From: Candidatus Omnitrophota bacterium
Lineage (GTDB): Bacteria > Omnitrophota > Gorgyraeia > B26-G9 > JBDRCZ01
NCBI GenBank assembly: GCA_043821285.1
Contig: JBDRCZ010000109.1
Coordinates: 4,302 to 68,301 of the forward strand
Direction: 5' to 3'
Length of the DNA stretch: 64,000 nucleotides
The notes under the pieces are model-generated. The model worked only from the letters and a program-made list of their open reading frames with translations. It was not told the origin of the DNA and did no database searches. Positions 1 through 64,000 of the stretch are shown in pieces. How positions within the stretch are numbered: position 1 is the first letter of the stretch; each line of letters begins with the position of its first letter. Both the position numbers and the translations under genes were made by a program.

Positions 1-1
1 A

Positions 2-160
2 GCAGTGCTTGAGCAGATTTATATCCAAAAATTGAAACAGCCGCAGGCGGTTTTGGATTTTTACGAAAAATTTATCAGTGAACATAAAGATGAAGATTAT
101 GAACTAAGTAAAATTTTAAGAAAAAGGATAGAAAAAATAAAAGAGGTTACAAAGACATAG
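2..160 (+). CDS. C-terminal fragment of an unknown protein (open frame into window start, stop TAG 158-160)
   Basis: Open frame from the window edge: ...AVLEQIYIQKLKQPQAVLDFYEKFISEHKDEDYELSKILRKRIEKIKEVTKT*. No recognisable family. Confidence 0.35.
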   Translation, partial: AVLEQIYIQKLKQPQAVLDFYEKFISEHKDEDYELSKILRKRIEKIKEVTKT

Positions 161-233
161 ATAATGGGATTGCAGAAATCAAATTTCTGCAGCAGGTCGT
201 ATTCTTAGACACGACCTGAGGAGGGATGAACAA

Positions 234-1541
234 ATGGAACAACAGAAATTTATGGATGTACTGGAAAAAGTTGATAAACTTGCAGATTTACATCAGGTGA
301 GCCAGGCAATTAATTCTACACGGGATCTGACAAAGTTACTAGAGATTAGTTTAAATGCGGCAATGCAGACGTTAGAGTCTGATGCTGGTTCGATATTTTT
401 GCTTGAACCGGGCGGACAGGAATTGGTGCTAAGAATTGCCCGCGGTAAAAACTATTATCCGAGTGCCGGAATGGTTAAGAAAATTGGTGAAGGGATTGCG
501 GGTATGGTTGCCTATTCTAAGACACCGGTACTGGTAAAAGACATTCGGAATGACCCGCATTTTCACAGTAATGGTTATCACCACTATGATACTAATTCTT
601 TTATTTGTGCACCACTAGTAACGACGAATAAATTAATTGGCGTAGTTAATATTACCGAAAAAAGAACCGGAGAGCATTTTGATACCGATGACCTGGAATT
701 TCTTTCCATTCTTGCCAGTCATGTAGCAATTGCCGTGGAAAAACTTCAGCTTTATGAAGAGATTAGACAATTTAATTTGACCCTGGAAGAAAAGGTAAAA
801 TTAGCGACCGAAGAGCTGAAGAAAAATATATCCGAAAAGATTGACCTGGAAAAACAGCTGGTAATATCCAAAAGGCTTGCCGCAATAAGTAAGATTGCGG
901 CAAGTATTGCCCATGAGTTAAATAATCCTTTGGATGGGGTTATAAGGTATATAAATCTTTCTTTAGATCATATTAATAAAGATGAGGTTTTACATGAATA
1001 TCTAAGCGAGGCAAAAGGGGGGTTATCAAGAATGGCCGAGATTTCCCGTTCCCTTTTGGATTTTTTCCGCCAGACAGTTAGTGTAAATATTTATGTAGAT
1101 ATTTATGAAGAAATAGATAAGGCACTTATTGATGCCCATCGTGCACAGCCGTTTAAAAAATTAGAGATTATAAAAAAATATCAAAAAGAAATGCCGCAAC
1201 TTATTGACCGGGGTATTCAAATAGCATTTTCAAACATCATAAAGAACGCATTAGAGGCAATGCCAAAAGGCGGAAAAATTAAAATCACAACATTTTTCTA
1301 CAAAGACGATCTCTATATAAGATTTAAAGATACTGGCTATGGGATACCCGATGCAATACAAGAGGGGATCTTTCAGCCATTTTTCACAACTAAAAAAATG
1401 GAAAGAGGTTCTGGACTGGGACTGGCAATATCAAATGAGATTGTGCAAAGATATAATGGCAAGATAACAGTGAGCAGTCATAATGGCGAGGGGACAATAT
1501 TTACCATTCAAATACCTAAGGGACAGAATGTGAAGGAGTAG
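234..1541 (+). CDS. Cytoplasmic sensor histidine kinase with N-terminal GAF domain
   Basis: RBS gaggaggg 8 nt upstream. GAF-like N-terminus. H-box AASIAHELNNPL. HATPase_c G-boxes (DTGYGIP, GSGLGLAI). No TM segments. Confidence 0.85.
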   Translation: MEQQKFMDVLEKVDKLADLHQVSQAINSTRDLTKLLEISLNAAMQTLESDAGSIFLLEPGGQELVLRIARGKNYYPSAGMVKKIGEGIAGMVAYSKTPVLVKDIRNDPHFHSNGYHHYDTNSFICAPLVTTNKLIGVVNITEKRTGEHFDTDDLEFLSILASHVAIAVEKLQLYEEIRQFNLTLEEKVKLATEELKKNISEKIDLEKQLVISKRLAAISKIAASIAHELNNPLDGVIRYINLSLDHINKDEVLHEYLSEAKGGLSRMAEISRSLLDFFRQTVSVNIYVDIYEEIDKALIDAHRAQPFKKLEIIKKYQKEMPQLIDRGIQIAFSNIIKNALEAMPKGGKIKITTFFYKDDLYIRFKDTGYGIPDAIQEGIFQPFFTTKKMERGSGLGLAISNEIVQRYNGKITVSSHNGEGTIFTIQIPKGQNVKE

Positions 1542-1560
1542 TTTTAATATCTGCCTAACA

Positions 1561-1655
1561 AAATCGAAGACCCGCCGGTACTGTGGCGGGCTTGACGTCC
1601 GCCACAAAGTCGAAGATGCGCCAACGTATTAGTGGCGGACAGGGATTAAATTCGC
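1561..1655 (+). repeat. REP-like palindromic element (two tandem units) between the kinase and regulator genes
   Basis: tcgaagacccgccggtactgtggcggg / tccgccacaaagtcgaagatgcgccaacgtattagtggcggacagggattaaat. Confidence 0.6.
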
Positions 1656-1732
1656 AGACGGACATGGTCCTACAATTTACAAAGCTTTCACTTCGTAAAT
1701 TGTCTGCTTATTTAACGAATAATCTTATTAAA

Positions 1733-3106
1733 ATGCTTAAAAGTATATTGGTCGTTGATGATGAAAATTTAATTCGCAAGTCCCTTTATGAATTATTGCG
1801 CCGGGATGGTTATTCTGTGGATACGGCCACGAACGGAGAAGAGGCCTTAAAAAAGATTGATCATAACTTTGATGTAGTTATTTCTGATATTAAGATGCCG
1901 AAGATGGATGGTCTTGAATTGTTGAAAGAAATCAAGGCAGCGCATCTGCATACTGAGGTAGTTTTGATTACTGGATACGGAAATATTGAAGATGCCGTAG
2001 AGGCGATGCGTCAGGGGGCGTTTGATTATATTACCAAACCAATTGTGGATAATGAAATAAAGATAATTATTAATAAAATAATCAGCCGGCAAAAATTAAT
2101 TGAAGAAAATCAATATCTGCGTAAAAGGCTGGAGACTACTGAAAGGGATAAATTTCATGGAATTATCGGCCATAATATCAATATGCAGAAGATTTATGCT
2201 TTAATCGAAGCGATCGCCTCAACAAAAGCCAATGTATTAATTACCGGAGAAAGCGGTACGGGTAAAAGAGTGATTGCGCATGCTATTCATGCCTGTGATA
2301 CTATACGGCATAATAAACCATTTGTTGAAGTTAGCTGTGGAGCATTGCCGCCAACATTACTGGAGAGCGAATTATTTGGTCATGTCAAAGGGGCTTTTAC
2401 GGATGCGAGCAAGGACCGTATTGGCAGATTTGAGGCGGCAAATGGCGGGACGATACTTCTTGATGAAATAGACACATTTTCACCATATTTACAGGTAAAA
2501 TTACTGCGTATACTTCAACAGGGTGAATTTGAAAGAGTTGGGGATACAAGTACCGTAAAGATAGATGTACGAATAATTGCCGCGACCAATCGTGATCTTG
2601 AAACAGATATCAGCAATAACAAATTTCGCGAGGATTTATATTACCGTATTAATGTTATTAAAATTGATATCCCTCCGCTTCGGGAAAGGCTTGATGACCT
2701 GCCGCTTTTGGTAGACCATTTTATTAAAAGATACAGCGCAAAAATGAATAAAAAGATTAATAATATTTCCGAGGAAGCATTGAGCGCAATGAAATTATAT
2801 AATTGGCCGGGTAATATTCGGGAATTAGAGAATATAATTGAACGGGCGGTAATTTTGGCAAAAGAGGCGTCAATTACAATAAACGAAATGCCGCCGGTAA
2901 TTTCTCTGTCCGATAAAAAGAAGATGCCGTATAATCATCAGCAAAATACTCTTAAAAAGGCATTACAGGAGCCGGAAAAACAGTTAATTTTAGATATTCT
3001 TGAGAAGACCAATTGGAACCGTAAGAAGGCAGCAGCACTTCTTGGAATAAATCGAACGACCTTATACAACAAGATAAAAAAATATAAAATTAAAATAAAA
3101 CCATGA
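1733..3106 (+). CDS. Sigma54-dependent response regulator (NtrC-family bEBP: REC + AAA+ + Fis-type HTH)
   Basis: REC domain MLKSILVVDDE...D. Walker A GESGTGK. GAFTGA-like loop reads GAFTDA. ESELFGH motif. C-terminal HTH LLGINRTTLYNKIKK. The ORF track starts at 1583, but 1583-1660 is occupied by a REP-like repeat, so the start is more likely ATG 1733 (alternative 1664). Confidence 0.8.
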   Translation: MLKSILVVDDENLIRKSLYELLRRDGYSVDTATNGEEALKKIDHNFDVVISDIKMPKMDGLELLKEIKAAHLHTEVVLITGYGNIEDAVEAMRQGAFDYITKPIVDNEIKIIINKIISRQKLIEENQYLRKRLETTERDKFHGIIGHNINMQKIYALIEAIASTKANVLITGESGTGKRVIAHAIHACDTIRHNKPFVEVSCGALPPTLLESELFGHVKGAFTDASKDRIGRFEAANGGTILLDEIDTFSPYLQVKLLRILQQGEFERVGDTSTVKIDVRIIAATNRDLETDISNNKFREDLYYRINVIKIDIPPLRERLDDLPLLVDHFIKRYSAKMNKKINNISEEALSAMKLYNWPGNIRELENIIERAVILAKEASITINEMPPVISLSDKKKMPYNHQQNTLKKALQEPEKQLILDILEKTNWNRKKAAALLGINRTTLYNKIKKYKIKIKP

Positions 3107-4140
3107 ATTTTTCTGAAATTATTGATAGTAAAAACTGGCAAAAATTACAGGACCATTTTGCCGAGGTCCTCCAGGTAACCATCAGAACCATTGATCCCGA
3201 TGGTGAACTTTTGACGGTCCCATCCCGACCGACAAATCTATGTCAGGAGGCCCTCGGCAATTTATTGAAGATGATACAAAAATGCAGCAGCTGTCTGCCG
3301 GATTTTAATAAAGGGGAGGCATATCTTACAAAAAATCCTACTTATAAATGTCTCTTTGAATTACATAATTTTGTTATACCAATTAAAACGGCCAGTGAGG
3401 AAGTGGTTGCTTTTTTGTTGGGGGGACCGGTGATCATTGACCGGCTGGAAGACTTAGAAAAATATAGAGCACTTTCGAAAGAGTGCAATATTCCTTATGA
3501 ATCAGTGCTCTCTTCGATAAAACAGTTAAAAACTTTTACTTACTGGAAAGTACATACGGTGATTGAACTGTTACGGGAGGTGAGCAGCTGTATCGTTCAG
3601 CTCGGATATCAAAAATATAGATTGAAGATGATAATTCCTGATTTATTTAAAAACGGAAAATTGGATAAAAAAAATTATGATAGTTTTTATCTGCAAGAGA
3701 TGCTGGAATTATTTATGGATATCGCTTCAAAGGCAACAAAGACGGAAAATGCCTCGGTAATGCTTTTGGATAAGGAGAACAAATTAACGATTAGGGCCGC
3801 GCGCGGGCTAAATTATGACATTGTAAAAAATACGAGTTTAAAATTAGGCGAGGCAATTGCCGGGCGGGTAGCTAAAGAAGGAAAATCCATCCTCATTACT
3901 GAGGAGACAACGGATTTGGATATAAAGAATAATCTTAGACATCCGGAATTACATCATGCCGTAGTTTCGCCAATATGCATTAATAATGAAGTAATGGGCG
4001 TTATCAATGTTTCAACTAAAGAACCGGCGAATAAGCTTGGTCCGGAGACAGTAAGTTTACTGGAGCAGCTTACTCTGCTTGCGAGTTGTGCGATTAAAAA
4101 TTTTAGAGAAGACACCTGCCTGCCCGGCAGGCAGGGATGA
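3103..4140 (+). CDS. GAF-domain protein (Cys-rich N-terminal domain of unknown function + C-terminal GAF)
   Basis: ATGA overlap with the upstream gene. C-terminal about 150 aa is paralogous to the GAF domain of the kinase at 234 (…GEAIAGRVA…VVSPICINNEVMGVINV). Confidence 0.7.
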   Translation: MNFSEIIDSKNWQKLQDHFAEVLQVTIRTIDPDGELLTVPSRPTNLCQEALGNLLKMIQKCSSCLPDFNKGEAYLTKNPTYKCLFELHNFVIPIKTASEEVVAFLLGGPVIIDRLEDLEKYRALSKECNIPYESVLSSIKQLKTFTYWKVHTVIELLREVSSCIVQLGYQKYRLKMIIPDLFKNGKLDKKNYDSFYLQEMLELFMDIASKATKTENASVMLLDKENKLTIRAARGLNYDIVKNTSLKLGEAIAGRVAKEGKSILITEETTDLDIKNNLRHPELHHAVVSPICINNEVMGVINVSTKEPANKLGPETVSLLEQLTLLASCAIKNFREDTCLPGRQG

Positions 4141-4664
4141 TCACCGATGAGAAGAAACACCTGCCCGCCATCGTTGTTTGGATGGTCTTTGACTTTGTGG
4201 CGGGGATGAGCACAGATTAAAAAAATCGAGCTTTTATTTGTTATTATTTTTTAGCCACGGATGAAACACGGATTTTTAATAATCAAACCCTTTAACCTCA
4301 TTTTTTGACAGAATAAATCCCATAAGAAAATATCAACCGACCCTGTTTAAAAATAATGCATATAATCGTAATTGGCACAAAACTTTTTATTGTTAATACT
4401 ATTTCTTTAACTTTATAACGGGACACGCAGGATTTACAAGATTTTTCTCCTGTTAATCCTGTCCATATTCTTTTTTAATCACTAATTGCACTAATTATCA
4501 CGAATGGTCAGGTAACAATTCTCTCATATAAAAGTTTTAAGCAGCTGCCAAATATACTTGAACACATATCCCCTATTATCTTATAATTCTTGTCTTTGAA
4601 CAATAATTCCTTTTTCATTCGTGAAAATCGGTGTTATTCGTGGTTTAAATATTTTTTTAAATGA

Positions 4665-4755
4665 CCCGCCATGTCCACCACAAAACATTGGCGGATCTTC
4701 GATATTTTGGCGGGGAATTTAACCCGCCGACGCTTTGTGGCGGGTATTCCCTCAA
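4665..4755 (+). repeat. REP-like CCGCC/GGCGG palindromic units
   Basis: gacccgccatgtccaccacaaaacattggcggatcttcgatattttggcggggaatttaacccgccgacgctttgtggcgggtattccc. Confidence 0.55.
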
Positions 4756-4868
4756 TCTGTGTTAATCCGTGGTTTTATCTTGAAAAATCTGGGTTCAAAT
4801 CTGATGCAACCGGCAAGATACCTATGCGTTAGCCACATAGATAGACAGTTATCAGGAATTTTTTTATT

Positions 4869-4897
4869 TTGACAATGCACGCAATTTTTGTTATATT
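4869..4897 (+). promoter_or_regulatory. Sigma70-like promoter TTGACA-17-TATATT
   Basis: ttgaca(4869-4874) atgcacgcaatttttgt tatatt(4892-4897) inside the 1-kb non-coding region. Confidence 0.45.
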
Positions 4898-5007
4898 ATA
4901 GATACACACCAAAATTCTAACTCCTTACATATTAAACTCATCTATTTCCTACGGTTTTGCCGCAGGGGGACATTTGGAGGGAAGGAATGATATTAATATC
5001 TGTATAG

Positions 5008-5075
5008 TAAATCGAAGACCCGCTGTATTGTGGCGGACGGGGATTAAATAACCTGCCAAAATTTATGGCGGGCCA
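5008..5075 (+). repeat. REP-like element
   Basis: aatcgaagacccgctgtattgtggcggacggggattaaat…atggcgggcc. Near-identical to the unit at 1561. Confidence 0.6.
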
Positions 5076-5212
5076 TTTAAAGTGTAAAACAAAAGTTTTT
5101 AAATGGATAAAAATTTCTGGTATTGCGAAACAACATCAACTTGGACTAATACCATATAGTCTTACTACAGTGATAGTCAAACTGAAGGAAATTTTTATTA
5201 GTAAAGACAAAA

Positions 5213-6355
5213 TTGAACAAGATAAAAGTATTTTATATCATAACGAAATTAGAACTTGGCGGGGCACAGCTTTACACCTTAGATTTAATTAAAACACTGG
5301 ATCGAGATAAATTTCAGCCGGTACTGCTAAGTTCTGACCATGGATTTTTAGTTGAAGAAGTAAAAAGGCAAGCTTTCTGCAAAACCTACTTTTTACCTGC
5401 CTTAAAAAGAGAGATTAATCCCCTATTAGATTTGCTTGCTTTTGTAAAGATAATTAAGTGTATACGAGATGAAAAACCGGATATTGTACATACCCATAGC
5501 TCAAAAGCCGGCATATTAGGCCGCTGGGCAGCAAAAATAGATGGGGTTAAGAAAATTATCCATACTATTCATGGGTTCCCTTTTTATGAGTATCAGAATA
5601 AGATTATTAAATATTTTTATATCTTTCTTGAAAAAATAACCGCGAAAATAACTACACAACTTATTACCGTTTCAAAAAGCGATATCCAAAAGGGACTAAA
5701 ATATAAAATTGGGACGTTAGAAAAATATGTGACAATACAGTGTATAATGCCAACGGAGCGGTTTAAAATAAGCCAAGATGAAATAGATAAAGTAAAAGCA
5801 GATTTCCGCTTAAAAAACGGGGTAAAAATTGTTGGCATGGTTGCTTGTTTTAAGCCGCAAAAGGCGCCGCTTGATTTTATTGAAATGTGCTGTTCTGTAT
5901 TAAAAAGGCTGCCAGATACCAAATTTATTTTAGTCGGCGACGGGATCTTACGAAAAAAGATTGAGCAGAGGATAAGACAATATAATTTAGAAGGTAAGAT
6001 TATACTTACCGGCTGGCGGAGAGATGTTCCAGAGATTTTATCGGTTATGGATGTATTTGTGCTTACGAGTAAATGGGAGGGGTTACCGGTTGCAATAATG
6101 GAAGCGATGTATATGGGTGTGCCGGTAGTCGCAAATTGCGTTGATGGGGTTCAGGAACTAGTACAGGATAAAGTTACCGGATATCTTGTTTCACCTGGGG
6201 ATATCGAAGGAATGGCAAATCGGGTAGTTGAGCTGCTGGCTAATGACAAGAAACGGATAACTTTGGCAGAGCAGGCAAGACATGCGGTTGATAACAAATA
6301 TAATATTACAACAATGGTAAATGATACCCAGCAGGTTTATGAATCATTGATTTAA
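5213..6355 (+). CDS. Glycosyltransferase family 4 (GT-B)
   Basis: TTG start, aggaa about 18 nt upstream. N-term KVFYIITKLELGGAQ is typical of GT4. C-terminal E-x7-E region (EGLPVAIMEAMYMGVPVV). Confidence 0.8.
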   Translation: MNKIKVFYIITKLELGGAQLYTLDLIKTLDRDKFQPVLLSSDHGFLVEEVKRQAFCKTYFLPALKREINPLLDLLAFVKIIKCIRDEKPDIVHTHSSKAGILGRWAAKIDGVKKIIHTIHGFPFYEYQNKIIKYFYIFLEKITAKITTQLITVSKSDIQKGLKYKIGTLEKYVTIQCIMPTERFKISQDEIDKVKADFRLKNGVKIVGMVACFKPQKAPLDFIEMCCSVLKRLPDTKFILVGDGILRKKIEQRIRQYNLEGKIILTGWRRDVPEILSVMDVFVLTSKWEGLPVAIMEAMYMGVPVVANCVDGVQELVQDKVTGYLVSPGDIEGMANRVVELLANDKKRITLAEQARHAVDNKYNITTMVNDTQQVYESLI

Positions 6356-6495
6356 AGTACAAAATTGACAAAACCTGATTTTTTCATTGCAGAATATATA
6401 GCTGTTCAATAGTTGCTGTTTTGGTATCAAAATAAAATCTGTTATAGATAGAGAGTTGAAAAATACAAAGTATTTTTCGATTTGGATAATTAAAG

Positions 6496-7503
6496 ATGCA
6501 ACAATACATATTTTATACAGTTTTAGTTTCGATGATGCTGGCAATTATGCTTATGCCAATTTTTAAAAAATTTGCCTACAAGAAAAATCTGCTTAGCCGT
6601 ACAAACGCGATGGACAGGCGTAAGGTGCCTTATATTGGGGGTATTGTTTTTTACATTGTTTTTTGCATGGTTCTTATGATTATGCTTAATGTATCAAAGA
6701 TGCCTTTTGTGATTAAAAAATTGCAGGGGATAATTATTTCTTCAGCAATAATTGTTATTTTAGGACTATATGATGACTGGCGGGAGCTTAAGATGTTACC
6801 TAAATTTTTCGGCCAGCTTATTGCAGCAATGAGTCTGGCAATATTTGGCATCCGTACACATATAATCTTAATTGGGGATTTAGTAAATTATATTATAACG
6901 ATTATTTGGATTGTCGGGATTGTAAATGCGTTTAACTTTTTAGATATCAGAGATGGCTTATGTGCGGGTATTGCTCTAATTGCCACTACTTCATTTTTTA
7001 TAATTGCCCTTATCACTAAAAACAATTATATTGCCATGCAGTGCGCGGTATTAGCCGGAATTTTAATCGTATTTTTGAAATACAATTGTCCGCCGGCAAA
7101 GTTATTTATGGGGGATACCGGCAGCATGTTTTTAGGCTTTATCTTGGCCGCGATTGCCTTAGAAATAAGCTATGCCCCGGAAGGCCACAGCCTGCGTCTT
7201 TTATCTCCGATTATGGTAATGACGGTGCCTATTTTTGATATTATTTTTGTGACATTTATGCGGTTGAAAAATAAAAGGTCTGTTTTTAAAAAGAGTAACG
7301 ATCATTTTATTTTTTTACTGGAGGGGACAAAATTCAGCCGGCAGAATAGTATTATTTTTATGTTTAAATTAGGAATACTTGCTGCACTTGCGGCAATCAT
7401 TATAAATCTGACAGTAAATATTACCGGCAGTATCGTTTTTGTCATACTTTTAGTAACATTTATTGTCTCCGGAGCCAAAATTAGTTACTTAAAAAATGTT
7501 TAA
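6496..7503 (+). CDS. wecA: Polyprenyl-phosphate HexNAc-1-phosphate transferase (WecA/MraY family, glycosyltransferase family 4)
   Basis: Multi-TM protein. Motifs DDWRELK, NAFNFLDIRDGL and PAKLFMGDTGSMFLGF match WecA/MraY signatures. Confidence 0.8.
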   Translation: MQQYIFYTVLVSMMLAIMLMPIFKKFAYKKNLLSRTNAMDRRKVPYIGGIVFYIVFCMVLMIMLNVSKMPFVIKKLQGIIISSAIIVILGLYDDWRELKMLPKFFGQLIAAMSLAIFGIRTHIILIGDLVNYIITIIWIVGIVNAFNFLDIRDGLCAGIALIATTSFFIIALITKNNYIAMQCAVLAGILIVFLKYNCPPAKLFMGDTGSMFLGFILAAIALEISYAPEGHSLRLLSPIMVMTVPIFDIIFVTFMRLKNKRSVFKKSNDHFIFLLEGTKFSRQNSIIFMFKLGILAALAAIIINLTVNITGSIVFVILLVTFIVSGAKISYLKNV

Positions 7504-8326
7504 TATTGCAGATTTTATAAGAAAGATTCCCCCCAATTGGGAATTACTAATAAATTTAGCTTTAAAAAATATAAAGGTGCAGTATCGGCAGCCTTGGCTT
7601 GGGTTTTTGTGGGCATTTTTTGTGCCTTTGTTTATGATAATTATATTTAAGTTTATATTTTCAGTGATTCTGCGTATTCAAATAGCCGAGTATCCATTTT
7701 TCATTTATCTGATGACCGCAGTATTTCCCTGGAAATATTTTCAGGACTCCGTGGTGAGCGGAACCAACAGCATATTGAATAATAAAAACCTGGTAAAAGA
7801 GGCGGCATTCCCCCGTGAGCTTTTACCCATATCTGTAGTTATTGCCAATCTTATTAATTTTATCCCCAGTTTAGTAATAATGTTTTTATTTTTGCATATT
7901 TTTCGACTGGGTATCTCTGGCTGGTTTTTGTTACTGCCGGTTATTGTGTTATTGCATACATTTTTCATCATTGGGTTTGTGTTACTGACTTCTTGTCTTC
8001 AGGTAAAATTCCGCGATTTAAACTATATTGTGGAAGTATTAGTTTTTGCACTTTTTTATTTAACGCCGGTTTTTTATCCGCTAAATTTAGTCGAGCAGTA
8101 CCTAAATCCGGGGCTTTTTAAATTATATATAGCCAATCCGTTAGTCGGGATGCTTAATCTTTACCGGATAGCTTTTCTTCCGGGTTTTTACCGGACATTA
8201 CCAGAGCAAGTACAGATTTTTGATATTATCGTAATTCCTTTGATATGGACAGGCTTTATCTTTGCCACAGGGATTTTTGTTTTTAGAAAGCAAAAATATA
8301 CATTTAATGATTATATAGCTATTTAA
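7496..8326 (+). CDS. wzm: ABC-2 type polysaccharide exporter permease (Wzm-like)
   Basis: Six predicted TM helices. Overlaps the upstream gene by 8 nt. Immediately precedes the Wzt-like ATPase. Confidence 0.75.
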   Translation: MFNIADFIRKIPPNWELLINLALKNIKVQYRQPWLGFLWAFFVPLFMIIIFKFIFSVILRIQIAEYPFFIYLMTAVFPWKYFQDSVVSGTNSILNNKNLVKEAAFPRELLPISVVIANLINFIPSLVIMFLFLHIFRLGISGWFLLLPVIVLLHTFFIIGFVLLTSCLQVKFRDLNYIVEVLVFALFYLTPVFYPLNLVEQYLNPGLFKLYIANPLVGMLNLYRIAFLPGFYRTLPEQVQIFDIIVIPLIWTGFIFATGIFVFRKQKYTFNDYIAI

Positions 8327-8360
8327 TTATTACTGAAAATACCAGCAATAATTTAAAAAA

Positions 8361-8475
8361 CGAAATGCAACCACAGATTAAATCACCACAGATTTATAGA
8401 GATGAATTAAAAGAATAAAATCATTTTAATCTGAGTAATCTGTGGTTGCTTAAAAAAATACGAAAGTTTTGACAG
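8361..8475 (+). repeat. MITE-like dispersed repeat, copy 1
   Basis: gcaaccacagatt … aatctgtggttgc is a 13-bp perfect inverted repeat. Tail cttaaaaaaatacgaaagttttgacag is shared with other copies. Confidence 0.7.
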
Positions 8476-8503
8476 TATCATTAATGTCGAAGGAAATACT
8501 TTA

Positions 8504-10204
8504 ATGTGTATGCTTGTATTAGAAAATATCAGTAAAAGATTTGTCAAAGCAACGGATAAAGATTGTAAACCAGCGTATTTCTGGGCATTGAAGAATATGA
8601 GTTTTAGTATTGCACAAGGTGAAATTTTTGGTATCATCGGCAGAAATGGTGCAGGCAAGACAACCCTTTTAAACATTATTGCCGGGATTACTTCTCCGAC
8701 AGAAGGACAGATTAAACTGCAGGGTAAGGTTTCGAGTCTATTTAACTTAGGCACGGGTTTTCAGCATGAGTTAAGTGGCGCAGAGAATATTTATTTAAAC
8801 GGTGCAATTTTAGGCATGCGCCAGACTGAAATCCAGAATAAATACCGCAATATTGTTGAATTTTCCGAGCTGGATGAATTTATTAATATGCCTTTAGGAA
8901 ATTATTCGCAGGGCATGCAGCTCAGGCTTGGGTTTAGCATTGCCATACATTTAGATTTTGATTTATTAATTATCGATGAAGTGCTTACGGTTGGTGACGG
9001 GGCATTTCAGGATAAATGTTTTACAAAACTTACAGAATTTAGACAACAGGGTAAGACAATGATTATTACCACCCAGTCTTTAGGCCTCATTGAGAGGCTA
9101 TCAACCAAGGTGCTATTACTGGAGCAGGGTAGGAATTATGGATATGGCAGTCCGGAAAAGGTAATTGCCGCCTATAAAAAATTATTAAATGAGCACAGAA
9201 AATTATCTGTTTTTCAAAATAATGACATTGTAAAAAAAACAATGTGGTGGTCATTGGATAAAGAAGAGTGGGGGAGAAGATCCGGCACTAAAGAAGTAAT
9301 TATCAAAAAAGTAAAAATGCTAAATCGATGGGGAAAGGGTGTTCAAGAGATAAAACCCAATGATTTTTTAAAAATAAAGGTATGCTTTTCAGTTAAGCAG
9401 ATGATAAAAGAGCCGCATTTTGGCATTGCCGTATTCCGGGAAGATGGGGTTTATTGTTATGGTCCTAATACCATGTTTGATAGTCTTATGTTTGAGAGAT
9501 TAACTATGGGAGAAGGATGGTTTAGTCTTGAGTATAAACGATTTATTCTAATGCCGGGCAAGTATTATTTTTCTGTAATTATCTGGGACAAAAAAGAGGT
9601 ATTAGCCTATGATTGTTTTAAAGGATATTTTAAATTAGAAGTAATTGGGGAAAATAGGGATAATCAACTGCTGAGTCTTAAATCCAGGTTTCATGATCAG
9701 AAGTTTTGGTGGATAAAAAATAACCATTTAAGTAACGGTTTTTTAAATCACGCCGTGCTGAGTGATAAATGGCAAAAAGAATATAATTCTCAACAGGCCG
9801 AAATAAAAAGCGTCCGATTTTTAGATCGTCAGAATAATTTTAAAACAGAATTTTGTACCGAAGAAAAGATGCAGATAAAGATAGATTTTTTTATTCCCGA
9901 CATGGTTAAAAATAATACCCTGTGCTTATGGATAGGAATCTTCCGTGATGACGGTATTTTTTGCCATTCGCGCTATAAAAAGGTAAAACCAACAGATAAA
10001 TCATTCACTTTAATCTATCCGAAATTATTATTGTTACCCGGGGAATACCGGGTTTCTATTGTGATATATGATAAAAATAAAGATGATTTTTTAATTATCA
10101 ATCACGGCAGATATCCTTTTAGAGTATACTTTACACGCCCGGACCATGGCACAGTTTATTTAACACACCAATGGCGCTATAAATTGCCAGATAGTGTCAC
10201 ATAG
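8504..10204 (+). CDS. wzt: ABC transporter ATP-binding protein Wzt-like with tandem C-terminal carbohydrate-binding-like domains
   Basis: Walker A GRNGAGKTT. Signature YSQGMQLRLGF. Walker B LLIIDEV. C-terminal about 320 aa form two repeated beta-rich modules (…LMPGKYYFSVIIWDK… / …LLPGEYRVSIVIYDK…). Confidence 0.8.
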   Translation: MCMLVLENISKRFVKATDKDCKPAYFWALKNMSFSIAQGEIFGIIGRNGAGKTTLLNIIAGITSPTEGQIKLQGKVSSLFNLGTGFQHELSGAENIYLNGAILGMRQTEIQNKYRNIVEFSELDEFINMPLGNYSQGMQLRLGFSIAIHLDFDLLIIDEVLTVGDGAFQDKCFTKLTEFRQQGKTMIITTQSLGLIERLSTKVLLLEQGRNYGYGSPEKVIAAYKKLLNEHRKLSVFQNNDIVKKTMWWSLDKEEWGRRSGTKEVIIKKVKMLNRWGKGVQEIKPNDFLKIKVCFSVKQMIKEPHFGIAVFREDGVYCYGPNTMFDSLMFERLTMGEGWFSLEYKRFILMPGKYYFSVIIWDKKEVLAYDCFKGYFKLEVIGENRDNQLLSLKSRFHDQKFWWIKNNHLSNGFLNHAVLSDKWQKEYNSQQAEIKSVRFLDRQNNFKTEFCTEEKMQIKIDFFIPDMVKNNTLCLWIGIFRDDGIFCHSRYKKVKPTDKSFTLIYPKLLLLPGEYRVSIVIYDKNKDDFLIINHGRYPFRVYFTRPDHGTVYLTHQWRYKLPDSVT

Positions 10205-10335
10205 AAAATGAAAAACAGGAAAAGAATAAACCACAGAGGACATAGAGAACGAAGAATAAGATTATTCTCTAACTCTATTACACTCAAGTTACTCTGTGAC
10301 CTCTGTGGTTGAGTATTTGATAGAACCTAATTAGC
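10205..10335 (+). repeat. ccacagag-type inverted-repeat element
   Basis: aaaccacagagg … ctctgtgacctctgtggtt. Related units occur at 27160-27290 and 59780-59940. Confidence 0.5.
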
Positions 10336-11988
10336 ATGCGGAGAGAGGGAATGAAGCTTCCTATTGTTAGTATAATCGTAGTCAATTTCAACGGCAAAAA
10401 GTATCTAAGAGACTGCTTTACATCCTTAGCTAATCTAAATTATCCCAAAGATAAAATAGAGATAATTATGGTGGATAATGGTTCTACAGACGGTTCGTTA
10501 GAGTATACGGAGAAACATTTTTCAGAAGTAAAGATTATTAAAAATGACATTAACAATTACTGCCGGGCGAATAATTTAGGGATAAAACAAGCTAAAGGGG
10601 AATTTATTCTTTTACAAAATAATGATGTTGTAGCAGAAAAGGATGTGTTGAGAGAATTAATGTTAGTCATTAGCCAAGATAATAAGATCGGTGCAGTTAC
10701 CGGTAAGATCTTATTCCCTGACGGAAAGATACAGTGTGTGGGGCATTATATGATGCCAAATTATTACTGGGCAGACCGTGGATTTAGAGAGGATGACCAT
10801 GGGCAGTATAACGAGGCAGAGGAAATCGATAGTCTTTCGCATTGTTTTGCTTTATATAGAAAAGAGTGTTTGAACAATGTAGGCGAGTTGGATGAGTCTT
10901 TTAATATGTATCTGGAAGACATTGATTTGTCGATACGGCAAAAACAAGAGCAATGGAAAATATTTTATGTTCCAAAAGCAGTTGTTTATCATAAATTTCA
11001 TGGTTCAGTAGATGAAAAAACAGTTGACTTTTACTGTGAAAGAAACAGACTGCTGTTAGTGGCTAAACATTACCCAGAAAAATTACCCCAGACATTATTG
11101 GGACAAGGATATTTTACAGTTTTAAGAGATGCTCGAAAAAGATTTATTGAGATTTTACCGGAAATATTTAATAAGATAAGTATTCACCATGGTCCGGCAA
11201 TGGTTATTCGTTTACTTCCGGATATTTTTAAAAATATGCAGGAGATAATGAATTATGAAAAAGATTATTTGGTAAAGCATATAGATGTATTAAAAAGCTA
11301 TATTAGCAGCAAAGAAGCAGAAATTATCCGTTTAAACGAAAGGATTGAGCAGGAGGTTCGTTTCATTGCCAAAAGGGATAAGATTATTAAAGACAGAGAG
11401 GAAGAAATTATCCGTTTAAACGAAAGGATTGAACAGGAAATAAGTTATGTTATCGAAAGGGATAAAATTATTGAAAATAAGGAACATATAATTGCAGATT
11501 TAAATGAGCGGATTAAATATGGTCATAGTGTTATTTTAGAAAGAGATGATACGATAAAGGGAAAGGAAGAGAAAATTATCTGCTTAGAAGAAGAGATTAA
11601 ACGGAAATTAAATATTATTACTGAGAGAAATAAGGTTATCAGTGAGAAACATAGAGAGATTATGCGGTTAAATTCAGAAATTCAAGAGATGCTTAATTCA
11701 GAAACATTTCGTTTTTTAATCTGTCCTGCCTGGAAGATGTTAGATAGAATCAAATTATTATTCAAAAAATGCAAGCAATGCATAGGTTCTTTTATATTTT
11801 TTATAAAAAAGATTATAAAAAATATCAGGCATGTTTTTACAAATTTAGCAGAAAAAGCTTCACAATCGATTAAATATATAATAAAAGCAATATTAGGTAA
11901 TATTATCTTTGTTTTTATAATTATATTATTTTTTATATTTATTGCGGTTCCGTTAAGGTTGAAAAAAATATTTAGGGTAAATGTATGA
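10336..11988 (+). CDS. GT2 glycosyltransferase fused to a long C-terminal coiled-coil and a hydrophobic tail
   Basis: GT-A N-terminus (IVSIIVVNFNG…DNGSTDGS…, DxD-like EDID). Residues about 310-460 are heptad-rich repeats (EIIRLNERIEQE appears twice). Ends …NSETFRFLICPAW… plus a TM/amphipathic tail. Confidence 0.75.
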   Translation: MRREGMKLPIVSIIVVNFNGKKYLRDCFTSLANLNYPKDKIEIIMVDNGSTDGSLEYTEKHFSEVKIIKNDINNYCRANNLGIKQAKGEFILLQNNDVVAEKDVLRELMLVISQDNKIGAVTGKILFPDGKIQCVGHYMMPNYYWADRGFREDDHGQYNEAEEIDSLSHCFALYRKECLNNVGELDESFNMYLEDIDLSIRQKQEQWKIFYVPKAVVYHKFHGSVDEKTVDFYCERNRLLLVAKHYPEKLPQTLLGQGYFTVLRDARKRFIEILPEIFNKISIHHGPAMVIRLLPDIFKNMQEIMNYEKDYLVKHIDVLKSYISSKEAEIIRLNERIEQEVRFIAKRDKIIKDREEEIIRLNERIEQEISYVIERDKIIENKEHIIADLNERIKYGHSVILERDDTIKGKEEKIICLEEEIKRKLNIITERNKVISEKHREIMRLNSEIQEMLNSETFRFLICPAWKMLDRIKLLFKKCKQCIGSFIFFIKKIIKNIRHVFTNLAEKASQSIKYIIKAILGNIIFVFIIILFFIFIAVPLRLKKIFRVNV

Positions 11989-13166
11989 ATATTCTTTTTC
12001 TTTCCCGCGATTATCCCCCTGGACATGTTGGCGGGGTAGGGACATATGTTTATGAAATGTCACGCCTTTTAGCAAAAATAGGACACAAGGTGTTTGTGAT
12101 AACAGAATCTCAGGATGGACCGCTTGATTATATAGAACAGGGCGTACATATTTTTAGAGTTCCATATACTAAAAATAAGTTATTGAATTATGCCCGTCAG
12201 AAACTACCTGGTTTTATAGAAAGAGTGGAATATAGCTATATCGTATCGAAAAAAATACAAGAAGTTGTTTTAAAGCATAAAATTGACATTGTCGAAAGTT
12301 GTGAAGCACGCGCCGAAGGATTTTTATATTATCTTTTTAAAAGAAAACCGCCTTTGGTAATAAAACTTCATACCCCTGAAGGTATAGTATCTAAGTTGAA
12401 CCGTGATCCACAAACAAAGGACCGCCAATTGCTTGAAAAGTTAGAGGAATGGTGGATTTGCCGTGCGCATAGAGTAATCGGACTTAGTCAAGCAATTGCT
12501 AGTCTAACAAGACAGCATTACCAGATCAGACTTAAGAACCTGCCTATTGTATCAAATCCTCTTGATATCGAATATTTTAGACCCAGACAATGTTTAAATA
12601 ATCACAAGACAGTTTTGTATATAGGCCGGCTGGAGTTTCGTAAGGGTGTTCATGTGCTCATTCGTGCAATCCCCGGTATTTTAAAAGAAGTTCCTCAGGT
12701 AAAATTTATTTTTGTAGGTGATGACTGTGGAATGAAAGCCTATCTTAGAGATACCGTAGAGCGTTTCAATGTTAGCGATTCCGTAGAATTTCTTGACCAA
12801 ATGCCAAGAGATAAATTAATTGGTTATTATCAGCAAAGTAGTGTTTGTGTTGTCCCGTCTCTTTGGGAAAATCAGCCGTATGTAATCTTAGAGGCAATGG
12901 CTTGCGGAAAACCGGTTATTGCCAGTGATACCGGCGGAATCTCTGAAATTATCAAAGACAAAGTCAACGGGCTTTTAGTTGCCCCGGGGAGTGTAATAGA
13001 TTTAACAGAAATAATAATAAAAGTATTAGTTGATAGACAATTACAAGAAAAATTAGGTGATAATGCCAGAAAATTTATTGAAAATACATACTCCCCAATA
13101 ACAGTTGTTAAAAGCAGCTTAAAAATATATGAAAGATTTGTAAAGAATGTTTCCATTTTGCCCTAA
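11985..13166 (+). CDS. Glycosyltransferase family 4
   Basis: ATGA overlap. MNILFLSRDYPPGHVGGVGTY and EGFGLVILEAMACGKPVIAS-like motifs. Confidence 0.8.
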   Translation: MNILFLSRDYPPGHVGGVGTYVYEMSRLLAKIGHKVFVITESQDGPLDYIEQGVHIFRVPYTKNKLLNYARQKLPGFIERVEYSYIVSKKIQEVVLKHKIDIVESCEARAEGFLYYLFKRKPPLVIKLHTPEGIVSKLNRDPQTKDRQLLEKLEEWWICRAHRVIGLSQAIASLTRQHYQIRLKNLPIVSNPLDIEYFRPRQCLNNHKTVLYIGRLEFRKGVHVLIRAIPGILKEVPQVKFIFVGDDCGMKAYLRDTVERFNVSDSVEFLDQMPRDKLIGYYQQSSVCVVPSLWENQPYVILEAMACGKPVIASDTGGISEIIKDKVNGLLVAPGSVIDLTEIIIKVLVDRQLQEKLGDNARKFIENTYSPITVVKSSLKIYERFVKNVSILP

Positions 13167-14118
13167 ACCAAAGATTATGGTTTTTTTTACTACTTTTCGA
13201 TGTAACTTACGCTGCGCAATGTGCTATGCATGGATTAAACAGAAAAAAACTAAGGAACTTACAGTTGAGCAAATTCAAGAGCTATTTTGCGATAAACTTA
13301 TTAGGGATAATTTAGAGATTATAAACATTACTGGTGGAGAGCCGACATTAAGAGATGATCTTAGTGAGATTGCTAAAATAATTTTGAGCAATTGTAAACG
13401 GCTCAGACGTATTGACATATCTACCAATGGCGTTAATACCTCAGAGATAATTGATCAACTCGAACGCATCTTGGCGTTGGCTTTGCCAACAAATGTTAGG
13501 CTAACAGCAAATATTTCAATAGATGGTGTAGGAGAAACACATGAGCGGGTGAGAGGCGTTTCAGGTATATTTACTAAAGTCGAACAAACCGTAGAAGGGC
13601 TGAGAGAATTAATGCGATTATATCCATTTTTTTCTCTCGGTTTTAATATGACCATAAGCAGAATAAATTATCATGTAATAGAAGAGGTAAGAAAATATGC
13701 AAAACAAAAAGGCATTGGTGTTAACTTTACCTTGGCAGCAATTTCAGATATTGGGGTAGAGAGTTCTCGAGTAAAAGAGAAATTCATGATAGATCAAGAC
13801 AAAAACAATGCACTCATAGCATCTTTAAACGAATTATTAAAAACAAAAAATGGGGACTTACGTTATTTGAAATTGATTCTTACATGGCTTAAGACCGGAA
13901 GACGTAATGATTATTGTGCGTTTAGGCAAGGCAAGGCTTTTCTTTTAGAGCCTGATGGCGAAATGTATGCATGTGGTAATTTTAGGGAGTCCAGAATTGG
14001 TAATGTTACTCAGTCGCCATTGGAGAAAATATGGATGAGAGCCGGCAAAGCATGGAAAGCTATCTCCATTAAATGCAGCACTTGCGTTAGTAACTGTTAT
14101 ATAGATAAGGCAAAGTGA
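13147..14118 (+). CDS. Radical SAM enzyme with C-terminal SPASM/twitch-like Cys cluster
   Basis: CNLRCAMC (CX3CX2C). GGEPTL. C-terminal CAFRQG…YACGNF…CSTCVSNC. Start may be Met at 13177. Confidence 0.7.
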   Translation: MFPFCPKPKIMVFFTTFRCNLRCAMCYAWIKQKKTKELTVEQIQELFCDKLIRDNLEIINITGGEPTLRDDLSEIAKIILSNCKRLRRIDISTNGVNTSEIIDQLERILALALPTNVRLTANISIDGVGETHERVRGVSGIFTKVEQTVEGLRELMRLYPFFSLGFNMTISRINYHVIEEVRKYAKQKGIGVNFTLAAISDIGVESSRVKEKFMIDQDKNNALIASLNELLKTKNGDLRYLKLILTWLKTGRRNDYCAFRQGKAFLLEPDGEMYACGNFRESRIGNVTQSPLEKIWMRAGKAWKAISIKCSTCVSNCYIDKAK

Positions 14119-14119
14119 T

Positions 14120-14347
14120 GGTAGTGTCAAAAATAAAATAAAAAACCGGAAAGCAACCACAGAACCACGGATGACACAAAAGAAAAGTAAATCTTAACCA
14201 CAGTGTACACAGATAAGCATAAGAATTTTAAAGAGAAAAAATCTGAGATAATCAGTGGTGAATAAATCTGTGGTTGCTTATGACCTATGGTTACTTGTAG
14301 TCTTGAATGCTTGTACTCTGTGAGTGCTTAAAAAATATACGAAAGTG
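14120..14347 (+). repeat. MITE-like dispersed repeat, copy 2
   Basis: ggtagtgtcaaaaataaaat…aaccggaaagcaaccacag … aatctgtggttgc … gcttaaaaaatatacgaaagtg. Left end is identical to the copy at 53351. Confidence 0.7.
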
Positions 14348-14363
14348 ATTTAGGAGGCAATTT

Positions 14364-15767
14364 GTGAAAATCGCTCTTGTACAGTGTCCAGCTTGGACAA
14401 CCGAAAGTCCTACTTATGGGTTAGCATTATTAACCGCAGCATTAAAGAAAAGGGGGCATGAGGTACTATGCTTTGATTTTAATATTGAATTATATAGATT
14501 TTGTAAAGAACAACAGAACCAACATAGGAGTGTGATTAACGAGGAATCGTGGTCAATGGATTTTAGAGGAAGTGTCTGGTATGAGAAGGATAGTGTATTA
14601 AATTTTATAAATAGATTTGAAGTTTATATAGACGGACTTGTAGAGTTAGTTGTCCGTTCACCGGTACAAATTATCGGGTTTTCTGTGCAAAGTACTTCAA
14701 AATTTTTTAGTCTCGAATTTGCCCGCAGAATAAAGGAAAAAGATAAGAATAAAACTATTGTTTTTGGCGGACATTTGTGTTTTAGGAATTGTTATGGCAT
14801 AAATATGTTGAAAGATTTTCAATTTTTAGATTTTGTGTGCTTTGGAGAGGCAGAGGAATCCTTTCCCGATTTGGTAGGACGATTAGAGAAAAATGAGCAT
14901 ATTGAGTCTTACGCAGGATTTGGGCATTGTCTAAAAGATGGTACGATAATCGACGGTGGAGATGGGGAATTAATAGAAAATTTAGATGAAAAACCTTTTG
15001 CGGATTATTCTATCTTTTGTTTAGAAAAATATACAAAAAGTCTACTGCCTATTTCTACTAGCAGGGGTTGTATAAATAGATGCAGTTTTTGTAATGAAAG
15101 CCCTCATTGGGGGAGGTACAGGAGAAGGAGTGCACAAAATATTCTTGCCGAGATAATGTATCAAATAGAAAAGTATCCCCATATAGAAATGTTTTGGTTT
15201 AATGATTCTTTAATTAATGGGGATATTAAAATGCTAAATGAATTATGTGATTTATTAATTTCAAATAAAATTAGAATTAATTGGGGTGGGCAAGGGATAA
15301 TTTGTAACGAAATGAAAAGAGAGTTCTTGCAAAAAATGAAGTTAGCGGGTTGCAGTGTAATAAGTTATGGTGTTGAAAGTGGTAGTACTAAGCTATTGAG
15401 GTTAATGCAAAAAAAATATACGGCAGAGCTATCCGAAGAGGTAATACGCAATACTTTCAAAACAGGCATAAGTGTGATTTTTAATATAATTGTAGGCTTT
15501 CCAAGCGAAACGGAAAATGAATTTAAGAAGACCAGAGATTTTATCAGGCATTGCAGAAAATATGCGAGCCATATAGAACTGGTGTCATTACTTCTATTAA
15601 AAGATTCATATTTATATAACAACCTTGAAAAATTTAACATTGCTCCTATGGAATCTAACGACTCCGATTGGCAGTTAAAATGGAAGACAAATGATAACCT
15701 AAATACTTATAGCATACGTAAGCAACGTTTGGAGGAGTTAAAGAAAATAATGGAAGAAGCATTTTAG
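14364..15767 (+). CDS. B12-binding (class B) radical SAM enzyme
   Basis: GTG start with taggagg RBS. N-terminal B12-binding-like Rossmann segment (KIALVQCPAW…). Radical SAM core RGCINRCSFC. Confidence 0.75.
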   Translation: MKIALVQCPAWTTESPTYGLALLTAALKKRGHEVLCFDFNIELYRFCKEQQNQHRSVINEESWSMDFRGSVWYEKDSVLNFINRFEVYIDGLVELVVRSPVQIIGFSVQSTSKFFSLEFARRIKEKDKNKTIVFGGHLCFRNCYGINMLKDFQFLDFVCFGEAEESFPDLVGRLEKNEHIESYAGFGHCLKDGTIIDGGDGELIENLDEKPFADYSIFCLEKYTKSLLPISTSRGCINRCSFCNESPHWGRYRRRSAQNILAEIMYQIEKYPHIEMFWFNDSLINGDIKMLNELCDLLISNKIRINWGGQGIICNEMKREFLQKMKLAGCSVISYGVESGSTKLLRLMQKKYTAELSEEVIRNTFKTGISVIFNIIVGFPSETENEFKKTRDFIRHCRKYASHIELVSLLLLKDSYLYNNLEKFNIAPMESNDSDWQLKWKTNDNLNTYSIRKQRLEELKKIMEEAF

Positions 15768-15795
15768 GTTAGAAGTTTTCGGCTAATAGTTTAAC

Positions 15796-17418
15796 TTGAA
15801 GATTAGAGAAATAACTAAAATGGATAAAAAATATTTTATTACGTTGTTATTGATAGCATTTTTTGGCTTTCTATTGCGCGCTTTTTTCCCTGGGAAAATT
15901 TTAGTAGAAAATGATGCCGTATTGTATACCGAAATTGTAAAAATTGTACATGGCATTAATCCGTTTCCCCATTTTACATTTAAATGGACACCCGTTTTTT
16001 TATCAGGATATTATGGGTGGTTTTTATCAGATTTAAGAGCCTCTATCTATTTTATTTTACCTTTTTTAAAAGTTCAGTTTTATTTTACAGTGTTACTTGG
16101 CGTCGCCTTGGTTTTTTCTACTTATAGACTTGCGATGAGGCTGTACGGTGATAATAATGTTGCAATACTATCAAGTTTTATAATCTCGATAATACCGATA
16201 CATGTAAGTATGAGTTATGGCCTTTCAGCTGAAATTCCGCAAACATTTTTACTTTTAGAGTCATTCAATTTTTTAATAGATTTTATTAATAAGCAGAAAT
16301 TAAGGGATTTTTTCATTTCTGGAGTTTTATTTGCTTTTTCTATACAATCCAAGATGCTGTCAATATTATTAATGCCGAGTATTTGTTTTTTGGTTTTTAT
16401 AAATAAAAAGCTTATTAACGGCAGCATTTTAAAATTTTTAATGCTTTATTTTATTCTCCCATTCATAATCTGGTTATCTTGGGCAATACCTAATTTTTAT
16501 AGAATATTTGGCAATTATGCACATTCTCTATCATCTTTTATATTAAATATAGGTTCAGAGTCAATGAAGATTAGTTTAATTGATTCGCATTTGGAGTTTT
16601 TATCAGTAGGAGGTATTTATTTATTTGCCTTCTCTCTATTGTGTCTTCTGGGGCTTCACAAGAAGCAAGATATATTTATTTTGTTTTCTATAGCAATCCC
16701 TTTACTTGTTTTGCATTTTCTGAAAGATGCAATGACTTATTGGTTACCTTTCATAGTTCCGTTTTATAGTATTGCTATGGCCAGGGCATTTTTTGGCATA
16801 AGGGTTAGATTTATCAAAGCCATGTTATTAGTGATTTTTATCTATTTTGTGGGTATTTGTTTAAGAACAAATATTATAAATTTACATTTTGATTTCAATA
16901 GTCAAGCGGGATTTTATATGAGGCCAAGTACAAGATGGATGATGTTTCCTCTTGTGCAATGCCAAGTAAATTTAGACACGGTAAAAGAACTTAGAAAGAT
17001 TATAGACGAAGACGATGTTGTTTTTTTATCGCATACCTTTGAAAGCTATAAAGGTTTCTTAATGGATATAGACACAAAATCTCTACCTGTTTATAGAAAT
17101 ATTAAACAAGGTACTTTTGAGTATAAAAGGGATTGGGTAAGAGAAGTAAGTAAAATTATAAACGATGCCTTTAGTGATAAGAGCAGAAGAGCGTTACTTG
17201 TACTCCAAGACGGCGGTTATTATTACCGTGTCCATGATAAGGGAGTCTGGCTTGAAACGCACCAAGATCAACTTTTGGAAGCAGCTGGTTTCAAAAAAAT
17301 ATACGAAAAAACGTATCCTGATAAGGAAACTATTGATAAATCCAGAAGATACTATAAACATTCTTCTGCACAGTCTCAATGGGCAAAAAATTATATATTT
17401 GTAAAAGAATATAAGTGA
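15796..17418 (+). CDS. Polytopic membrane protein, probably a GT-C fold glycosyltransferase (ArnT/PMT-like)
   Basis: At least 10 TM helices, then an about 160-aa soluble C-terminal domain. The N-terminal region resembles the GT39/GT83 family by eye. Confidence 0.45.
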   Translation: MKIREITKMDKKYFITLLLIAFFGFLLRAFFPGKILVENDAVLYTEIVKIVHGINPFPHFTFKWTPVFLSGYYGWFLSDLRASIYFILPFLKVQFYFTVLLGVALVFSTYRLAMRLYGDNNVAILSSFIISIIPIHVSMSYGLSAEIPQTFLLLESFNFLIDFINKQKLRDFFISGVLFAFSIQSKMLSILLMPSICFLVFINKKLINGSILKFLMLYFILPFIIWLSWAIPNFYRIFGNYAHSLSSFILNIGSESMKISLIDSHLEFLSVGGIYLFAFSLLCLLGLHKKQDIFILFSIAIPLLVLHFLKDAMTYWLPFIVPFYSIAMARAFFGIRVRFIKAMLLVIFIYFVGICLRTNIINLHFDFNSQAGFYMRPSTRWMMFPLVQCQVNLDTVKELRKIIDEDDVVFLSHTFESYKGFLMDIDTKSLPVYRNIKQGTFEYKRDWVREVSKIINDAFSDKSRRALLVLQDGGYYYRVHDKGVWLETHQDQLLEAAGFKKIYEKTYPDKETIDKSRRYYKHSSAQSQWAKNYIFVKEYK

Positions 17419-17500
17419 ACGTGAGAATGCTTTTACTTTCTCGTTTTTTGTAAATGTACATACCGATTAAGCAAATTTGAGTATAAAAAAGGAGACGATT

Positions 17501-18724
17501 TTGAATATATGCCTTATTTCCCGTGAATATCCGGGCGAGACCGGCTGGGGGGGGATAGGTACTTATACTTATCATCTGGCGCATGGATTATCAAAACTGG
17601 GACATAAGGTCGTGGTTATTACTCAGGGGCTTGAGGCAGATAAAGAATACATGGATAAGAGTGTCTGGATATATAGAACTAAACATAAGATTTTGTTTGA
17701 ACATAAAGAGTCCTTGAAAGATTTTTTTCAGCGTTTGGAATACAGTAAGACTGTATATGCAAAGATAAGCGAACTAATAACAAAATGGCGTTTTGATATT
17801 ATTGAAGGGCCGAACTTGTCCGGAGAAGCTTTTATCTACAGTTTATTTAAAAAAGCCCCTTTAGTAACACGGCTGCATACGCATTTTTCTGAGGTGATTT
17901 CTTTTTTAGGCTGGGAAATAACCCAAGACCTGCGGCTGAGCTGCTGGATAGAAGATGCCACGATTTTAAGAAGCGATCTGGTAACTTGTTCAACGCGGCA
18001 ACATGCTGGGATTATCTTTAGCAACTTGGTATCCTGTCCGGAAAATGTAGAAATAATCCCCCTGGGTGTTCCCTTACCAACATTAGACCGGCAAAATAAA
18101 GTTAATCAGGGTAAATGGAAAGTCTTATATGTGGGCAGGCTTGAAAAAAGAAAGGGTATACAAGTATTAATTAAAGCAATACCTGAAATATTACAGCAGG
18201 TTCCTGACACGGAATTTAATATTATTGGCCGGGATTCTTATGTTAATGGGGAGAGTGTTTCTTTTACTGGTCGCGCAGAGGATTCGTTTCAGCGTAAACT
18301 ATTGAAAGACATCCCGCGGCAATATTTAAAAAAAATTAAATTTATAGGATATGCAGAGGATAAGCAATTAGAAGAGTACTACCAGAGTTGTGACGTATTT
18401 GTAGCGCCGTCTTTGTATGAGTCATTCGGATTTATTTATATTGAGGCAATGTCCTATGCTAAGCCGGTTGTCGGATGCAGTGTTGGCGGGGTGCCGGAGG
18501 TTATAAAAGATGGAGAAACAGGAATATTGGTTGCGCCCGAGGACCATTATCAACTGACACAGGCAATTATCCGGTTATTAAAAAATAAAGAGTTAAGAGT
18601 GAGAATGGGAATTAATGCCAGAAAACATGTGGAAGCAAATTTTACCCGCGAACAGATGGTACAGAAAACCCTGGATACGTATAGAAAAGTTATTAACGTA
18701 AAGAATAATAAAAGAACCAGATGA
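17501..18724 (+). CDS. Glycosyltransferase family 4, tandem paralog A
   Basis: N-term NICLISREYPGETGWGGIGTY. RBS aaaaggag sits upstream of TTG 17501 (the ORF track begins at 17477). About 60% identical to the CDS at 19154. Confidence 0.8.
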   Translation: MNICLISREYPGETGWGGIGTYTYHLAHGLSKLGHKVVVITQGLEADKEYMDKSVWIYRTKHKILFEHKESLKDFFQRLEYSKTVYAKISELITKWRFDIIEGPNLSGEAFIYSLFKKAPLVTRLHTHFSEVISFLGWEITQDLRLSCWIEDATILRSDLVTCSTRQHAGIIFSNLVSCPENVEIIPLGVPLPTLDRQNKVNQGKWKVLYVGRLEKRKGIQVLIKAIPEILQQVPDTEFNIIGRDSYVNGESVSFTGRAEDSFQRKLLKDIPRQYLKKIKFIGYAEDKQLEEYYQSCDVFVAPSLYESFGFIYIEAMSYAKPVVGCSVGGVPEVIKDGETGILVAPEDHYQLTQAIIRLLKNKELRVRMGINARKHVEANFTREQMVQKTLDTYRKVINVKNNKRTR

Positions 18725-19140
18725 TATTAACTAAACCCAGAGGTGCTGATTTGAACAATAAAAATGATTCTATAAAATATCAGGATTTTGATAAACTTCT
18801 TGAGCTTTTCATAAAAAAGATTATTGAGTTAGAAAACATGATTAAAGACAGAGAAGAACACATCAATAATCTCAAAGCAATGTTGCAAGAAAGGGATAAA
18901 TCTATCGGAGCTGCTGCACAGGAGCTAAAAGACCAAAAAGGGCATATTAATAAGTTGGAAGAAAATATAAGAATTAAAGAGAAAAATATTGAATCACTGC
19001 TTCAGGAAATCAAGGGTATTTATAATTCAGAAACTTACCGGTTTATTGTGCGGCCGGTTATTTTGCCATGTTTATCAGTGGTAAAGAGAATAGCTCATAG
19101 AATAAAAAAATTGTTTGACTTATTAAAATTCTTTAAGTGA
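18721..19140 (+). CDS. Small coiled-coil protein sharing its C-terminal motif with the GT2-coiled-coil fusion
   Basis: ATGA overlap. Heptad-rich. C-terminus NSETYRFIVRPV… parallels NSETFRFLICPAW… at the end of the CDS at 10336. Confidence 0.6.
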   Translation: MILTKPRGADLNNKNDSIKYQDFDKLLELFIKKIIELENMIKDREEHINNLKAMLQERDKSIGAAAQELKDQKGHINKLEENIRIKEKNIESLLQEIKGIYNSETYRFIVRPVILPCLSVVKRIAHRIKKLFDLLKFFK

Positions 19141-19153
19141 TTAATTAAAACTT

Positions 19154-20392
19154 ATGCATGTAGATAAACCTTTGAATATATGCCTTATATCCCGCGAATA
19201 TCCAGATGAAACCGGCTGGGGGGGGATTGGAAAGTACACATATCGCCTCGCACACGGCTTGACTGATTTAGGACATAATGTCCATATTTTAGCGGAAAGC
19301 TTAGATAAAGATAAAGCGTATATAGAAAACAGAATTTCTATACAGCGAATTTTAAATAAGAATTTTTTTCATAATAAAGATTCTCTGACGGAGTTTGTAA
19401 ACAGATTAAATTATAGCTGGTGTATCTTTAAAAAAATAGAGGAGTTAATTGATAAATATCATATTGATATTATTGAAGGGCCTAATTTTTACGGAGAAGC
19501 ATATGCATATAGCTTATGTAAGAAAACTTCTCTGGTTACTCGGCTACACACCACCTTTTCTGAAATTATTGCAGCTTATGAGTGGAGAAGAACAACGGAT
19601 TGCCGTTTAAGCTGCTGGATAGAGGATGCGACAATCTTAAAAAGTGACTTGGTGACCTGTTCAACAAAAAGACATGCGGATATTGTTTTAAAAAGTTTAC
19701 CGGCAAAACCGAAAAATATAAAGATAATTCCTTTAGGCGTGCCTTTACCAATATTAAATGGACGGGATAATGCTAAAAATGAAAAGTTAAGTGTATTATT
19801 TGTCGGCCGGCTTGAAAAGAGAAAAGGGATTCAGACATTAGTCAAAGCAATCCCAGAGGTGTTAAAAGAGATTCCCAATATAGAGTTTAATATTGTTGGC
19901 CGGGATACTTTTTTAACTTCTGAGGGAATTTTTTTTACCGGCAAAGAGAGTGACTCATTTAAGAATAAATTAATTAACGATATCCCCCGAGAATATCTAA
20001 CCAATGTAAATTTTTTAGGTTTTCTAGAAGATAAGAAGTTGGAAGAATATTATCGGAGTTGTGATTTATTTGTCGCTCCGTCTTTATACGAGTCATTTGG
20101 GTTTATTTATATTGAGGCAATGTCATATGCCAAGCCGGTTATCGGATGCAGTGTTGGCGGGGTGCCGGAGGTTGTCAAGAATAGTGAGACCGGTATACTT
20201 GTTGCTCCGGAAAATCCCAATCAACTGGCTCAGGCGATTATCAGGTTATTAAAAAACAAAGACCTAAGAGAACAAATGGGCATTAGTGCCAGAAAACATG
20301 TTGAAGAAAATTTCACTTTGGAACAGATGGTAAGTAAAACAATAGCTGCTTATCATAATGTTTGTCGTCCTTCGAACAGAATTCAAATGTGA
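19154..20392 (+). CDS. Glycosyltransferase family 4, tandem paralog B
   Basis: MHVDKPLNICLISREYPDETGWGGIGKY. Shares a 90-nt near-identical tract (20091-20180) with paralog A (18421-18510). Confidence 0.8.
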   Translation: MHVDKPLNICLISREYPDETGWGGIGKYTYRLAHGLTDLGHNVHILAESLDKDKAYIENRISIQRILNKNFFHNKDSLTEFVNRLNYSWCIFKKIEELIDKYHIDIIEGPNFYGEAYAYSLCKKTSLVTRLHTTFSEIIAAYEWRRTTDCRLSCWIEDATILKSDLVTCSTKRHADIVLKSLPAKPKNIKIIPLGVPLPILNGRDNAKNEKLSVLFVGRLEKRKGIQTLVKAIPEVLKEIPNIEFNIVGRDTFLTSEGIFFTGKESDSFKNKLINDIPREYLTNVNFLGFLEDKKLEEYYRSCDLFVAPSLYESFGFIYIEAMSYAKPVIGCSVGGVPEVVKNSETGILVAPENPNQLAQAIIRLLKNKDLREQMGISARKHVEENFTLEQMVSKTIAAYHNVCRPSNRIQM

Positions 20393-20514
20393 TTAATTTT
20401 TTAATGTATAGGAAACAATAAGATTTTCAATCTGTGGCTAACAAGGAAATTGGGGTATAGATTGGTATATTTAATTCGTTGTTAAGGGAAGGTTTGAACA
20501 CGAGAGGTTTTTAA

Positions 20515-21957
20515 ATGGATAAAAAGATTCCGAAGGAATTTTTTTATTGGTGGTTGGTTATGCGGTTAACAAATGTTTTGTTATTTATAAAAAAAGGCAT
20601 CCGCCCTTATTTTATTTTGTGTATAATTATATTAATTTTTGAATTTAGTTTATCCACGGTTTCATTTTTTATCAGAGGGCCTCAGATATTATTTTTAAAT
20701 AACAAACAGGTTGATTTATCTGTTCAGAGAATACTATGTTTAGGGGATTCTTTTACTTATGGTCTCGGAGCAGATCAAGAGTATAGTTATCCAGCACAAT
20801 TAGAAAAATTATTAAATTATAATAATCCAGAAAGAAAGTTTCAAGTATTTTATCTTGGTATTAATGGTTTGAGCAGTTCAATAGTGGCAAATAATTTACG
20901 AACAAACATTGAAAAATATAGGCCGAATATTTTGCTTATTTTAACCGGCGCTAATGATCACTGGAACCTGCACCAGTCAAATATATTAGAGGTTTTAAAT
21001 GATAAAAAAATAAATCAAAGGGTTATAAAAATTAAAAAATTTTTATATAACTTCAAAACTTTCCGGTTGATACAGACAGTGGCTGATAAAATTACCCATA
21101 GATTTATAATTACCAGAGAAAACACACAAAACACCGTAAAGTTTTCAAACATAACAAACAGTAGTTTACTGCAGGATTTGTTGAAATATAATTATAGAAA
21201 AATGATTCAGACAATAGAAACTTTTGATGGCACAATAAAGCTATACGTTCAAAATTACCCCACCGGCCCAGAGCATATAAATAGGATGATCAATAGAATA
21301 GCAGCAGAAGAGAAGTTGAACATAATAGATCAAAATGCTGCTTTTTTAAAAATACCTATAAGTCATTTAGTATCAAATGATGGATGGCACCTTAATGCCC
21401 AGGGATACAATCTGATGGCGAAGAATATCTATGCGGAGTTTTTAAAAACAGGATTAGTTTACAATGATATAGCAAAAGATATGGAAATTATAAAAAAAGA
21501 AGATAAAAATGAAGTAATAAGACTTGATGAAAATACCTGGAAGTTTGTTTTGTCAGAGATCGCCAAACATCCTGAAAAGATAATTTACAAAAGAGGAGAT
21601 GTATGGTGTTTAATTGCTAACAATACAATAGAATTACCGGAAATAGAGTTATTACCTGGAAAATATGCTTTAGAGATTAAAGCAAAAGGAACATCTGTGG
21701 ATAAAATTTATCCGCTGGTAGGGTTTTATTATAAATTCAAGAAAGCACCTTTAGAACTGGTTAAAAATAAGATAAACAAGATTTATGTAGATGGTAATTG
21801 GAAAAATTATTGTTCAGAAAGGATTATTATAAATGAGAAAGAAAATTTTATATTTTATATAAGCTTTGAAAACGATGCTATAAAAATAGAAGAAGGCAAG
21901 CAAAGTGATAGAAATTTATATGTAGGTAAAGTTATTTTAAAAAAACTATTGAAATGA
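20515..21957 (+). CDS. SGNH/GDSL hydrolase family protein (membrane-anchored), likely glycan O-acyl esterase or transferase
   Basis: N-terminal TM. Block I LGDSFTYG. Block III GANDHW. Block V DGWHLN. Confidence 0.75.
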   Translation: MDKKIPKEFFYWWLVMRLTNVLLFIKKGIRPYFILCIIILIFEFSLSTVSFFIRGPQILFLNNKQVDLSVQRILCLGDSFTYGLGADQEYSYPAQLEKLLNYNNPERKFQVFYLGINGLSSSIVANNLRTNIEKYRPNILLILTGANDHWNLHQSNILEVLNDKKINQRVIKIKKFLYNFKTFRLIQTVADKITHRFIITRENTQNTVKFSNITNSSLLQDLLKYNYRKMIQTIETFDGTIKLYVQNYPTGPEHINRMINRIAAEEKLNIIDQNAAFLKIPISHLVSNDGWHLNAQGYNLMAKNIYAEFLKTGLVYNDIAKDMEIIKKEDKNEVIRLDENTWKFVLSEIAKHPEKIIYKRGDVWCLIANNTIELPEIELLPGKYALEIKAKGTSVDKIYPLVGFYYKFKKAPLELVKNKINKIYVDGNWKNYCSERIIINEKENFIFYISFENDAIKIEEGKQSDRNLYVGKVILKKLLK

Positions 21958-23063
21958 AAAAAATTAATGATAATATTGCAAAAATTCTAAAACACATTAT
22001 TTTTTCCTTATTTTGCTTAGCAGTAATTTTTTTATTTTTAGAATTGGGACTGCGTTTATGCGAAAAATTTAAAAGGAATGTGCGAGAATATTGTTTAGAA
22101 TCGGAAAAAGCAGGTTTAGATATTGAAGATAATAAACTTTTTTGGAAAATGAAACCAAATATTGATATCGTCTGGCAAGGTGTTAATATTAAAACAAACA
22201 GTTTAGGATTAAGAGATTACGAAATTTCGCCGATTAAAGAACAAAAAGTTTTTAGGATGCTTTCTCTTGGTGAATCAACTACGTTTGGCGCGAAAGTTGA
22301 ATTTGAAAATATTTATTCAGAAGTATTAGAAAATAAATTAAATAAGGATAATTCTGATTATATTTTTGAAGTAATCAATGCTGGGGTATCTGCCTATACA
22401 TCATTTCAGAGCCTTATTTATCTAAAAGAACAAGGCTTAAAGCTAAATCCAGATATGATTTTAATTTATCACCAGGCCAATGATAATTTACCAGCCACTA
22501 TTCGAAAAAATAAAAATGCTTTTGACTTTTCGCTTAGCGACAGGCAGTTGTATAACTTAAGAAACAATTTTTCTGGAATTTTATATCAGTTAAATAAAAG
22601 CTTTGTCTATGGAGCTATGAAAAATTATTTACTAAAAATCAGGATGTGTTTTTTAAAAAATAGTGCAACTACATTGCGCAAAAGTTTACCTGATTTAACC
22701 ATAGTTGACATAAAGAGAAAATGCCGGGTGCCATTAGATGATAGAAAAGAGATTTTTAAAGAATTTTTAGAGATTTCAGAAAAAAATAAGATTACACTTG
22801 TTTTAATCCATCCTATATATAAAAAAAGTTTAGGGCAAAAATGTTTTTTGACAGAATTTGCTGAACAAAACAATGTACCGCTCATCGAAACCTTTGAGGC
22901 ATTTAAACAAAGCGGCTATTCCCCTGAGGAATTGTTTTATGATAGTATGCACCCCACAGCAACAGGGCATAAGATTATAGCAGATTGCATATTTAAATAT
23001 ATAAAAGCTTATACCCATCAGCTTTTACATGAAAAAGTGGCAGAAAAAGATGATAAAAATTAA
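21954..23063 (+). CDS. SGNH hydrolase-like protein (second copy)
   Basis: N-terminal TM. LSLGESTTFG. DSMHPTATGH. Confidence 0.6.
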   Translation: MKKINDNIAKILKHIIFSLFCLAVIFLFLELGLRLCEKFKRNVREYCLESEKAGLDIEDNKLFWKMKPNIDIVWQGVNIKTNSLGLRDYEISPIKEQKVFRMLSLGESTTFGAKVEFENIYSEVLENKLNKDNSDYIFEVINAGVSAYTSFQSLIYLKEQGLKLNPDMILIYHQANDNLPATIRKNKNAFDFSLSDRQLYNLRNNFSGILYQLNKSFVYGAMKNYLLKIRMCFLKNSATTLRKSLPDLTIVDIKRKCRVPLDDRKEIFKEFLEISEKNKITLVLIHPIYKKSLGQKCFLTEFAEQNNVPLIETFEAFKQSGYSPEELFYDSMHPTATGHKIIADCIFKYIKAYTHQLLHEKVAEKDDKN

Positions 23064-25332
23064 CAAAACTATTACTGGAATAAAACTGATATTAATATTA
23101 GTTTTCACATCGTTTTTTATTTATTCAACCTTATCCCATTATAGCAACGCGGACTCGCCGCTAAGAATTTGGCTGTTAACATTATTAATATTTGTGCTAT
23201 TTATTATCAGGAAATTGTTTTTGCATAAAAACAATTTGAAAAATCTGTTAAGCCCCACGATGGGTTTCTTTATTATGCTTAGTATCACCCAGACGATAAC
23301 AAATATTTATAAACTTGGTGGATCGTATGTGTTAATCTCTGAGATTATTCATTATGCGCTGGTTTTTTTTATTCTCATCTGCAATTTTAGGAAAATAAAA
23401 TATATTGATACAGGATTAATTCTGTTTATTGTCTATTCTTTCAGAATTTTTGATACCTCCCTTTTTGTGAATGAATTTGTTTTCCTGCATGCCTTGTCCT
23501 TAATATTAGGATTGCTTTGGATTGAAGATATTTATCTAAAGAAACAGCGGCTACCCAAAGTCAACCTAATATTCACCCCGGGCATTATTTTGGTGGTAAT
23601 TGCAATTTTTTCAACAATAACCGCAGTCTGTCCATATTACAGTTTAGCGCAGATGATGATTATGATAAATTTTGCCTTTATTGCTTTTTTAATTGCTAAT
23701 CATGTAAAGGGCATGGATCAAATTAAACTTTTAATTTTTACCCTTTTTTGCCTGGGGTTTTTTTTGTTCGTGTTGCTTATCAAGGATGAGCTTCTCTGGC
23801 GTGGTATATATTCACTTATGGGGCGAATTTGGATAGAATTAGGAAATCCTAACGGGTACAGAATTCATCCTAATTCTCTTGCCGGATATTTTGCCGCGCT
23901 GCTGTGTTTACTTATTGGCGATAGGCACTTTTACCGTGGGAAGATTTTTAAAGCAGCTAAGATATTAGTTATAATTATTATGGCAGTTATTTTATTATTG
24001 ACTTTTTCACGGCTGGGGATTTTTAGTTTTATATTATCAGTGAGTATTTTATTCTGGTTGAGATATAAAGAAACAATAAAAATTATTAAAAACAGAGCGC
24101 TTTATATGTTTTTAATTATAGGTTTAATTACAGGGGTAATATTTTTAAGTCCGATAAAACAAAACCTTATTAGGAGAATTTATGATTTTGGGTCTAACAG
24201 CCAAACTCTTTATAGTTGTCGAAATAGTCTAAAAGCAATAAAAGATAATCCCTTACTTGGATTTGGATTAGATAATTACTATATTCTTTCCAAGTACGCA
24301 AAAGAACAGATACTTAGTCCTAATGGTCAAGGCATGTTGTCAACACGGAATGTGATATGGTCTCCATCACACAGCACATATTTAGGGATTGCCTTTGGAT
24401 TAGGGATAATGGGACTTTTGGTTTTTATATGGTTGTTAGTGAGTATTGTTATATATTTTATCCGTTTAAACAAATTTATTTCAGATGATAAATCTGAAAA
24501 GGCATTATTACAGGCTATTTTTGTGGCGTTTATATCGGTACTTATTCACGGAGTTTTAGCGATGACATTTCACTTAACTATTTTACCGGCATTTTTTTGG
24601 GTGTTTATCGGGCTTATGATCGCAATTGGGAATGTTGTCAATTTTAATAAAAGTTGTTATGAGTTTAAGCCATGGGGATTTTATATTGTATTGTTAGTAG
24701 TGCTTTTATTTAGCATAGGGGTTGTAATTAATCCGGTTATTGCAGAAGCACGGTATATTTCAGCGCAGAAGAGTTTTAGCTTGGGAGAATTACAAAAAGC
24801 GATGAGAGCGATTAATCAGGCAAAAATATTTATGCCGATTGACCCAAAAATTTATGAATTAGAAGCAGAAATTAAAAATGCAAAAGGTTTAGTTGACCAA
24901 GCCATAGCAGATTATAAACGGGCTTTAACTTTTAAAAAAGATTTTGCCTTTTATCATACCAGAATAGGGCAGTTATATTGGCAAAAAAAGAAATATCCTT
25001 ATGTGCTTTTAGAATTTGAAAAGGCAATTGAATTGGATAAATATGGGGTATGTTATCAAGAACATTATTCTGACTTAGGCAGCTTTTATAATGAGTTAGG
25101 AGATAAGACACAAGCTATTGCACAATTTAAAAAAGCTATTCTAATAGACCCCGAAGTAGTAGGCAATACTGACTGGGCAGGGGCAGATTATTTAGATGAT
25201 ATTATAAAACAAACATATCAGGATTATTTAATGCTTAAAGATAAAGAACCATTAGCCGCGGAGCAGATATTATATAGTCTACGGCGCATTGAACAAGGCA
25301 AGGTTAAGAAAACAAAAAATAAACAGGATTGA
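23029..25332 (+). CDS. Wzy_C-family membrane protein (O-antigen ligase, polymerase or PglL-like O-oligosaccharyltransferase) with C-terminal TPR repeats
   Basis: About 12 TM helices. Periplasmic-loop motifs LTFSRLG… and WSPSHSTYLG are typical of Wzy_C. C-terminal about 200 aa are TPR-like. Confidence 0.65.
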   Translation: MKKWQKKMIKINKTITGIKLILILVFTSFFIYSTLSHYSNADSPLRIWLLTLLIFVLFIIRKLFLHKNNLKNLLSPTMGFFIMLSITQTITNIYKLGGSYVLISEIIHYALVFFILICNFRKIKYIDTGLILFIVYSFRIFDTSLFVNEFVFLHALSLILGLLWIEDIYLKKQRLPKVNLIFTPGIILVVIAIFSTITAVCPYYSLAQMMIMINFAFIAFLIANHVKGMDQIKLLIFTLFCLGFFLFVLLIKDELLWRGIYSLMGRIWIELGNPNGYRIHPNSLAGYFAALLCLLIGDRHFYRGKIFKAAKILVIIIMAVILLLTFSRLGIFSFILSVSILFWLRYKETIKIIKNRALYMFLIIGLITGVIFLSPIKQNLIRRIYDFGSNSQTLYSCRNSLKAIKDNPLLGFGLDNYYILSKYAKEQILSPNGQGMLSTRNVIWSPSHSTYLGIAFGLGIMGLLVFIWLLVSIVIYFIRLNKFISDDKSEKALLQAIFVAFISVLIHGVLAMTFHLTILPAFFWVFIGLMIAIGNVVNFNKSCYEFKPWGFYIVLLVVLLFSIGVVINPVIAEARYISAQKSFSLGELQKAMRAINQAKIFMPIDPKIYELEAEIKNAKGLVDQAIADYKRALTFKKDFAFYHTRIGQLYWQKKKYPYVLLEFEKAIELDKYGVCYQEHYSDLGSFYNELGDKTQAIAQFKKAILIDPEVVGNTDWAGADYLDDIIKQTYQDYLMLKDKEPLAAEQILYSLRRIEQGKVKKTKNKQD

Positions 25333-25339
25333 CTTCAAA

Positions 25340-26866
25340 ATGAAAATATTACTGGCAAATATCCCCTGGATTAATAAGGGCAGGTGGGGAGTGCGGGCGG
25401 GTTCGCGCTGGCCGCATATAAAAGACCATACGGAGAGTGATTATTTACCCTTTCCTTTTTACTTAGCCTATGCTGCTGCTTTGCTTAAAAAACATGGTTT
25501 TGAAGTTGTTTTAATCGATGCGATTGCCATGCAAGTGGGATATAAAGAGTTTTTGCAAAAGGTAGAGTCTATTTTTCCTGATTTGATGGTCGCAGAAATT
25601 TCCACTGTATCCCTTGAACATGACCTTGATTTTTTAAAACAGATTGGTAAAGATATTCCACTGGCTTTATGCGGTCCGGATGTAAATATCCGTAATCCTG
25701 AATTTATTAAATCTTACCACTTTGTTAAATATGTATTAATCGGTGAATATGAGAATATATTACTTGAGCTTGCGCAGTGCCTATCCCAAAATAAAGATTT
25801 AAGCAGCATAAAGGGTTTAATATATCGGAACGGTAGTAATTCGATAAGACTTAATACAGGTACACAGATAATTAATGACCTTGATGATTTACCATGGCCT
25901 TTACGGGAAAACATGTCCATGTTGAAATACCGGGACCTGCCTGGTGGCTTGCCGGAACCCTCGGTACAGATGTGGGCCAGCCGCGGCTGTCCGTTTCAGT
26001 GTAAGTTTTGCCTCTGGCCGCAGGTGATGTATTTTAATAATCATTACCGCAGCCGCAGTATACACGATGTTGTTGATGAGATGGAGTATCTGGTTAAAAA
26101 AAAGGGATTTAAATCCATTTATTTTGATGATGATACATGGAATGTAGGTAAAAACAGAGTCTTGCAATTTTGCCGAGAGTTAAAGACACGTAATCTTAAT
26201 ACACCCTGGGCCGTAATGGCACGACCAGATTTAATGGATGAAGAAATTCTTGATAATTTAAAGGATGCCGGGCTTTACTCACTTAAATATGGGGTGGAAT
26301 CAGCCACGCAGGAACTTTTAGATTCTGCTAATAAGGCAATGGATCTGAAAAAGGCGCACAAAATGGTACGTTATACAAAAAAAATAGGGATTAAAATGCA
26401 TCTTACGTTTACTTTTGGTCTTGACGGTGAAACTAAAGAGACAATTCAGAAAACAATTAAATATGCTATAGAACTTGACCCGCACTCTGTACAGTTTTCC
26501 ATAGCCACACCATTTCCGGGCACGCGATTTTATCATGAAGCAAAAACTAAAGGTCAAATTATGACGCATAAACTAACTTATTATGACGGAAACTACAGCA
26601 GTGTGATTAAGACCGAACGATTAACTGCACAAAAGCTTACTGCGGCGAAAAAAATAGCCTATAAGTTATGGCAAGAGTATTGCTATAAGCGCAACAGTTA
26701 TAAAAAAGAAGTATTAAAACCATTTCTGATAAGAAAATTTATTTCTGTAGTAAACAACCGGGGATTATTAAAGGCGGTTATTAAAACTTTTGATTTTTTG
26801 CGAGTAAAAACAGATCTTTTGCTGAAAAAAGATATCAACCACAGAGGGACTAGTGCTCACTTATAA
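25340..26866 (+). CDS. B12-binding (class B) radical SAM enzyme
   Basis: MKILLANIPW… B12-domain-like N-terminus. ASRGCPFQCKFC radical SAM motif. RBS agga upstream of 25340 (the ORF track starts at 25289). Confidence 0.75.
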   Translation: MKILLANIPWINKGRWGVRAGSRWPHIKDHTESDYLPFPFYLAYAAALLKKHGFEVVLIDAIAMQVGYKEFLQKVESIFPDLMVAEISTVSLEHDLDFLKQIGKDIPLALCGPDVNIRNPEFIKSYHFVKYVLIGEYENILLELAQCLSQNKDLSSIKGLIYRNGSNSIRLNTGTQIINDLDDLPWPLRENMSMLKYRDLPGGLPEPSVQMWASRGCPFQCKFCLWPQVMYFNNHYRSRSIHDVVDEMEYLVKKKGFKSIYFDDDTWNVGKNRVLQFCRELKTRNLNTPWAVMARPDLMDEEILDNLKDAGLYSLKYGVESATQELLDSANKAMDLKKAHKMVRYTKKIGIKMHLTFTFGLDGETKETIQKTIKYAIELDPHSVQFSIATPFPGTRFYHEAKTKGQIMTHKLTYYDGNYSSVIKTERLTAQKLTAAKKIAYKLWQEYCYKRNSYKKEVLKPFLIRKFISVVNNRGLLKAVIKTFDFLRVKTDLLLKKDINHRGTSAHL

Positions 26867-27289
26867 GGTGAGCGACGGCCTTTGGCCGTTCATTGCCATA
26901 AATACTTATTTTCCCACCAAGACGCAAAGAGCGCCAAGTTGTTAAGCTGCGGGGGGTAAGATTGTTTCTTATGATATTATGTATTTCTTTGCGTGCTTTG
27001 CGACTTTGCGGGATTATTATTTTATTGTTTTTTGTTAGCATATTCAAACTTAGCCAGTCGGGATAACTGACTGGTAAAAACTATAAAATAAAGTGACATC
27101 TATATGTTATGATTGTAGTTACAACATCGTAAATGTTTTTTAAGATGTTCCACCGTAGGTGGAACTGAGGAACACAGAGTGGATATAAATTCAATGTAAA
27201 ACTATTGAAAGATGGGATAGAAAGGTTTGTGTTGTAAGATTTCTCTGTGAAGCTCAGTGCTCTCTGTGGTTTTAAAAAACAGTTAGACC

Positions 27290-29269
27290 ATGACTAAAGA
27301 AACGATAAAAAGTATCCACAAAAACCGTAAGTCGTTTAAGCTGTTAAAAGACTATATAAAACAAAAAGGCTTGAGCCGAGCCTTTTTTAAAACATTGAAC
27401 TATCTTAAATGGCAAAACGTAATGCATAATTATTCAACAATAATTGGCATATTTGACGGAAGGCATTCATATAAAGGACCAGACTTTGTTCAGATCGATT
27501 TAACCAATAACTGTAATAATGATTGTATTGGCTGCTGGTGTAATTCTCCGCTTTTAGAAGAAAAAAGATTGCCGGTAAGTATTAAGCGTCAGACATTAAA
27601 ATATGAATATGTTTTAGAACTGCTGAATATACTACATGAAATGGGCACAAGAGAGGTTTATTTTGCCGGCGGGGGAGAACCGTTTATGTATCCACAACTT
27701 TTAGATATACTTGCCTATGCCAAAAAAAAGAATTTCATCTGCTACCTAAACACAAATTTTACTTTAGTTAATGAAGAGATTATCGACAGGTTAATTGCAC
27801 TTGAGATTGATCACTTAACCGTGAGTATCTGGGCCGCAACCCCTGAAACTTATGTATGTACTCACCCGAATAAGAACAAAGATACATTTTTTAAACTTAC
27901 TAATAATCTGAAACTTCTGAATTCCCGCAAAAAAGATAAACCAATAATTAAAATATACAATGTTATTTCTAATTTGAATTTTCAGGAAGTTGACAAGATG
28001 GTAGATTTTGCTATAGAGACACAATCCGAAACAATGGAGTTTACGGTTGTTGATACTATACCTGATAAAACCGATAAGCTTCTATTAGCAGAAAAAGAGA
28101 ATAAAATCATTTATGAAGAATGTATGAATATTAAAAAAAAGATTGATGAGAATAAACTGGGAAATTTAAAGATTTTAGGATTTGAGCAGTTTTTAAGGCG
28201 CATAAGTTGTGAAGGAGCAGGTTGTGCACAGTATGATAAAGGGATAATTGATCATGTCCCCTGTTATATCGGCTGGACATTTGCGCGGATACTAGCAGAT
28301 GGCAATGTTAATTCTTGTCTGAAATCACACCGTTTTCCCGTAGGGAATATTTATGTTAATAACTTTGCTGATATTTGGAACTCTTCATTTCAGCAAAAAT
28401 TTCGCCGGCACACACTGGCTTTTAAAAAAGATGACCCATTTTTTAAACTTATTGGCAACGACCCTAATGCACGCGTTGGCTGTTATAAGAGCTGTGATGA
28501 CCTGATGCGTAATATTAACACCCATAACAGGATTACTTCTTTAACCCTGCTTGAGTGGCACTTTTTACAGGGCATTGCCATGATTATTAAGATTATAAGA
28601 AAAATCAAACAAGAAAGGTTTAAAATTTGTCTTATCAATAAAAGATATATTCTGGGTGACAAAGAAGGCATTAATATGCGTCAATTTGATGATAATTTAA
28701 AGATATATTTAAAGAATGAAGAAATCACGGAGAGTATTGGATTAAATTCATCATTTAAAGTTTTAAATACCTGGCATGATTCATCTAAGTCGAAATGGCA
28801 GGCTAAAAAGTCTGTACTCAATAAAGTAAGATTAATTAAGCAATGGCTCTATTTACCGATAACTCAGTTTTGGGACATAACCTTGGAAGATAAAAAAACA
28901 TTACTTATAAATATAGAGATGGACATTGAAGAGGAAATTGAGATAGAAGCGCAGAAAGTTACGCTTTTATTATCGGGAAAATACAAAAAATGGTTTGTTG
29001 GCCGGGAAAATGGGTTGTTTTCAGATTTTGACAATTGGGAGAAATTGAATTTAGGCGGACACAAGCAGCAAACAATAGGTGTTTGTGCGTTTAATGGACT
29101 GCCGGATATTGAATTTAGATTTTTTAGCGATGAATTTTGGCCGGAAGTGCAAAATTCTGATTACAAAAATGCCTGCCGTATAGTCTCAGCGGTCAGAGAA
29201 GGCAAATATAGACTACTTAAAGGCCGGCACAAGTTATTCTGCGGCGAGATTAAGATTATTAAAACATAA
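27290..29269 (+). CDS. Radical SAM/SPASM enzyme with about 250-aa C-terminal extension of unknown function
   Basis: CNNDCIGCWC (CX3CX2C). GGGEPF. Downstream Cys clusters CAQYD…CYIGW…SCL and CYKSCDD. Confidence 0.7.
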   Translation: MTKETIKSIHKNRKSFKLLKDYIKQKGLSRAFFKTLNYLKWQNVMHNYSTIIGIFDGRHSYKGPDFVQIDLTNNCNNDCIGCWCNSPLLEEKRLPVSIKRQTLKYEYVLELLNILHEMGTREVYFAGGGEPFMYPQLLDILAYAKKKNFICYLNTNFTLVNEEIIDRLIALEIDHLTVSIWAATPETYVCTHPNKNKDTFFKLTNNLKLLNSRKKDKPIIKIYNVISNLNFQEVDKMVDFAIETQSETMEFTVVDTIPDKTDKLLLAEKENKIIYEECMNIKKKIDENKLGNLKILGFEQFLRRISCEGAGCAQYDKGIIDHVPCYIGWTFARILADGNVNSCLKSHRFPVGNIYVNNFADIWNSSFQQKFRRHTLAFKKDDPFFKLIGNDPNARVGCYKSCDDLMRNINTHNRITSLTLLEWHFLQGIAMIIKIIRKIKQERFKICLINKRYILGDKEGINMRQFDDNLKIYLKNEEITESIGLNSSFKVLNTWHDSSKSKWQAKKSVLNKVRLIKQWLYLPITQFWDITLEDKKTLLINIEMDIEEEIEIEAQKVTLLLSGKYKKWFVGRENGLFSDFDNWEKLNLGGHKQQTIGVCAFNGLPDIEFRFFSDEFWPEVQNSDYKNACRIVSAVREGKYRLLKGRHKLFCGEIKIIKT

Positions 29270-29319
29270 AACTTTTTACCACGAAGCGCACGAAGGCCAC
29301 GAAGAAAAAAGAAGGTATT

Positions 29320-29693
29320 GTGAAATTTGATGAGTTGTCAAATAGGATAATTGGTTTAACGATTGAGGTTCATAAGGGACTGGGGCCTGGATTGTTGGAA
29401 AACACGTATAAGCAATGCTTAGCTTATGAATTAAGGCAGGCAGGTATTAATTTTCAAATGGAGAGTGAATTGTACCTGTACAATACAAGAAGATACGTAT
29501 CCCTTGTGGATACCGTGTAGATTTTATAGTAGAAGACAATCTAATCATAGAATTAAAAAGCGTTGATGAAATACATCCAATACATGAAGCACAGTTAATA
29601 ACCTATATGAAATTTGCGAAGGTAAAGATTGGGTTATTGATAAATTTTAACGAAAGACTTCTTAAGAAGGGCATAAAAAGATTTGTTCTATAA
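29320..29693 (+). pseudogene. GxxExxY-family (PD-(D/E)XK-like) gene with internal frameshift
   Basis: N-terminal half MKFDELSNRIIGLTIEVHKGLGPGLLENTYKQCLAYEL… in one frame. C-terminal half …PVQYKKIRIPCGYRVDFIVEDNLIIELKSVDEIHPIHEAQLITYMKFAKVKIGLLINFN… is in frame +2, joining near 29464-29472. Confidence 0.6.
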
Positions 29694-29743
29694 AAACTTA
29701 CTTCGTGCCCTTCGTGGTTCAAAATTTAGAAAAAATCTAAAAT

Positions 29744-31390
29744 ATGAAACGACATGAGTTTGATATTGTGATTGTTGCTTCTCCTCCATGGGCAATATCT
29801 TTGCCGCCTTTAGGCGTGGCCTATTTAAGTACTAATTTAGGTAAAAGGGGTATGAATTGCTTTGTGTATGATTTAAATTTAGAACTTTATGAAATTGCAG
29901 CTATTGCTAAAAGAAGACATTGGGATTTAGAAATAATTAATAATTTTAGCCCGGAAGACATAGGAGATAATTTATTTGAAGATTTTAAGGTTAATTTATC
30001 GGATTTATTAGCCATATCCAGAAAAACCGGGGTGCTTGCCTTTTCGGTTAACAGTCATATTAGTTGTGCCTTTTCCGCTAAGGTTGCCAGGTGTATGAAA
30101 AATGTTTATCCGGATAAAATCATAATTTTTGGCGGGCCGGGCTGCTATCATAGCTGGGATAGAAGGTTTGTAAATAAAGGAGCAGTAGATTTTTTTATTA
30201 TTGGCGAGGGGGAACATGCATTGTTTAATTTATTAGAGGCAATATTTCAAAACCGGGGTGTGAAAAATATTGCTGGTGTTATTGACAATAATCAGGAAGA
30301 TAACTATGGATTTACCCCGGCAGAAACCATAAGAAATTTAGATGAACTAACACATCCTGATTTTAGGGAATTTGATCTTAACCGTTATCAAAAATATTTA
30401 TCCGCATATCCGAAGGATCGGGCACTGCCAATACTTATAAGCCGGGGCTGTGTAAATAGATGTAGTTTTTGTATTGACTATTATATGCAGGGCAATTTTC
30501 GCAGCCGCAGGCCGGAAGATGTAGTAAAGGAAATCATTTTTCATATGACACATAATCATACCCAGCGGTTTGAATTCAATGATTTATTATGTAATGGTAA
30601 TTTAAACAGGTTAGAAGCGATGTGTGATTTAATCATAAAAAACGGACTTAAAATTAGTTGGAGCAGTTATGCGACAATCCGCAGGGATATGAATAAGGAA
30701 CTCTTTGTAAAGATGAGGAAAGCAGGATGTGTTTCATTATGTTATGGTATGGAAAGTGCCTCAGACAAAATCCTTGGTTTAATGAACAAAAAATATACTT
30801 CCCATGATGCACAAACGTTACTTACCGCAACAAAAGAGGCAGGTATTTCGCCACACATAAACATAATTGTCGGATTTCCGCAAGAAGAAGATGTAGATTA
30901 TATAAAAACATATGATTTTTTAATTGAAAATAAAAAGTATATTGATAACGTAGCAAATGTATCATCTTTTGTACTAATGCCGGCATCAGAGGTGGGAGTA
31001 TATCCCAAAAGGTATGGTATTGAAAGGTTAAATGGGAATTTAGGTTGGGTTGATAATAACGGCCTGGATTTAGAAAAACGTATCTTTCGGCTGAATAAAA
31101 TATCACAGTTAATAACAGAGCTTAATATTTCAACTAAGATAATAAATATCCCAGAGTATGCAAAAGTGCCAGAAGTAGATATCATTATACCCTGCAAAAA
31201 TGAAGATATGATGACTTTACTACCAAGCTCTTTATACGATCGGCGGGAGCGCGGAAATTTATTTTTGGAAAAGGTCAGACGGAATAAAATCTATCGTTTT
31301 TTAATTATTTTATTTTTGCTGAGTTACACAGTATTTATTCAGGTCTATTTTTATCTACTGGGGATAATCAGAAAGATTGTGAAAGAATAG
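29744..31390 (+). CDS. B12-binding (class B) radical SAM enzyme with C-terminal TM tail
   Basis: FDIVIVASPPW… B12-domain-like N-terminus. SRGCVNRCSFC. Confidence 0.75.
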   Translation: MKRHEFDIVIVASPPWAISLPPLGVAYLSTNLGKRGMNCFVYDLNLELYEIAAIAKRRHWDLEIINNFSPEDIGDNLFEDFKVNLSDLLAISRKTGVLAFSVNSHISCAFSAKVARCMKNVYPDKIIIFGGPGCYHSWDRRFVNKGAVDFFIIGEGEHALFNLLEAIFQNRGVKNIAGVIDNNQEDNYGFTPAETIRNLDELTHPDFREFDLNRYQKYLSAYPKDRALPILISRGCVNRCSFCIDYYMQGNFRSRRPEDVVKEIIFHMTHNHTQRFEFNDLLCNGNLNRLEAMCDLIIKNGLKISWSSYATIRRDMNKELFVKMRKAGCVSLCYGMESASDKILGLMNKKYTSHDAQTLLTATKEAGISPHINIIVGFPQEEDVDYIKTYDFLIENKKYIDNVANVSSFVLMPASEVGVYPKRYGIERLNGNLGWVDNNGLDLEKRIFRLNKISQLITELNISTKIINIPEYAKVPEVDIIIPCKNEDMMTLLPSSLYDRRERGNLFLEKVRRNKIYRFLIILFLLSYTVFIQVYFYLLGIIRKIVKE

Positions 31391-31498
31391 TATTATATTG
31401 ATAATAAAAAAACGTGAAAAGAATAAACCAGATCACTCAGATAGTTAGTCTGATAAAAAAAACCACGGATTAACACGGATTGGACAGGGGAGAGCAAA

Positions 31499-32647
31499 AT
31501 GCATATTTTGATGGTACATCCGCATGATATTACCTCGCCGCATGAACCATGGACCACACGTATCACGAATATTGCCCAGGAATTTATCAAACAGGGGCAT
31601 CAGGTCAAACTAATATGTTTTGCCTATGAAGATACACATCTCTCATCCCGGCAGCAGGTTAATGGATATGAAGTAAGCATGTTATCAAGGAAGATGGGGG
31701 TAATAAATTTATTTAAAAATATTGTGTTTATATATAAACAAGCAGCCGGAGCCGATATTATACATTTTCAAAAATGTTTCTGGTGGGCGGCATTGCCCTG
31801 TTTAATTGCCGGGTGGTTATTAAATAAGCCGGTACATTATGACTGGGATGATTGGGAGCTGAAGATTTATTATTATGGCAGAAAACAATCAAAGATTTTA
31901 GGTGCATTTTTAGCAATTTGGGAAAGGCTGATTTTGGAAACAGCGGATACAATATCTTGTTCCAGCAAAAGACTTAGCGATGAATGTAGAAGAATCGGCA
32001 TAGCAGATAAAAGATTATTTGAAGCGCATGTGGGCGCAGATATTGAGCTGTTTAATCCGCACATTTCAGGATTAAGAGTACGGGAAAAATATAATATAAG
32101 TTCTCCTTTGGTGTTATATTTAGGCCAGTTGCATGGTGGACAATATGTAGAACTTTTTATTAAAGCGGCAAAATTAGTTACCATGCTTGAACATAAGGTT
32201 ATGTTTATGATTATCGGAGAGGGGTATCGCAGGAGAGAATTAGAACTGCTTGCTGAAAGATTAGGTATTAACAATCAGATTATTTTTACTGGATATATTC
32301 AGCATAAGGTTATTCCTGAGCATATCGCCGCAAGTGACATTTGCGTTGCCTGTTTTGAGGATAATGCGATTACCCAGTGCAAAAGCCCGTTAAAAATAGC
32401 CGAATACTTAGCAATGGGAAAACCCATAGGTGCCAGTTGTGTAGGCGAGGTAAGACGTATGGTTGGAGGGGTGGGGATTTTGGTTCCACCGGGTGATGCT
32501 TGGGCTCTCTCTGAGGGCATATTGAGAGTTTTACACGATGTTAGCCTAAGAGAACGAATGAGTCTTTTATCACGTGAGCGTGCAGAATTAGAATATAATT
32601 GGAAGGTAACCGCTAATAATCTATTATGCGCGTATAAAAATCAATAA
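31499..32647 (+). CDS. Glycosyltransferase family 4
   Basis: MHILMVHPHDI… GT-B C-terminal half with an E…E motif region. Confidence 0.75.
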   Translation: MHILMVHPHDITSPHEPWTTRITNIAQEFIKQGHQVKLICFAYEDTHLSSRQQVNGYEVSMLSRKMGVINLFKNIVFIYKQAAGADIIHFQKCFWWAALPCLIAGWLLNKPVHYDWDDWELKIYYYGRKQSKILGAFLAIWERLILETADTISCSSKRLSDECRRIGIADKRLFEAHVGADIELFNPHISGLRVREKYNISSPLVLYLGQLHGGQYVELFIKAAKLVTMLEHKVMFMIIGEGYRRRELELLAERLGINNQIIFTGYIQHKVIPEHIAASDICVACFEDNAITQCKSPLKIAEYLAMGKPIGASCVGEVRRMVGGVGILVPPGDAWALSEGILRVLHDVSLRERMSLLSRERAELEYNWKVTANNLLCAYKNQ

Positions 32648-32648
32648 A

Positions 32649-33728
32649 ATGAAAATAATTTTTATAACCCGAGAAGGATATCAGATGCCCGCGGCAAGGG
32701 TGCGCTGTTATAATTTTGCCATAGAGTTGAAAAAATATGGGGTTAAAACAGATGTTTTATCATATTATGACCATATTGAAACTAAAGAAGAATATAAATT
32801 TACTTTTTTAGATAAGGTAAAATTAAATTTAACGGTTTTTAACAGATTATCTAAGGAGGAAAATAGCGTTTTTTTCCTGCAGCGGTTTAATTATCATAGT
32901 TTTGGGCCGTATCTGGCAAAATTTATTAATAAAAACAAACTGATTTTTGATTTAGACGATTGGGAAATTCGGGAAAACCCGCGATATATCCTAAATATTT
33001 GGCCGACGTCTAAAGCAGAATTTTTGACTAAGACAATTGCCAGGCGGGCAAATTGCTGTATTGCGGCCAGCCATTTCCTTTTCGATTATTTGAAGCAGTA
33101 TAACAAAAATGTCTATTATCTACCAACCGGTGTTGATACAACTTTATTTTGCCTTAATGGCGAGGCGCAAAATAATGATGTTGTATTTTCGTGGATTGGC
33201 ACAATACACCGGCCGGATAATGTAGAAAATATTAAATTTATTATTGATTGTTTTAACAAACTAAGCGATAAATATAAGAATATAAGGCTGGAAATAACCG
33301 GAGATGGGGGATATTATCATCAGGTAAAATCAGCAGTAAAAAATGCCGGCAGTAATAGAATTGTGCTAAATAAATGGATAGACCCGAATAGTATGCCGGC
33401 ATATTTAGAACAGATAGACGTAGGTCTTTTGCCCTTAGTTCAGAATACAAAATTTAATCTTGCCAAAAGCCCGGTAAAATTATTTGAATACATGGCAATG
33501 GCAAAACCGGTGATTGCAAGTTATATTGGTGAGGCCGCACAGATTATAACAGATAGACGGACTGGGTTTTTAGCTAAAAATAAAGAAGAATTTATTGAGT
33601 GGATGGAGTTTTTGATAACTAATCCGGAGATAAGAAAAAATATAGGACAAGAAGCAAGAAAAGCGGTAATGAGATATTCTCTAGGCACTTTAATTGCAGA
33701 ACTTTCTCAAATAATACAAAAGATATAA
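32649..33728 (+). CDS. Glycosyltransferase (GT-B, group 1-like)
   Basis: MKIIFITREGYQMPAARVRCYNF… C-terminal nucleotide-sugar binding half (KSPVKLFEYMAMAKPVIAS). Confidence 0.65.
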   Translation: MKIIFITREGYQMPAARVRCYNFAIELKKYGVKTDVLSYYDHIETKEEYKFTFLDKVKLNLTVFNRLSKEENSVFFLQRFNYHSFGPYLAKFINKNKLIFDLDDWEIRENPRYILNIWPTSKAEFLTKTIARRANCCIAASHFLFDYLKQYNKNVYYLPTGVDTTLFCLNGEAQNNDVVFSWIGTIHRPDNVENIKFIIDCFNKLSDKYKNIRLEITGDGGYYHQVKSAVKNAGSNRIVLNKWIDPNSMPAYLEQIDVGLLPLVQNTKFNLAKSPVKLFEYMAMAKPVIASYIGEAAQIITDRRTGFLAKNKEEFIEWMEFLITNPEIRKNIGQEARKAVMRYSLGTLIAELSQIIQKI

Positions 33729-33793
33729 ACATAATATTTAATTTGTCATAATCAATATCTTTTAAATTCATGCATTATTGAGGATCATCTGTA

Positions 33794-33946
33794 GGTAGTG
33801 TCAAAGATTCTATGAAAGAATTGAAAGCAACCACAGATTATGCAGATAGTTATAAATATTTGCAGGGGGGAAGAAATTCGAGAAAATCTGTGGTTGCCTG
33901 TGCCCTATGGGTACTTAAAAATATACGAAAGTTTTTGACAAAACCC
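33794..33946 (+). repeat. MITE-like dispersed repeat, copy 3 (full length, TIR tgtcaaa…tttgaca)
   Basis: ggtagtgtcaaag…gcaaccacagatt…aatctgtggttgcctgtgccctatgggtacttaaaaatatacgaaagtttttgacaaaaccc. Confidence 0.7.
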
Positions 33947-33968
33947 ATCTGTATATAAGGAGAATAAA

Positions 33969-34988
33969 ATGAATATAGAGACTAAAATAATATGTACAAT
34001 TGGGCCGGCTAGCCGGGATAAAGAGAAGATTATTAAGATGTCTAAGGCGGGAATGAGTGTTGCCCGGCTTAATTTTTCTCATGGCAGTATAGAAGACCAT
34101 CAAAAGACGTTTGATTTTATAAAAGCAGTCAATAAACAGTTTAATTTTGATATAAAGACACTGCTGGACTTGGAAGGTTATCGTGTAAGGGTTGGCAGGC
34201 TTAAACAGCCGATTATGCTTAAGGAAAAACAAAAAATTTGGCTGGGCAGTGATTCAAAAGAATCTGCATCAAATATACCGCTTGATTCGGATATTGAAAT
34301 ATCGGCTATTTCCAAGGGAATGGAGGTTTTTATTAATGATGGGCTGGTTGCATTAAAGGTTATTGCCTGTTCGAAAAAGAAAGTTCAACTCGAAGTAGTA
34401 CATGGCGGTCTAATTAGTTCGAAAAAGGGTATTAATATCCCCGGACTAAGGCTTAAAACCAATATTTTAACGGACAAAGATAAAAAAGATATCGAGGTGG
34501 GCATTTTAAACAAAGTGGACTATATTGCACAGTCATTTGTGCGCAGCAGTCGTGATATTTTGCGGGTAGCAAAAAAGGTAAAACCTCATCTGCCGGATTG
34601 TAAGATAATTGCTAAAATTGAAAATAGGGATGGTGTCAAAAATATTGACGGTATCATTGATGCCTGTGATGGGATTATGGTGGCCAGGGGTGACTTGGGG
34701 GTGACCTTACCGATTTATAAAATACCGTTTATCCAAAAATACATTATCCGCCGCGCCAACCGGATGAAAAGGTTCGTGGTAACCGCAACACAGATGCTGG
34801 AAAGTATGACAGAGCATCCCCGGCCAACGCGGGCAGAAGTTAGTGATGTTGCCAATGCAGTCTTAGATGGGACTGATTTTGTGATGCTTTCCGCAGAAAC
34901 TGCCGTGGGTAAGTTTCCCGTCGAAGCAGTTAATATGATGTCGCAGATAATCAGTTTTACGGAAAAGACACAAAGATTAAAATATTAA
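33969..34988 (+). CDS. pyk: Pyruvate kinase, short form (A+B domains, no C-terminal regulatory domain)
   Basis: IICTIGPAS…[16 protein letters not shown]. Ends after the A-domain (…[14 protein letters not shown]…). 339 aa versus about 470 for canonical PK. Confidence 0.8.
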
Positions 34989-35086
34989 TTTGGAAATAAA
35001 AAACAGGCATATGCACTTGACACCCCCAGCATTAGTGTAGAATAGTCTTCTATGGAGGACTATCCGAAAACTTCATTTAAAAGTCC

Positions 35087-35115
35087 TTGACACTAAAATA
35101 AGAATGTAGTATATT
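35087..35115 (+). promoter_or_regulatory. Sigma70-like promoter TTGACA-17-TATATT upstream of rimP-nusA-infB
   Basis: ttgaca ctaaaataagaatgtag tatatt. A second weaker TTGACA lies at 35017. Confidence 0.45.
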
Positions 35116-35179
35116 AGTTGATGCCTGGTTAAATGCTTAAGTGCTTAAGTGGGTGTGTTTCCCCACTTTTTTTATTAAT

Positions 35180-35644
35180 ATGGAAAAATTGGTGGTTGAC
35201 AAAATTAAAGAGTTGATTGAAAACACTATAACCGGCACGAAAATTGAATTGGTAGATCTGGTCTTTCACCGAGAAAGTGTGGGACTGGTTTTGCGGGTGC
35301 TTGTTGATAAACCAGGCGGGATTACGCTTGATGAATGTGCCGAGATTAACCGGGATCTGAGTATGGAGCTTGATGCATCCAGTGTTATTGATGAAAAATA
35401 TGTATTGGAAGTTTCTTCCCCGGGGTTGGACCGGGATTTGAAAACAGAAAAAGATTTTATGCGGGTGCGGGGGGAAACCATAAAAATTGTGACCCGTCAG
35501 CCAATTGCAAAATCAAATGTGTTTATTGGTAAACTTTATAATGCAAAAGAAGGCAAGGTGCTTATACTGACAGAAACAAGTAAACTCATAGAAATAGCCC
35601 AAGAACAAATTGTGCGGGCAAAACGGTATTTTAGTAACGATTAA
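35180..35644 (+). CDS. rimP: Ribosome maturation factor RimP
   Basis: Conserved rimP-nusA-infB order. RimP-like N- and C-domains. Start chosen at ATG 35180 (the ORF track begins at 35141). Confidence 0.75.
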   Translation: MEKLVVDKIKELIENTITGTKIELVDLVFHRESVGLVLRVLVDKPGGITLDECAEINRDLSMELDASSVIDEKYVLEVSSPGLDRDLKTEKDFMRVRGETIKIVTRQPIAKSNVFIGKLYNAKEGKVLILTETSKLIEIAQEQIVRAKRYFSND

Positions 35645-35817
35645 AGTAAACGAATTATAACTATGTATTGAGTATTGTGTATTGAGCATAAAAACTAAAA
35701 AAAAGGTTTTTGTTTTTTGTATCTGCTAAGGTAAATGACTAGAAAATGCAACGCATTTTCCGATTATGAAGTTATCCCGCAGCAGGCTATCGGGGGAGCT
35801 TCATTGAGGGGAGATAA

Positions 35818-36963
35818 ATGAACGGGGAAATATTATCTATTCTGTATAATATTGAGCGGGAAAAAGGTATTGACCGGGAAGTATTACTGCAGGCAGTGGA
35901 ATCCGCAGTTTTATCTGCCGTGAGAAAAAAATATGGTCCGTATGAAGAGATCCGGGTTGAGCTTGATCGTAAGACTGGTAAGATAAATGTAGTTTCCCCT
36001 AATGGAGAGCCGGTTGATTCCGCTGATTTTGGACGGATTGCTGCGCAGACGGCAAAACAGGTAATTATTCAAAAAATTCGTGAAGCCGAGCGTGATGTGA
36101 TCTATAATGAGTTCTTAGCACGTGTCGGCGATATCACTAATGGTTCGGTACACCGGGTTGAACGTACCGGTATTATCGTGGATTTGGGCAGAACCGAGGC
36201 AATATTGCCGTACCGGGAGCTTATCCCTAAAGAAAGATATAAACAGGGTGACCGCGTGCGTGCTTATATTATGGAAGTAAAACGAGCACCGAAAGGGCCG
36301 CAAATTATTCTCTCCCGTACGCACTCCGGTTTTATCCGGCGTTTATTTGAGCTTGAGGTTCCGGAAATACACCAGGGAATTGTGGAACTGAAAGCTGTTT
36401 CCCGTGAGGCCGGTGACCGTACTAAGGTTGCAGTTTGGTCGAATGACCAGCGCGTTGATTGTGTTGGTGCATGTGTGGGAATGCGCGGTTCGCGGATTAA
36501 AAATATTGTGCGTGAGCTTAAATCGGAAAAAATCGATATTGTCAGGTGGAGTAATAGTATAAAAGAATATGTCACTAATGCTTTAAGTCCAGCAAAAATT
36601 TTGGATATTAAAATAAATGAGGCAGGAAAAAAAACGGATGTTGATGTTAGTGATGATCAGTTATCACTGGCAATTGGTAAGAAAGGACAAAATGTAAGAT
36701 TAGCCGCGAAACTTACCGGCTGGAGTATAGATATTCATAGTGAAAGAAAAACTAATGTCTTGGAAAAATTGACGATAAAAAAAGAAAAGGACTCAATATC
36801 GAAAATTCCCGGAGTAGGACTAAAGACACTAAAGGCACTGCAGGAAGCCGGGATTACGGACTTGAATGCAATTGTTAATTTAACGGAAAAAGATTTACTG
36901 AAAATTAAAGGTGTTGGTAAAAAGACGGCGAAGAATATTATTTTAGCGGTGCAAAAGGGTTAA
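35818..36963 (+). CDS. nusA: Transcription termination/antitermination factor NusA
   Basis: N-terminal domain plus S1 plus two KH domains, with a C-terminal HhH segment. Upstream of infB. Confidence 0.9.
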   Translation: MNGEILSILYNIEREKGIDREVLLQAVESAVLSAVRKKYGPYEEIRVELDRKTGKINVVSPNGEPVDSADFGRIAAQTAKQVIIQKIREAERDVIYNEFLARVGDITNGSVHRVERTGIIVDLGRTEAILPYRELIPKERYKQGDRVRAYIMEVKRAPKGPQIILSRTHSGFIRRLFELEVPEIHQGIVELKAVSREAGDRTKVAVWSNDQRVDCVGACVGMRGSRIKNIVRELKSEKIDIVRWSNSIKEYVTNALSPAKILDIKINEAGKKTDVDVSDDQLSLAIGKKGQNVRLAAKLTGWSIDIHSERKTNVLEKLTIKKEKDSISKIPGVGLKTLKALQEAGITDLNAIVNLTEKDLLKIKGVGKKTAKNIILAVQKG

Positions 36964-37239
36964 TGCTAAAAGCTTCGTAAAAGAACAAAATACAACCATA
37001 TTTCACATAGACAGTTAAACTGATATAAAAGAAGATAGAGCCACAGATTGACACTGATTGATCACGGATGAAAAAAAGATGAGACTAAATATATCTAGAC
37101 CACGGATAACACGAATTGACACGAATGGAAAAATATTCATTGTTCAGAGATGAGACTTATAAAATAATCGGAGTATATTTTGAAGATTATTTGGCAGTTA
37201 GCCCAAACTTTCAGATGAAAGACTTGTTATTAAGCTATT

Positions 37240-37335
37240 CGTGATAATTTGTGCAATTAGTGGTAAAAAAAGAGTCTAAGAGATTTGAATATTAGAGTTG
37301 GCACAACATCCGTGTAAATCCGTGGCTAAAAAAGG
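37240..37335 (+). repeat. caattagtgg…atccgtgtaaatccgtggctaaaaaa element immediately upstream of infB
   Basis: Shares both blocks with 54470-54560 (upstream of nusB) and, inverted, with 4245-4510. Confidence 0.55.
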
Positions 37336-37342
37336 AATAATT

Positions 37343-39298
37343 ATGGGAATTAGAGTTTATGAGCTGGCAAAAGAGTTAAAGTTAACCAGCCGGGAGTTAA
37401 TCAGTAAACTGCATGCCTTACATGTGAACGTGAAAGGACACATGAGCAGTTTGGATGAAGAAACCGCTGAGATTATTCGCCATGAATTTGCTCCGGTTGC
37501 TGCGGAAAAAGAACCGAAAAAGGAAGAAGCGGAAAAATTAAAGATTTTGCAGCTTAAAATTCCTTGTACGGTTAAAGAGTTATCAGTGAAACTGCAAGTT
37601 GCAACCAGTGAATTAATCAAACGCCTAATCAAACAAAAGATCATGGCAACGATTAATCAGAATTTGGATGAAGAGATCCTAAAACGTATTGGTATGGAAT
37701 TCGGATATAAAATAGAAAAGCTACCTTCGCCAGAAGAGGTATTAGTTGCGGAACATAATCTGGCGGACAAAGAAGGAGAATTGAAATTTCGTTCCCCGGT
37801 AGTTACCTTAATGGGACATGTTGATCATGGAAAGACATCACTTTTAGACGCAATCAGGAATAGTAAAATTACAACATATGAAGCCGGCGGAATAACTCAG
37901 CATATTGGTGCGTATAAGGTGCATTTGGATAAAGGGGAGGTAACCTTTTTGGATACACCGGGACACGAGGCGTTTACCGCGATGCGTGCAAGAGGTGCGG
38001 TAGCGACAGATGTGGTTGTTTTGGTGGTTGCTGCGGATGATGGGATTATGCCACAGACGGATGAAGCAATCGATCATGCCCGCGCCGCGGGTGTACCGAT
38101 TGTTGTGGCGATAAATAAAGTTGACCTGCCCAGTGCAAATGTTGAAAGGGTTAAGAAACAGCTTATGGAAAGAAATCTATCGCCGGAAGACTGGGGCGGA
38201 AAAACAATCATGGTGGAAGTTTCCGCTAAGACCGGCCAGGGGATTGATAATTTATTAGAATTGCTGCTGCTTGAAGCCGAAATGCTGGAATTAAAAGCAA
38301 ATCCTGCTCGGCCGGCAAAAGGGGTGATTATTGAAGGCAAGATTACTAAAGGCGGCGGGCCGCAGGCAACGTTGCTGGTGCAAAATGGCAGTTTAATCGT
38401 AGGCGATGTACTTGTATGCGGTAAGTGTTTTGGGAAAATCAGAGCAATGATTAATGACCGCGGACAAAGAGTAGAGATTGCTAAACCGTCAGATCCGGTC
38501 GAGATATTAGGCATAAATGGCGTTCCACTTGCCGGGGAATTGTTTTATGTTGTCAGTGATGAAAAAAAGGCGCGCGAGATTGTTGGGCAAAAGTCAGAAA
38601 AGGAAAGAGAAGAGACATTAAAAGGTGGTCTTAAACGCATAACCTTAGAAGAGCTCTATTCCCAGGTTAAAACCGGGACGGTTAAAGAGTTAAAACTTAT
38701 TGCAAAAGTAGACGTTCAGGGTTCAATTGAAGCGCTAAAACATTCCCTGGAAAAATTAACCCATCCGGAAATTAGTTTGAATATTATTCATGCCCAGGTG
38801 GGTAGTATTAATGTTTCCGATATAATGCTTGCCGCGGCATCCAATGCGATTGTTATTGGATTTCATGTAAATATTGAGCCGCTGGCAAAACAAGAAGCGG
38901 AAAGACAAAATGTTGATCTGCGATTTTATCGTATAATTTATGAGGTGGTTAATGATATTAGAATGAGTATGGAAGGATTACTTGAGCCTAAACTGAAAGA
39001 GGTTTTTGTCGGCCGGGCAGCTGTTCAACAGGTGTTTAAAATTACAAAATTTGGCAATATTGCCGGCTGTATAGTAACAAAAGGTAAAATAATCCGTCAG
39101 GGTGTAGTTAAACTTTACCGTGGAAAAGATTGTTTATATGAAGGCAAAATTGCTACACTTAAGAGATTTAAGGATGATGTGCGCGAAGTGCCGGAAAATA
39201 CAGAATGCGGTATTGGGTTAGTTGATTTTATCGATATTGCGCAGTATGATATAATTGATTGTTTTGTGATTGAACGTCACGAGAAGAAAATTGTATAA
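37343..39298 (+). CDS. infB: Translation initiation factor IF-2
   Basis: N-terminal [13 protein letters not shown]-domain [17 protein letters not shown]. Start likely 37343 (the ORF track starts at 37298). Confidence 0.9.
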
Positions 39299-39301
39299 AA
39301 A

Positions 39302-40273
39302 ATGAAAAAGATAATTTTAAGCGGTATGCGCCCTACTGGCAGGCTTCACCTTGGGCATTTGGTTGGTGCGTTGAATAATTGGCAGATACTGCAGGATGAG
39401 TATGATTGTTTTTTTATGGTTGCAGATTGGCATGCGCTGCTGAGTGAATATAAAAATCCTGAAATTATTAGCGAATATATTGTTGATAATGTTATTGACT
39501 GGCTATGCTGTGGGATTAACCCGCAAAAAGCGACAATTTTTGTCCAATCACACGTACATTATCATGTTGAAATGGCACAGGTGTTGGGAGCAATTACCCC
39601 ACTTGCATGGTTGGAACGTTGCCCAACCTATAAAGAACAACTGAAAGAGCTTACCGGACGAGAGCTTACCACTTATGGTTTCTTAGGATACCCGGTGTTA
39701 CAGTCTGCGGATATCTTGCTTTATAAGGCATCACATGTCCCGGTAGGTATGGATCAACTGCCGCATTTAGAACTTACCAGAGAAATAACCAGAAAATTTA
39801 ATCAGTTATACGGTAATATATTAGTCGAACCGCAGCCAATTTTAGCTAAGGCTTCAAAATTGTTAGGTATTGACGGACGTAAAATGAGCAAGAGTTACGA
39901 TAATTTTATTGGGCTTGCGGATGATGAAGCGACGATTAGAAAAAAAGTCCAGGGGATGTTTACTGATCCTAAGCGGATAAAACGCACCGACCGGGGACAT
40001 CCGGAGGAATGTAATCTGTGTGCATATTATGAGGTTTTTGCGCCAGAACTTCTTGATCAGGTAAAAGATGAATGTTGTAATGCACATATTGGCTGTACTG
40101 ATGATAAAAAAAGACTTGCGGATATTTTGGTTAAAAGACTTGAGCCGATTCGGCAAAAGCGGCAGGAGTTTAATCAGGCAACAGTTTATGCGATTTTCGA
40201 CCATGGTAAGAAAAAAGCGGGCGAACTGGCAGGAAAAACAATGGCAGAGGTCCGCCGGGTAATGAAGTTATGA
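39302..40273 (+). CDS. trpS: Tryptophan--tRNA ligase
   Basis: HIGH-type motif GRLHLGH. KMSKS present. Confidence 0.9.
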   Translation: MKKIILSGMRPTGRLHLGHLVGALNNWQILQDEYDCFFMVADWHALLSEYKNPEIISEYIVDNVIDWLCCGINPQKATIFVQSHVHYHVEMAQVLGAITPLAWLERCPTYKEQLKELTGRELTTYGFLGYPVLQSADILLYKASHVPVGMDQLPHLELTREITRKFNQLYGNILVEPQPILAKASKLLGIDGRKMSKSYDNFIGLADDEATIRKKVQGMFTDPKRIKRTDRGHPEECNLCAYYEVFAPELLDQVKDECCNAHIGCTDDKKRLADILVKRLEPIRQKRQEFNQATVYAIFDHGKKKAGELAGKTMAEVRRVMKL

Positions 40274-41016
40274 AAATAAAATTAGAAATATTTGAAGGAC
40301 CGCTGGATTTATTACTTTATCTGATAAAAAAAGATCATTTAAATATTTATGATATTCCGATTGCCAAGATAACGGATCAGTACTTGCAGTATCTTGAGCT
40401 GATGAAACTTCTTGATTTGAATATTGCCGGTGAGTTTTTGGTTATGGCGGCAACCCTGATGCATATAAAATCAAAAATGCTCCTGCCGCCTGAGGAAAAT
40501 ATCGCCAATCAGGAAGAAGATGATGACTCATATGCGGAATTAGTAAAAAGATTGGTCGAATACAAAAAATTTAAAGAAGTGGCAATGTCCCTGCAGAAAA
40601 AAGAACAAGAACAGCAAAAGATTTACCGCCGTTTTTCTCATGAGCAGCCAGAAGGAGAAACCGAGGTATTTTTCGAAGCAACATTGTTTGATTTAATTAC
40701 TGCCTTCTCAAAGGCATTACAAGAAGTCCCCCGTGATGTCTTTTATGAGGTGATAAAAGATGAATTCAACGTCGAAGGCAAAATGCACGATTTACTGCAT
40801 GTTTTGGCCGTGCAGCATGAGGTGAGTTTAAAAAATTTATTTGAACAATCAAAAAACAAACAAGAGATTATTGCAACTTTTCTTGCGGTATTAGAGCTTA
40901 TTCGGCTGAAAGAAATTGTTGTTGTGCAAAAAGTGGTTTTTGGTGAAATCATAATTATGCCAAATAACCAAATGATTTATACACCAATGATCGCAGATGC
41001 TGAGAGTAGTATATAG
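40270..41016 (+). CDS. scpA: Segregation and condensation protein A
   Basis: ScpA family N-terminus (…LDLLLYLIKK…). Followed by scpB. Confidence 0.8.
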   Translation: MKIKLEIFEGPLDLLLYLIKKDHLNIYDIPIAKITDQYLQYLELMKLLDLNIAGEFLVMAATLMHIKSKMLLPPEENIANQEEDDDSYAELVKRLVEYKKFKEVAMSLQKKEQEQQKIYRRFSHEQPEGETEVFFEATLFDLITAFSKALQEVPRDVFYEVIKDEFNVEGKMHDLLHVLAVQHEVSLKNLFEQSKNKQEIIATFLAVLELIRLKEIVVVQKVVFGEIIIMPNNQMIYTPMIADAESSI

Positions 41017-41115
41017 TATGTCGTATATTGTATATCGTTACGTTTACTGTTAACCGTGTACTGTTTAACAAAAAAGCAATCAGAATGAAGAAAATTTTAA
41101 TTAATAAAATAAGGT

Positions 41116-41760
41116 ATGAATATAACCGATATTAAAAAAATTATTGAAGCAATATTATTTGTCAGTAACCGTGCGGTTACCCTTGACCAGCTTAAGGCAG
41201 TAATCACTGATGTCGAGTTGAAAGATATAAAGGCCGCGATTACTTCCTTAAAGGAAGATTACCAGCAAAATCATCACGGGATACATTTGATGGAGGTAGC
41301 TGGCGGATATTTGCTTTGTACTGATCCATTTTGTGAGCCTTGGCTTAAAAAATTATTTAAATCTAAACAAATTGTGCGTCTTAGTGGACCGTCTTTAGAA
41401 ACATTGTCAATTATTGCCTACAAACAGCCGGTGACCCGGCCGGAAATAGAAATAATTCGTGGAGTAAATGTAGAAGGTGTGCTGAAAACGCTCATGGAAC
41501 GGGGACTGGTAATGATAAAAGGTCGAAGAGAGTCACCCGGCAGACCAATCGTCTATGGTACCACCGAACAGTTCTTGGAATATTTTGGGTTGAAATCATT
41601 GAAAGACCTGCCGCCTTTAGATAGTTTTATTAAGGAGCAGGATGTAAAGGTACCGGCTGAAATTGGTGAGCCAGAAAAAATCGATGGTTTGGAAAATAAA
41701 GGAGAATTGCAGCCAGTTATCGCAGATACAATGCTTTTAGAAGAAAAGCCGGTTGAATAA
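41116..41760 (+). CDS. scpB: Segregation and condensation protein B
   Basis: Winged-helix pair typical of ScpB (…IEAILFVS…, …PVTRPEIEIIRGV…). Confidence 0.8.
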   Translation: MNITDIKKIIEAILFVSNRAVTLDQLKAVITDVELKDIKAAITSLKEDYQQNHHGIHLMEVAGGYLLCTDPFCEPWLKKLFKSKQIVRLSGPSLETLSIIAYKQPVTRPEIEIIRGVNVEGVLKTLMERGLVMIKGRRESPGRPIVYGTTEQFLEYFGLKSLKDLPPLDSFIKEQDVKVPAEIGEPEKIDGLENKGELQPVIADTMLLEEKPVE

Positions 41761-41829
41761 TTAAGATATTTAGTGATTCATTTGTCATTTGATATTTGAA
41801 AAAAGGGTCATTCTTATAAAGGGGTAAAT

Positions 41830-42906
41830 ATGATATTGGCAAAACTTCGAAAAAAAATCGATAATTTGGATAAAAATATTATTGGTTTTTTAAATGAACG
41901 CGCAAAGATTGTCTGCAAGATAGGTGCGCTGAAAAAGACCCGGGGAATTGGAGTTTATATGCCGGATAGAGAAAAGCAGATTTATAAGAAGATTACTAAG
42001 CTTAACTCTGGACCGATAAAAAATGAGTCTTTACGTGCGATTTACCGTGAAATTATGTCAAGTTCGTTAAGCATGGAAAAGAAGGTTAAAGTTGCCTATC
42101 TCGGGCCGCCGGCTACTTTTACCCATCTTGCTTCACTAAAAAAATTCGGTTCGTCTGTGGAGTATGTTACCTGTAATAACATCAGTGATGTATTTTGTGA
42201 GGTGGAGAGGGCACGTTGCGATTATGGGGTTGTGCCGGTTGAAAATTCTATTGAAGGAGCAGTGAATCATACCCTGGATATGCTTATTGATTCGGATTTA
42301 AAAATCTGCTCGGAAGTATTATTGAATATTTCGCATAATCTACTGGTAGGTAATTTAAAAGAAAAAATTAAAAAGGTCTATTCCAATCCGCAGGTATTTG
42401 GCCAGTGCCGGATGTGGATAGAGAGTAATCTGCCAGGGGTTGATTTAATAGAGGTTTCCAGTACAACAAAGGCCGCGCAACTGGCGGCAAAAAATAAAAA
42501 TAGTGCGGCAATTGCCAGCAGCTTAGCGGCAGAGCTTTATCATTTGCAGGTGGTCTCAGACTCCATCGAGGATAGTTCGCATAATATTACCCGGTTTTTG
42601 GTTTTGGCCGGGACCACGGCCCTGGCAACAAATAACGATAAGACCTCAATTATTTTTTCGATTAAAGATAAGATCGGCGCGTTACATGAGATGTTGCTTC
42701 CGTTTAAAAATAATAATATTAATTTGACCAAAATTGAATCCCGGCCGTCAAAACGTAAAGCCTGGGATTATTATTTTATTGCTGATTTCAATGGTCATTA
42801 CACGGATAATAAAGTTAAAAAAGCGCTGACCGAATTAGAAAAGAAATGTAGATTCATTAAAATACTTGGATCATATCCCGTGCCAATCGATGAAAATGAT
42901 GATTAA
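41830..42906 (+). CDS. pheA: Bifunctional chorismate mutase / prephenate dehydratase
   Basis: N-terminal CM domain. PDT domain (VAYLGPPATFTHLA). C-terminal ACT domain. Confidence 0.85.
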   Translation: MILAKLRKKIDNLDKNIIGFLNERAKIVCKIGALKKTRGIGVYMPDREKQIYKKITKLNSGPIKNESLRAIYREIMSSSLSMEKKVKVAYLGPPATFTHLASLKKFGSSVEYVTCNNISDVFCEVERARCDYGVVPVENSIEGAVNHTLDMLIDSDLKICSEVLLNISHNLLVGNLKEKIKKVYSNPQVFGQCRMWIESNLPGVDLIEVSSTTKAAQLAAKNKNSAAIASSLAAELYHLQVVSDSIEDSSHNITRFLVLAGTTALATNNDKTSIIFSIKDKIGALHEMLLPFKNNNINLTKIESRPSKRKAWDYYFIADFNGHYTDNKVKKALTELEKKCRFIKILGSYPVPIDENDD

Positions 42907-44005
42907 TCTTGCCAACAGACATATACTGGATTTAAAAACGTATCAGCCTGGAAAACCGATTGAGGAGGTTAAAAGACAGTTAAAATTAAAACGGGTAATT
43001 AAACTTGCCTCAAACGAAAACTCCTTTGGTGTCTCAAAAAAGGCGATACGGGCGGTAAAAAAAGCACTTCCGCGGGTAAATTTTTATCCAGATAGTAATT
43101 GTTTTTATTTGCGAGAAAAGCTGGCAAAGAAATTAAATCTTAGAGGAGAAAATTTAATTTTTGGCAATGGCTCAGACGAGATTATCTTAATGGCCCTGCG
43201 TGCATTTGTTGCGCCAGGCGAAGAAGTAATTGTTGCCCGTCCGACATTTTTGATTTATGAGCAGGCATCGAAAGTGGCCGGGGCAAAGGTCATTACGGTC
43301 CCAATGCGGGGTTTCCGTTATGATTTAAAAAAGATGAAGGAAAAAATAACTTCCAAAACGAAGATGATTTTTATTGCCAATCCCGATAATCCTACCGGGA
43401 GCTACGTAACAAAAACAGAAGTTAATAATTTTTTTAAGGGACTGCCACGGCATGTACTGGTTTATTTTGATGAGGCCTATTATGAGTTTGCCGCGAATAT
43501 AGATTACCCCCAGACACAAAGACTTATTAAGACTATTTCCAATATTATTATTACCCGGAGTTTTTCAAAGGCATATGGGTTAAGCGGACTGCGTATTGGA
43601 TATGGCATTGCGCCGGAGTTAATAATCAGTACATTGAATAAGGTACGTGAACCTTTTAATGTGAATAGTCTGGCCCAGGTTGCCGCCCAGGCCGCCTTAG
43701 ATGATCAAGATTTTATCCGAAAAACATTAAAACTTACAAAAATAGGACGGCGATTTTTATGTGCCGCCTTTAAAGAATTAGGACTGTTTTATGTACCCAG
43801 TGCGGCAAATTTTGTCCTGGTTAATGTGGGCAGAGACAGTACAAAAATTTATAATGCTTTATTAAATAAAGGAATTATTGTGCGTGATATGAAACCGTGG
43901 GGGCTTGAGCGATTTATTCGTGTGACGATTGGTCAAGAAAAACAGAATAAGTATTTTGTAAGAGTATTAAGAGAGGTTTTAGGCGTAACGTCAAAAGTTT
44001 CATAA
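42890..44005 (+). CDS. hisC: Histidinol-phosphate / aromatic aminotransferase (class II PLP fold)
   Basis: …LASNENSFG…, …SFSKAYGLSGLRIGY… (PLP lysine motif). Start ATG 42890 overlaps the pheA end. Confidence 0.8.
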   Translation: MKMMINLANRHILDLKTYQPGKPIEEVKRQLKLKRVIKLASNENSFGVSKKAIRAVKKALPRVNFYPDSNCFYLREKLAKKLNLRGENLIFGNGSDEIILMALRAFVAPGEEVIVARPTFLIYEQASKVAGAKVITVPMRGFRYDLKKMKEKITSKTKMIFIANPDNPTGSYVTKTEVNNFFKGLPRHVLVYFDEAYYEFAANIDYPQTQRLIKTISNIIITRSFSKAYGLSGLRIGYGIAPELIISTLNKVREPFNVNSLAQVAAQAALDDQDFIRKTLKLTKIGRRFLCAAFKELGLFYVPSAANFVLVNVGRDSTKIYNALLNKGIIVRDMKPWGLERFIRVTIGQEKQNKYFVRVLREVLGVTSKVS

Positions 44006-44009
44006 AAAG

Positions 44010-44125
44010 ATAAAATGCAACCACAGATTTAAATAGGTGATTTAAAAGAATAAAATTGTTTTAATCTGTATAATCTGTGGGTGCTTGTACTCTGTGAGTG
44101 CTTAAAAAATATACGAAAGCTTTAG
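44010..44125 (+). repeat. MITE-like dispersed repeat, copy 4
   Basis: aaaatgcaaccacagattt…aatctgtgggtgcttgtactctgtgagtgcttaaaaaatatacgaaagc. Confidence 0.7.
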
Positions 44126-44157
44126 CCATAACCCTGTTGGGGAAGGAGTGATAACTA

Positions 44158-45171
44158 ATGATCATTGTTTTAAAGCAGGGCACAACACAGGAACAGATTG
44201 ATAAGATTAAAAATAGAGTCGAAGCATTGGGATTGAAAACGATGATATCGCAAGGTATCGAACGGACAATAATCGGGGTTATTGGTGAAGAAGATAAGAT
44301 TAGACTGGCTCCGCTTGAGGCATTCTCCTGGGTTGAAAAGGTAATGCCGGTATTAGCACCCTATAAACTTGTCTCACGCGAATTTAAACGTGCAGACAGT
44401 ATAGTTAATATCGGGAATGTTAAAATAGGCGGCAGCAAAATTGTGGTTATTGCCGGTCCTTGTACGATTGAGAATTATGAAATGTTACTTGAGACTGCAA
44501 AGGCCGTAAAGAAAGCTGGGGCAACGGTGTTACGAGGCGGGGCGTTTAAACCGCGTACTTCACCCTATAGTTTTCAAGGGTTAGGTGAAGAAGGACTAAA
44601 AATCATGCATCAGGTCGCAAAAGAAACCGGGCTGGTTACGGTAACAGAAGTTATGGATACGCGGGATGTTGAACTGGTGGCGCGTTATGTGGATATTATG
44701 CAGATTGGGGCAAGAAATATGCAAAATTTTAATTTGCTGAAAGAGGCCGGGATTTGTAAGCGGCCGGTGCTTTTAAAGCGGGGAATGATGTCAACAATTA
44801 AAGAGTGGTTAATGTCGGCAGAATATATTCTCTCGCAAGGTAATTTTGATGTTATTTTATGTGAACGGGGGATAAGGACTTTTGAGGAATATACCCGTAA
44901 TACTACTGATATTAATGCTGCGGCTTTGGTTAAATATCTAAGTCATCTGCCGGTTATTTTGGACCCCAGCCATGCAACCGGTAAATGGAATTTAGTTGCC
45001 CCGGTATCAAAGGCAGGGATTGCCGCTGGTGCGGATGGTTTAATGATCGAGGTTCATCCCCGGCCGGAGGAGGCGGTTTCTGACGGCGTGCAGTCATTAA
45101 GATTTGAAAATTTTAATACCTTAATGCAAGAATTAGTGCCAATAGCAAAAGCGGTGAACAGAACGATCTGA
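44158..45171 (+). CDS. aroF: 3-deoxy-7-phosphoheptulonate (DAHP) synthase, type I-beta with N-terminal regulatory domain
   Basis: N-terminal ferredoxin-like domain followed by a KDO8PS/DAHPS TIM barrel (…IAGPCTIEN…, …GARNMQNF…, …DPSHATG…). Confidence 0.8.
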
Positions 45172-45172
45172 T

Positions 45173-46045
45173 ATGAAAAAGCCTCAATGTATTACAATAA
45201 TTGGTGTGGGGTTAATTGGCGGGGCGATGGGGATGATTTTAAAAAAGAAAAAACTAGCCCGCGAGATTATTGGGGTTACCCGGCACAAGCATAGTCTAAA
45301 TAATGCTAAGCGATTAAAAGCAATTGACCGGGGGACGTTGAATGTAGAACTTGCCGTAAAAGATGCGGATATTGTTGTCTTGGCAATGCCGGTAGGTAAA
45401 ATGTTTGCCATGGTAAAAGATATCAAAGCATTCCTTAAACCAGGATGTATTTTGACTGATGTGGGAAGCACAAAAACAGAAGTAGTACGCGATATTGAAA
45501 AAATTTTGCCAAAAGGCGTATATTTTGTCGGAGCGCATCCATTAGCCGGTTCAGAAAAATCAGGGGTTTTATCGGCGCACGCGGATTTATTTAAACATAA
45601 CGTATGTATTATAACCCCGACAAAACAGACTAATTATCGTGCACTTACGACAATTAAACAATTATGGAGAAATTTAGGGGCTGATGTTGTTTCGATGAAC
45701 TGCCAAAGACATGATAAAATAGTTGCAGAAATTTCCCATCTTCCGCATATTTTAAGCGTTTCGCTGGTCAATACTGTTTCGCAAAAATTTTTGCGATATG
45801 CGGCTGGTGGTTTTAAAGACGTAAGCCGCTTGGCTGGTGCCGAGGCGGTGATCTGGCAGGATATATTCACGACAAACAGAGAAAATGTATGTATTGCGAT
45901 CAATAAGTATATAAAAATACTAACCAAGATAAATACTCTCCTTAAACAAGAGAATTCTCTATGTAACCTGCGGCTGTTGAAAATTTTGCAACATGCAAAA
46001 AAAATAAAAGATGAAACAGTCCTCCAAAAAAATAATTGCAATTGA
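45173..46045 (+). CDS. tyrA: Prephenate dehydrogenase
   Basis: Rossmann ITIIGVGLIGGAMG. PDH family. Inside the aromatic amino-acid cluster. Confidence 0.8.
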   Translation: MKKPQCITIIGVGLIGGAMGMILKKKKLAREIIGVTRHKHSLNNAKRLKAIDRGTLNVELAVKDADIVVLAMPVGKMFAMVKDIKAFLKPGCILTDVGSTKTEVVRDIEKILPKGVYFVGAHPLAGSEKSGVLSAHADLFKHNVCIITPTKQTNYRALTTIKQLWRNLGADVVSMNCQRHDKIVAEISHLPHILSVSLVNTVSQKFLRYAAGGFKDVSRLAGAEAVIWQDIFTTNRENVCIAINKYIKILTKINTLLKQENSLCNLRLLKILQHAKKIKDETVLQKNNCN

Positions 46046-46703
46046 CGGTCCGGCCGGTTCAGGTAAAAGTACGGTTGCCAAAATTGTTGCCGAGAAACTT
46101 GGTTTTTTATATATTGATACTGGAGCAATGTACCGTGCCCTGACGCTTAAAGCGCTGCAGAATAATATTAATCTAAAAGATGAGGATAAACTGGTTAAGC
46201 TATGCCAGGGGTCACGGATAAAACTGTTGCCGGTAAATAACCACTTGAGAGTTTATATTGATCGTAAAGATGTTACTGGAGATATTCGTTTGCCTTATGT
46301 TTCTAACAATGTCTATTATGTTGCGCGTTGTCCCGGGGTGAGGCAAATCATGGTAGAGATGCAACGCGATTTGGCCGGTGAATTTAACGTTGTGATGGAA
46401 GGACGGGATATTGGCACGGTTGTTTTTCCGCATGCCGGTAAAAAATTTTATCTTGATGCTGATTTTAACGAAAGGGTCTTACGCCGGCTTAAAGAACTAA
46501 AATTAGATAAAAATAATAAAGATTTAACTTTTGAAAAGGTAGCCGAAGATATAAAAAATCGAGACAAACGGGATATGTTACGTATTGTGGCCCCGCTTAA
46601 AAAGGCCGCTGATGCGGTATGTATTGATACGACAAATTTGAATATAGAAGAAGTGGTAGATAAAATAATGATAATTGTCCAGTGTCAAAAAAATAAGATT
46701 TAG
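46011..46703 (+). CDS. cmk: Cytidylate kinase
   Basis: IIAIDGPAGSGKSTVAK P-loop. Cmk family. Confidence 0.9.
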   Translation: MKQSSKKIIAIDGPAGSGKSTVAKIVAEKLGFLYIDTGAMYRALTLKALQNNINLKDEDKLVKLCQGSRIKLLPVNNHLRVYIDRKDVTGDIRLPYVSNNVYYVARCPGVRQIMVEMQRDLAGEFNVVMEGRDIGTVVFPHAGKKFYLDADFNERVLRRLKELKLDKNNKDLTFEKVAEDIKNRDKRDMLRIVAPLKKAADAVCIDTTNLNIEEVVDKIMIIVQCQKNKI

Positions 46704-46754
46704 ACCTCTATTTTTTAACCACAGAACCACAAATGACACAGATTTAAAGAAATA

Positions 46755-46795
46755 AGCCAAATATCCGCCACAAAGATTGGCGGATTAAATTCCGA
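46755..46795 (+). repeat. REP-like element
   Basis: atatccgccacaaagattggcggattaaattccg. Confidence 0.5.
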
Positions 46796-46912
46796 CAGAT
46801 AAGTTTACAGCACCTTCGGGTTTGTAACTTATCTGTCGTCATTTAAGGAATAAATTTTTGCCGCGGATTAACACTGATAGAACACGGATAAAAAAAGAAT
46901 ATATCCAATCAC

Positions 46913-47551
46913 ATGGCACGTAAATTATTTTATCATTGCTGCCGTTTTCTGCTCTGGATTCTATTTAAAACATTATTTTTTTATCAAGCACACCATGGAC
47001 AGAAACTGCCGGAAGGCGGTTTTATTATTGCCGCAAATCACTTGAGCTTTCTCGATCCGATTGCCGTATGCCTGGGACTGAAAAGAAGAATTGGGTTTAT
47101 GGCGCGAGAGGATTTATTTGATGCCGGGTTATTTAGCTGGTTGATTATGGGCTTGAACTCATTTCCCATAAAAAGAGATGGGGCGGATATTCAGGCATTA
47201 AAAGAAGCGGTTAACCGGTTAAAAAAAGGTGAAATTATCCTGGTTTTTCCTGAAGGTACGCGCAGTCGTACCGGGACACTTCAGCCGGGACAGGCCGGGA
47301 TTGGATTAATTGCCGCACATGCACATGTGCCGGTTATCCCGGTATATATCTACGGAACGAACCGTGCAATGCCGCGGGGCGGACATGCATTTAGGCTGTT
47401 TACTAAAATAGATGTCTATTTTGGCACGCCAATTACGATTGATAAATTAAATGTTAATATTCGGCCGCAAAGGCGTTATCAGAAATTTGCTGATATAGTT
47501 ATGAGTGAGATTGCTAAGACCGGCAAAGGACATGCAGATAAAACTGGCTAA
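46913..47551 (+). CDS. plsC: 1-acyl-sn-glycerol-3-phosphate acyltransferase
   Basis: HxxxxD motif (NHLSFLDP). FPEGTRS motif. Confidence 0.85.
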   Translation: MARKLFYHCCRFLLWILFKTLFFYQAHHGQKLPEGGFIIAANHLSFLDPIAVCLGLKRRIGFMAREDLFDAGLFSWLIMGLNSFPIKRDGADIQALKEAVNRLKKGEIILVFPEGTRSRTGTLQPGQAGIGLIAAHAHVPVIPVYIYGTNRAMPRGGHAFRLFTKIDVYFGTPITIDKLNVNIRPQRRYQKFADIVMSEIAKTGKGHADKTG

Positions 47552-48413
47552 ACATATTGGGTTTTGTTTTGGGGTAAAGCGGGCAGTAAATATTGCTGTT
47601 CATACCCTTGCTGGTAAAAAAAATACGGTCTATGCATCTGGACCGATTATCCATAATCCACAGACGGTCCAGTCCCTGCGCGCTAAAGGCCTAAAGATTG
47701 TAAAAGATATTAACCGCATTAAACGCGGGACTTTGATTGTTTGTTCACATGGCATGGGGCCGCGTATTTTACAAAGGGCAAAAAAAAGGCAGTTGGATAT
47801 TATTGATGCAACCTGTCCGTTTGTCAAAAAAGTACAGGATATTGCCCGGGATTTAAAACGTAACGGATATCATGTAATATTGGTTGGTGATAAAAATCAT
47901 CCAGAGATTAAAGCGATTAAGGAAATCGTTGGCCGGGATATTACCATTATTGAAGATGTGCATAGTGTGATAAAAATGAAATCGAGAAGTAAAAAAATTG
48001 GCATAATTGCCCAGACAACACAGCGCCGGGATAATTATTATCGCATTATCGAGCATATTTTAAAAACTATATTTTGGGGGATAAATGAGGGTTTTAATAA
48101 AATAACCTTGTCTGAAGTAAGAATATTTGATACAATATGTAATGCGACATTATTGCGGCAGCAAGCGGCAAAGGCATTGACAAAGGAAGTTGATTTAATT
48201 TTTGTCATTGGTGGAAAGATGAGCGCAAATACCACCCGTCTGGCGCAGATTTGTTGTATGAGCGGTGTTCGAACATATCATATCGAAAGAGCTGAAGAGA
48301 TAAAAGAAAGCTGGCTTAAGGGGGTAAAGAAAATCGGTATCGCCAGCGGAACATCTACGCCGAAGCAGATAATAAATGCCGTGGTAGAGAAATTGAAAAA
48401 TAATAATTTTTAA
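47532..48413 (+). CDS. ispH: 4-hydroxy-3-methylbut-2-enyl diphosphate reductase
   Basis: MQIKLAKHIGFCFGVKRAV. Conserved Cys ligands. cmk-ispH-rpsA neighbourhood. The ORF track start at 47505 is probably too early. Confidence 0.85.
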   Translation: MQIKLAKHIGFCFGVKRAVNIAVHTLAGKKNTVYASGPIIHNPQTVQSLRAKGLKIVKDINRIKRGTLIVCSHGMGPRILQRAKKRQLDIIDATCPFVKKVQDIARDLKRNGYHVILVGDKNHPEIKAIKEIVGRDITIIEDVHSVIKMKSRSKKIGIIAQTTQRRDNYYRIIEHILKTIFWGINEGFNKITLSEVRIFDTICNATLLRQQAAKALTKEVDLIFVIGGKMSANTTRLAQICCMSGVRTYHIERAEEIKESWLKGVKKIGIASGTSTPKQIINAVVEKLKNNNF

Positions 48414-48452
48414 GTAGTAAAAATAAAAAACTGATAAGGGGGTTGTTATGTT

Positions 48453-50066
48453 ATGCTTAGAAAAAAAATGCAAGGTAAAGATATTGAGAATTTAGCGGGT
48501 ATGGCCGATGTAGAAGGGGTAGAAAGTTTTCTTGCCGAATATAATAAATCAATAAAAAACTTACGCGAAGGCCAGATTATCAAAGGTAAAATTGTCGGGG
48601 TTACCCATAAGGATGTTTTGGTAGATATTGGATATAAGTCTGAAGGGATAATTCCATTAAATGAATTTGAAGCCGGAGAATCGGTGCAGCCAGGTGAAGA
48701 AATTGATATTTTGCTTGAATCTAAAGAAGATGAAAATGGCATGGTGGTTATTTCGAAAAGAAAGGCCGATCGCACCCTTGGCTGGCAGAGGATTATTGAT
48801 AATTTTAGAGAAGGGGATGTTATCGAAGGCAAAGTGATGAAAAAGGTGCGCGGAGGCTTAATGGTCGATATTGGCATCGAAGCATTTTTACCGGCTTCAC
48901 AAGCCGGGAATAAGGCGGCGGTATATAACCTCGATAAATTTGTCGGCCAGAGGTTTAAAACAATTATTTTAAAAATAAATAAAAGCCGTAAAAATATCGT
49001 ACTTTCCCGCAGGGTTTATCTGCAAAAAGAGAAAGAATTGTTGAAAAAGAAATTATTTGAGGAATTGGGCAAGGGACAGATTATCGAAGGCACCGTAAAA
49101 AATATTACGGATTTTGGCGCTTTTATTGATCTCGGCGGAGTTGACGGACTATTACATATTACCGATATGAGCTGGGGCAGAATTTCGCATCCTTCTGAGA
49201 TGTTGGCGATTGGGGATAAGGTTGAGGTAATGGTTCTGGGAATAGATAAAGGTGGTTCAAAAATTTCGTTGGGGCTTAAGCAAAAATTTCCCAGCCCATG
49301 GGAAGACGTGGAGAATAAATACCCGGTAGGTTCAAAAGTTAAAGGAAAAGTGGTAAATATTGTTGCCTATGGCGCATTTATTGAGATGGAGAGTGGGATT
49401 GAAGGGTTAGTACATATTTCCGAACTATCTTGGACGAAAAGGATTACGCATCCTTCGGAGATGCTGGCAATTGGTGATATTGTCGAGGCTAAGGTTCTAA
49501 GCTTAGATAAAGAACATCAAAAAATTGCCTTAGGAATAAAACACCTTGAAGTTGATCCATGGCAGGGTGTTGCCCAGCGATATCCGGCGGGGACAAAAGT
49601 TAAGGGCAAAATACGAAATGCTACGGAATACGGAGTTTTTGTGGAGCTTGAAACAGGAATAGAAGGTTTGATTCATATTTCGGACATGTCCTGGACAAAG
49701 AAAATTACCACTTTGCATGAGTTTTTAAAAAAAGGACAAAAGGTCGAGACCATTGTCTTATCTACTGATGAGATAAATCATAAAATATCACTGGGACTGA
49801 AACAATTAACAGATGATCCCTGGCCAAGCTATACAAAAAAATATGTTCTTGGTAGTGAATGGGAAGGAACAATATCCGCTATTTCTGAACAAAGCATCTC
49901 TATAGAATTAACCAGTGATTTGGAGGGGATATTGACCATTCCGGAGTTGAACGCTAAACCAGAAACTAACTTACAACTTTCTTATAACGTTGGAGATACG
50001 ATAAAGGTAAAGATAGCTGAAATAGATGAACCGCAGCGTAAGATTTTGCTTGTGTCGGCTAGATAA
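48453..50066 (+). CDS. rpsA: 30S ribosomal protein S1
   Basis: Six S1 domains with repeated …GxVxxIxxFGAFVxL…HISE… units. Confidence 0.9.
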   Translation: MLRKKMQGKDIENLAGMADVEGVESFLAEYNKSIKNLREGQIIKGKIVGVTHKDVLVDIGYKSEGIIPLNEFEAGESVQPGEEIDILLESKEDENGMVVISKRKADRTLGWQRIIDNFREGDVIEGKVMKKVRGGLMVDIGIEAFLPASQAGNKAAVYNLDKFVGQRFKTIILKINKSRKNIVLSRRVYLQKEKELLKKKLFEELGKGQIIEGTVKNITDFGAFIDLGGVDGLLHITDMSWGRISHPSEMLAIGDKVEVMVLGIDKGGSKISLGLKQKFPSPWEDVENKYPVGSKVKGKVVNIVAYGAFIEMESGIEGLVHISELSWTKRITHPSEMLAIGDIVEAKVLSLDKEHQKIALGIKHLEVDPWQGVAQRYPAGTKVKGKIRNATEYGVFVELETGIEGLIHISDMSWTKKITTLHEFLKKGQKVETIVLSTDEINHKISLGLKQLTDDPWPSYTKKYVLGSEWEGTISAISEQSISIELTSDLEGILTIPELNAKPETNLQLSYNVGDTIKVKIAEIDEPQRKILLVSAR

Positions 50067-50141
50067 AAAGTGGCTACGGGTATTAAGCCGTGTGGCACTA
50101 CCGCGGTAAAAATGCGGCAAGGTAAAGCAATAGGTATAATA

Positions 50142-51524
50142 ATGCCAAAAAGATATTTACTGATCATTACATTGTTTATTTGTTTAGGGTATTTCAGTAG
50201 TAGTTGTTATGCTGATGATTTTAATATTAGTGTTGTACCTGTGTTGCGCACTAACACAATCAATTTTGGCACGATAAACCCGGATGATCTACCTCAGGAT
50301 CAAGAAGTAAATATTACCGTTACCAATACAACCGGTGCGCGTTATCAGATAATACAGACTGCGGCGGATCTACTCAGGAGCAACACCGGCCGAGTAATTG
50401 ATCGTGATAATTTTGTCGTTTTTACCAATGAAGGCAGAAATGGAACACTGGAAGCAACAATGCCTACACCGGTTACAGATAGTATGATTTTATATACTTC
50501 TGATCATCGCGGTAGTAGTGACACAATACTTGCAGTTTATTCACTGCCATTTCAAACATTACCTATTGCCGGTATTTATTTCACCACACTGACTTATACC
50601 CTTGAGCCGATAAATGCTATTGGGATATCAGCAAAATCCGTGACTATTAGCGTAATTATGGAAATTACTCCGCATGCCGAAATAGAAGTACAGGTACTTG
50701 ATGGATCAACCCGTTTGAATTTTTCCCAGATTGGTGCGGATACACAGTATCAGTCTTCACAAGAGGTACGGCTTGAGATTACAAATAATTTAGACCGTCC
50801 GTATCAAGTTACGCAGTATATCTTATCCAATTTTCAGAATAGCATGGGGGATAGCATAACAAATGATAATTTTTTATTTACCTCCTTATCCTGCGGAAAA
50901 GGAACTATAATGCACACTACGCCAGATGCTTTATCGAATACTCCGGTGGTAATATATCAATCTTCCAATGAGGGTGGCAGTGATTACATTATTTTATTAT
51001 ACACGCTGGCATTACCGCAGTCACAACCTGCCGGGCTATATAGTGCAACGCTTAAATTTTTGCTTCAGACGGATGATTTGGTCCCGAGTTCCGATACAAC
51101 CGCACTGCTGCAGGCAGAGGTTGAAATCCCCACAATATTTAACCTTGAGATAATATCAACTGGCCTTGATTTTGGCAGGTTTTCTGCTGATACCCGTGAA
51201 CAAATTCGCTCTGCTGAGATCAGGGCAGTTACCAATCTTGGAAAACAATACCATGTTAGTCAGACAGTTACACGGAAATTAATGAATGTTGAGGGTCAGA
51301 AACTCCCGGAAGAGAGTTTTTCCATGTGGACAGTAGGCGGTGAGCTTGGTACGACAAAAGTGCCGATACCACAGACTGTTCCGGAAGGTGAGTTTGTTTT
51401 ATATATTTCTTCGCCAGAAGGTGAAGAAGATACATTTCAGGTAAATTATAAATTAAAACTTCCCATAGATGTTGCGGGAGGAGATTATACATCAGAGATT
51501 ATTTATACGATGTCATCCTTGTAA
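50142..51524 (+). CDS. Secreted protein of unknown function with three ~130-aa internal repeats
   Basis: Signal peptide MPKRYLLIITLFICLGYFSSSCYA. Three repeats each centred on (V/I)TN…(R/K)(P/Q)Y(Q/H)V(T/S)Q. Alternative GTG start at 50070. Confidence 0.6.
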   Translation: MPKRYLLIITLFICLGYFSSSCYADDFNISVVPVLRTNTINFGTINPDDLPQDQEVNITVTNTTGARYQIIQTAADLLRSNTGRVIDRDNFVVFTNEGRNGTLEATMPTPVTDSMILYTSDHRGSSDTILAVYSLPFQTLPIAGIYFTTLTYTLEPINAIGISAKSVTISVIMEITPHAEIEVQVLDGSTRLNFSQIGADTQYQSSQEVRLEITNNLDRPYQVTQYILSNFQNSMGDSITNDNFLFTSLSCGKGTIMHTTPDALSNTPVVIYQSSNEGGSDYIILLYTLALPQSQPAGLYSATLKFLLQTDDLVPSSDTTALLQAEVEIPTIFNLEIISTGLDFGRFSADTREQIRSAEIRAVTNLGKQYHVSQTVTRKLMNVEGQKLPEESFSMWTVGGELGTTKVPIPQTVPEGEFVLYISSPEGEEDTFQVNYKLKLPIDVAGGDYTSEIIYTMSSL

Positions 51525-51849
51525 AAACCGTATTTAAGTATTATGGTGGTTTGTCCGCCAGGGAATTAATGTCACAAAAATTTTGTAATATACAAAATAT
51601 ATTTATACGGTTTTTACATCACGAAATTGGTGAAGCCAATTTCGTTTTCATCTACTGAGATAGCTTGTCGGAAAACGCAACGCATTTCCCGGGTATGAAG
51701 ATATCCATATAGTAATTTGCGGGGTAGATCAATCTTATTGTTATATTGCTTAAAACTATATAAGAATTTAAAAGACAAAATTTCTTTTGGTTTTACCTTT
51801 TCTTTTTAAAAGAAAAGGTAAATGCTAAATTAATGCCGTAGGCAGTAAT

Positions 51850-51996
51850 TTACATATTTTCAGGATTGGGTGACTTCATAAGTTTCAGAAGAATTCCCGA
51901 CTGGCAGTAATAACCTGCGAGTTTGCCTAAAAGAAGTAAAGGCTGACAGAGCTGGTGTAATTCCAGCGTCAATAGTAAAGTCTAGAAGGGAGAAGA
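51850..51996 (+). ncRNA. FMN riboswitch (RFN element) aptamer
   Basis: …caggattgggtga…aattcccgactggcagtaataacctgcgag…ggctgacagagctggtgtaattccagcgtcaatagtaaagtctagaagggagaag matches the RFN consensus blocks GGGTGA…AATTCCCGACCGGCGGTA…GCGAG…GTCAGCAGATCTGGT…AATTCCAG…GCCGACAGTAAAGTCTGGATGGGAGAAG. Lies upstream of ribBA. Confidence 0.8.
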
Positions 51997-52010
51997 TATG
52001 CGGCGTATTA

Positions 52011-52041
52011 TACCCGAAGCGTATCTTCGGGTATTTTTTTT
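52011..52041 (+). terminator. Intrinsic terminator (FMN riboswitch expression platform)
   Basis: tacccgaag cgtat cttcgggta followed by T8. Confidence 0.75.
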
Positions 52042-52118
52042 AAAAAATCGTGCCAGAATCCCGCTTTTCTTTTCCAAAGAAAAGAAAGTGGATAAATTAG
52101 TGCTGAAAGCAATAATTT

Positions 52119-53327
52119 ATGGTTAAGCACAAGTTTAATACAATTCCAGAAATAATTCATGATCTCAAATCCGGCAAGATGGTGATTATTATTGATGACA
52201 AGCGCCGGGAAAATGAAGGAGATTTATTAATCGCGGCAACTTTTGTCCGCGATCAGGATATTAATTTTATGGCTAAATTTGGCCGTGGTCTTATCTGTGT
52301 TCCCATGGAGGCAGCGCGGTTGAACGCATTAGACATACATCCCATGGTAAAAAAGAGTGAAGCTTCATTGGGCACGGCGTTTACAGTATCGGTTGATTTA
52401 AAGAAAGGGATAACAACCGGAATATCCGCACCGGATCGAGCAAAGACAATACATGCACTGGCAAAGATAAACACAAAAGCAACTGATATTGTTCGTCCGG
52501 GGCATATTTTCCCTTTACAGGCCGTAGAAGGCGGGGTATTAGTCAGAGCCGGGCACACTGAGGCAAGTGTTGATTTGATTAAATTGGCTAAGATTAGTCC
52601 GCCGGTCGGGGTGATTTGTGAGATTATTAGTGATGACGGAAACATGGCCAGGACCAAAGAGTTGGTTGAGTTTGCCAGAGAACATAAATTAAAAATTAGT
52701 ACAATTGCTGATTTAATCTATTATCGCCGTCAGACAGAAAAGTTGGTAACGCGGATTACTACTTCACATTTACCGACTTGTTACGGAACGTTTAAAATAA
52801 TGATCTATTCAAGTGCCGTTGATAATCATCACCACGTTGCCCTGGTCTATGGTAAAATTAAACAGCCAACTTTAGTACGGGTACATTCTGAATGTTTAAC
52901 TGGTGATGTGTTTAACTCGCGGCGTTGTGATTGCGGACAGCAACTTGATCAGGCAATGCAACGTATTGCGCGTGAAAAAAACGGAGTGATACTCTACATG
53001 CGCCAGGAAGGACGGGGTGTCGGGCTGGTAAATAAAATCCGGGCATATTCCCTGCAAGATCGCGGCTATGATACCGTAGAAGCAAACCGTCATCTCGGAT
53101 TAAAAGCCGATCTGCGTGATTATGGCATTGGTGCACAAATTCTGGTTGATTTAGGAGTAAAAAAAATAAAGCTTTTAACTAATAATCCACAAAAAATTAT
53201 TGGTCTTGAAGGATACGGGCTCAAAGTTGTGGAACGTCTTCCGATAGAAATTAAACCGACAAAAGCAAACAAACGATATTTGCGGACGAAAAAAAAGAAG
53301 TTAGGACATTTATTGGAATTTGTCTAA
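52119..53327 (+). CDS. ribBA: Bifunctional 3,4-dihydroxy-2-butanone-4-phosphate synthase / GTP cyclohydrolase II
   Basis: DHBP synthase N-half (…[11 protein letters not shown]…). GCH-II C-half with the CxxC…C zinc site ([16 protein letters not shown]). Confidence 0.9.
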
Positions 53328-53350
53328 TTTAGATCCCATATGCAAAAATA

Positions 53351-53823
53351 GGTAGTGTCAAAAATAAAATGAAAAACCGGAAAGCAACCACAGATTACGC
53401 AGATAGTTATAAATATTTGCAGGGGGGAGGAAATCCGAGAAAATCTGTGGTGAATGAATCTGTGGTGAATAAAAGCGAGAAAGATTATCCATATAAAGAA
53501 TAAGAGGCAGATTTTATAGTTGAGGGGGATAGTATTAGTAGAACTAAATGCCACTAAAGGAGTTATGAAGATAGATGAGGCACAAGTGCATAATTATCTA
53601 AAGGCGACACAAAACGGATCGGATTACTGTTTAACTTTGGAAGAGCATCTTTAGAATATAAGAGGATAATAAGTAAAATCTTACAGTTATAACCATAGAT
53701 TAAATCACCACAGATTTATAGAGCTGATTTAAAAGAAAAAAAATCATTTTAATCTGAGTAATCTGTGGCTGCTTGTGCCCTATGGGTACTTAGAAAAATG
53801 TGCGAATATTTTTGACAGAACCC
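53351..53823 (+). repeat. MITE-like repeat copies 5 and 6 (composite: left end at 53351, right end at 53822, about 220 bp of unrelated internal sequence)
   Basis: Left: ggtagtgtcaaaaataaaatgaaaaaccggaaagcaaccacagatt…aatctgtggtgaatgaatctgtggtg. Right: aaccatagattaaatcaccacagattta…aatctgtggctgcttgtgccctatgggtacttagaaaaatgtgcgaatatttttgacagaaccc. Confidence 0.65.
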
Positions 53824-53846
53824 AAAAATTAGGAGGGGGATAAAAA

Positions 53847-54362
53847 ATGAAGATCTATGAAGGGAAGATGGATGCAAAGGGGAAGAGGTTTAGTATTATT
53901 GTTTCGCGGTTTAATGATTTTATTACCCATCGGATGTTAGAGGGAGCATTAGATACTTTGCGCCGGCACGGTGCTGATGATGATAAGGTTGAGGTTATCT
54001 GGGTACCGGGAACCTTTGAAATTCCAATAGCTGCCAATAAGATTGCCCGGAGTAAAAAAACAAATGCCGTGATTTGTTTAGGAGCGGTTATTCGTGGGGC
54101 AACGCCTCATTTTGAATATATTGCCTCAGAAGCGGCAAAAGGCATTGCTAAGGTATCACTGGACTCGGGACTGCCTTGTAGTTTTGGGATTATTACCGCG
54201 GATACCTTAGAACAGGCAATAGAACGCGCCGGGACAAAAGATGGAAATAAAGGAGTGGATGCCGCGCTTTCGGCAATTGAAATGGCTGATCTAATAACAG
54301 AACTACAGATTTCACCCCGAAAGGATACTCTACGACACAGCGCAGTTGTACGGAATACATAA
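53847..54362 (+). CDS. ribH: 6,7-dimethyl-8-ribityllumazine synthase
   Basis: RFNDFIT…VPGTFEIP…HFEYIASE are lumazine synthase signatures. RBS aggaggggg. Confidence 0.9.
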
Positions 54363-54469
54363 AAGTAACTTAAACATTAGCATGTATAATAGTAATAGAT
54401 TGGCATTTTCTTACGGGGCAGGCAGAATAAGGATGGATCATAAACACGGATTAGCACGAATTGGGTATA

Positions 54470-54560
54470 TTTATTCGTGACAATTAGTGGTTAGAGAAAA
54501 TAGGTGAGATTTAATCATTAAAAATCCGTGCAATATCCGTGTAAATCCGTGGCTAAAAAA
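54470..54560 (+). repeat. caattagtgg…atccgtgtaaatccgtggctaaaaaa element upstream of nusB
   Basis: attcgtgacaattagtggttagagaaaa…aaaatccgtgcaatatccgtgtaaatccgtggctaaaaaaag. Confidence 0.55.
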
Positions 54561-54635
54561 AGACAAAAATAATCTATATAAAAACATAGGCAGTATTTGA
54601 CAGAACCGATTAAACAAATAAGAAGGTCTACTGTT

Positions 54636-55055
54636 ATGCGGAAAAGGACAAAGGCGCGTGAGATTGCCCTGCAAATTTTATATCAGATTGATATAAAAAA
54701 AGAGCCGGCAGAAGAGATACTTAAAGAATATTTTCAGGGATATACTCTAGAGGAAAAAATAGAAGATTTTTGTAAAAAGATAGTGTTAGGAACAGTAGAG
54801 CACATTGAATATATTGATAATCTAATCGCTAAATATGCCGATAACTGGGAACTTAACCGAATGGCCGTGGTTGATCGAAATATTATCCGTCTTGGGGTAT
54901 ATGAATTGTTATATGAAAAAGACATTCCCCCAAAAGTTTCGATAAATGAAGCCGTGGATATTGCCAAGAAGTATGGCGATGCGGATTCCGGTAAATTTGT
55001 AAATGGAATTTTGGATAAAATTAATAAGTTAGAGGCAAAAAAAACAATCGATTAA
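54636..55055 (+). CDS. nusB: Transcription antitermination factor NusB
   Basis: [11 protein letters not shown]…. Classic ribH-nusB linkage. Start likely 54636 (the ORF track starts at 54597). Confidence 0.85.
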
Positions 55056-55059
55056 TATA

Positions 55060-55890
55060 ATGTTTGCGCAAAAATTTGCAGATTTACACGTACATACTTC
55101 TTTTTCTGATGGGTCATTGACCCCGGAAGAATTAGTTAAGAAGGCCGGGGAATTGAATATTTCCTGCATTTCAATCACCGACCATGATATTGTCGATGGT
55201 ATTTGTCCGGCGGTTATTGCGGCCGCGAGATATGGGATTGAAATAATTCCGGGCATTGAATTTTCCACCCAGCTTCATAAAACAGAAGTACATCTTCTTG
55301 CTTACTTTATTGATTATCAAAATTTATCATTTCTCACAAAACTTAAAGAACTGCGGGAAAAAAGAGTTTATAGATTTTATAATATCATTAAACTATTGCG
55401 AGAACATAATGTTCATCTGGAAACTGATAAAATATTGCAATATGGATTAGGATCACTGGGACGGTTACATATTGCTAAGGCTCTGGTCAAAGAGGGTTAT
55501 GTTTACGGAATAAAGGAGGCATTTGAACGGTATTTAGGCCATGGTAAGTGCTGCTACGTACCCCATGAGCGTTTTAGCGTGGCTGCGGCAATTGCTATGA
55601 TAAAGGAACTTGGCGGCCTGGCCGTGTTTGCGCACCCCTATGTTTTACATAATGATCATTTACTTGTTGAGATGCTAAATTTAGGCATAGATGGCATCGA
55701 GGCGTATTATCCGGAACATCGTCCTCAGCAGACAAAACAATATGTTAATTTTGCTAAAAAACACGGCTTACTGATAACCGGCGGTTCTGATTATCATGGC
55801 GATGGAAAAGAAGATTCATTTTTTGGCAAGGTAAAAATAGATTATTGTTTTGTTGAAAAGTTAAGACAGGCGAAAGAAAATGCTGCGTAA
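55060..55890 (+). CDS. PHP-domain metal-dependent phosphoesterase
   Basis: DLHVHTSFSDGS N-terminal PHP motif. Downstream His/Asp metal ligands (…FAHP…, …GGSDYHG…). Confidence 0.75.
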   Translation: MFAQKFADLHVHTSFSDGSLTPEELVKKAGELNISCISITDHDIVDGICPAVIAAARYGIEIIPGIEFSTQLHKTEVHLLAYFIDYQNLSFLTKLKELREKRVYRFYNIIKLLREHNVHLETDKILQYGLGSLGRLHIAKALVKEGYVYGIKEAFERYLGHGKCCYVPHERFSVAAAIAMIKELGGLAVFAHPYVLHNDHLLVEMLNLGIDGIEAYYPEHRPQQTKQYVNFAKKHGLLITGGSDYHGDGKEDSFFGKVKIDYCFVEKLRQAKENAA

Positions 55891-57052
55891 AGACATTTAT
55901 TATATGCAAGCGGCGCTAAAACAAGCACTGCATGCCCAGGGCAGGACGCGGCCAAATCCAATGGTCGGAGCGGTCCTGGTAAAAAATGGAAAGATTATTT
56001 CCCGTGGTTATCATAAAAAGGCCGGCAGTGCACATGCGGAAGCAGCAGTTTTAAAAAAGGCCGGGAGAAAAGCAGCGGGTGCTGCTTTATATGTGACAAT
56101 GGAACCATGTACGCATTATGGCCGGACACCGCCTTGCGTTCATCAGATAATTAGCTCGGGGGTTAATCGGGTAGTTATTGGTGTGCATGATCCCAATCCT
56201 ATAAACTGCCGGCAGGGAATAAGTTTTTTAAAAAAACATCGCATAAAAATAAAAGTTTTAAATTTTAAACCGGCACAAGATATAAACTATGTGTACAACA
56301 AGTACATTACCCGGAAAATACCGTATGTAACATTAAAGGTCGCTGCTTCATTAGATGGGAAAATTGCCACAAGTACCGGAGAGTCCAAATGGATTACCTC
56401 GGTAAAATCACGTGCCTATGTGCATAAGATACGAAAAGATGTAGATGCGATTATTATCGGGATAAACACACTCATGCAAGATAATCCTTTACTTATCACC
56501 CATATGCCGTTACCACGGGTAAACCCGTGTTACCGGCATGCACGGAAAAATGCTTTGCATTTTTCCGACTTACTTGCCTATGTAAACAAAAGCAAAAAAA
56601 TGAAACAACCGATAAAAGTAATATTAGATACTAAGCTGAGAGCAACACCCAATCTTAATATTTTTTCTAATAAATCACCTCAACTAACGATTATTGTCAC
56701 TGACTATCTGCAAAAGCGGAAGGTTGGTAAATTTAAAAATAAAAATGTGCATTTTTTATTTTTCAAGGCAAAAAATGGTAAAATAAGATTACGTGAGTTA
56801 TTAAAAAAATTGGCAGAAATAGAAATAAGTCATGTGCTCATTGAAGGCGGGGCGCAAATCTTTGGCTCGGCATTTGACGCGGGGGTAGTTGACCATGTTA
56901 TGTTTTTTATCAGCCCCATGATTATTGGCGGTGATCAAGCGCCAAACAGTATAGGCGGACGAGGTGTTTCGTCTTTAGCGCGTGCACATAAATTAAAAAA
57001 ATTAAAGATTAGTCAAAAGGGGCATGATTTATTAATTGAGGGGGATATTTAA
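55880..57052 (+). CDS. ribD: Riboflavin biosynthesis protein RibD (deaminase + reductase)
   Basis: CMP/dCMP deaminase zinc motif HAE…PCTHYGRTPPC. C-terminal RibD reductase domain. Confidence 0.85.
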   Translation: MLRKDIYYMQAALKQALHAQGRTRPNPMVGAVLVKNGKIISRGYHKKAGSAHAEAAVLKKAGRKAAGAALYVTMEPCTHYGRTPPCVHQIISSGVNRVVIGVHDPNPINCRQGISFLKKHRIKIKVLNFKPAQDINYVYNKYITRKIPYVTLKVAASLDGKIATSTGESKWITSVKSRAYVHKIRKDVDAIIIGINTLMQDNPLLITHMPLPRVNPCYRHARKNALHFSDLLAYVNKSKKMKQPIKVILDTKLRATPNLNIFSNKSPQLTIIVTDYLQKRKVGKFKNKNVHFLFFKAKNGKIRLRELLKKLAEIEISHVLIEGGAQIFGSAFDAGVVDHVMFFISPMIIGGDQAPNSIGGRGVSSLARAHKLKKLKISQKGHDLLIEGDI

Positions 57053-57054
57053 AG

Positions 57055-57690
57055 ATGTTTTCCGGGATCATTGAAGAATTAGGGGTAGTGCATAAGATAT
57101 CTAAAACAACTGATATTTTTAAACTTAAGGTAAAGGCGGAGAAAGTAATCACGGATTTAAATGTCGGGGACAGCATTGCGGTTAATGGCGTATGTCTGAC
57201 CGTCGTAAAGTTTGATGCGCAAAATATAAGTTTTGACGTTATGGCTGAGACAATTAAAAAAACCAATTTTAAGCAGCTTAACATTGGTGATGCGGTAAAT
57301 TTAGAACGCGCTTTAAAATTCAGTCAGCGTGTCGGAGGGCATTTTATAACCGGCCACATTGATACTACCGGCCGGGTTATAAAAAAGGCCAGACAAGGGG
57401 CAATATTTTATTTACGCATTGCCATTGAACGCGACATCAGCGGCTATCTTGTTGACCGGGGTGCGATTGCGGTTGAGGGGGTAAGCTTGACGGTTGCGGA
57501 AAGCAAAGAAAAATATTTTTCCGTATACCTGATCCCGCACACCATAAGTTCTACTAATTTGAAATACAAAAGGGTGGGTGATATTCTTAATTTAGAAGCA
57601 GACATATTAGGCAAATATGCGGCCAAGGCCGTGGAAAAGCAGACTGGTGCAATGAATGTAGAAAAGCTTAAAAGATGGGGATATGCCTAA
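57055..57690 (+). CDS. ribE: Riboflavin synthase alpha chain
   Basis: MFSGIIEELG… with two lumazine-binding repeats. Confidence 0.85.
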   Translation: MFSGIIEELGVVHKISKTTDIFKLKVKAEKVITDLNVGDSIAVNGVCLTVVKFDAQNISFDVMAETIKKTNFKQLNIGDAVNLERALKFSQRVGGHFITGHIDTTGRVIKKARQGAIFYLRIAIERDISGYLVDRGAIAVEGVSLTVAESKEKYFSVYLIPHTISSTNLKYKRVGDILNLEADILGKYAAKAVEKQTGAMNVEKLKRWGYA

Positions 57691-57715
57691 AGTAATGACA
57701 AATGTCAAATGTCAA

Positions 57716-57780
57716 ATTTTCTACCACAAAGTCGAAGATCCGCCGTCGCATTAGTGGAGGACGTCGGCGGGCAGGCAAAT
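57716..57780 (+). repeat. REP-like element
   Basis: ccacaaagtcgaagatccgccgtcgcattagtggaggacgtcggcgggc. Confidence 0.5.
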
Positions 57781-57798
57781 GAATCATTTAATAATTAA

Positions 57799-58050
57799 AT
57801 GTGTTATGTATACGTATTAAGAAGTGAAAAGAATGGCAAGTTGTATTCAGGGCATACTGAAAATTTAGAGAAACGACTTATAGAGCATAATTGTGATAGA
57901 AACAATAAGAGATTTAGCTGGATTAATGGTCCGTGGGTTTTATTGTTTTCAGAAAGTTTTAATACAAGATCTGAAGCAATGCAGCATGAAAGATTTTTCA
58001 GGACGGGGAAAGGACGCAAATATATACAGGATATATTAATATTAAAATAA
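57799..58050 (+). CDS. Small GIY-YIG nuclease-superfamily protein
   Basis: YVYVLRSEKNGKLYSGHTENLEKRLIEHN is a GIY-(10)-YSG motif. 83 aa, stand-alone. Confidence 0.65.
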   Translation: MCYVYVLRSEKNGKLYSGHTENLEKRLIEHNCDRNNKRFSWINGPWVLLFSESFNTRSEAMQHERFFRTGKGRKYIQDILILK

Positions 58051-58058
58051 ATAATAGT

Positions 58059-58136
58059 CGGGAAGTGGCGCAGTTGGTTTAGAGCGCTTGGTTCGGGACC
58101 AATAGGTTGGCGGTTCAAATCCATCTGCCCCGACCA
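58059..58136 (+). tRNA. tRNA-like element, probably tRNA-Pro(CGG), stems imperfect by eye (possible pseudo-tRNA)
   Basis: D-arm GCGCAGTTGGTTTAGAGCGC. Anticodon loop TTCGGGA. T-loop GGTTCAAATCC. 3' end CCCCGACCA as in bacterial tRNA-Pro. Hand-folding leaves mismatches in the acceptor and T stems. Confidence 0.5.
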
Positions 58137-58221
58137 ATTTAGCAAATGGCAAATAGCATGTATGTGGCAAATGGTAAAAACAAAAACTACGAAAACAAAA
58201 GGAACATTTTAACGGGGTCTT

Positions 58222-59511
58222 GTGAAAGTTAAACTAATCTCTAAATTAATTAGTATTTTAATAATGATTGGGGAGATGTGTTATATTCATAGCCAAATAA
58301 TTAAACCACAAGCCGCTGCCCAACCTGCTGCTCCTGAGGCTGAAGCTTACTCTGCTGGAGGCCAAGCTGCTTTGAAAAATCTCTCCCGGCTATTCACTTA
58401 CCCGTCCCTTTGGGGTGATATCTCTTTTGTTGACTTAGATGGCGATGGACTAAAAGAAGTCATTGGCGGAGGGCTTGACGAACATCGTAACATGTGTGCC
58501 AGTCTCGTAGTTTATGAGATAAATCAACAGAAGCTCTGGGAACGCGAGAATTTTTATCCCGAGAAATACTTGGTAGTAGATTTAGATGGCGACGGTAAAA
58601 AAGAAATCATCGGCAATGGTAAAGGTATAAGCGAAAGAGTGGAGTATCCCGAGAGAAATCTAATTACTTCAAAAACGAAATATACCATTTTAATTTTGGA
58701 TTATAAAGGTAATCTTAAAGCTCAATGGGATTTTGATGCAGATGTTTATCCGAAATTTTCTCTGAATTTGATTGACGATTTAGATAATGATGGCAAAAAA
58801 GAATTAGTTTGCAAGGCGGATGCTGTATCTGCAGATAACAAGTATGCCTTTTTCATATTAGATGATAAAGGTAATGTTAAGGGAAACATTTTGCTGCCGC
58901 CGCCCTCTCCCGCTTTTATAGAGCGCGAAATTCTTATAAGAGATATAGACGCTGACGGTAAAAAAGAAATTGCTATCTTTTTTGGTGAAAGGTTGCGGCG
59001 TGGTTCTGCGGGTGCCCAGGAAAGAGATATCTTCATCAACGAAGGGAATAGGGCGATTGTTTTTAGTTACGGGTTACCCTTTTATACCTATCGTTATTTT
59101 AATGGAGACCTTAATCTCATTACACTTACCAGTGCCCAGGAAGAAGCATTTATAAACGCCCTGGCTTTGTCAATAAAACAGGGTTCTCAGTTAAATTTCC
59201 CTTTTAATAATAAACAGCACACCCTTAAAGTTGAACAACGCGAAGTTAAACCATACGGTGGAAAAGAATATCCTGCCCAGTACGTATTCACAATGAGTAT
59301 ATACGATTCCGAGTCCAATCTCATCGCTACTTATCAACCAGAACTTGTTTATACGGGTGGGCCATTGCCTGTGGGAGCACTGCCTTATGGAGTCTCTACG
59401 AGAGTAAGGGTTATTGACTTAAACAATGACGGCAATGACGAGATTATCTGGCTTGATGATTATTGGAGTGAAGATCCGACATTTAAAGTTTTTAGCTTGA
59501 AAGAACAATAA
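58222..59511 (+). CDS. Secreted FG-GAP/VCBS-like repeat protein (beta-propeller)
   Basis: Signal peptide. Five D-x-D/N-x-DG-x-K-E repeats (VDLDGDGLKEVIG, VDLDGDGKKEIIG, IDDLDNDGKKELV, IRDIDADGKKEIA, IDLNNDGNDEIIW). GTG start. Confidence 0.65.
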   Translation: MKVKLISKLISILIMIGEMCYIHSQIIKPQAAAQPAAPEAEAYSAGGQAALKNLSRLFTYPSLWGDISFVDLDGDGLKEVIGGGLDEHRNMCASLVVYEINQQKLWERENFYPEKYLVVDLDGDGKKEIIGNGKGISERVEYPERNLITSKTKYTILILDYKGNLKAQWDFDADVYPKFSLNLIDDLDNDGKKELVCKADAVSADNKYAFFILDDKGNVKGNILLPPPSPAFIEREILIRDIDADGKKEIAIFFGERLRRGSAGAQERDIFINEGNRAIVFSYGLPFYTYRYFNGDLNLITLTSAQEEAFINALALSIKQGSQLNFPFNNKQHTLKVEQREVKPYGGKEYPAQYVFTMSIYDSESNLIATYQPELVYTGGPLPVGALPYGVSTRVRVIDLNNDGNDEIIWLDDYWSEDPTFKVFSLKEQ

Positions 59512-60206
59512 ATATTTTTAGGATAAATATGACTTTAAGAAAAGTTAGATTATTACTAATAAATTTGGTAGTATTAGTAAGTACGCATTTCCTGCCATTA
59601 TCACACAATTACGAAATGGTATTAATATGATTTTTTGTCGTAACTGTTTATAAATTTTACTGGTAATGTTTAAATTAGATATTAGTTTCATTATTGATAT
59701 AATAGTAAATATTGCATAAAAGACCATAAATTACGAAGTTCGTATATTAATTGTTATCTGAAAAAATAAATATAAACAAACCACAGAGAAAGACAGAGTG
59801 GCTATAAAACAATAAACAGAAAAAGTTATTGGTTGAGGGATAGAAGTGCATAAGGCAGTAGGTCTAGGATTATTAGAATCGGTTTATGAACAATATAAAA
59901 TTTCTCTGTGGAACTCAGTGTTCTCTGTGGTTAAAAATAAAAACAGATAACCAAACGCTGCAGCGAATTTGCACCGCTTGAGCGGTACGAATCGCTGAGC
60001 TTTAGCCCTAACCCTATAAAAAAGTAAAGATATGGCCACGGATTGAACATGAATAAAAAAATTAATAAATCTTCCTTAATATATTAAGATTTTTTTATTT
60101 TGACACTAATATCTTATTGTGTTAAAATTCATTATTGTTTTAAACTTGCGTGTTCCCTGTATCTTGATAGAGGGTTAAGGAAATTTTTATAAGAGGTAAT
60201 AATCTT

Positions 60207-61496
60207 ATGAAACTGGCGATGATTGGCTGTGGTTATGTCGGGTTAGTTACCGGGACTTGTTTTGCCGATATGGGGAATATCGTTACTTGTGTCGACAATA
60301 ATAAGTCAAAAATAGATCAGCTTAAAAAGGGTATTTCTCCAATTTATGAGCCGGGAATAGAAACCCTGATTCAGAAAAATATGAAAAACAGACGGCTGCG
60401 GTTTAGTACGTTAATTCGACAGGCCGTGGCGGATTCCGAGATAATATTTATTGCCGTCGGCACACCGCCGCGGGATAATGGCGAAGCGGATTTAACCTAT
60501 ATCGAAGACGTGGCTTGTGAGATTGCCAAGGCAATAAAGGATTATAAGCTGATTGTGGAAAAAAGCACTGTGCCAGTAGAAACCGGCTGGTGGGTTGCAC
60601 ATACCTTAAAGGCAAATGCCCGGGCTGGAGCAAAATTTGATGTTGCCAGTAATCCCGAGTTTTTACGCGAAGGTACGGCGATTAATGATTTCATGCATCC
60701 GGACAGGATTGTTATTGGCGTGGAGAATAAAAGGGCAAAAGATATTTTGCTTGCTTTATACCGGCCGTTTAAATGCCCGATTGTGGTAACGGATATTAAA
60801 AGCGCAGAACTAATAAAGCATGCCTCAAACTCATTTCTTGCAACTAAGTTGTCGTTTATTAATGCGCTGTCTTGTATATGTGATTTTGTCGGTGCAGATG
60901 TCGTTAAGGTGGCTGAAGGTATGGGATTGGATAAGCGGATTGGACGTAGTTATTTAGATGCCGGGCTGGGATATGGCGGGTTTTGTTTGCCTAAGGATGT
61001 TGAGGCATTCATCAGAATCTCAGAAAAGAAAGGTTATGACTTTAAACTTTTACAGGCTGTAAAGGAAATTAATGATTGCCAGTTAGATAATATTGTTAAA
61101 AAGATAGAGGAGCAACTTTGGATTTTAAAAAATAAGACGATTGGCATACTTGGGCTTTCATTTAAACCAAACACCGACGATTTGAGGTTTGCTCCTTCAC
61201 TTGAGCTGATTAGAAAATTACAGGCAGAAGGGGCGCAGATTAAGGCTTATGACCCTCAGGCAATGTCAAAGGCTAAATCTCTGCTTAAAAAAGTAGAATT
61301 TTGTAAAAATGTTTATGACCTTGCTAAAAATAGCGATGCCTTAATAGTTGTTACGGAATGGGACGAGTTTAAGGAAATGGAGCTAAAACGTATTAAAAAG
61401 TTGATGAAAAAACCAGTGATCATTGATGGCCGTAATATTTATGAACCAAAGTTTATGAAACAGTTAGGGTTTAAATACGTTTGTATAGGCAGATAA
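60207..61496 (+). CDS. ugd: UDP-glucose 6-dehydrogenase
   Basis: MKLAMIGCGYVGLVTG Rossmann. Catalytic-Cys region GGFCLPKD. UDPG_MGDP_dh family. Confidence 0.9.
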   Translation: MKLAMIGCGYVGLVTGTCFADMGNIVTCVDNNKSKIDQLKKGISPIYEPGIETLIQKNMKNRRLRFSTLIRQAVADSEIIFIAVGTPPRDNGEADLTYIEDVACEIAKAIKDYKLIVEKSTVPVETGWWVAHTLKANARAGAKFDVASNPEFLREGTAINDFMHPDRIVIGVENKRAKDILLALYRPFKCPIVVTDIKSAELIKHASNSFLATKLSFINALSCICDFVGADVVKVAEGMGLDKRIGRSYLDAGLGYGGFCLPKDVEAFIRISEKKGYDFKLLQAVKEINDCQLDNIVKKIEEQLWILKNKTIGILGLSFKPNTDDLRFAPSLELIRKLQAEGAQIKAYDPQAMSKAKSLLKKVEFCKNVYDLAKNSDALIVVTEWDEFKEMELKRIKKLMKKPVIIDGRNIYEPKFMKQLGFKYVCIGR

Positions 61497-61527
61497 GTTT
61501 CATTACTTACAGTAATGAAACTTATCT
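61491..61527 (+). terminator. Perfect 17-bp hairpin overlapping the ugd stop codon
   Basis: agataagtttcattact tac agtaatgaaacttatct, followed by caatttt. Confidence 0.5.
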
Positions 61528-61650
61528 ACAATTTTAAAAAGAATTATTAAAAGGGAAAGTTTGAAAACCGCAGGTTTTCATATGGCAATTTGTACGCGTC
61601 AGAACATTCCTTAATTTTTTAAGGTTCTGACTTGTACAAATTGGGAGGTT

Positions 61651-62109
61651 TTGATGATAAAAGATGTTATTAATAAAAGCTTAAGATTAATACCAGATGA
61701 ACGCGGCCGTTTACTGGAAATATTGCGGGCCGATGAGAAGATATTTAAAAAATTCGGACAGGTGTATCTTACAAGCGTTTACCCGGGAGTTATAAAAGGA
61801 TGGCATTATCATAAGCGGCAGATAGATAATATTGTTTGTGTTTCCGGGATGGTTAAACTTGTGCTTTTTGACCTGAGAAAAGATTCTATAACGTATAACC
61901 AGATAAATGAATTTTTTATTGGTGAATATAATTATGCATTAGTCCAGATTCCGCCAATGGTTGCGCATGGATTTAAATGTATAAGCCGGAACGAGGCATT
62001 GTTATTAAATATTCCCGACAAGGTGTATAATTATAAAAAGCCGGATGAATTTCGTATTCCTCTTGACACGGATACCATCCCGTATGATTGGAAAAGAAAG
62101 GATAGATAA
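61651..62109 (+). CDS. rmlC: dTDP-4-dehydrorhamnose 3,5-epimerase (short cupin form)
   Basis: DERGRLLE…GWHYH…KLVLFDLRKDSITYNQ…VQIPPMVAHGF aligns with the RmlC motifs DERGFF…GLHFQ…VFDVAVDIRKESPTFGQ…WIPEGFAHGF. Confidence 0.75.
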   Translation: MMIKDVINKSLRLIPDERGRLLEILRADEKIFKKFGQVYLTSVYPGVIKGWHYHKRQIDNIVCVSGMVKLVLFDLRKDSITYNQINEFFIGEYNYALVQIPPMVAHGFKCISRNEALLLNIPDKVYNYKKPDEFRIPLDTDTIPYDWKRKDR

Positions 62110-62849
62110 TGAAGGGAGTAATATTAGCCGGAGGGATTGGCACAAGACTCGCTCCTTTAACCAATATAACCAATAAGCACTTATTGCCGGTATATAATCT
62201 ACCGATGATTTATTATCCTCTCCAGGCATTAGTGGAAGCGGGAATTCGAGATATTTTATTGGTTACCGGAGGCAATAATGCCGGAGATTTTTTAAGGTTA
62301 CTTGGCAATGGACAAGAATTTGGTTTAAAACATATTAATTATACCTATCAAAAAGGGGAAGGGGGAATTGCCGAAGCATTATCCCTTGCCGAACATTTTT
62401 CCGGGGGTGAAAAAATAATTGTGATTTTAGGTGATAATTTATTTGAACACTCAATATGTACCTATGTTCAACGATTTGCAAAACAAAAAAACGGCGCAAG
62501 AATATTAATCAAAGAAGTTTCGGATGCTCATCGTTTTGGTGTAGTCGAACTTAAAGGTAAAAAGATTGCTTCGATTGAGGAAAAGCCCAAAAAACTAAAA
62601 TCAAGATATATTGTTACCGGTATTTATATGTATGATGCACAAGTTTTTGATATGATTAGGACATTGAAACCATCGGCAAGAGGAGAACTTGAAATTACGG
62701 ATGTAAATAATGCCTACTTGAAACAAAACGAGTTATACTATGATAGCTTAGATGGCTGGTGGACAGACTGCGGGACATTTGCTTCTTTACTGCGGGCAAA
62801 TAATCTTGTTGCCAAAAAGAAAAACCACAACTTATTGCTTCGGCAATGA
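62109..62849 (+). CDS. rmlA: Glucose-1-phosphate thymidylyltransferase (short form)
   Basis: MKGVILAGGIGTRLAPLT nucleotidyltransferase signature. Confidence 0.85.
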   Translation: MKGVILAGGIGTRLAPLTNITNKHLLPVYNLPMIYYPLQALVEAGIRDILLVTGGNNAGDFLRLLGNGQEFGLKHINYTYQKGEGGIAEALSLAEHFSGGEKIIVILGDNLFEHSICTYVQRFAKQKNGARILIKEVSDAHRFGVVELKGKKIASIEEKPKKLKSRYIVTGIYMYDAQVFDMIRTLKPSARGELEITDVNNAYLKQNELYYDSLDGWWTDCGTFASLLRANNLVAKKKNHNLLLRQ

Positions 62850-62890
62850 GTTGTCAATAACCATTATTGATACAGGCTGCATAATCGGAC

Positions 62891-63865
62891 ATGTTGACAA
62901 ACAATAAAAAAGTGTTAATTACCGGCGGTGCCGGTTTTATCGGGTCGAATTTTATCCGCTATATCTTAAATAAAAATCCTTTTACTAAAATTATTAATCT
63001 TGATAAATTGACCTATTGCGGGAATTTGAATAACTTAAAAGACCTCTGCCAGCATAAAAATTATAAATTTGTTAAAGGGGATATTTGTAATACAACGCTG
63101 GTGGATAAAACAGTTAAAGGCTGTAAGGTTATCATAAATTTTGCCGCGCAAACGCATGTGGACAGATCAATAAAAAATGCTGCGGAGTTTATTAAAACTA
63201 ATGTACAGGGGACGCATGTATTGCTTGAAGCTGCTAAAAGACATAAGTTAGACTTATTTGTGCAAATTTCAACTGATGAGGTGTATGGTTCCATATTAAA
63301 CGGCAAATTTTGTGAAGCCTCGCTACTTAACCCAAGCAGCCCTTATTCTGCTTCAAAGGCGAGTGCGGATTTACTTTGCGTATCATACTATAAGACTTAC
63401 AAACTTCCGGTTATTATTACCCGCAGCAGCAATAATTTTGGGCCGTATCAATATCCGGAAAAGATTATTCCTTTATTTATTACCAATGCCATAGAAGGCA
63501 AGAGATTACCTGTTTACGGAGACGGATTAAATATACGTGATTGGATATATGTGCTGGATAATTGTGCGGCAATTGAACTAGCGGCGCAAAAGGGAAAAAT
63601 TGGCGAAATTTATAATATTGGCGGCAGTAATGAATTAAACAACCTGCAGCTTACCAAAATGGTCTTATCCCGGATGGGAAAATCAGAAAAATTAATAAAA
63701 TTTGTTACGGACCGTCCGGCGCATGACCGCAGATATGCTTTGGATATTACAAAAATAAAGAGCCTGGGCTGGCAGTCAAATTATGATTTTAATACCGCGA
63801 TATCTGATACAATCCAATGGTATATTAACAATAAACAATGGTGGCAAAGACTAAAAAGATATTGA
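62891..63865 (+). CDS. rmlB: dTDP-glucose 4,6-dehydratase
   Basis: ITGGAGFIGS. TDEVYG. YSASKASAD (YxxxK). Confidence 0.9.
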   Translation: MLTNNKKVLITGGAGFIGSNFIRYILNKNPFTKIINLDKLTYCGNLNNLKDLCQHKNYKFVKGDICNTTLVDKTVKGCKVIINFAAQTHVDRSIKNAAEFIKTNVQGTHVLLEAAKRHKLDLFVQISTDEVYGSILNGKFCEASLLNPSSPYSASKASADLLCVSYYKTYKLPVIITRSSNNFGPYQYPEKIIPLFITNAIEGKRLPVYGDGLNIRDWIYVLDNCAAIELAAQKGKIGEIYNIGGSNELNNLQLTKMVLSRMGKSEKLIKFVTDRPAHDRRYALDITKIKSLGWQSNYDFNTAISDTIQWYINNKQWWQRLKRY

Positions 63866-64000
63866 TTACCGGCGCTCAAGGCATGCTTGGCCAGATGCTG
63901 CAAAATGTTTTTTCTAACAATTATCAGGTTTTGGGGTTAGATATTCAGGGCGGTAATATTATTGCAGATATCAGTAAAAAAGATGACGTTATAAAAGAAA
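63838..64000 (+). CDS. rmlD: dTDP-4-dehydrorhamnose reductase (5' part, truncated by window end)
   Basis: MVAKTKKILITGAQGMLGQ…. Overlaps the rmlB end by 28 nt. Confidence 0.7.
   Translation, partial: MVAKTKKILITGAQGMLGQMLQNVFSNNYQVLGLDIQGGNIIADISKKDDVIKE

Follow-up and report, generated by a model that had tools for sequence, protein, structure and literature searches.

Among described radical SAM (rSAM) enzymes, the hopanoid enzyme HpnJ, which acts on a glucosamine head group, and AprD4, which acts on an aminoglycoside, edit sugars without methylating them, and ring contractions of lipid-linked sugars have been proposed for HpnJ and for Cds (PMC13459092). The locus described here lies in a 64,000-nucleotide stretch of DNA (the window) from a Candidatus Omnitrophota MAG, an origin backed by an NCBI protein of 100% identity from such a MAG, and carries five rSAM genes amid genes for the initiation, elongation and export of a glycan. 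It is likely to be an ABC-transporter-dependent cell-surface glycan locus with built-in rSAM tailoring; its substrate, the timing of editing and the chemistry are inferred, in the absence of biochemical or compositional data. Genes were assigned with Pfam and NCBIfam profiles, and transmembrane (TM) segments by hydropathy or TM prediction. Positions 5213-33728 form a single co-directional block, in order:

5213..6355, + strand: GT4_a glycosyltransferase, the island's first gene (Glycos_transf_1 E 1.9e-34, plus Glyco_transf_4)
6496..7503, + strand: WecA/MraY-family polyprenyl-phosphate sugar-1-phosphate transferase, the initiating enzyme (PF00953, Glycos_transf_4, E 6.7e-34)
7496..8326, + strand: Wzm ABC-2 permease (PF01061, ABC2_membrane, E 5.6e-12)
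8504..10204, + strand: Wzt ATPase (PF00005, ABC_tran, plus PF14524, Wzt_C, E 2.7e-30, two stretches)
10336..11988, + strand: GT2 glycosyltransferase (PF00535 E 3.1e-26)
11985..13166, + strand: GT4_b glycosyltransferase (PF00534 E 1.1e-43)
13147..14118, + strand: S1, rSAM/SPASM-like enzyme, 323 aa (PF04055 E 1.3e-16; PF13186 26.8 bits, above cutoff)
14364..15767, + strand: B1, B12-binding-domain rSAM, 467 aa (PF02310 33.3 bits, above cutoff, plus PF04055)
15796..17418, + strand: GT-C fold membrane glycosyltransferase, PMT_2/ArnT-like (PF13231 E 3.8e-13)
17477-18724 and 19154-20392, + strand: GT4 paralogue pair (Pfam; 63% identity over 402 aa by BLASTP)
18721-19140, + strand: coiled-coil protein between the GT4 paralogues, 139 aa (weak coiled-coil-type matches only)
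20515-21957 and 21954-23063, + strand: two SGNH/GDSL hydrolase-fold proteins (PF13472 E 2.1e-16 and E 1e-9)
23029..25332, + strand: Wzy_C-family membrane protein with C-terminal TPR repeats (PF04932 E 3.1e-17, plus TPR)
25340..26866, + strand: B2, B12-binding-like rSAM, HpnJ/AprD4-like (PF04055; PF02310 27.8 bits, below cutoff, E 2.5e-6)
27290..28654, + strand: S2 core, rSAM/Twitch-like, residues 1-455 of the 659-aa S2 (PF04055; PF13186 40.1 bits, above cutoff)
28667..29260, + strand: S2C domain, residues ~460-657 of S2, a predicted galactose-mutarotase-like beta-supersandwich without family assignment
29744..31390, + strand: B3, B12-binding-domain rSAM, 548 aa (PF02310 32.7 bits, above cutoff, plus PF04055)
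31499-32647, + strand: GT4e, which travels with the rSAM module (Pfam)
32649-33728, + strand: GT4f, which travels with the rSAM module (Pfam)

An earlier note, made from the sequence alone, had recognized a co-directional glycan island with five rSAM enzymes, and this held, all 20 ORFs lying on the + strand at the coordinates it gave. Its WecA-like, Wzm/Wzt, GT-C-like, SGNH (two) and Wzy_C plus TPR assignments were likewise upheld by Pfam, while its estimate of about eight GT2/GT4 transferases held only in part, seven being counted (six GT4 and one GT2). The island has a lower G+C content (0.30-0.36) than its flanks (0.38-0.41), and the remainder of the window consists of housekeeping genes. 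Domain assignments of all 20 genes revealed neither an NDP-sugar pathway gene nor a methyltransferase or kinase terminator in the island.

The match of the WecA-like protein (~10 TM segments by hydropathy) to TIGR02380 wecA (94 bits), that of Wzm to NF050109 Wzm/RfbD (57 bits) and the best NCBIfam match of GT4_a, the PEP-CTERM-system glycosyltransferase stp2 (185 bits), all fall below cutoff; orthologue-like matches to GT4_a adjoin WecA in two related loci (L083 and L084). Wzt, with NCBIfam similarity to TagH/Wzt, bears two tandem canonical Wzt_C carbohydrate-binding domains (~nt 9275-9655 and 9764-10123), which match one another at E 4e-15. The GT2 enzyme has a long C-terminal extension with a predicted C-terminal TM helix at residues 518-536; about 9 TM segments are predicted in the GT-C protein, N-terminal TM anchors in both SGNH proteins and about 14 TM segments in the Wzy_C/TPR protein, a member of the O-antigen ligase/polymerase/PglL superfamily.

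In the pathway we propose, the WecA-like enzyme would start a chain on polyprenyl phosphate at the cytoplasmic face, the GT4 and GT2 enzymes would lengthen the polyprenyl-linked chain, and the five rSAM enzymes, as cytoplasmic Fe-S proteins (one membrane-anchored), would edit its lipid-linked sugar residues by radical chemistry. Wzm/Wzt would export the completed chain once the Wzt_C domains recognize it; at the outer face, the Wzy_C/TPR protein would ligate the exported chain to an acceptor, and the GT-C enzyme and two SGNH proteins would add or trim decorations. The nature of this acceptor admits an alternative, raised in the earlier note and neither supported nor excluded here, in which a PglL-type Wzy_C/TPR protein transfers the exported oligosaccharide to proteins (O-glycosylation) rather than to lipid A-core, and the GT-C protein acts as a PMT-like protein glycosyltransferase. 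In its favor, WaaL ligases and PglL enzymes both fall within Wzy_C (PF04932), the large TPR domain could bind protein acceptors, and the GT-C protein matches PMT_2. Against it, PglL and WaaL cannot be distinguished at the sequence level with the tools used, the Wzy_C/TPR protein matched no NCBIfam ligase or oligosaccharyltransferase model, and neither it nor the window GT-C shows conserved association with the rSAM module across related loci. We regard protein transfer as unlikely; it concerns the acceptor only, leaves the glycan chemistry unchanged, and is compatible with our main explanation.

All five rSAM proteins match PF04055 and contain a single CX3CX2C motif each, as the earlier note had claimed. 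Of the three B12-binding domains it also proposed, two exceed the PF02310 cutoff (32.1 bits), those of B1 and B3, which are 31% identical. B1 has the motif CINRCSFC at residue 236 and its best NCBIfam match is TIGR03975 (174 bits, short of the 282 cutoff); B3 has the motif CVNRCSFC, a predicted C-terminal TM helix at residues 520-538, and sub-cutoff matches to TIGR03975 (132 bits) and PhpK (120 bits). The domain of B2 (motif CPFQCKFC) is sub-threshold, yet the B2 N-terminus aligns with HpnJ and BchE across their B12-like domain. We consider the ATG start at 25340, chosen in the note, more plausible than the TTG at 25289 of the listed ORF. SPASM-like C-termini held for both remaining enzymes on PF13186 (cutoff 21.5 bits). 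S1, which has its CNLRCAMC motif at residue 19 and clustered Cys at the C-terminus, falls just short on TIGR04085 (SPASM; 26.9 bits, cutoff 27), and its nearest solved structures are SkfB (E 6e-10) and GDGT-MAS (E 8e-7). S2, with the motif CNNDCIGCWC and invariant Cys at 75/79/82/84/151/325/343/398/402, has no match to TIGR04085, and is better termed Twitch-like, since its family retains just four invariant Cys at the C-terminus. The profile assignments, whose failure would have refuted the note, thus hold with two caveats.

Because none of the five enzymes reaches the curated NCBIfam cutoff of any characterized family, and biochemical and compositional data are lacking, their chemistry is a guess. 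By analogy at the family level only, B2 might catalyze a sugar rearrangement, deoxygenation or ring contraction, like HpnJ or AprD4; B1 and B3 might methylate an unactivated carbon; and S1 and S2 might carry out oxidation, epimerization or decarboxylation, like BtrN or BlsE. The C-methylation suggested earlier is not supported as a specific chemistry; for B1 and B3 it is a guess from family resemblance alone. B2, the remaining class B enzyme, is closest to the non-methylating sugar editors HpnJ (250 bits; BchE 159 bits, both below cutoffs) and AprD4 (structure 6fd2, E 2.6e-25). Some scores count against the glycan reading: for B1 and B3 the top-scoring model is a RiPP C-methyltransferase, and for S1 the best matches are rSAMs of peptides and lipids.

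One alternative holds that these enzymes modify a lipid rather than sugars, by methylation, cyclization or tail-to-tail coupling of the polyprenyl carrier or a glycolipid anchor. S1 is weakly similar to tetraether synthase (GDGT-MAS 7tol; rSAM_GDGT_ether 56 bits), B2 matches the lipid-biosynthesis B12 rSAM model TIGR04072 (121 bits) as well as the hopanoid enzymes HpnJ and HpnR, and genes for lipid rSAMs, Mss and Hbs among them, are present in some Omnitrophota MAGs. However, B2 is most similar to enzymes that act on the sugar part of their substrates, rSAM fusion partners include glycosyltransferases and a fold characteristic of carbohydrate-active proteins, and Pfam assignments reveal no lipid-synthesis genes in the island. 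We judge a lipid substrate very unlikely.

A glycan substrate is further supported by the context of these genes in other genomes. Homologues of S2 number at least 660, the named ones listed being all from Omnitrophota, and 80 loci from other species with relatives of the 659-aa S2 were compared. The order [WecA]-Wzm-Wzt-rSAM(s)-GT4e-GT4f recurs among them, including on independent contigs, and the block B12_2-SPASM2-B12_3-GT4e-GT4f, of which B2 is the first gene, is conserved, with orthologue-like matches to GT4e in 37 loci and to GT4f in 14. Among the 41 loci that span 15 kb or more, a B12-type rSAM is present in 39, three or more rSAM genes in 38, and all annotated genes are co-directional in 40; Wzm/Wzt is seen in only 25, in part because flanks are cut. 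Some related loci reach 13 rSAM genes per 20 kb, arrays of paralogues of the S1 size class occur, and further glycan genes include GT2, carbamoyltransferase, PMT_2 and phosphodiesterase genes, as well as SGNH genes. Often, rSAM modules are joined in one protein to each other or to GT4/GT2 transferases: GT4e-S2core (L054, L059), GT4-S2core (L067) and B12_2-GT2 (L059) fusions occur, the S2 core is joined to a B12-type module in 31 proteins, and [B12_2][S2C][S2core][S2C] forms one ~1400-aa protein whose order matches that of the window genes. The earlier interpretation would also have failed had the rSAM genes of homologous loci belonged to unrelated operons; the opposite was found, an rSAM gene directly following Wzt in 21 of the 27 loci having Wzt. 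Since dozens of other species show the rSAM-Wzm/Wzt-GT4 linkage, the clustering exceeds chance, and the interpretation of a glycan modified by radical chemistry is supported.

The same loci bear on another possibility, that the rSAMs mature a ribosomal peptide (RiPP or glycopeptide). The glycosyltransferases and the ABC-2 transporter would then serve this peptide instead of a polysaccharide linked to polyprenol. In its favor are the best scores of B1 and B3, to the "RiPP maturation radical SAM C-methyltransferase" model TIGR03975; the resemblance of S1 and S2 to SPASM enzymes that mature peptides (SkfB and PapB, for instance); the many rSAM paralogues arrayed in tandem in relatives, reminiscent of proteusin-type clusters; and a conserved family of 47-51-aa ORFs, found in 7 related loci downstream of S2. 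Against it, the RiPP-model scores of the window rSAMs are all below family cutoffs; no plausible precursor-peptide ORF occurs in any gap of the window, as the earlier note had found, and no convincing conserved one in related loci. The 47-51-aa ORF, the only small one that is conserved, encodes a basic, aromatic product similar to the first ~45 residues of S2, and is absent from the window as a separate ORF. Neither Pfam nor NCBIfam results for the island include PqqD/RRE, peptidase or cyclodehydratase domains. Fusion of rSAMs to GT4/GT2 enzymes and their sharing of a domain with Wzt, in relatives, also speak against a peptide, and the WecA-like transferases and canonical Wzt_C domains indicate a polyprenol-linked glycan. 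A peptide substrate is thus very unlikely.

The shared domain is S2C, whose fold is predicted from a structure model built on a four-sequence alignment (pLDDT 78). Among relatives it occurs in 24 Wzt proteins, where it begins directly after the ATPase domain (residue ~243), and in 50 S2-type, 33 B2-type and 12 B3-type rSAMs; of the 149 best matches in an unbiased search, 63 have Wzt-type hosts. In the window it is found on S2 only, Wzt having canonical Wzt_C instead, to which S2C has no detectable homology (hhalign probability 0.3%); the shared-domain argument therefore rests on relatives, not on this locus. We infer that S2C is a new sugar-binding-like domain common to rSAM enzymes and the exporter in relatives. 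It could instead be a protein-protein docking domain that assembles rSAMs on Wzt by like-with-like contacts, as its presence on the exporter and three enzyme families, often in multiple copies, its very few conserved residues (only T25, Y110 and P150 are near-invariant) and the occurrence of the fold in the YidC P1 domain, with no known sugar binding, might suggest; a viral capsid protein, also not a known sugar binder, shares the fold. Yet S2C takes the exact position in Wzt of Wzt_C, a known glycan-binding module, and its fold is found overwhelmingly in carbohydrate-active proteins, which argues against a pure docking role; position for position, S2C copies are orthologous across species, without signs of within-locus pairing. 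Such docking to Wzt cannot work in the window, since S2 has S2C and Wzt does not, and we find this reading unlikely.

Conserved linkage, fusions and domain sharing show that the rSAM genes are not accidental neighbors of the export locus, and the segment 25340-33728 (B2, S2, B3, GT4e and GT4f) represents a module that is conserved and characteristic of the phylum. By inference, S2C would bind the nascent glycan or dock enzymes at the exporter, coupling editing to export. The pairing of rSAM enzymes with surface-glycan export is conserved and apparently undescribed.

The earlier note's observation of a glycan island rich in radical SAM (rSAM) enzymes held, its gene order being confirmed by the Pfam and NCBIfam searches from which the island's genes were assigned. 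The island (5213-33728) comprises 20 ORFs, every one read from the + strand, neighbouring ORFs overlapping or meeting at short junctions.

Genes of the island (assigned by Pfam/NCBIfam, with accessions where one model was decisive)
5213, +, GT4 glycosyltransferase
6496-7503, +, WecA/MraY-family transferase (PF00953)
7496-8326, +, Wzm ABC-2 permease (PF01061)
8504-10204, +, Wzt ATPase with two canonical Wzt_C domains (PF00005 + PF14524)
10336, +, GT2 glycosyltransferase with C-terminal TM helix
11985, +, GT4 glycosyltransferase
13147, +, rSAM/SPASM protein S1
14364, +, B12-domain rSAM B1
15796, +, GT-C PMT_2 protein
17477, +, GT4 glycosyltransferase
18721, +, coiled-coil protein, 139 aa
19154, +, GT4 glycosyltransferase
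20515, +, SGNH protein, membrane-anchored
21954, +, SGNH protein, membrane-anchored
23029-25332, +, Wzy_C+TPR protein (PF04932)
25340, +, B12-like rSAM B2
27290, +, rSAM/SPASM protein S2
29744, +, B12-domain rSAM B3, with C-terminal TM helix
31499, +, GT4 glycosyltransferase GT4e
32649, +, GT4 glycosyltransferase GT4f

Together these genes form a complete ABC-transporter-dependent glycan locus. Wzm and Wzt are encoded side by side (PF01061 at 7496-8326, PF00005 at 8504-10204), with NCBIfam similarity to TagH/Wzt; Wzt_C matches the ATPase in two stretches (PF14524, E 2.7e-30) whose copies are similar to one another (E 4e-15). Initiation and elongation enzymes reside in the same locus, namely the PF00953 protein (6496-7503), six GT4 and one GT2, a count of seven transferases against the "about eight" previously claimed. 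Export of an undecaprenyl-diphosphate-linked polymer is inferred, without biochemistry. The O-polysaccharide systems of E. coli O9a/O8 and Klebsiella/Raoultella consist of WecA, WbdA-D and Wzm/Wzt with a Wzt_C carbohydrate-binding domain, and the island shares with them WecA-type initiation, cytoplasmic GT4 elongation, Wzm, a Wzt with C-terminal Wzt_C, the lack of a detected Wzx flippase, and a coiled-coil protein among the GT4 genes. It differs in having neither a WbdD-like kinase/methyltransferase terminator nor NDP-sugar genes, in the five rSAMs interleaved with the transferases, and in the two Wzt_C copies of its Wzt; in relatives, moreover, 1-5 copies of an unrelated domain, S2C, take the place of Wzt_C, and S2C is also found on rSAMs. 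No domain of a chain terminator or cap enzyme (WbdD-like kinase/methyltransferase, Kdo transferase) was detected in the 20 proteins; such an enzyme is not universal to this pathway. Pfam domains likewise disclosed no nucleotide-sugar enzyme, methyltransferase or kinase among the 20, and nucleotide-sugar enzymes were also absent from the profiled flanking genes. At 17477-20392, GT4 paralogues that are 63% identical stand on either side of the coiled-coil protein, an arrangement that could, by analogy, recall the coiled-coil rulers of chain length known from ABC-dependent O-antigen systems.

Base composition within the island (G+C 0.30-0.36) is below that outside it (0.38-0.41). Three regulatory genes precede it directly (234-4140), encoding a histidine kinase with a GAF domain, a response regulator of the sigma-54-dependent type and a sensor that combines PocR with GAF; in enterics, domains of the PocR type are associated with cobalamin/propanediol regulation. 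A sigma-54 promoter for the island, suggested by the 5' regulator, was rejected, the motif occurring at chance frequency and nowhere upstream of the island. The PocR/GAF gene ends in a perfect G+C-rich hairpin (CCTGCCTGCCGGGCAGGCAGG, 4113-4135), followed by a non-coding stretch of ~1 kb (4140-5213) that contains the best sigma-70-like -35/-10 match (4869-4897); the terminator and sigma-70 scan was otherwise uninformative. The 3' flank is of housekeeping character (pyruvate kinase, rimP, nusA, infB, trpS, scpAB, aromatic amino acid genes, cmk, ispH, rpsA, ribBA). Its pyruvate kinase ORF (33969-34988) encodes only 339 aa; its PF00224 match (residues 4-321) covers the barrel domain and nothing else, no C-terminal PK domain being detected. 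Farther along are an FMN riboswitch (Rfam RF00050, 84.9 bits, 51852-52001) directly 5' of ribBA (DHBP synthase / GTP cyclohydrolase II, 52119-53327), a tRNA gene (Rfam RF00005, 35.6 bits, 58059-58133) and, between rpsA and the riboswitch, an ORF of 484 aa (50070-51524) without a Pfam match at E<=1e-5 or an NCBIfam match at E<=0.01.

Each of the five rSAMs contains exactly one CX3CX2C motif. In the class B proteins B1, B2 and B3 the PF04055 domain (E 9e-23, 1e-18 and 2e-15, in that order) carries the motifs CINRCSFC, CPFQCKFC and CVNRCSFC, at residues ~234-236. Three B12-binding domains had been claimed from the sequence alone, and this held in part: PF02310 (cutoff 32.1 bits) is exceeded by B1 (33.3) and B3 (32.7), and B2 is sub-threshold (27.8, E 2.5e-6), its N-terminus aligning to the N-terminal region of HpnJ/BchE. 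The B12-like domain of AprD4 is not known to hold cobalamin, and both cobalamin binding and methyl transfer by the class B members are inferred here in the absence of protein data. The claim of two SPASM proteins also held in part. The C-terminal domain PF13186 (cutoff 21.5) is above cutoff in both S1 (26.8 bits) and S2 (40.1 bits), and TIGR04085 (cutoff 27) gives 26.9 bits for S1 and no match for S2. The full seven-Cys SPASM motif, with its two auxiliary clusters, is not met, S1 having five C-terminal Cys and the S2 family only four that are invariant (C325, C343, C398, C402), a count that makes S2 Twitch-like and not a full SPASM protein.

None of the five rSAMs reaches a curated NCBIfam family cutoff. 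The nearest families of B1 and B3 are methylase-type class B (TIGR03975, PhpK), and S1 stands nearest to SkfB and GDGT-MAS; the S2 family profile is nearest, marginally, to the sugar-nucleoside decarboxylase BlsE (7vob, E 8e-4). An NCBI protein of a Candidatus Omnitrophota MAG matches S2 at 100% identity. Homologues of S2 number at least 660 at E <1e-5, the named ones in the listed set all being Omnitrophota/Omnitrophica. B2 is nearest to HpnJ (250 bits) and BchE, and among solved structures to the sugar diol-dehydratase AprD4 (6fd2, E 2.6e-25).

For HpnJ, which converts hopanoid BHT-glucosamine to its cyclitol ether, and for calditol synthase Cds, ring contraction of a lipid-linked sugar has been proposed (PMC13459092). 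B2 matches the HpnJ equivalog TIGR03471 over nearly its full length (250 bits, E 4e-74), and we propose that both would act on a membrane-lipid-attached sugar after a glycosyltransferase step. The score is nevertheless so far under the cutoff (577.6) that B2 is not an orthologue. No shc/hpn hopanoid genes occur in the window, the carrier for B2 being presumably a polyprenyl-diphosphate glycan destined for export, unlike the hopanoid of HpnJ; a further difference from HpnJ and Cds is the S2C domain carried by B2 relatives, a domain not detected in the B2 of this window. B2 also resembles TIGR04295 ("B12_rSAM_oligo"), a B12-binding rSAM family named for its association with an oligosaccharide-type cluster and accompanied, in rhizobia, by a conserved gene neighbourhood of glycan type, but the score (87 bits; cutoff 400) is again far too low, and there is no evidence for a shared neighbourhood, SPASM partners, S2C or Wzt linkage. 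Among rSAMs that tailor antibiotic sugars are AprD4 (diol dehydratase), BtrN (a Twitch dehydrogenase), BlsE (decarboxylase) and GenK (a class B C-methylase). Likenesses to this set comprise B2 with AprD4, S2 marginally with BlsE, and the four-Cys, Twitch-like C-terminus of S2, all at superfamily level only; their substrates are small soluble pseudo-oligosaccharides or nucleosides of secondary metabolism, whereas the island has the context of Wzm/Wzt export and a primary surface polymer.

Conserved linkage of rSAM genes to the export pathway, fusion of rSAMs with glycosyltransferases, and a domain common to rSAMs and the exporter ATPase are all documented in related genomes. A profile of the S2 core (S2 without its C-terminal domain) was run against one genome per GTDB species, yielding 80 loci, across which the rSAM-Wzm/Wzt-glycosyltransferase linkage recurs; ORFs called in related loci were classified against the island proteins. 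Most loci are from Omnitrophota, with a few from MAGs labelled Aminicenantes, Desulfobacterota, Calescamantes, Woesearchaeota, or "Methanosarcinales" bins. The recurring co-directional order is [WecA-like] - flavin amine-oxidase-like - Wzm - long Wzt - B2-type - S2-type - B3-type - GT4e - GT4f - GT2. In a second variant, Wzm-Wzt is trailed by a tandem array of S1-size rSAM paralogues, about a dozen at most (L003, L033, L040, L050 and L052, in our labelling of loci from other species). Among the 41 loci of >=15 kb, 39 contain a B12-type rSAM, 38 have three or more rSAM genes, 24 have five or more, and 25 include Wzm/Wzt; Wzt is followed immediately by an rSAM gene in 21/27 cases. Independent contigs in a protein collection show the same arrangement, including 15 consecutive rSAM genes behind a 933-aa Wzt-like ATPase. 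Further glycan-related neighbours are GT2, NodU/CmcH-type carbamoyltransferase, PMT_2 and phosphodiesterase.

The segment 25340-33728 (B2, S2, B3, GT4e and GT4f) corresponds to the conserved core, with orthologue-like matches to GT4e in 37 loci and to GT4f in 14. The GT-C protein, the GT4 pair, the coiled-coil protein and the Wzy_C/TPR protein have no counterpart in the related loci, and this middle part of the island is probably variable and strain-specific. Two kinds of gene recur in relatives and are missing from the window. NodU/CmcH-type carbamoyltransferases (L013 16014-17558; the start of L001/L002) might confer O-carbamoylated sugars; a flavin amine-oxidase-like protein of ~430 aa (PF01593 + NAD_binding_8) is kept between WecA and Wzm (L013 1644-2951; equivalents in L027, L032, L034, L041, L048 and L083).

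Gene fusions extend this association. The S2 core is fused to GT4e in L054 and L059 and to another GT4 in L067, and L059 also has a B2-GT2 fusion. The S2 core is joined to a B12-type module in 31 proteins, and in many Omnitrophota [B12_2][S2C][S2core][S2C] forms a single ~1400-aa protein, in the same order as the window's adjacent B2 and S2 genes. Giant polypeptides, 1680-2186 aa long, string class B modules together in threes or fours, some with an S2 core (L054 14603-21161; L080 2122-7686; L026 10356-15869; L006 157-5199). Because these are Rosetta-stone fusions, they argue that the rSAMs cooperate with one another and with glycosyltransferases.

The shared domain is S2C, the C-terminal ~200 residues of S2 (encoded at 28667-29260), for which a carbohydrate-enzyme (mutarotase-like) fold is predicted by modelling. 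The window copy has no Pfam match at E<=1, and a 60-sequence S2C profile found no sequence match in the PDB. An iterated HMM identified 219 copies in 123 proteins of related loci. Their hosts include 24 Wzt ATPases, with 1-5 tandem copies from residue ~243, directly behind the nucleotide-binding domain and thus where a canonical Wzt has its carbohydrate-binding Wzt_C; 50 S2-type, 33 B2-type (at the N- or C-terminus) and 12 B3-type rSAMs; and 4 proteins without another recognised domain, two of them stand-alone ORFs of ~220 aa (L025, L036). Omnitrophota Wzt proteins with S2C have no Pfam Wzt_C, while the Desulfobacterota L054 Wzt and the window Wzt have the canonical domain. That S2C is a divergent Wzt_C was considered and rejected (nothing by BLASTP, no Pfam match at E<=1, hhalign probability 0.3%). 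Exhaustive phmmer with the window S2C alone against 1.84 billion representatives returned 401 clusters; within the best 149, a Wzt-type ATPase was the sole partner in 63, 7 more matched both Wzt and rSAM, 19 were rSAMs, and most others were short fragments. A word index of 5.8 billion proteins returned nothing for S2C alone or for the 60-sequence alignment, probably a limit of the index, as phmmer did find these clusters.

We consider S2C likely to be a new, previously undescribed family of recognition-type domains, its binding of glycans being inferred. Because only T25, Y110 and P150 are nearly invariant, we argue, without binding data, that it is a binding module and not a mutarotase-type catalyst. 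Across species, orthology among its copies follows their position, and the window copy is nearest to the one at the C-terminus of the ~1400-aa fusions; within a locus, Wzt and rSAM copies gave no sign of co-varying. A role as a docking domain, tethering the enzymes to the exporter, is a possible alternative to glycan reading.

In the window, S2C occurs on S2 only, B2 lacking it and Wzt bearing canonical Wzt_C. The 424-nt gap between B2 and S2 was rejected as a decayed S2C, six-frame HMM searches finding nothing there and the gaps having no common repeats. Between S2 and B3 lies a broken GxxExxY (TIGR04256) gene (29320-29693), with separate fragments for the 50 N-terminal residues (29320-29517, 51.9 bits) and the 25 C-terminal ones (29607-29690). 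On these grounds, the window is best viewed as a probable hybrid, in which an ordinary Wzt_C-type glycan cluster has acquired both the Omnitrophota rSAM module, in reduced form, and an additional S1-B1 pair.

The mechanism we infer is that the rSAMs edit sugars of a polyprenol-linked chain at the cytoplasmic face of the membrane before export, with S2C either reading the chain or docking the enzymes to the exporter; radical editing would then substitute for the missing nucleotide-sugar and terminator genes. Once exported, the chain could be ligated to lipid A-core or to proteins by the Wzy_C/TPR protein. Protein O-glycosylation of the PglL type is thus possible and compatible with the editing model, the PF04932 family at 23029-25332 not separating PglL from WaaL or Wzy and no specific NCBIfam model having matched. 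A lipid target for the rSAMs is not excluded, but it fits less well with the fusions and the fold of S2C.

A RiPP system in place of glycan editing appears unlikely. The earlier statement that no precursor peptide is evident held, neither the gaps of the window nor the conserved small ORFs of 82 loci yielding a candidate, and no PqqD-like RRE, leader peptidase or transporter domain of such a system was recognised by Pfam or NCBIfam in any island protein. The sole conserved small-ORF family resembles the N-terminus of S2. Its members, 40-51 aa, basic and aromatic (MAETNxQKFxKHxKxGGxFYAxxRGxKYxxWR...), lie directly behind a ~415-aa S2-type gene and resemble the N-terminal ~45 residues of the window S2 (L003 11280-11435; L007 11298-11453; L012 5256-5402; L040 11243-11386; L049 7316-7438; L050 11226-11369). 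Multi-rSAM RiPP pathways (proteusins, sactipeptides) offer an analogy only, in their many paralogous rSAM/SPASM and class B enzymes per operon and a portable recognition domain on different tailoring enzymes; unlike them, the present loci have no precursor or RRE, a recognition domain with a carbohydrate-enzyme fold, and WecA, glycosyltransferases and Wzm/Wzt as partners.

The literature searched contained no description of an rSAM-integrated Wzm/Wzt glycan system; one preprint goes no further than noting that Pfam domains for GT1, starch synthase and radical SAM occur together in giant Omnitrophota proteins, and that "polysaccharide cassettes" vary. What is new is thus likely to be the integration of a multi-rSAM module, whose editing function is inferred, into the known Wzm/Wzt pathway, together with a recognition-type domain. 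A bolder reading, which we would sooner doubt than assert, is that the surface polymer of Omnitrophota, and of a few other anaerobes, arises through "radical editing" guided by S2C. As many as a dozen or so rSAMs would rewrite a plain lipid-linked glycan of common sugars one residue at a time, and carbocyclic, deoxy, C-methyl or cross-linked sugars could be among the products, with S2C as a mutarotase-like glycan-reading domain whose presence on Wzt would serve as an export checkpoint, such that only fully edited chains exit. If true, RiPP logic would have its counterpart among glycans, and Wzt would gain a new class of substrate-recognition module.

Surface-glycan diversity in bacteria is normally explained by nucleotide-sugar pathways and glycosyltransferases. 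If many rSAMs are wired into the Wzm/Wzt route, fused to glycosyltransferases and sharing a recognition-type domain with the exporter, this conserved and widespread system would represent a new layer of glycan biosynthesis and a likely source of unknown sugar chemistry. The S2C family makes a direct test of glycan binding possible. A function would also be provided for many unannotated rSAM genes of an abundant, uncultured and possibly host-dependent phylum, affording a handle on the cell envelopes of Omnitrophota, which may be relevant to how these bacteria attach to other cells.

Follow-up and report, generated by a model that had tools for sequence, protein, structure and literature searches.

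The hairpin repeats dispersed through the window (the whole 64,000-nucleotide stretch of Candidatus Omnitrophota DNA analysed here) most likely represent a lineage-specific, non-autonomous insertion element whose interior is a degenerate, hairpin-bracketed GxxExxY minigene cassette. A MITE in one uncultivated genome is routine; it is the composition of this element that matters. The function of GxxExxY (PDDEXK_3) proteins, a large family, is given as unknown (PMC3424549).

A search of both strands of the window for GCAACCACAGATT, allowing up to two mismatches, gives 11 matches against 1.16 expected, a number reached in 0 of 100 shuffles. The GCAACCACAGATT/AATCTGTGGTTGC hairpin is found at five loci, each on the + strand:

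8367..8475, + strand: copy A, between wzm and wzt; arms start at 8367 and 8437, gap 57 nt; 92% identity to 53692-53822 of copy E
14120..14345, + strand: copy B; arms start at 14153 and 14265, gap 99 nt; left module matches that of E at 43/46 positions
33794..33945, + strand: copy C, 152 bp, 23 nt upstream of pyk; arms start at 33827 and 33885, gap 45 nt; 89% identity to both E parts
43984..44133, + strand: copy D, older and diverged; arms start at 44017 and 44072, gap 42 nt; 79% identity to 53705-53822 of copy E
53351..53822, + strand: copy E, 472 bp, the most complete element; arms start at 53384 and 53760, gap 363 nt

The repeat family noticed by the sequence-only reading is thus real, with counts far above chance, and its conserved flanks are borne out: GGTAGTGTCAAAAATAAAAT on the left is exact at 14120 and 53351 (0 expected) and changed at 33794, where the 44-nt left-flank repeat retains 80% identity, and CTTAAAAAATATACGAAAG on the right occurs three times against 0.09 expected. 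The figure of at least six copies comes down to five loci, 53351-53470 and 53691-53823 being the two ends of copy E. Of the 13-bp inverted cores, described as perfect, only those of A (8367) and C (33827) are so; B carries two mismatches in its left arm, and D and E one each in the right arm. The arm separation of 50-70 bp was approximate, the measured gaps being 42-99 nt, and 363 nt in E.

All five copies stop 18–28 nt upstream of a start codon, and the downstream genes named earlier are correct by domain annotation: wzt (Wzt_C+ABC_tran), a B12-rSAM gene (B12-binding+Radical_SAM), pyk (PK), a DAHP synthase gene (DAHP_synth_1) and ribH (DMRL_synthase). The sites are intergenic within operons throughout, 0–15 nt from the next Shine-Dalgarno sequence. 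Every gene of the window, like every copy, lies on the + strand, so that the orientation of the copies relative to transcription is inseparable from that relative to replication. The shared orientation and similar distance to start codons would also suit a cis-regulatory leader of one regulon, built around a transcription-factor or riboswitch-type site. We regard this already disfavoured reading as highly improbable. An O-antigen ABC transporter, a radical SAM protein, pyruvate kinase, DAHP synthase and lumazine synthase are functionally unrelated, ribBA-ribH already has an upstream FMN riboswitch, and the copies carry terminal inverted repeats, target duplications and, in one case, a decayed nuclease gene. 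Rfam at the gathering threshold recovers only the FMN riboswitch and tRNA over the whole window, with no rRNA; the region of copy E has no match at E up to 1, and nine related loci yield only sub-threshold miRNA-hairpin noise.

The ends of the element are 14-bp terminal inverted repeats, GGTAGTGTCAAAAA and TTTTTGACAGAACC, which match each other at 12/14 positions. The left repeat is exact at 14120 and 53351 and has one mismatch at 33794; the right one reads, on the reverse strand, GGTTCTGTCAAAAA at 53809 and GGTTTTGTCAAAAA at 33932. They are present at both ends of C and E and at the left end of B, and are diverged in D and in a related element at 10190-10327. Target-site duplications, a check that the sequence-only reading had named, are found as 8-bp direct repeats flush with the ends in all three copies that retain the left end (B, C and E; A and D are not assessable). 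That of C is identical at 8/8 positions (CATCTGTA at 33786-33793 and 33946-33953) and that of E at 7/8 (CAAAAATA at 53343-53350, CAAAAATT at 53823-53830). In B the 8/8 duplication (AAAGTGAT at 14112-14119 and 14342-14349) overlaps element sequence, the right end being truncated, and takes in the stop codon of the rSAM gene that precedes it. The reconstructed empty sites are sensible, and the chance of an 8/8 match is ∼3e-5 per site in AT-rich DNA, as estimated from base composition.

Relatives with an identical rib-nusB gene order lack the elements. Their ribBA-ribH spacer is 140 bp and has no hairpin, their ribH-nusB spacer is 5 bp, compared with 234 bp including a hairpin here, and heptad arrays are absent; these relatives are distant (70–76% protein identity, 68–76% in ribBA) and the spacers cannot be aligned. 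The elements are 109–472 bp long, the only trace of coding sequence in them is half of a GxxExxY gene, decayed, and no transposase is evident in the window, in that no long unassigned ORF lies beside them (not all ORFs being annotated). Metagenome and viral scans with the shell (left and right modules) gave chance matches only.

In being small, without a transposase, bounded by inverted repeats and target duplications, and dispersed in several intergenic copies, the elements resemble MITEs, and this part of the earlier proposal stands. They differ in having no known parent IS, in an interior that is a hairpin-bracketed nuclease minigene and not a deleted transposase gene, and in size variants that come from recombination between internal repeat units. 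The ends look like those of the IS6/IS26 family (IS26, IS257, IS1216E), whose inverted repeats of 14-15 bp start with GG and whose target duplications are 8 bp long; the copies may have been transposed in trans by an enzyme whose gene lies elsewhere. The IS26 repeat is GGCACTGTTGCAAA, with 8-bp direct repeats. The IS257 repeat, GGTTCTGTTGCAAAG, has its first 8 nt in common with the reverse-complemented right end GGTTCTGTCAAAAA, after which the element reads CAAAAA and IS257 TGCAAAG; the comparison is limited to the ends, which diverge past position 8, and no DDE transposase is seen in the window. IS6-family elements move via cointegrates, and simple MITE insertions would thus be unusual.

Copy E displays the full organisation of the element, all on the + strand:

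53351..53364, + strand: left terminal repeat GGTAGTGTCAAAAA, followed by the A-rich left module
53384..53396, + strand: arm a, followed by loop 1
53441..53466, + strand: arm c'
53480..53680, + strand: remnant of a GxxExxY / PDDEXK_3 gene (C-terminal half, decayed, interrupted by stops and frameshifts), between arms c' and c
53692..53717, + strand: arm c, followed by loop 2
53760..53772, + strand: arm a', followed by the small hairpin and the A-rich right module
53809..53822, + strand: right terminal repeat TTTTTGACAGAACC

Translations of the gene remnant match TIGR04256 (E=3.1e-13, profile positions 61-116) and PF13366 (E=2.1e-11). The ∼220 bp at the centre of E, taken at first for foreign DNA splitting an element in two, is therefore the element's own decayed gene half.

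Alignment to E indicates that the short copies are the two internal-deletion products of an E-type element, formed between repeated 9-nt units. Copy C (left module, arm a, loop 1, arm a', small hairpin, right module, right terminal repeat) equals 53351-53450 of E joined to 53760-53822, with the junction inside a repeated AATCTGTGG unit. Copy A, a loop-2 hairpin plus right module, without the left module, corresponds to 53692-53822 of E minus the small hairpin. Copy D has a hairpin with loop 2 (44017-44084), the small hairpin GTACTCTGTGAGTGC and the right module; its right end, CTTTAGCCATAACC, is degenerate, and a sequence resembling the left end overlaps the final codons of the gene upstream. 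In copy B the long hairpin (14153-14277) is a variant, there are three small hairpins, and the right module is cut off at CGAAAG.

The family probably arose as follows. An element of ∼110–470 bp, bounded by imperfect 14-bp inverted repeats, inserted with an 8-bp target duplication, carrying a small GxxExxY nuclease gene flanked by CACAGATT units of 9 nt in inverted arrays. The two cassette ends carry the same units in both orientations, so that recombination or slippage between direct units would delete the gene and leave one hairpin, with loop 1 retained in C and loop 2 in A and D. The series from E to C, A and D shows the decay of gene-bearing cassettes into bare hairpins.

The window contains further elements of the class, with four or more additional unit types of the tandem-9-mer kind:

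10190..10327, + strand: related element, shell as in the A-E family, left module at 83% identity to that of E, right end TTTGATAGAACC, hairpin built of CACAGAG/CTCTGTG units
27173..27270, + strand: CACAGAG-armed hairpin with a C-terminal GxxExxY remnant (…KDGIERFVL*)
29279..29718, + strand: gene-carrying cassette with a different unit, arms ACCACGAAG x3 and CTTCGTG x2
54444..54607, + strand: CACGGAT/ATCCGTG hairpin between ribH and nusB, right terminal repeat TATTTGACAGAACC at 54594-54607
59782..59930, + strand: CACAGAG-armed hairpin with an N-terminal GxxExxY remnant (…IEVHKAVGLGLLESVYEQ)

Those at 10190-10327 and 54444-54607 have the same ends as the A-E family around other hairpin types. 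The cassette at 29279-29718 contains a full-length, apparently frameshifted GxxExxY gene (29320-29693; TIGR04256 E=1.4e-42, PF13366 E=5.7e-41). The GxxExxY genes of the window are all decayed and give no sign of current activity.

Sequence comparisons beyond the window place the hairpin arms in a class of tandem-9-mer arrays, pan-bacterial in distribution, that bracket GxxExxY genes. Three-unit CACAGATT arrays occur in many phyla around one GxxExxY clade, and CACGAAG arrays bracket a second. Among 21 distinct flank pairs each clade has its own unit only (CACGAAG or CACAGAT), never that of the other clade; the unit is on both sides at most loci, with one arm decayed or missing at a few. The arm pattern CCACAGATT-AC(R)C(R)GATT-(W)CACAGATT is found in 59/72 loci across phyla, the window copies having two units. 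Another planctomycete has an intact-length GxxExxY gene between identical GCAACCACAGATT…AATCTGTGGTTGC arms, in the same two-end-hairpin layout, and dispersed intergenic hairpin repeats range from Chloroflexota to Bacteroidota.

This association recalls the REP/REPIN-RAYT systems, likewise short intergenic palindromic repeats in many copies, with a small gene between inverted copies of its own repeat and a repeat type specific to the gene clade. The partner here is a PF13366 PD-(D/E)XK nuclease, whereas RAYT is an HUH/Y1 (IS200/IS605-like) transposase, and the arms are tandem 9-mers in contrast to the single hairpin of REP. A similar arrangement, in which the GxxExxY nuclease recognises its cognate 9-mer arrays and mobilises or maintains the hairpins, the ORF-less ones being passengers and the inverted-repeat shell incidental, would explain why arm unit and clade co-vary strictly over unrelated contexts, each clade retaining its own arms even inside one Jettenia genome. 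It fits the conservation of the arm sequence in genomes of 35–70% GC with variants mirrored in the opposite arm, an identical protein in at least three contexts of one sample, the many family members on contigs <2 kb, as repeats are, the invariant catalytic D…ExK…Q residues, and an AF2 model with a confident PD-(D/E)XK core nearest Cas4 and lambda exonuclease. In the window, however, the CACAGAT hairpin has spread with shell and target duplications and never alone, cassettes in other genomes show no target duplications, and neither strand transfer nor ligation is an obvious activity for a nuclease of 120 aa. The co-variation could also be mere co-inheritance, and in Coxiella the same arm type surrounds an unrelated protein, S23p, so that arms do not need GxxExxY. 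We therefore consider this mode of spread rather doubtful.

The Coxiella element is the intervening sequence (IVS) of 23S rRNA, which has (GACAGAT)x3 after AGAAGA, a 28-bp terminal stem and a decaying ORF, and which RNase III excises by cleaving within the stem (PMC4990558). The resemblance extends to the long terminal stem (13–28 bp for the arms here), to the tandem heptamer-type units, which are almost identical in sequence (CACAGAT(T) x2-3 here), to the motif before them (AGAAGAA often precedes the units in other phyla) and to a small selfish element enclosing one small decaying ORF. It differs in that IVSs occupy helix 45 or 25 of 23S rRNA and encode the four-helix-bundle S23p, whereas the elements described here lie between protein-coding genes, encode a GxxExxY PD-(D/E)XK nuclease and hold the cassette inside a shell with inverted repeats and target duplications.

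Returning to the insertion element, its copies landed just upstream of ribosome-binding sites within co-directional gene arrays, and in a read-through transcript each would fold into a long perfect stem and a small conserved hairpin. The predicted RNA of E is nested (TIR:TIR, a:a', c':c) at -125.3 kcal/mol (z=-7.2), with z values of -5.4 for C, -5.5 for A and -2.8 for D. In the small hairpin 96.7% of cells are paired; compensatory double changes affect two pairs, and every copy has one G.U pair, on the + strand only. Judging from the Coxiella analogy, RNase III probably cuts the long stem, and such cutting, we propose, would let the element be tolerated inside operons at little cost; neutrality for the host seems a reasonable expectation.

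The conserved small hairpin, the strictly intercistronic position close to Shine-Dalgarno sequences, and the fact that hairpins in other phyla lie for the most part between genes, frequently no more than ∼30 nt from a stop codon, could also reflect a host-beneficial, REP/BIME-like RNA element, retained as a processing or stabilising site, terminator or attenuator. The elements nevertheless contain no terminator-like sites (GC-rich stem plus T-run), and sigma-70 promoter-like sites in a consensus scan do not exceed the shuffle mean, with none common between copies, which also speaks against the outward promoter or terminator activity suggested earlier. Relatives do without elements at the same gene junctions, the downstream genes share nothing, and target duplications and gene remnants mark the copies as insertions. 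A beneficial role is accordingly unlikely.

More tentatively, GxxExxY genes may be carried as cargo by selfish hairpin elements of a widespread class, so far undescribed, whose nuclease would recognise its own arms, with the 23S IVS as a special case. If so, a ∼120-aa PD-(D/E)XK nuclease would sit between clade-specific 9-nt unit arrays (CACAGATT, CACGAAG, CACGGAT, CACAGAG…), recognising them in a RAYT/REPIN-like manner; cassettes would shed the ORF-less hairpins that populate intergenic DNA of many phyla, and the IVSs would be the same vehicle resident in rRNA and carrying another passenger. This would link dispersed intergenic hairpins, the orphan GxxExxY / PDDEXK_3 family and the decades-old puzzle of the origin of 23S IVSs. 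With arm unit and protein clade so strictly paired, cognate and non-cognate arms lend themselves to direct comparison for cleavage or binding.

Insertion between tightly coupled genes (wzm-wzt, ribBA-ribH-nusB) is relevant, in these lineages, to how operons are annotated and how RNA is processed. Such elements also break metagenome assemblies; in the nearest relative the contig breaks right after ribBA, within a different heptad array.

With up to two mismatches allowed, the arm sequence GCAACCACAGATT occurs 11 times on the two strands of the window, against 1.16 expected, and the octamer CCACAGAT 16 times, against 0.89; the left and right flanks of the copies likewise recur far more often than chance allows. 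The counts confirm that the repeat copies claimed in the sequence-only reading are present. Paired matches of the GCAACCACAGATT type define the hairpin in each of five loci:

Copy A, 8367-8475, + strand: hairpin with arms at 8367 and 8437
Copy B, 14120-14345, + strand: hairpin with arms at 14153 and 14265
Copy C, 33794-33945, + strand: hairpin with arms at 33827 and 33885
Copy D, 43984-44133, + strand: hairpin with arms at 44017 and 44072
Copy E, 53351-53822, + strand: hairpin with arms at 53384 and 53760

The genes 3' of the copies encode Wzt, a B12-binding radical-SAM enzyme, pyruvate kinase, DAHP synthase and lumazine synthase, which bears out the proposed placing upstream of the starts of wzt, the B12-rSAM gene, pyk, the DAHP synthase gene and ribH. 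A wzm-type ABC-2 permease gene is the upstream neighbour of copy A. The copies do sit just before start codons, but the gap measures 18–28 nt in all of them rather than the 20–60 nt first given. All copies, and all window ORFs of at least 150 aa, lie on the + strand.

Alignment of the window copies shows that they are modular. In a complete copy the left module GGTAGTGTCAAAAATAAAATGAAAAACCGGAAA and the long hairpin come first, followed by small hairpins, between one and three in number (GTGCCC-TAT-GGGTAC, GTACTC-TGT-GAGTGC or TGACC-TAT-GGTTA), then by the A-rich right module CTTAAAAAATATACGAAAG and lastly by the right end TTTTTGACAGAACC. The 14 nt at each extremity form inverted repeats (TIRs), GGTAGTGTCAAAAA agreeing at 12 of 14 positions with the right end read as its reverse complement, GGTTCTGTCAAAAA, and the 14-bp ends of this shell follow the pattern GGT(A/T)(G/C)TGTCAAAAA. 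Direct repeats of 8 bp accompany three copies:

Copy C: CATCTGTA left and CATCTGTA right, directly outside the TIRs
Copy E: CAAAAATA left and CAAAAATT right, directly outside the TIRs
Copy B: AAAGTGAT left and AAAGTGAT right, the right end of the element being cut at CGAAAG

The TGA stop of the gene upstream of copy B falls within the left direct repeat, and removal of the copy leaves a plausible, tightly coupled gene junction GCAAAGTGATTTAGGAGGCAATTTGTG, the reconstructed empty site being GCAAAGTGATTTAGGAGG. Flush direct repeats and a restored junction are what insertion at a staggered cut in the target leaves behind. Two related elements have the same shell around hairpins of other types:

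10190-10327: left module 83% identical to that of copy E, CACAGAG arms
Ending at 54607: CACGGAT arms, end TATTTGACAGAACC

The type of end and the 8-bp duplications recall the IS6/IS26 family (IS257 GGTTCTGTTGCAAAG; IS26 GGCACTGTTGCAAA with 8-bp repeats). Agreement between the ends is nevertheless limited to the first 8 nt and no transposase was seen in the window, and for these reasons we regard the likeness as a lead and not as membership. Insertion in trans by an enzyme that recognises the 14-bp ends, possibly an IS6-like one, is conceivable, and we advance it tentatively. An integron attC site was also considered and set aside as unlikely. Such sites have RYYYAAC/GTTRRRY cores, which the arms do not seem to fit, and the neighbouring genes are housekeeping operon genes and not cassettes.

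The interior of the element is best seen in copy E. Across stops and frameshifts, translation of 53480-53680 yields a GxxExxY protein's C-terminal half, of the TIGR04256/PF13366 (PDDEXK_3) nuclease family (E=3e-13 and E=2e-11, respectively, in profile searches). By these matches, what had been taken for foreign sequence splitting 53351-53823 is instead a decayed cargo gene. The RNA fold of copy E is nested (-125 kcal/mol, z=-7.2), with TIR pairing to TIR, the outer arms a to a', and the inner arms c' to c enclosing the gene remnant. In pairwise alignments, copy C consists of E 53351-53450 joined to E 53760-53822 (89% identity in each part), with its junction inside a AATCTGTGG unit that is found at both E sites, whereas copies A and D correspond to E 53692-53822 (92%) and E 53705-53822 (79%). 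Since the short copies align to parts of E, we conclude that E is the most complete copy and that their two loop types reflect the pair of deletions that direct units allow, c' recombining with a' or a with c; the alignments thus show the short copies to have arisen by deletion between repeat units. The earlier MITE reading is partly supported, in that the copies form a dispersed insertion-type family with TIRs and 8-bp target-site duplications; it becomes more precise in that the alignments and profile matches show the interior to be a GxxExxY hairpin cassette.

More widely in the window, arrays of at least two CAC(R)(R)A(K)-type units number 29, against 3.5 in shuffles, and form hairpins with the further units CACGGAT, CACAGAG, CACGAAG and CGCAAAG. 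Some of the hairpins hold GxxExxY sequence:

29279-29718: CACGAAG arms around a full-length, apparently frameshifted GxxExxY gene
59782-59930: hairpin with an N-terminal GxxExxY scrap
27173-27270: hairpin with a C-terminal GxxExxY scrap

Additional array hairpins or half-arms, with units CACGGAT, CGCAAAG and CAC(T/G)AAT, lie at 4256-4776, 26911-27015, 31463-31489, 37041-37326, 46719-46890 and 60037-60056; the arrays at 31463, 60037 and 20430 are among those with a single arm. The segments 4469-4568 and 37174-37273, which show 76% complementarity, resemble what is left of a further small gene, oriented oppositely in the two places.

The rib locus was compared with that of relatives that share the ribBA-ribH-nusB-PHP-ribD-ribE order (ribBA 68–70% identical). 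Their ribBA-ribH spacer is 140 bp of a different conserved sequence, against 519 bp with the element in the window, and their ribH-nusB spacer is 5 bp, against 234 bp with an element; no heptad arrays were found in them within 9–11 kb. In the closest relative (ribBA 76%; L145, a locus from Logan SRR22388244, 2005-2041) the contig stops 35 nt past ribBA, inside a (GTAGAGA)x3 array, which suggests that a different repeat-type hairpin at the ribBA-ribH junction caused the assembly break. Because the window copies are 79–100% identical over their modules and none of the window's GxxExxY genes is unbroken, the family looks to have spread recently and to be now decaying.

The sequence-only reading had also raised the alternative of a shared cis-regulatory cassette, which is not supported. 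An FMN riboswitch (RF00050, 84.9 bits) at 51852-52001, upstream of ribBA, already serves the rib operon, so that the repeat is unlikely to be its regulator, and we consider a regulon leader extremely improbable. Nor was outward promoter or terminator activity borne out, scans of the elements giving no promoter-like or terminator-like pattern common to the copies. The TTGACA in the right TIR was rejected as an outward promoter, its spacing to -10-like hexamers and to the start codon being unfit and the scans empty. No Rfam family matched the elements in the window, the copy E region or related loci. The small hairpin contains one G.U pair in every copy, which the opposite strand would turn into an A.C mismatch, and two of its pairs show compensatory changes; for these reasons we infer, from a small sample of copies, that it acts as RNA on the + strand. 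That the hairpins are an RNA element of benefit to the host we think decidedly unlikely.

We favour instead a selfish element, for which the Coxiella burnetii 23S rRNA intervening sequence (IVS) offers a parallel. This 428-nt selfish element has a 28-bp terminal stem cleaved mid-stem by RNase III, a 5' region with AGAAGA followed by three tandem GACAGAT heptamers, and a decaying S23p ORF enclosed (PMC4990558). Its architecture is the same as that of the window and cross-phylum elements and its repeat unit nearly so, but its passenger is S23p rather than GxxExxY and its location is rRNA. Read-through transcripts of our element could likewise form long stems and be cut by RNase III, which would make insertion in operons tolerable; we rate this as a real possibility, at somewhat under an even chance. 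The element is a MITE shell combined with an IVS-type hairpin cassette, both of kinds already known, and it is the combination that is new.

Hairpins of this kind are widespread. A scan for GCAACCACAGATT-N40-70-AATCTGTGG, which selects short-loop, ORF-less hairpins, was run with a single genome for each species and gave 72 loci in hosts of 35–70% GC (Chloroflexota, NC10, Planctomycetota including Brocadia and Jettenia, Bacteroidota, Gemmatimonadota, Nitrospinota, Acidobacteriota and one gammaproteobacterium). At least two tandem units per arm are present in 59 of the 72. Well-paired arms have a consensus of three 9-mers, CCACAGATT-AC(R)C(R)GATT-(W)CACAGATT, and A/G variants of one arm are usually matched in the opposite arm. 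By a rough ORF-based estimate the majority are intergenic, near stop codons. As expected from a scan that picked ORF-less hairpins, tblastn found a GxxExxY gene in only one (L043). Five loci, all from Saccharothrix (L009, L010, L016, L033 and L072), are a different element with only the 13-mer in common; it is multi-copy, and between its 13-mer arms lies a long palindrome of unrelated sequence (TTCCGGGGTGTGCAATAAAAC…). Its flanks are inverted and rich in GC, and it is probably a MITE of actinobacteria. Searches for the arm with the right module (AATCTGTGG N4-34 AAAWATACGAAAG) in metagenomes gave nine matches, all by chance and in unrelated contexts, and scans of viral contigs gave none for the left end and five, all unrelated, for the right module.

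Gene-bearing cassettes link the arms to the protein. In the Planctomycetota genome MAG219 exactly the GCAACCACAGATT/AATCTGTGG-type arms enclose a GxxExxY gene, interrupted by a single in-frame stop, in the two end-hairpin layout of E. Homologues of its protein (60–80% identity; Planctomycetota, Brocadiaceae, Jettenia) are encoded either 5' of aspartokinase or in the interval from cusB to cusA, and CACAGAT/ATCTGTG arrays bracket all. Homologues of the window gene at 29320 (63–78% identity; 36–38% to the other clade) lie in the rfbA-rfbC interval of Jettenia, within a BREX operon and in several contexts from groundwater, with CACGAAG/CTTCGTG units at all loci and CACAGAT at none. In none of 21 distinct flank pairs does either clade have the unit of the other, an array being missing on one side at a few loci. 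One Jettenia genome holds both clades, and Brocadia too carries both. These pairings show the arms to be cognate to the protein clade across phyla. The copy E remnant was left unassigned, being too decayed and equally identical (21/55) to both clades. One sample has an identical GxxExxY protein in at least three contexts, and contigs of less than 2 kb carry many members of the family, both of which point to repeats. At L098, a locus from JGI (Ga0558117_07897, 1001-1700), a CACGAAG-armed GxxExxY cassette separates brxC from pglX in a BREX system and is followed by two further tandem ORF-less CACGAAG hairpins. The literature searched contained no description of the hairpin-GxxExxY association, which is not proof of its being unpublished, and the wider association merits attention beyond this genome.

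The function of PDDEXK_3 is given as unknown (PMC3424549), and a PDB sequence search with GxxExxY found no structure. The AF2 model of P0141, a protein of one of the two clades (clade A), is confident (pLDDT 95.5) and is a minimal PD-(D/E)XK core; among solved structures, Cas4 SSO0001 and lambda exonuclease come nearest to it in Foldseek (E ~2e-3, TM 0.44–0.54), and its neighbours are generic PD-(D/E)XK only. PADLOC gave a marginal match to a Cas4 profile and PHROGs a marginal endonuclease match. Asp67, Glu77, Lys79 and Gln91 are invariant across 62 sequences, consistent with an active nuclease. Such an enzyme might itself drive a REPIN-like spread of the hairpins, an explanation that we find rather improbable.

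The window has other repeats as well. A second, unrelated family of short hairpins, built on (C)CCGCC-ACAAAG/…-GGCGG(G), occurs at 4190-4215, 4670-4745, 5020-5085, 46763-46790 and 57725-57775, and also in the ribBA-ribH spacer of relatives (L082 4945-4965; L084 3125-3145). CCGCC…GGCGG hairpins flank a small, intact-looking GIY-YIG nuclease ORF at 57799-58050 (+) (PF01541 E=2.5e-15 on an approximate translation), directly 5' of a tRNA at 58059-58133. A 62-nt direct repeat (35716-35777 and 51645-51706; 73% identity) contains GAAAA(T/C)GCAACGCATTT(T/C)CC, one copy being 5' of the gene at 35818 and the other ∼150 nt upstream of the FMN riboswitch. Two 84-bp tandem units, 77% identical, lie at 11301-11468 within a family-2 glycosyltransferase gene (10336-11988), and 17500-18634 and 19171-20305 are neighbouring paralogous genes of a glycan gene cluster, with 77–89% DNA identity and a spacing of 1671 bp.

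Follow-up and report, generated by a model that had tools for sequence, protein, structure and literature searches.

Gene order at the export locus

The stretch of DNA analyzed here (the window) is 64,000 nucleotides from a Candidatus Omnitrophota MAG (GCA_043821285.1, contig JBDRCZ010000109.1, forward-strand positions 4,302 to 68,301). The genes and features that concern us all lie on the plus strand:

5213..6355, +, GT4 glycosyltransferase (Pfam Glycos_transf_1 and Glyco_transf_4), first gene of the conserved core
6496..7503, +, WecA-like polyprenyl-phosphate sugar-phosphate transferase, the initiating enzyme (Pfam Glycos_transf_4, PF00953, E 7e-34)
7496..8326, +, Wzm, ABC-2 permease (Pfam ABC2_membrane, E 6e-12)
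8504-10204, +, wzt open reading frame, 566 aa
10231..10308, +, hairpin in the wzt/GT2-coil intergenic spacer, with perfect 9-nt arms, unique in the window
10336-11988, +, GT2-coil open reading frame, 550 aa, the next gene after wzt
11985..13166, +, GT4 glycosyltransferase, candidate polymerase module (Pfam), overlapping the GT2-coil gene stop by 4 nt
13147..14118, +, radical SAM/SPASM enzyme (Pfam Radical_SAM and SPASM), overlapping the GT4 gene by 20 nt
14364..15767, +, B12-binding radical SAM enzyme resembling class B methyltransferases (Pfam B12-binding and Radical_SAM)
18721..19140, +, stand-alone coiled-coil open reading frame, 139 aa, heptad z 6.2, ending in junction motif IYNSETYRFIVRP
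23029..25332, +, Wzy_C (O-antigen-ligase-like) membrane protein with C-terminal TPR repeats (Pfam Wzy_C, E 3e-17, and TPR)

The order GT4, WecA, Wzm, Wzt with two carbohydrate-binding modules (CBMs), GT2 is shared by at least 80 species-level genomes. Among related loci, the GT4 gene sits upstream of WecA in 42 (median identity 43%), WecA keeps its position in 45, and Wzm, whose gene lies directly before wzt in the window, precedes wzt in 75. In 67 of 82, the next gene after wzt is a GT2 gene. The match of Wzm to the NCBIfam galactan Wzm/RfbD model is sub-threshold (57 bits, cut-off 380). In the spacer behind wzt, the hairpin is stable, with an MFE of -33.4 kcal/mol (z -4.4).

Farther downstream, the GT4 and radical SAM genes are variable, with median identities of 26-29%. 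The radical SAM genes (26-27%) were detected in only 19-21 of the 82 loci, a set in which short flanks are common. For the B12-binding enzyme, which is syntenic in loci L001 and L003, the best NCBIfam match was the RiPP radical SAM C-methyltransferase model, at 174 bits and thus below the cut-off of 282. The Wzy_C-TPR protein is a candidate ligase for the exported glycan, and the cassette in L001-L003 is likewise closed by a Wzy_C gene.

An earlier sequence-only reading of this region had placed the wzt and GT2-coil reading frames exactly. It did not include the radical SAM link, the junction-motif family or the synteny across the phylum.

Wzt and its two Wzt_C modules

We divided the Wzt protein into four parts, scanning the two CBMs separately against Wzt_C (PF14524, gathering cut-off 30.4 bits):

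8504..9223, +, nucleotide-binding domain (NBD), aa 1-240 (Pfam ABC_tran at aa 29-160, E 4e-21)
9266..9673, +, CBM1, aa 255-390, canonical Wzt_C module (72.3 bits)
9674..9763, +, variable inter-CBM linker, aa 391-420 (13% mean identity in 120 homologues)
9764..10204, +, CBM2, aa 421-566 and the stop codon, diverged second Wzt_C module (40.3 bits)

The best PDB relatives of the NBD are Wzt and TagH/TarH, and its match to Aquifex aeolicus Wzt (8dku/7k2t) has an E of 7e-64 (phmmer). Both modules exceed the Wzt_C cut-off, and they resemble each other at 25% identity (BLASTP, E 7e-16) and as family profiles (hhalign, probability 99.8%, E 9e-29). The motifs ..FR(E/D)DG(V/I)(Y/F)C.., ..(M/L)PG(K/E)Y.. 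and ..S(V/I)(I/V)I(W/Y)DK.. are common to the two. AlphaFold2 (AF2) modeled aa 236-566 as two beta-sandwiches (pLDDT 89.6, pTM 0.87), with low pLDDT in the linker at model residues 170-176, and the best PDB matches of this model by Foldseek were Wzt cap-binding domains (CBDs), namely 8dky (TM 0.85, E 1e-9), 5hno and 2r5o. The earlier description of two similar, beta-rich modules with shared motifs was therefore borne out, and the extension is predicted to have a CBM-like fold. Together, Wzt and Wzm are an ABC exporter in which Wzt carries two true Wzt_C domains.

The closest solved relative of the NBD and CBM1 is the A. aeolicus WzmWzt transporter (PDB 8dku, 7k2t; CBD 8dky, 6o14), whose CBD matches CBM1 with a profile E of 2e-9 and the Foldseek TM of 0.85 given above. 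As in the window, NBD and CBD are fused. However, each A. aeolicus Wzt chain carries a single CBD, which dimerizes by strand swapping with the CBD of a second chain (PMC9445017), whereas the window Wzt has two CBDs per chain with a variable linker between them. The invariant residues of CBM1 (HFGxAxFR, SxxIWDKxE..AxDY) fall on the cap-binding strands of 8dky (PMC9445017) and match the elements with which A. aeolicus Wzt holds its 3-O-methyl cap, namely L300, T346, A348, H350, W362 and the trap loop (PMC9445017).

In contrast to the suggestion of the sequence-only reading that tandem CBMs would be an unusual variant, they were present in all of the best 120 Wzt homologues and in at least 80 species-level genomes, which makes them normal for the phylum. 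Other multi-CBM formats of Wzt exist, and some relatives encode the CBD pair as a separate polypeptide. Median identity across loci was 53.4% for the NBD, 48.9% for CBM1, and 34.7% for the linker and CBM2.

This unequal conservation is one of several points that would fit a degenerate CBM2, without ligand binding of its own and serving as a structural partner or spacer, in a system that works like a single-CBD Wzt. The second module scores 40 bits against 72 for CBM1, and only CBM1 aligns by sequence with the A. aeolicus CBD and single-CBD Wzt proteins; solved CBDs and CBM2 could not be aligned in this way. Canonical CBDs also require a strand-exchanging partner domain (PMC9445017), and the pTM of the model suggests that the two modules may pack against each other. 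Still, CBM2 has retained a family-wide, pocket-lining signature (LWxGI[FY]RxDGIYC, SxGxWD) and an invariant C-terminal strand (DHGT.YL.H.W), which argues for selection beyond fold stability. We therefore regard a degenerate CBM2 as rather unlikely, although it is the strongest of the alternatives considered here. The window CBM2 has Tyr at the position of a near-invariant family Trp.

A GT2 domain on a predicted coiled-coil stalk

The protein encoded after wzt consists of the following parts:

10363..11190, +, GT2 catalytic domain of GT-A fold, aa 10-285 (Pfam Glycos_transf_2, PF00535, E 3e-26, 92.7 bits)
11194..11691, +, continuous alpha-helix/coiled coil, aa 287-452, about 25 nm (a single unbroken helix in AF2)
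11695..11733, +, coil-terminal junction motif NSETFRFLICPAW (consensus in the family [IF][YF]xSx[TI][YF][RQK][FY]hxxPxW)
11887..11955, +, hydrophobic membrane anchor, aa 518-540 (hydropathy scan; AF2 C-terminal helix aa 510-546)

This matches the combination of GT2 domain, heptad-rich coil and hydrophobic tail that had been noticed from the letters. The protein was modeled at an overall pLDDT of 83, with the GT2 domain above 90. Foldseek matched that domain to GT-A enzymes (E 1e-17), among them ppGalNAc-T, GlfT2 and RmlT, and 60 sequences all share its acidic residues D97, D186, E187 and E194. Its median identity was 49.5% across 74 loci. WbdD and WbbB, the known coiled-coil ruler proteins, were absent from the PDB sequence matches and the Pfam/NCBIfam matches of the GT2-coil protein, so any resemblance to them is architectural only.

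A single heptad register runs through all 166 residues of the helix. Its a/d positions are 67% hydrophobic, vs. 29% elsewhere (z 5.5, 0 of 2000 shuffles), and a control stretch from the GT2 domain gave a heptad z of -0.45. The AF2 run was on a monomer, with pLDDT down to 50-70 over the final third of the helix; coiled-coil formation and oligomeric state are read from the heptads only. The region is thus predicted to be a coiled coil, in a continuous helix rather than a disordered segment. The coil unit reported earlier as duplicated, EIIRLNERIEQE, does occur twice, as part of about 4.5 tandem 28-residue repeats at aa 329-456 (39% identity at offset 28). An 84-bp tandem repeat in the DNA (1.8 copies, 82% identical) lies at 11319-11472.

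At the coil end, the junction motif was found in 51 of the best 120 homologues, many of the others being truncated, and in 15 locus proteins. The anchor, at the opposite end of the coil from the GT2 domain, is followed by a basic tail (RLKKIFRVNV), and a tail of the form ..PLKLRKIF is conserved in homologues. The distance from GT2 to the junction motif ranged from about 20 to 430 residues, and internal coil repeats in homologues are multiples of seven residues. Near-identical relatives are separated by whole-heptad indels in the stalk: 7+21 residues between P0124 and P0128, and 35 between P0175 and P0181, all inside the coil. This pattern would fit a stalk that sets chain length.

Other relatives join these parts to further enzymes. 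The giant homologues in L049, L050 and L038 have the order GT2-coil-hydrophobic helix-GT2-GT4-rSAM-SPASM, collinear with the overlapping genes GT2-coil, GT4 and rSAM-SPASM of the window, and radical SAM/SPASM domains are fused C-terminally to GT2-coil(-GT2-GT4) proteins in L001, L031, L038, L049 and L050. In the giant fusions, the hydrophobic helix immediately follows the coil. A membrane-seeking helix is thus found at the coil base in split and fused forms alike, which places the N-terminal GT2 domain distally.

Like the GT2-coil protein, the stand-alone coiled coil at 18721-19140 carries the end motif IYNSETYRF..P, and the two match with an E of 2e-9 when composition is not corrected for, in agreement with the earlier observation of a common C-terminal motif. 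Its tail after the motif is amphipathic and basic, its start overlaps the stop of the upstream GT4 gene (ATGA), and it is flanked by two GT4 paralogues 63% identical to each other. A search among 5.8 billion proteins returned only its self-match, so conservation offers no argument for its role.

A cap-and-ruler reading and its alternatives

In characterized capped systems, the marker is a coiled-coil protein with a distal terminator together with a CBM on Wzt (PMC11231755), and CBDs bind the cap (PMC9445017). We think it likely, judging from architecture and comparison, that this region holds the core genes for export and termination in a glycan assembly line of the ABC-transporter-dependent, cap-and-ruler type, a cassette conserved across Candidatus Omnitrophota. 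Under this proposal, the WecA-like enzyme and the upstream GT4 would start a lipid-linked glycan, the downstream GT4 enzymes would lengthen it at the membrane, and the radical SAM enzymes may alter it. The anchor would pin the coil base at the membrane, leaving the GT2 domain up to about 25 nm away. Only chains reaching that domain would be given a terminal sugar, which would halt extension. The conserved CBM1 would then bind the conserved cap in its canonical pocket and so license export. CBM2, a diverged duplicate with its pocket signature retained, might read a second, lineage-specific feature; alternatively, it might stand in for the second Wzt chain of canonical CBD dimers, as the source of partner domain and exchanged strand. 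The exported glycan would finally be joined to an acceptor by the Wzy_C-TPR protein. To our knowledge, no glycan structure, cap or enzyme activity has been described for any member of the Omnitrophota.

That the distal GT2 domain is the chain terminator that adds the cap is our proposal. The matched conservation of GT2 and CBM1, both close to the NBD in median identity while CBM2 and the downstream genes vary, is the pattern expected if a conserved cap, the enzyme that adds it and its reader stand beside a variable polymer. However, the conserved domain could equally make a conserved adaptor or backbone linkage. A GT2-family terminator is also without demonstrated precedent: of the terminators named in PMC11231755, those that are glycosyltransferases (the N-terminal GT of WbbB and the founding member of GT137) transfer Kdo, and the remaining ones add methyl or methylphosphate groups. 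The sequence-only reading had likewise favored terminal-cap recognition with a coiled-coil length device. The architecture, the pairing of GT2 with wzt in 67 of 82 loci, the heptad variation and the WbbB-like fusions support that idea, while the terminator role and the existence of a cap are what we infer from architecture and comparison.

The same fusions make the coil protein a hub of several enzymes, which would also suit a scaffold: GT2 would be an ordinary chain-building or adaptor transferase, the coil would oligomerize and hold the GT4s and radical SAM enzymes, and chain length would depend on how much transporter there is relative to synthesis complex, as happens in CBM-less systems. 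GT2 enzymes mostly serve in polymerization or as adaptors, generic GT-A transferases, with the polymerase GlfT2 among them, are the best matches in structure, and the cap chemistry has no known example here. However, 166 residues are more than a pure oligomerization module needs, nor does oligomerization call for a variation of 20-430 residues with the heptad phase kept. The anchor at the far coil end would be a bad placement for a GT2 working on short, membrane-bound acceptors, and a CBM on Wzt accompanies capping in every characterized case (PMC11231755). We thus consider a scaffold unlikely.

Still less likely, in our estimation, is that a radical SAM or B12 radical SAM enzyme makes the cap, for instance through methylation of the last sugar, with GT2 adding only the penultimate or acceptor sugar or playing no part in termination and the tandem CBMs reading the modification: methyl is the commonest known cap, A. 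aeolicus included (PMC9445017), the B12 enzyme resembles class B methyltransferases, and both enzymes recur in synteny at several loci and, at others, as fusions to the coil protein, but the fused radical SAM domains are membrane-proximal, beside other GTs and not at the distal tip, the enzymes fall below every curated family cut-off, and their 26-27% median identity, vs. 49% for CBM1, fits a lineage-specific modification better than a conserved cap.

Compared with known systems, the proposed cap-and-ruler arrangement has parallels in several formats. WbdD of E. coli O9a and K. pneumoniae O3, a methyltransferase-kinase terminator on a coiled-coil ruler, has the same topology as the window protein, with an N-terminal catalytic domain, an extended coiled coil and a C-terminal membrane-associating region, and in both the format is split, the WbdD system having its polymerase on a separate protein (PMC11231755). 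However, the two are without sequence relationship, the distal enzyme is a GT2 glycosyltransferase rather than a kinase/methyltransferase, the window protein has a 23-residue hydrophobic helix as its anchor where WbdD has an amphipathic helix, and the junction motif is specific to the GT2-coil family. In WbbB of K. pneumoniae O12 and Raoultella terrigena, a terminating GT, a coiled coil and two polymerase GTs form one chain. It shares the N-terminal, distal glycosyltransferase terminator proposed here for GT2, and the giant Omnitrophota homologues (GT2-coil-GT2-GT4-...) match its single-polypeptide format. By contrast, termination by WbbB falls to a beta-Kdo transferase of a GT family other than GT2, the Omnitrophota fusions have extra radical SAM/SPASM domains and a hydrophobic helix after the coil, and the window protein is without polymerase modules. 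K. pneumoniae O4 ORF7, a GT137 alpha-Kdo terminator with a C-terminal coiled coil, and O7 ORF6, grouped alongside it, are stand-alone terminator-plus-coil proteins whose polymerase activities lie on other polypeptides, in a flexible distribution of modules (PMC11231755). Their catalytic folds differ from the window GT2, a tandem CBM is not reported for O4/O7 Wzt, and O4 and O7 are proteobacterial LPS systems with known glycan structures.

Taken with these comparisons, our analysis suggests that Candidatus Omnitrophota may carry, phylum-wide, a variant of the cap-and-ruler system that would be distinguished by tandem CBMs on Wzt and a GT2 domain on a stalk.

The glycan locus and its surroundings

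The window derives from a metagenome-assembled genome of Candidatus Omnitrophota, and its Wzt ORF matches at 100% identity an NCBI protein carrying that label. The glycan locus spans 28 kb (5213-33728), with all genes of interest on the + strand, and its G+C content of 0.30-0.36 lies below that of the downstream housekeeping genes.

Genes of the glycan locus (position, strand, product)
5213-6355, +, GT4
6496-7503, +, WecA-like initiating transferase
7496-8326, +, Wzm
8504-10204, +, Wzt
10336-11988, +, GT2-coiled-coil protein
11985-13166, +, GT4
13147-14118, +, radical SAM/SPASM
14364-15767, +, B12 radical SAM
15796-17418, +, PMT_2-type GT-C
17477-18724, +, GT4
18721-19140, +, 139-aa coiled-coil ORF
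19154-20392, +, GT4
20515-23063, +, two GDSL proteins
23029-25332, +, Wzy_C-TPR
25289-31390, +, three further radical-SAM genes
31499-33728, +, two GT4 genes

The five radical-SAM genes (13147-14118, 14364-15767, 25289-26866, 27290-29269, and 29744-31390) comprise two SPASM-type and three B12-binding members, none of which reached any NCBIfam cut-off for a curated family. Regulator genes for a histidine kinase, a sigma-54 activator, and a PocR-GAF protein lie at 234-4140, separated from the locus by 1.07 kb (4141-5212) without convincing ORFs or Rfam matches. The best sigma-70-like site in this gap (4869-4897) agreed at 11 of 12 positions and includes a TG. Because a sigma-54 activator is encoded at 1583-3106, we also searched for a sigma-54 promoter upstream of the glycan locus, where the frequency of matches did not exceed chance and none was convincing. 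Rfam models, run over the 1-kb non-coding gap and over the window as a whole, matched just one FMN riboswitch and one tRNA gene, neither of them in the gap. The riboswitch (51852-52001, 84.9 bits) precedes ribBA (52119-53327), and the tRNA-Pro(CGG) gene is at 58059-58136. Among the related loci, L001 has a riboflavin operon directly upstream of wzm. An ORF of 484 aa at 50070-51524 matched no Pfam family at E <= 1e-5.

The 131-nt spacer between the genes for Wzt and the GT2-coiled-coil protein holds a hairpin (10231-10308) with perfect 9-nt arms (CCACAGAGG / CCTCTGTGG) and a minimum free energy of -33.4 kcal/mol (z -4.4), found once in the window. No T-run follows it, which rules out a classic terminator; the hairpin could act in RNA processing or in RNA stability.

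The two carbohydrate-binding modules of Wzt

The sequence-only reading had proposed that Wzt carries two similar, carbohydrate-binding-like modules at its C-terminus, and this was borne out by an ABC domain followed by two Wzt_C modules. Scanned singly, these scored 72.3 and 40.3 bits, both above the Pfam gathering score of 30.4. The two modules of the window protein (CBM1 and CBM2) are 25% identical (E 7e-16), and their family profiles match at 99.8% probability. The anticipated beta-sandwich fold also appeared: the AlphaFold2 model of aa 236-566 (41 sequences, pLDDT 89.6, pTM 0.87) contains two beta-sandwiches with a short low-confidence linker between them, and its best PDB matches were the cap-binding domains of the A. 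aeolicus, K. pneumoniae O12 / R. terrigena, and E. coli O9a Wzt proteins. A single-sequence phmmer search with the Wzt extension gave chance matches only.

In an exhaustive profile search, ordinary single-CBD Wzt proteins aligned to module 1 only, which makes module 1 the canonical domain and module 2 an added, diverged one. Invariant residues of CBM1 align with A. aeolicus L300, T346, A348, H350, the trap loop, and W362, which hold the 3-O-methyl cap (PMC9445017); CBM1 of the window family has in this sense retained the cap-pocket residues of the A. aeolicus CBD. No sequence link from CBM2 to solved structures emerged, as the family profile matched the A. aeolicus CBD via module 1 only. CBM2 has an invariant DHGT.YL strand, and at the position of the IWDK Trp of CBM1 it has a Tyr.

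When each species was represented by a single genome, a scan recovered the tandem CBM from at least 80 of them, and almost all of these carry the label Omnitrophota. The best 120 Wzt homologues were all 554-602 aa long and covered both modules. In the exhaustive profile search, ~40-50 of the 72 matches at E <= 1e-30 extended over both modules. Multi-CBM Wzt formats of other kinds occur elsewhere. The CBM pair forms its own polypeptide in three genomes, which agrees with the report that CBDs can function in trans (PMC9445017). In these split cases (L008:2110-3809, L020:945-2854, and L047:9131-10960), an NBD protein of 250-288 aa accompanies a tandem-CBM protein of 316-320 aa, and many stand-alone tandem-CBM proteins of ~320 aa were also found in the representative search. 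Two other loci (L063:8717-10633 and L034:3551-4604) have a second gene after wzt, whose product has Wzt_C-like modules at the C-terminus and ends in ..HSWNWKLP.

The GT2-coiled-coil protein and its relatives

The product of the gene after wzt had been described as a GT2 domain followed by a coiled coil with an internal duplicated unit, and both features held. AlphaFold2 predicts a confident GT-A domain (aa 10-285) and an unbroken helix (aa 287-452), followed by a stretch of low confidence and, at the end, another helix (aa 510-546). A single heptad register runs across all 166 helix residues (z 5.5 vs shuffles; GT2-domain control, z -0.45). The duplication proved more extensive, as the helix holds ~4.5 tandem 28-residue units, the first two of which are still 82% identical in DNA.

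Homologues range from ~300 to 2224 residues, and the heptad region begins at ~aa 290-320 in nearly all full-length ones. A conserved junction motif, [IF][YF]xSx[TI][YF][RQK][FY]hxxPxW, closes the coil at a distance of ~20 to 430 residues from the GT2 domain (median 148), and internal repeats of the coils are multiples of seven residues. The sole differences within two near-identical pairs of homologues are 7+21 residues (P0124/P0128) and 35 residues (P0175/P0181), all within the coil; coil length therefore shifts by whole heptads between close relatives. Beyond the motif, homologues carry variable modules without a Pfam match; many also have a hydrophobic helix that ends in ..PLKLRKIF. Two of the variable modules recur: one of ~170 aa, beginning ..LIIKPxCV.., resembles by eye the N-terminal half of GT9 heptosyltransferases, and one of ~150 aa, beginning ..LCFAYFSA..NxYxLKxTN.., is probably beta-rich.

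The largest homologues, of 1,500-2,224 aa, are giant fusions (L049:8216-14887, L050:10944-17432, and L038:10947-17177; also in L045, L021, L013, and L025) with the order GT2-coil-hydrophobic helix-GT2-GT4-radical SAM-SPASM, which is also the order of the overlapping genes in the window. They recall WbbB, in which terminating GT, coil, and polymerase GTs share one chain (PMC11231755). Because their single hydrophobic helix sits between cytoplasmic-type domains, it is more suggestive of an anchor that is re-entrant or lies in the plane of the membrane than of one that spans it.

The stand-alone coiled-coil ORF (18721-19140) was likewise confirmed as heptad-rich (z 6.2) and as ending in the same motif as the GT2-coiled-coil protein. 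A search of 5.8 billion proteins returned only its self match, and comparison with the 3' end of the GT2-coiled-coil gene gave no meaningful DNA similarity; recent duplication as its origin is therefore unsupported. Its start and the stop codon of the preceding GT4 gene share bases (ATGA), and the two flanking GT4 paralogues (17477-18724 and 19154-20392) are 63% identical. The 139-aa product may join the coil bundle or anchor the flanking GT4 enzymes.

A proposed capping and length-control machine

The gene order GT4-WecA-Wzm-Wzt-GT2 is near-universal across the 82 loci compared, and a GT2 gene lies directly 3' of wzt in 67 of them. As a measure of conservation, we used the median identity of locus proteins to those of the window. 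This was highest for the NBD (53%), the GT2 domain (49.5%), and CBM1 (49%), followed by the upstream GT4 (43%), Wzm (42%), WecA (37.5%), the linker plus CBM2 (35%), and the downstream GT4 and radical-SAM genes (26-29%).

Glycans that are capped, length-controlled, and ABC-dependent are marked by a coiled-coil protein with a distal terminator in combination with a CBM-bearing Wzt (PMC11231755). The GT2-coiled-coil protein matches this geometry, with an anchor at one end and the GT2 domain up to ~25 nm away at the other, and the GT2 domain and CBM1 are similarly conserved while the rest varies, as would fit a conserved cap with its own transferase and reader. Both observations lead us to favour the GT2 domain as terminator, the coil as ruler, and CBM1 as cap reader, while CBM2 would act either as another reader or as a dimer partner built into the chain. 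Alternatively, the coil may serve as a scaffold only, or the cap may be made by a radical-SAM enzyme. On the latter, the radical-SAM domains of the fusions lie on the membrane-proximal side of the coil, which points to polymer modification rather than capping. A broader reading, which we consider rather unlikely, is a phylum-specific Omnitrophota glycan line in which enzymes of the radical-SAM/SPASM and B12 radical-SAM types are a physical part of the polymerase-terminator machine and two CBMs read two determinants. In some species these enzymes and the machine share single 2,000-residue proteins. Radical chemistry would, for example, C-methylate or epimerise the growing lipid-linked polysaccharide, and the Wzt CBMs would check both a conserved cap added by the GT2 domain and a modified residue particular to the lineage before export. 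If true, this would be a two-key export checkpoint, unknown in characterised systems.

This kind of system is already known, and its function in the window is one that we infer. The tandem CBM, the GT2 distal enzyme, and the junction motif appear to be undescribed, as do the heptad-stepped natural length series, the radical-SAM fusions, and the phylum-wide conservation. Literature searches, whose coverage did not extend to the 2019 census of Mann, Kimber and Whitfield (Glycobiology 29:822), returned nothing on these features: in full-text searches, neither tandem Wzt CBMs nor Wzt in Omnitrophota turned up as the subject of any paper, and no precedent for a GT2-family terminator was found in the same literature. 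That census reportedly treats CBM organisation and terminator chemistries.

Experimental proof of cap-and-ruler length control comes, in the literature surveyed, only from a few proteobacterial O antigens, and from A. aeolicus for the transporter itself. Omnitrophota are very small bacteria, possibly host-dependent, and the family described here would carry the principle into this uncultivated phylum, adding another putative terminator fold (GT2), a doubled module for the proposed cap reading, an apparently undescribed junction motif, and fused radical-SAM enzymes. Coils of 20 to 430 residues, which differ by whole heptads between near-identical proteins, form a natural series on which the ruler hypothesis can readily be tested. 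The tandem CBM, in turn, lets one ask whether an intramolecular pair can replace the canonical CBD dimer, a question of relevance to the A. aeolicus transporter, whose asymmetry is unexplained.
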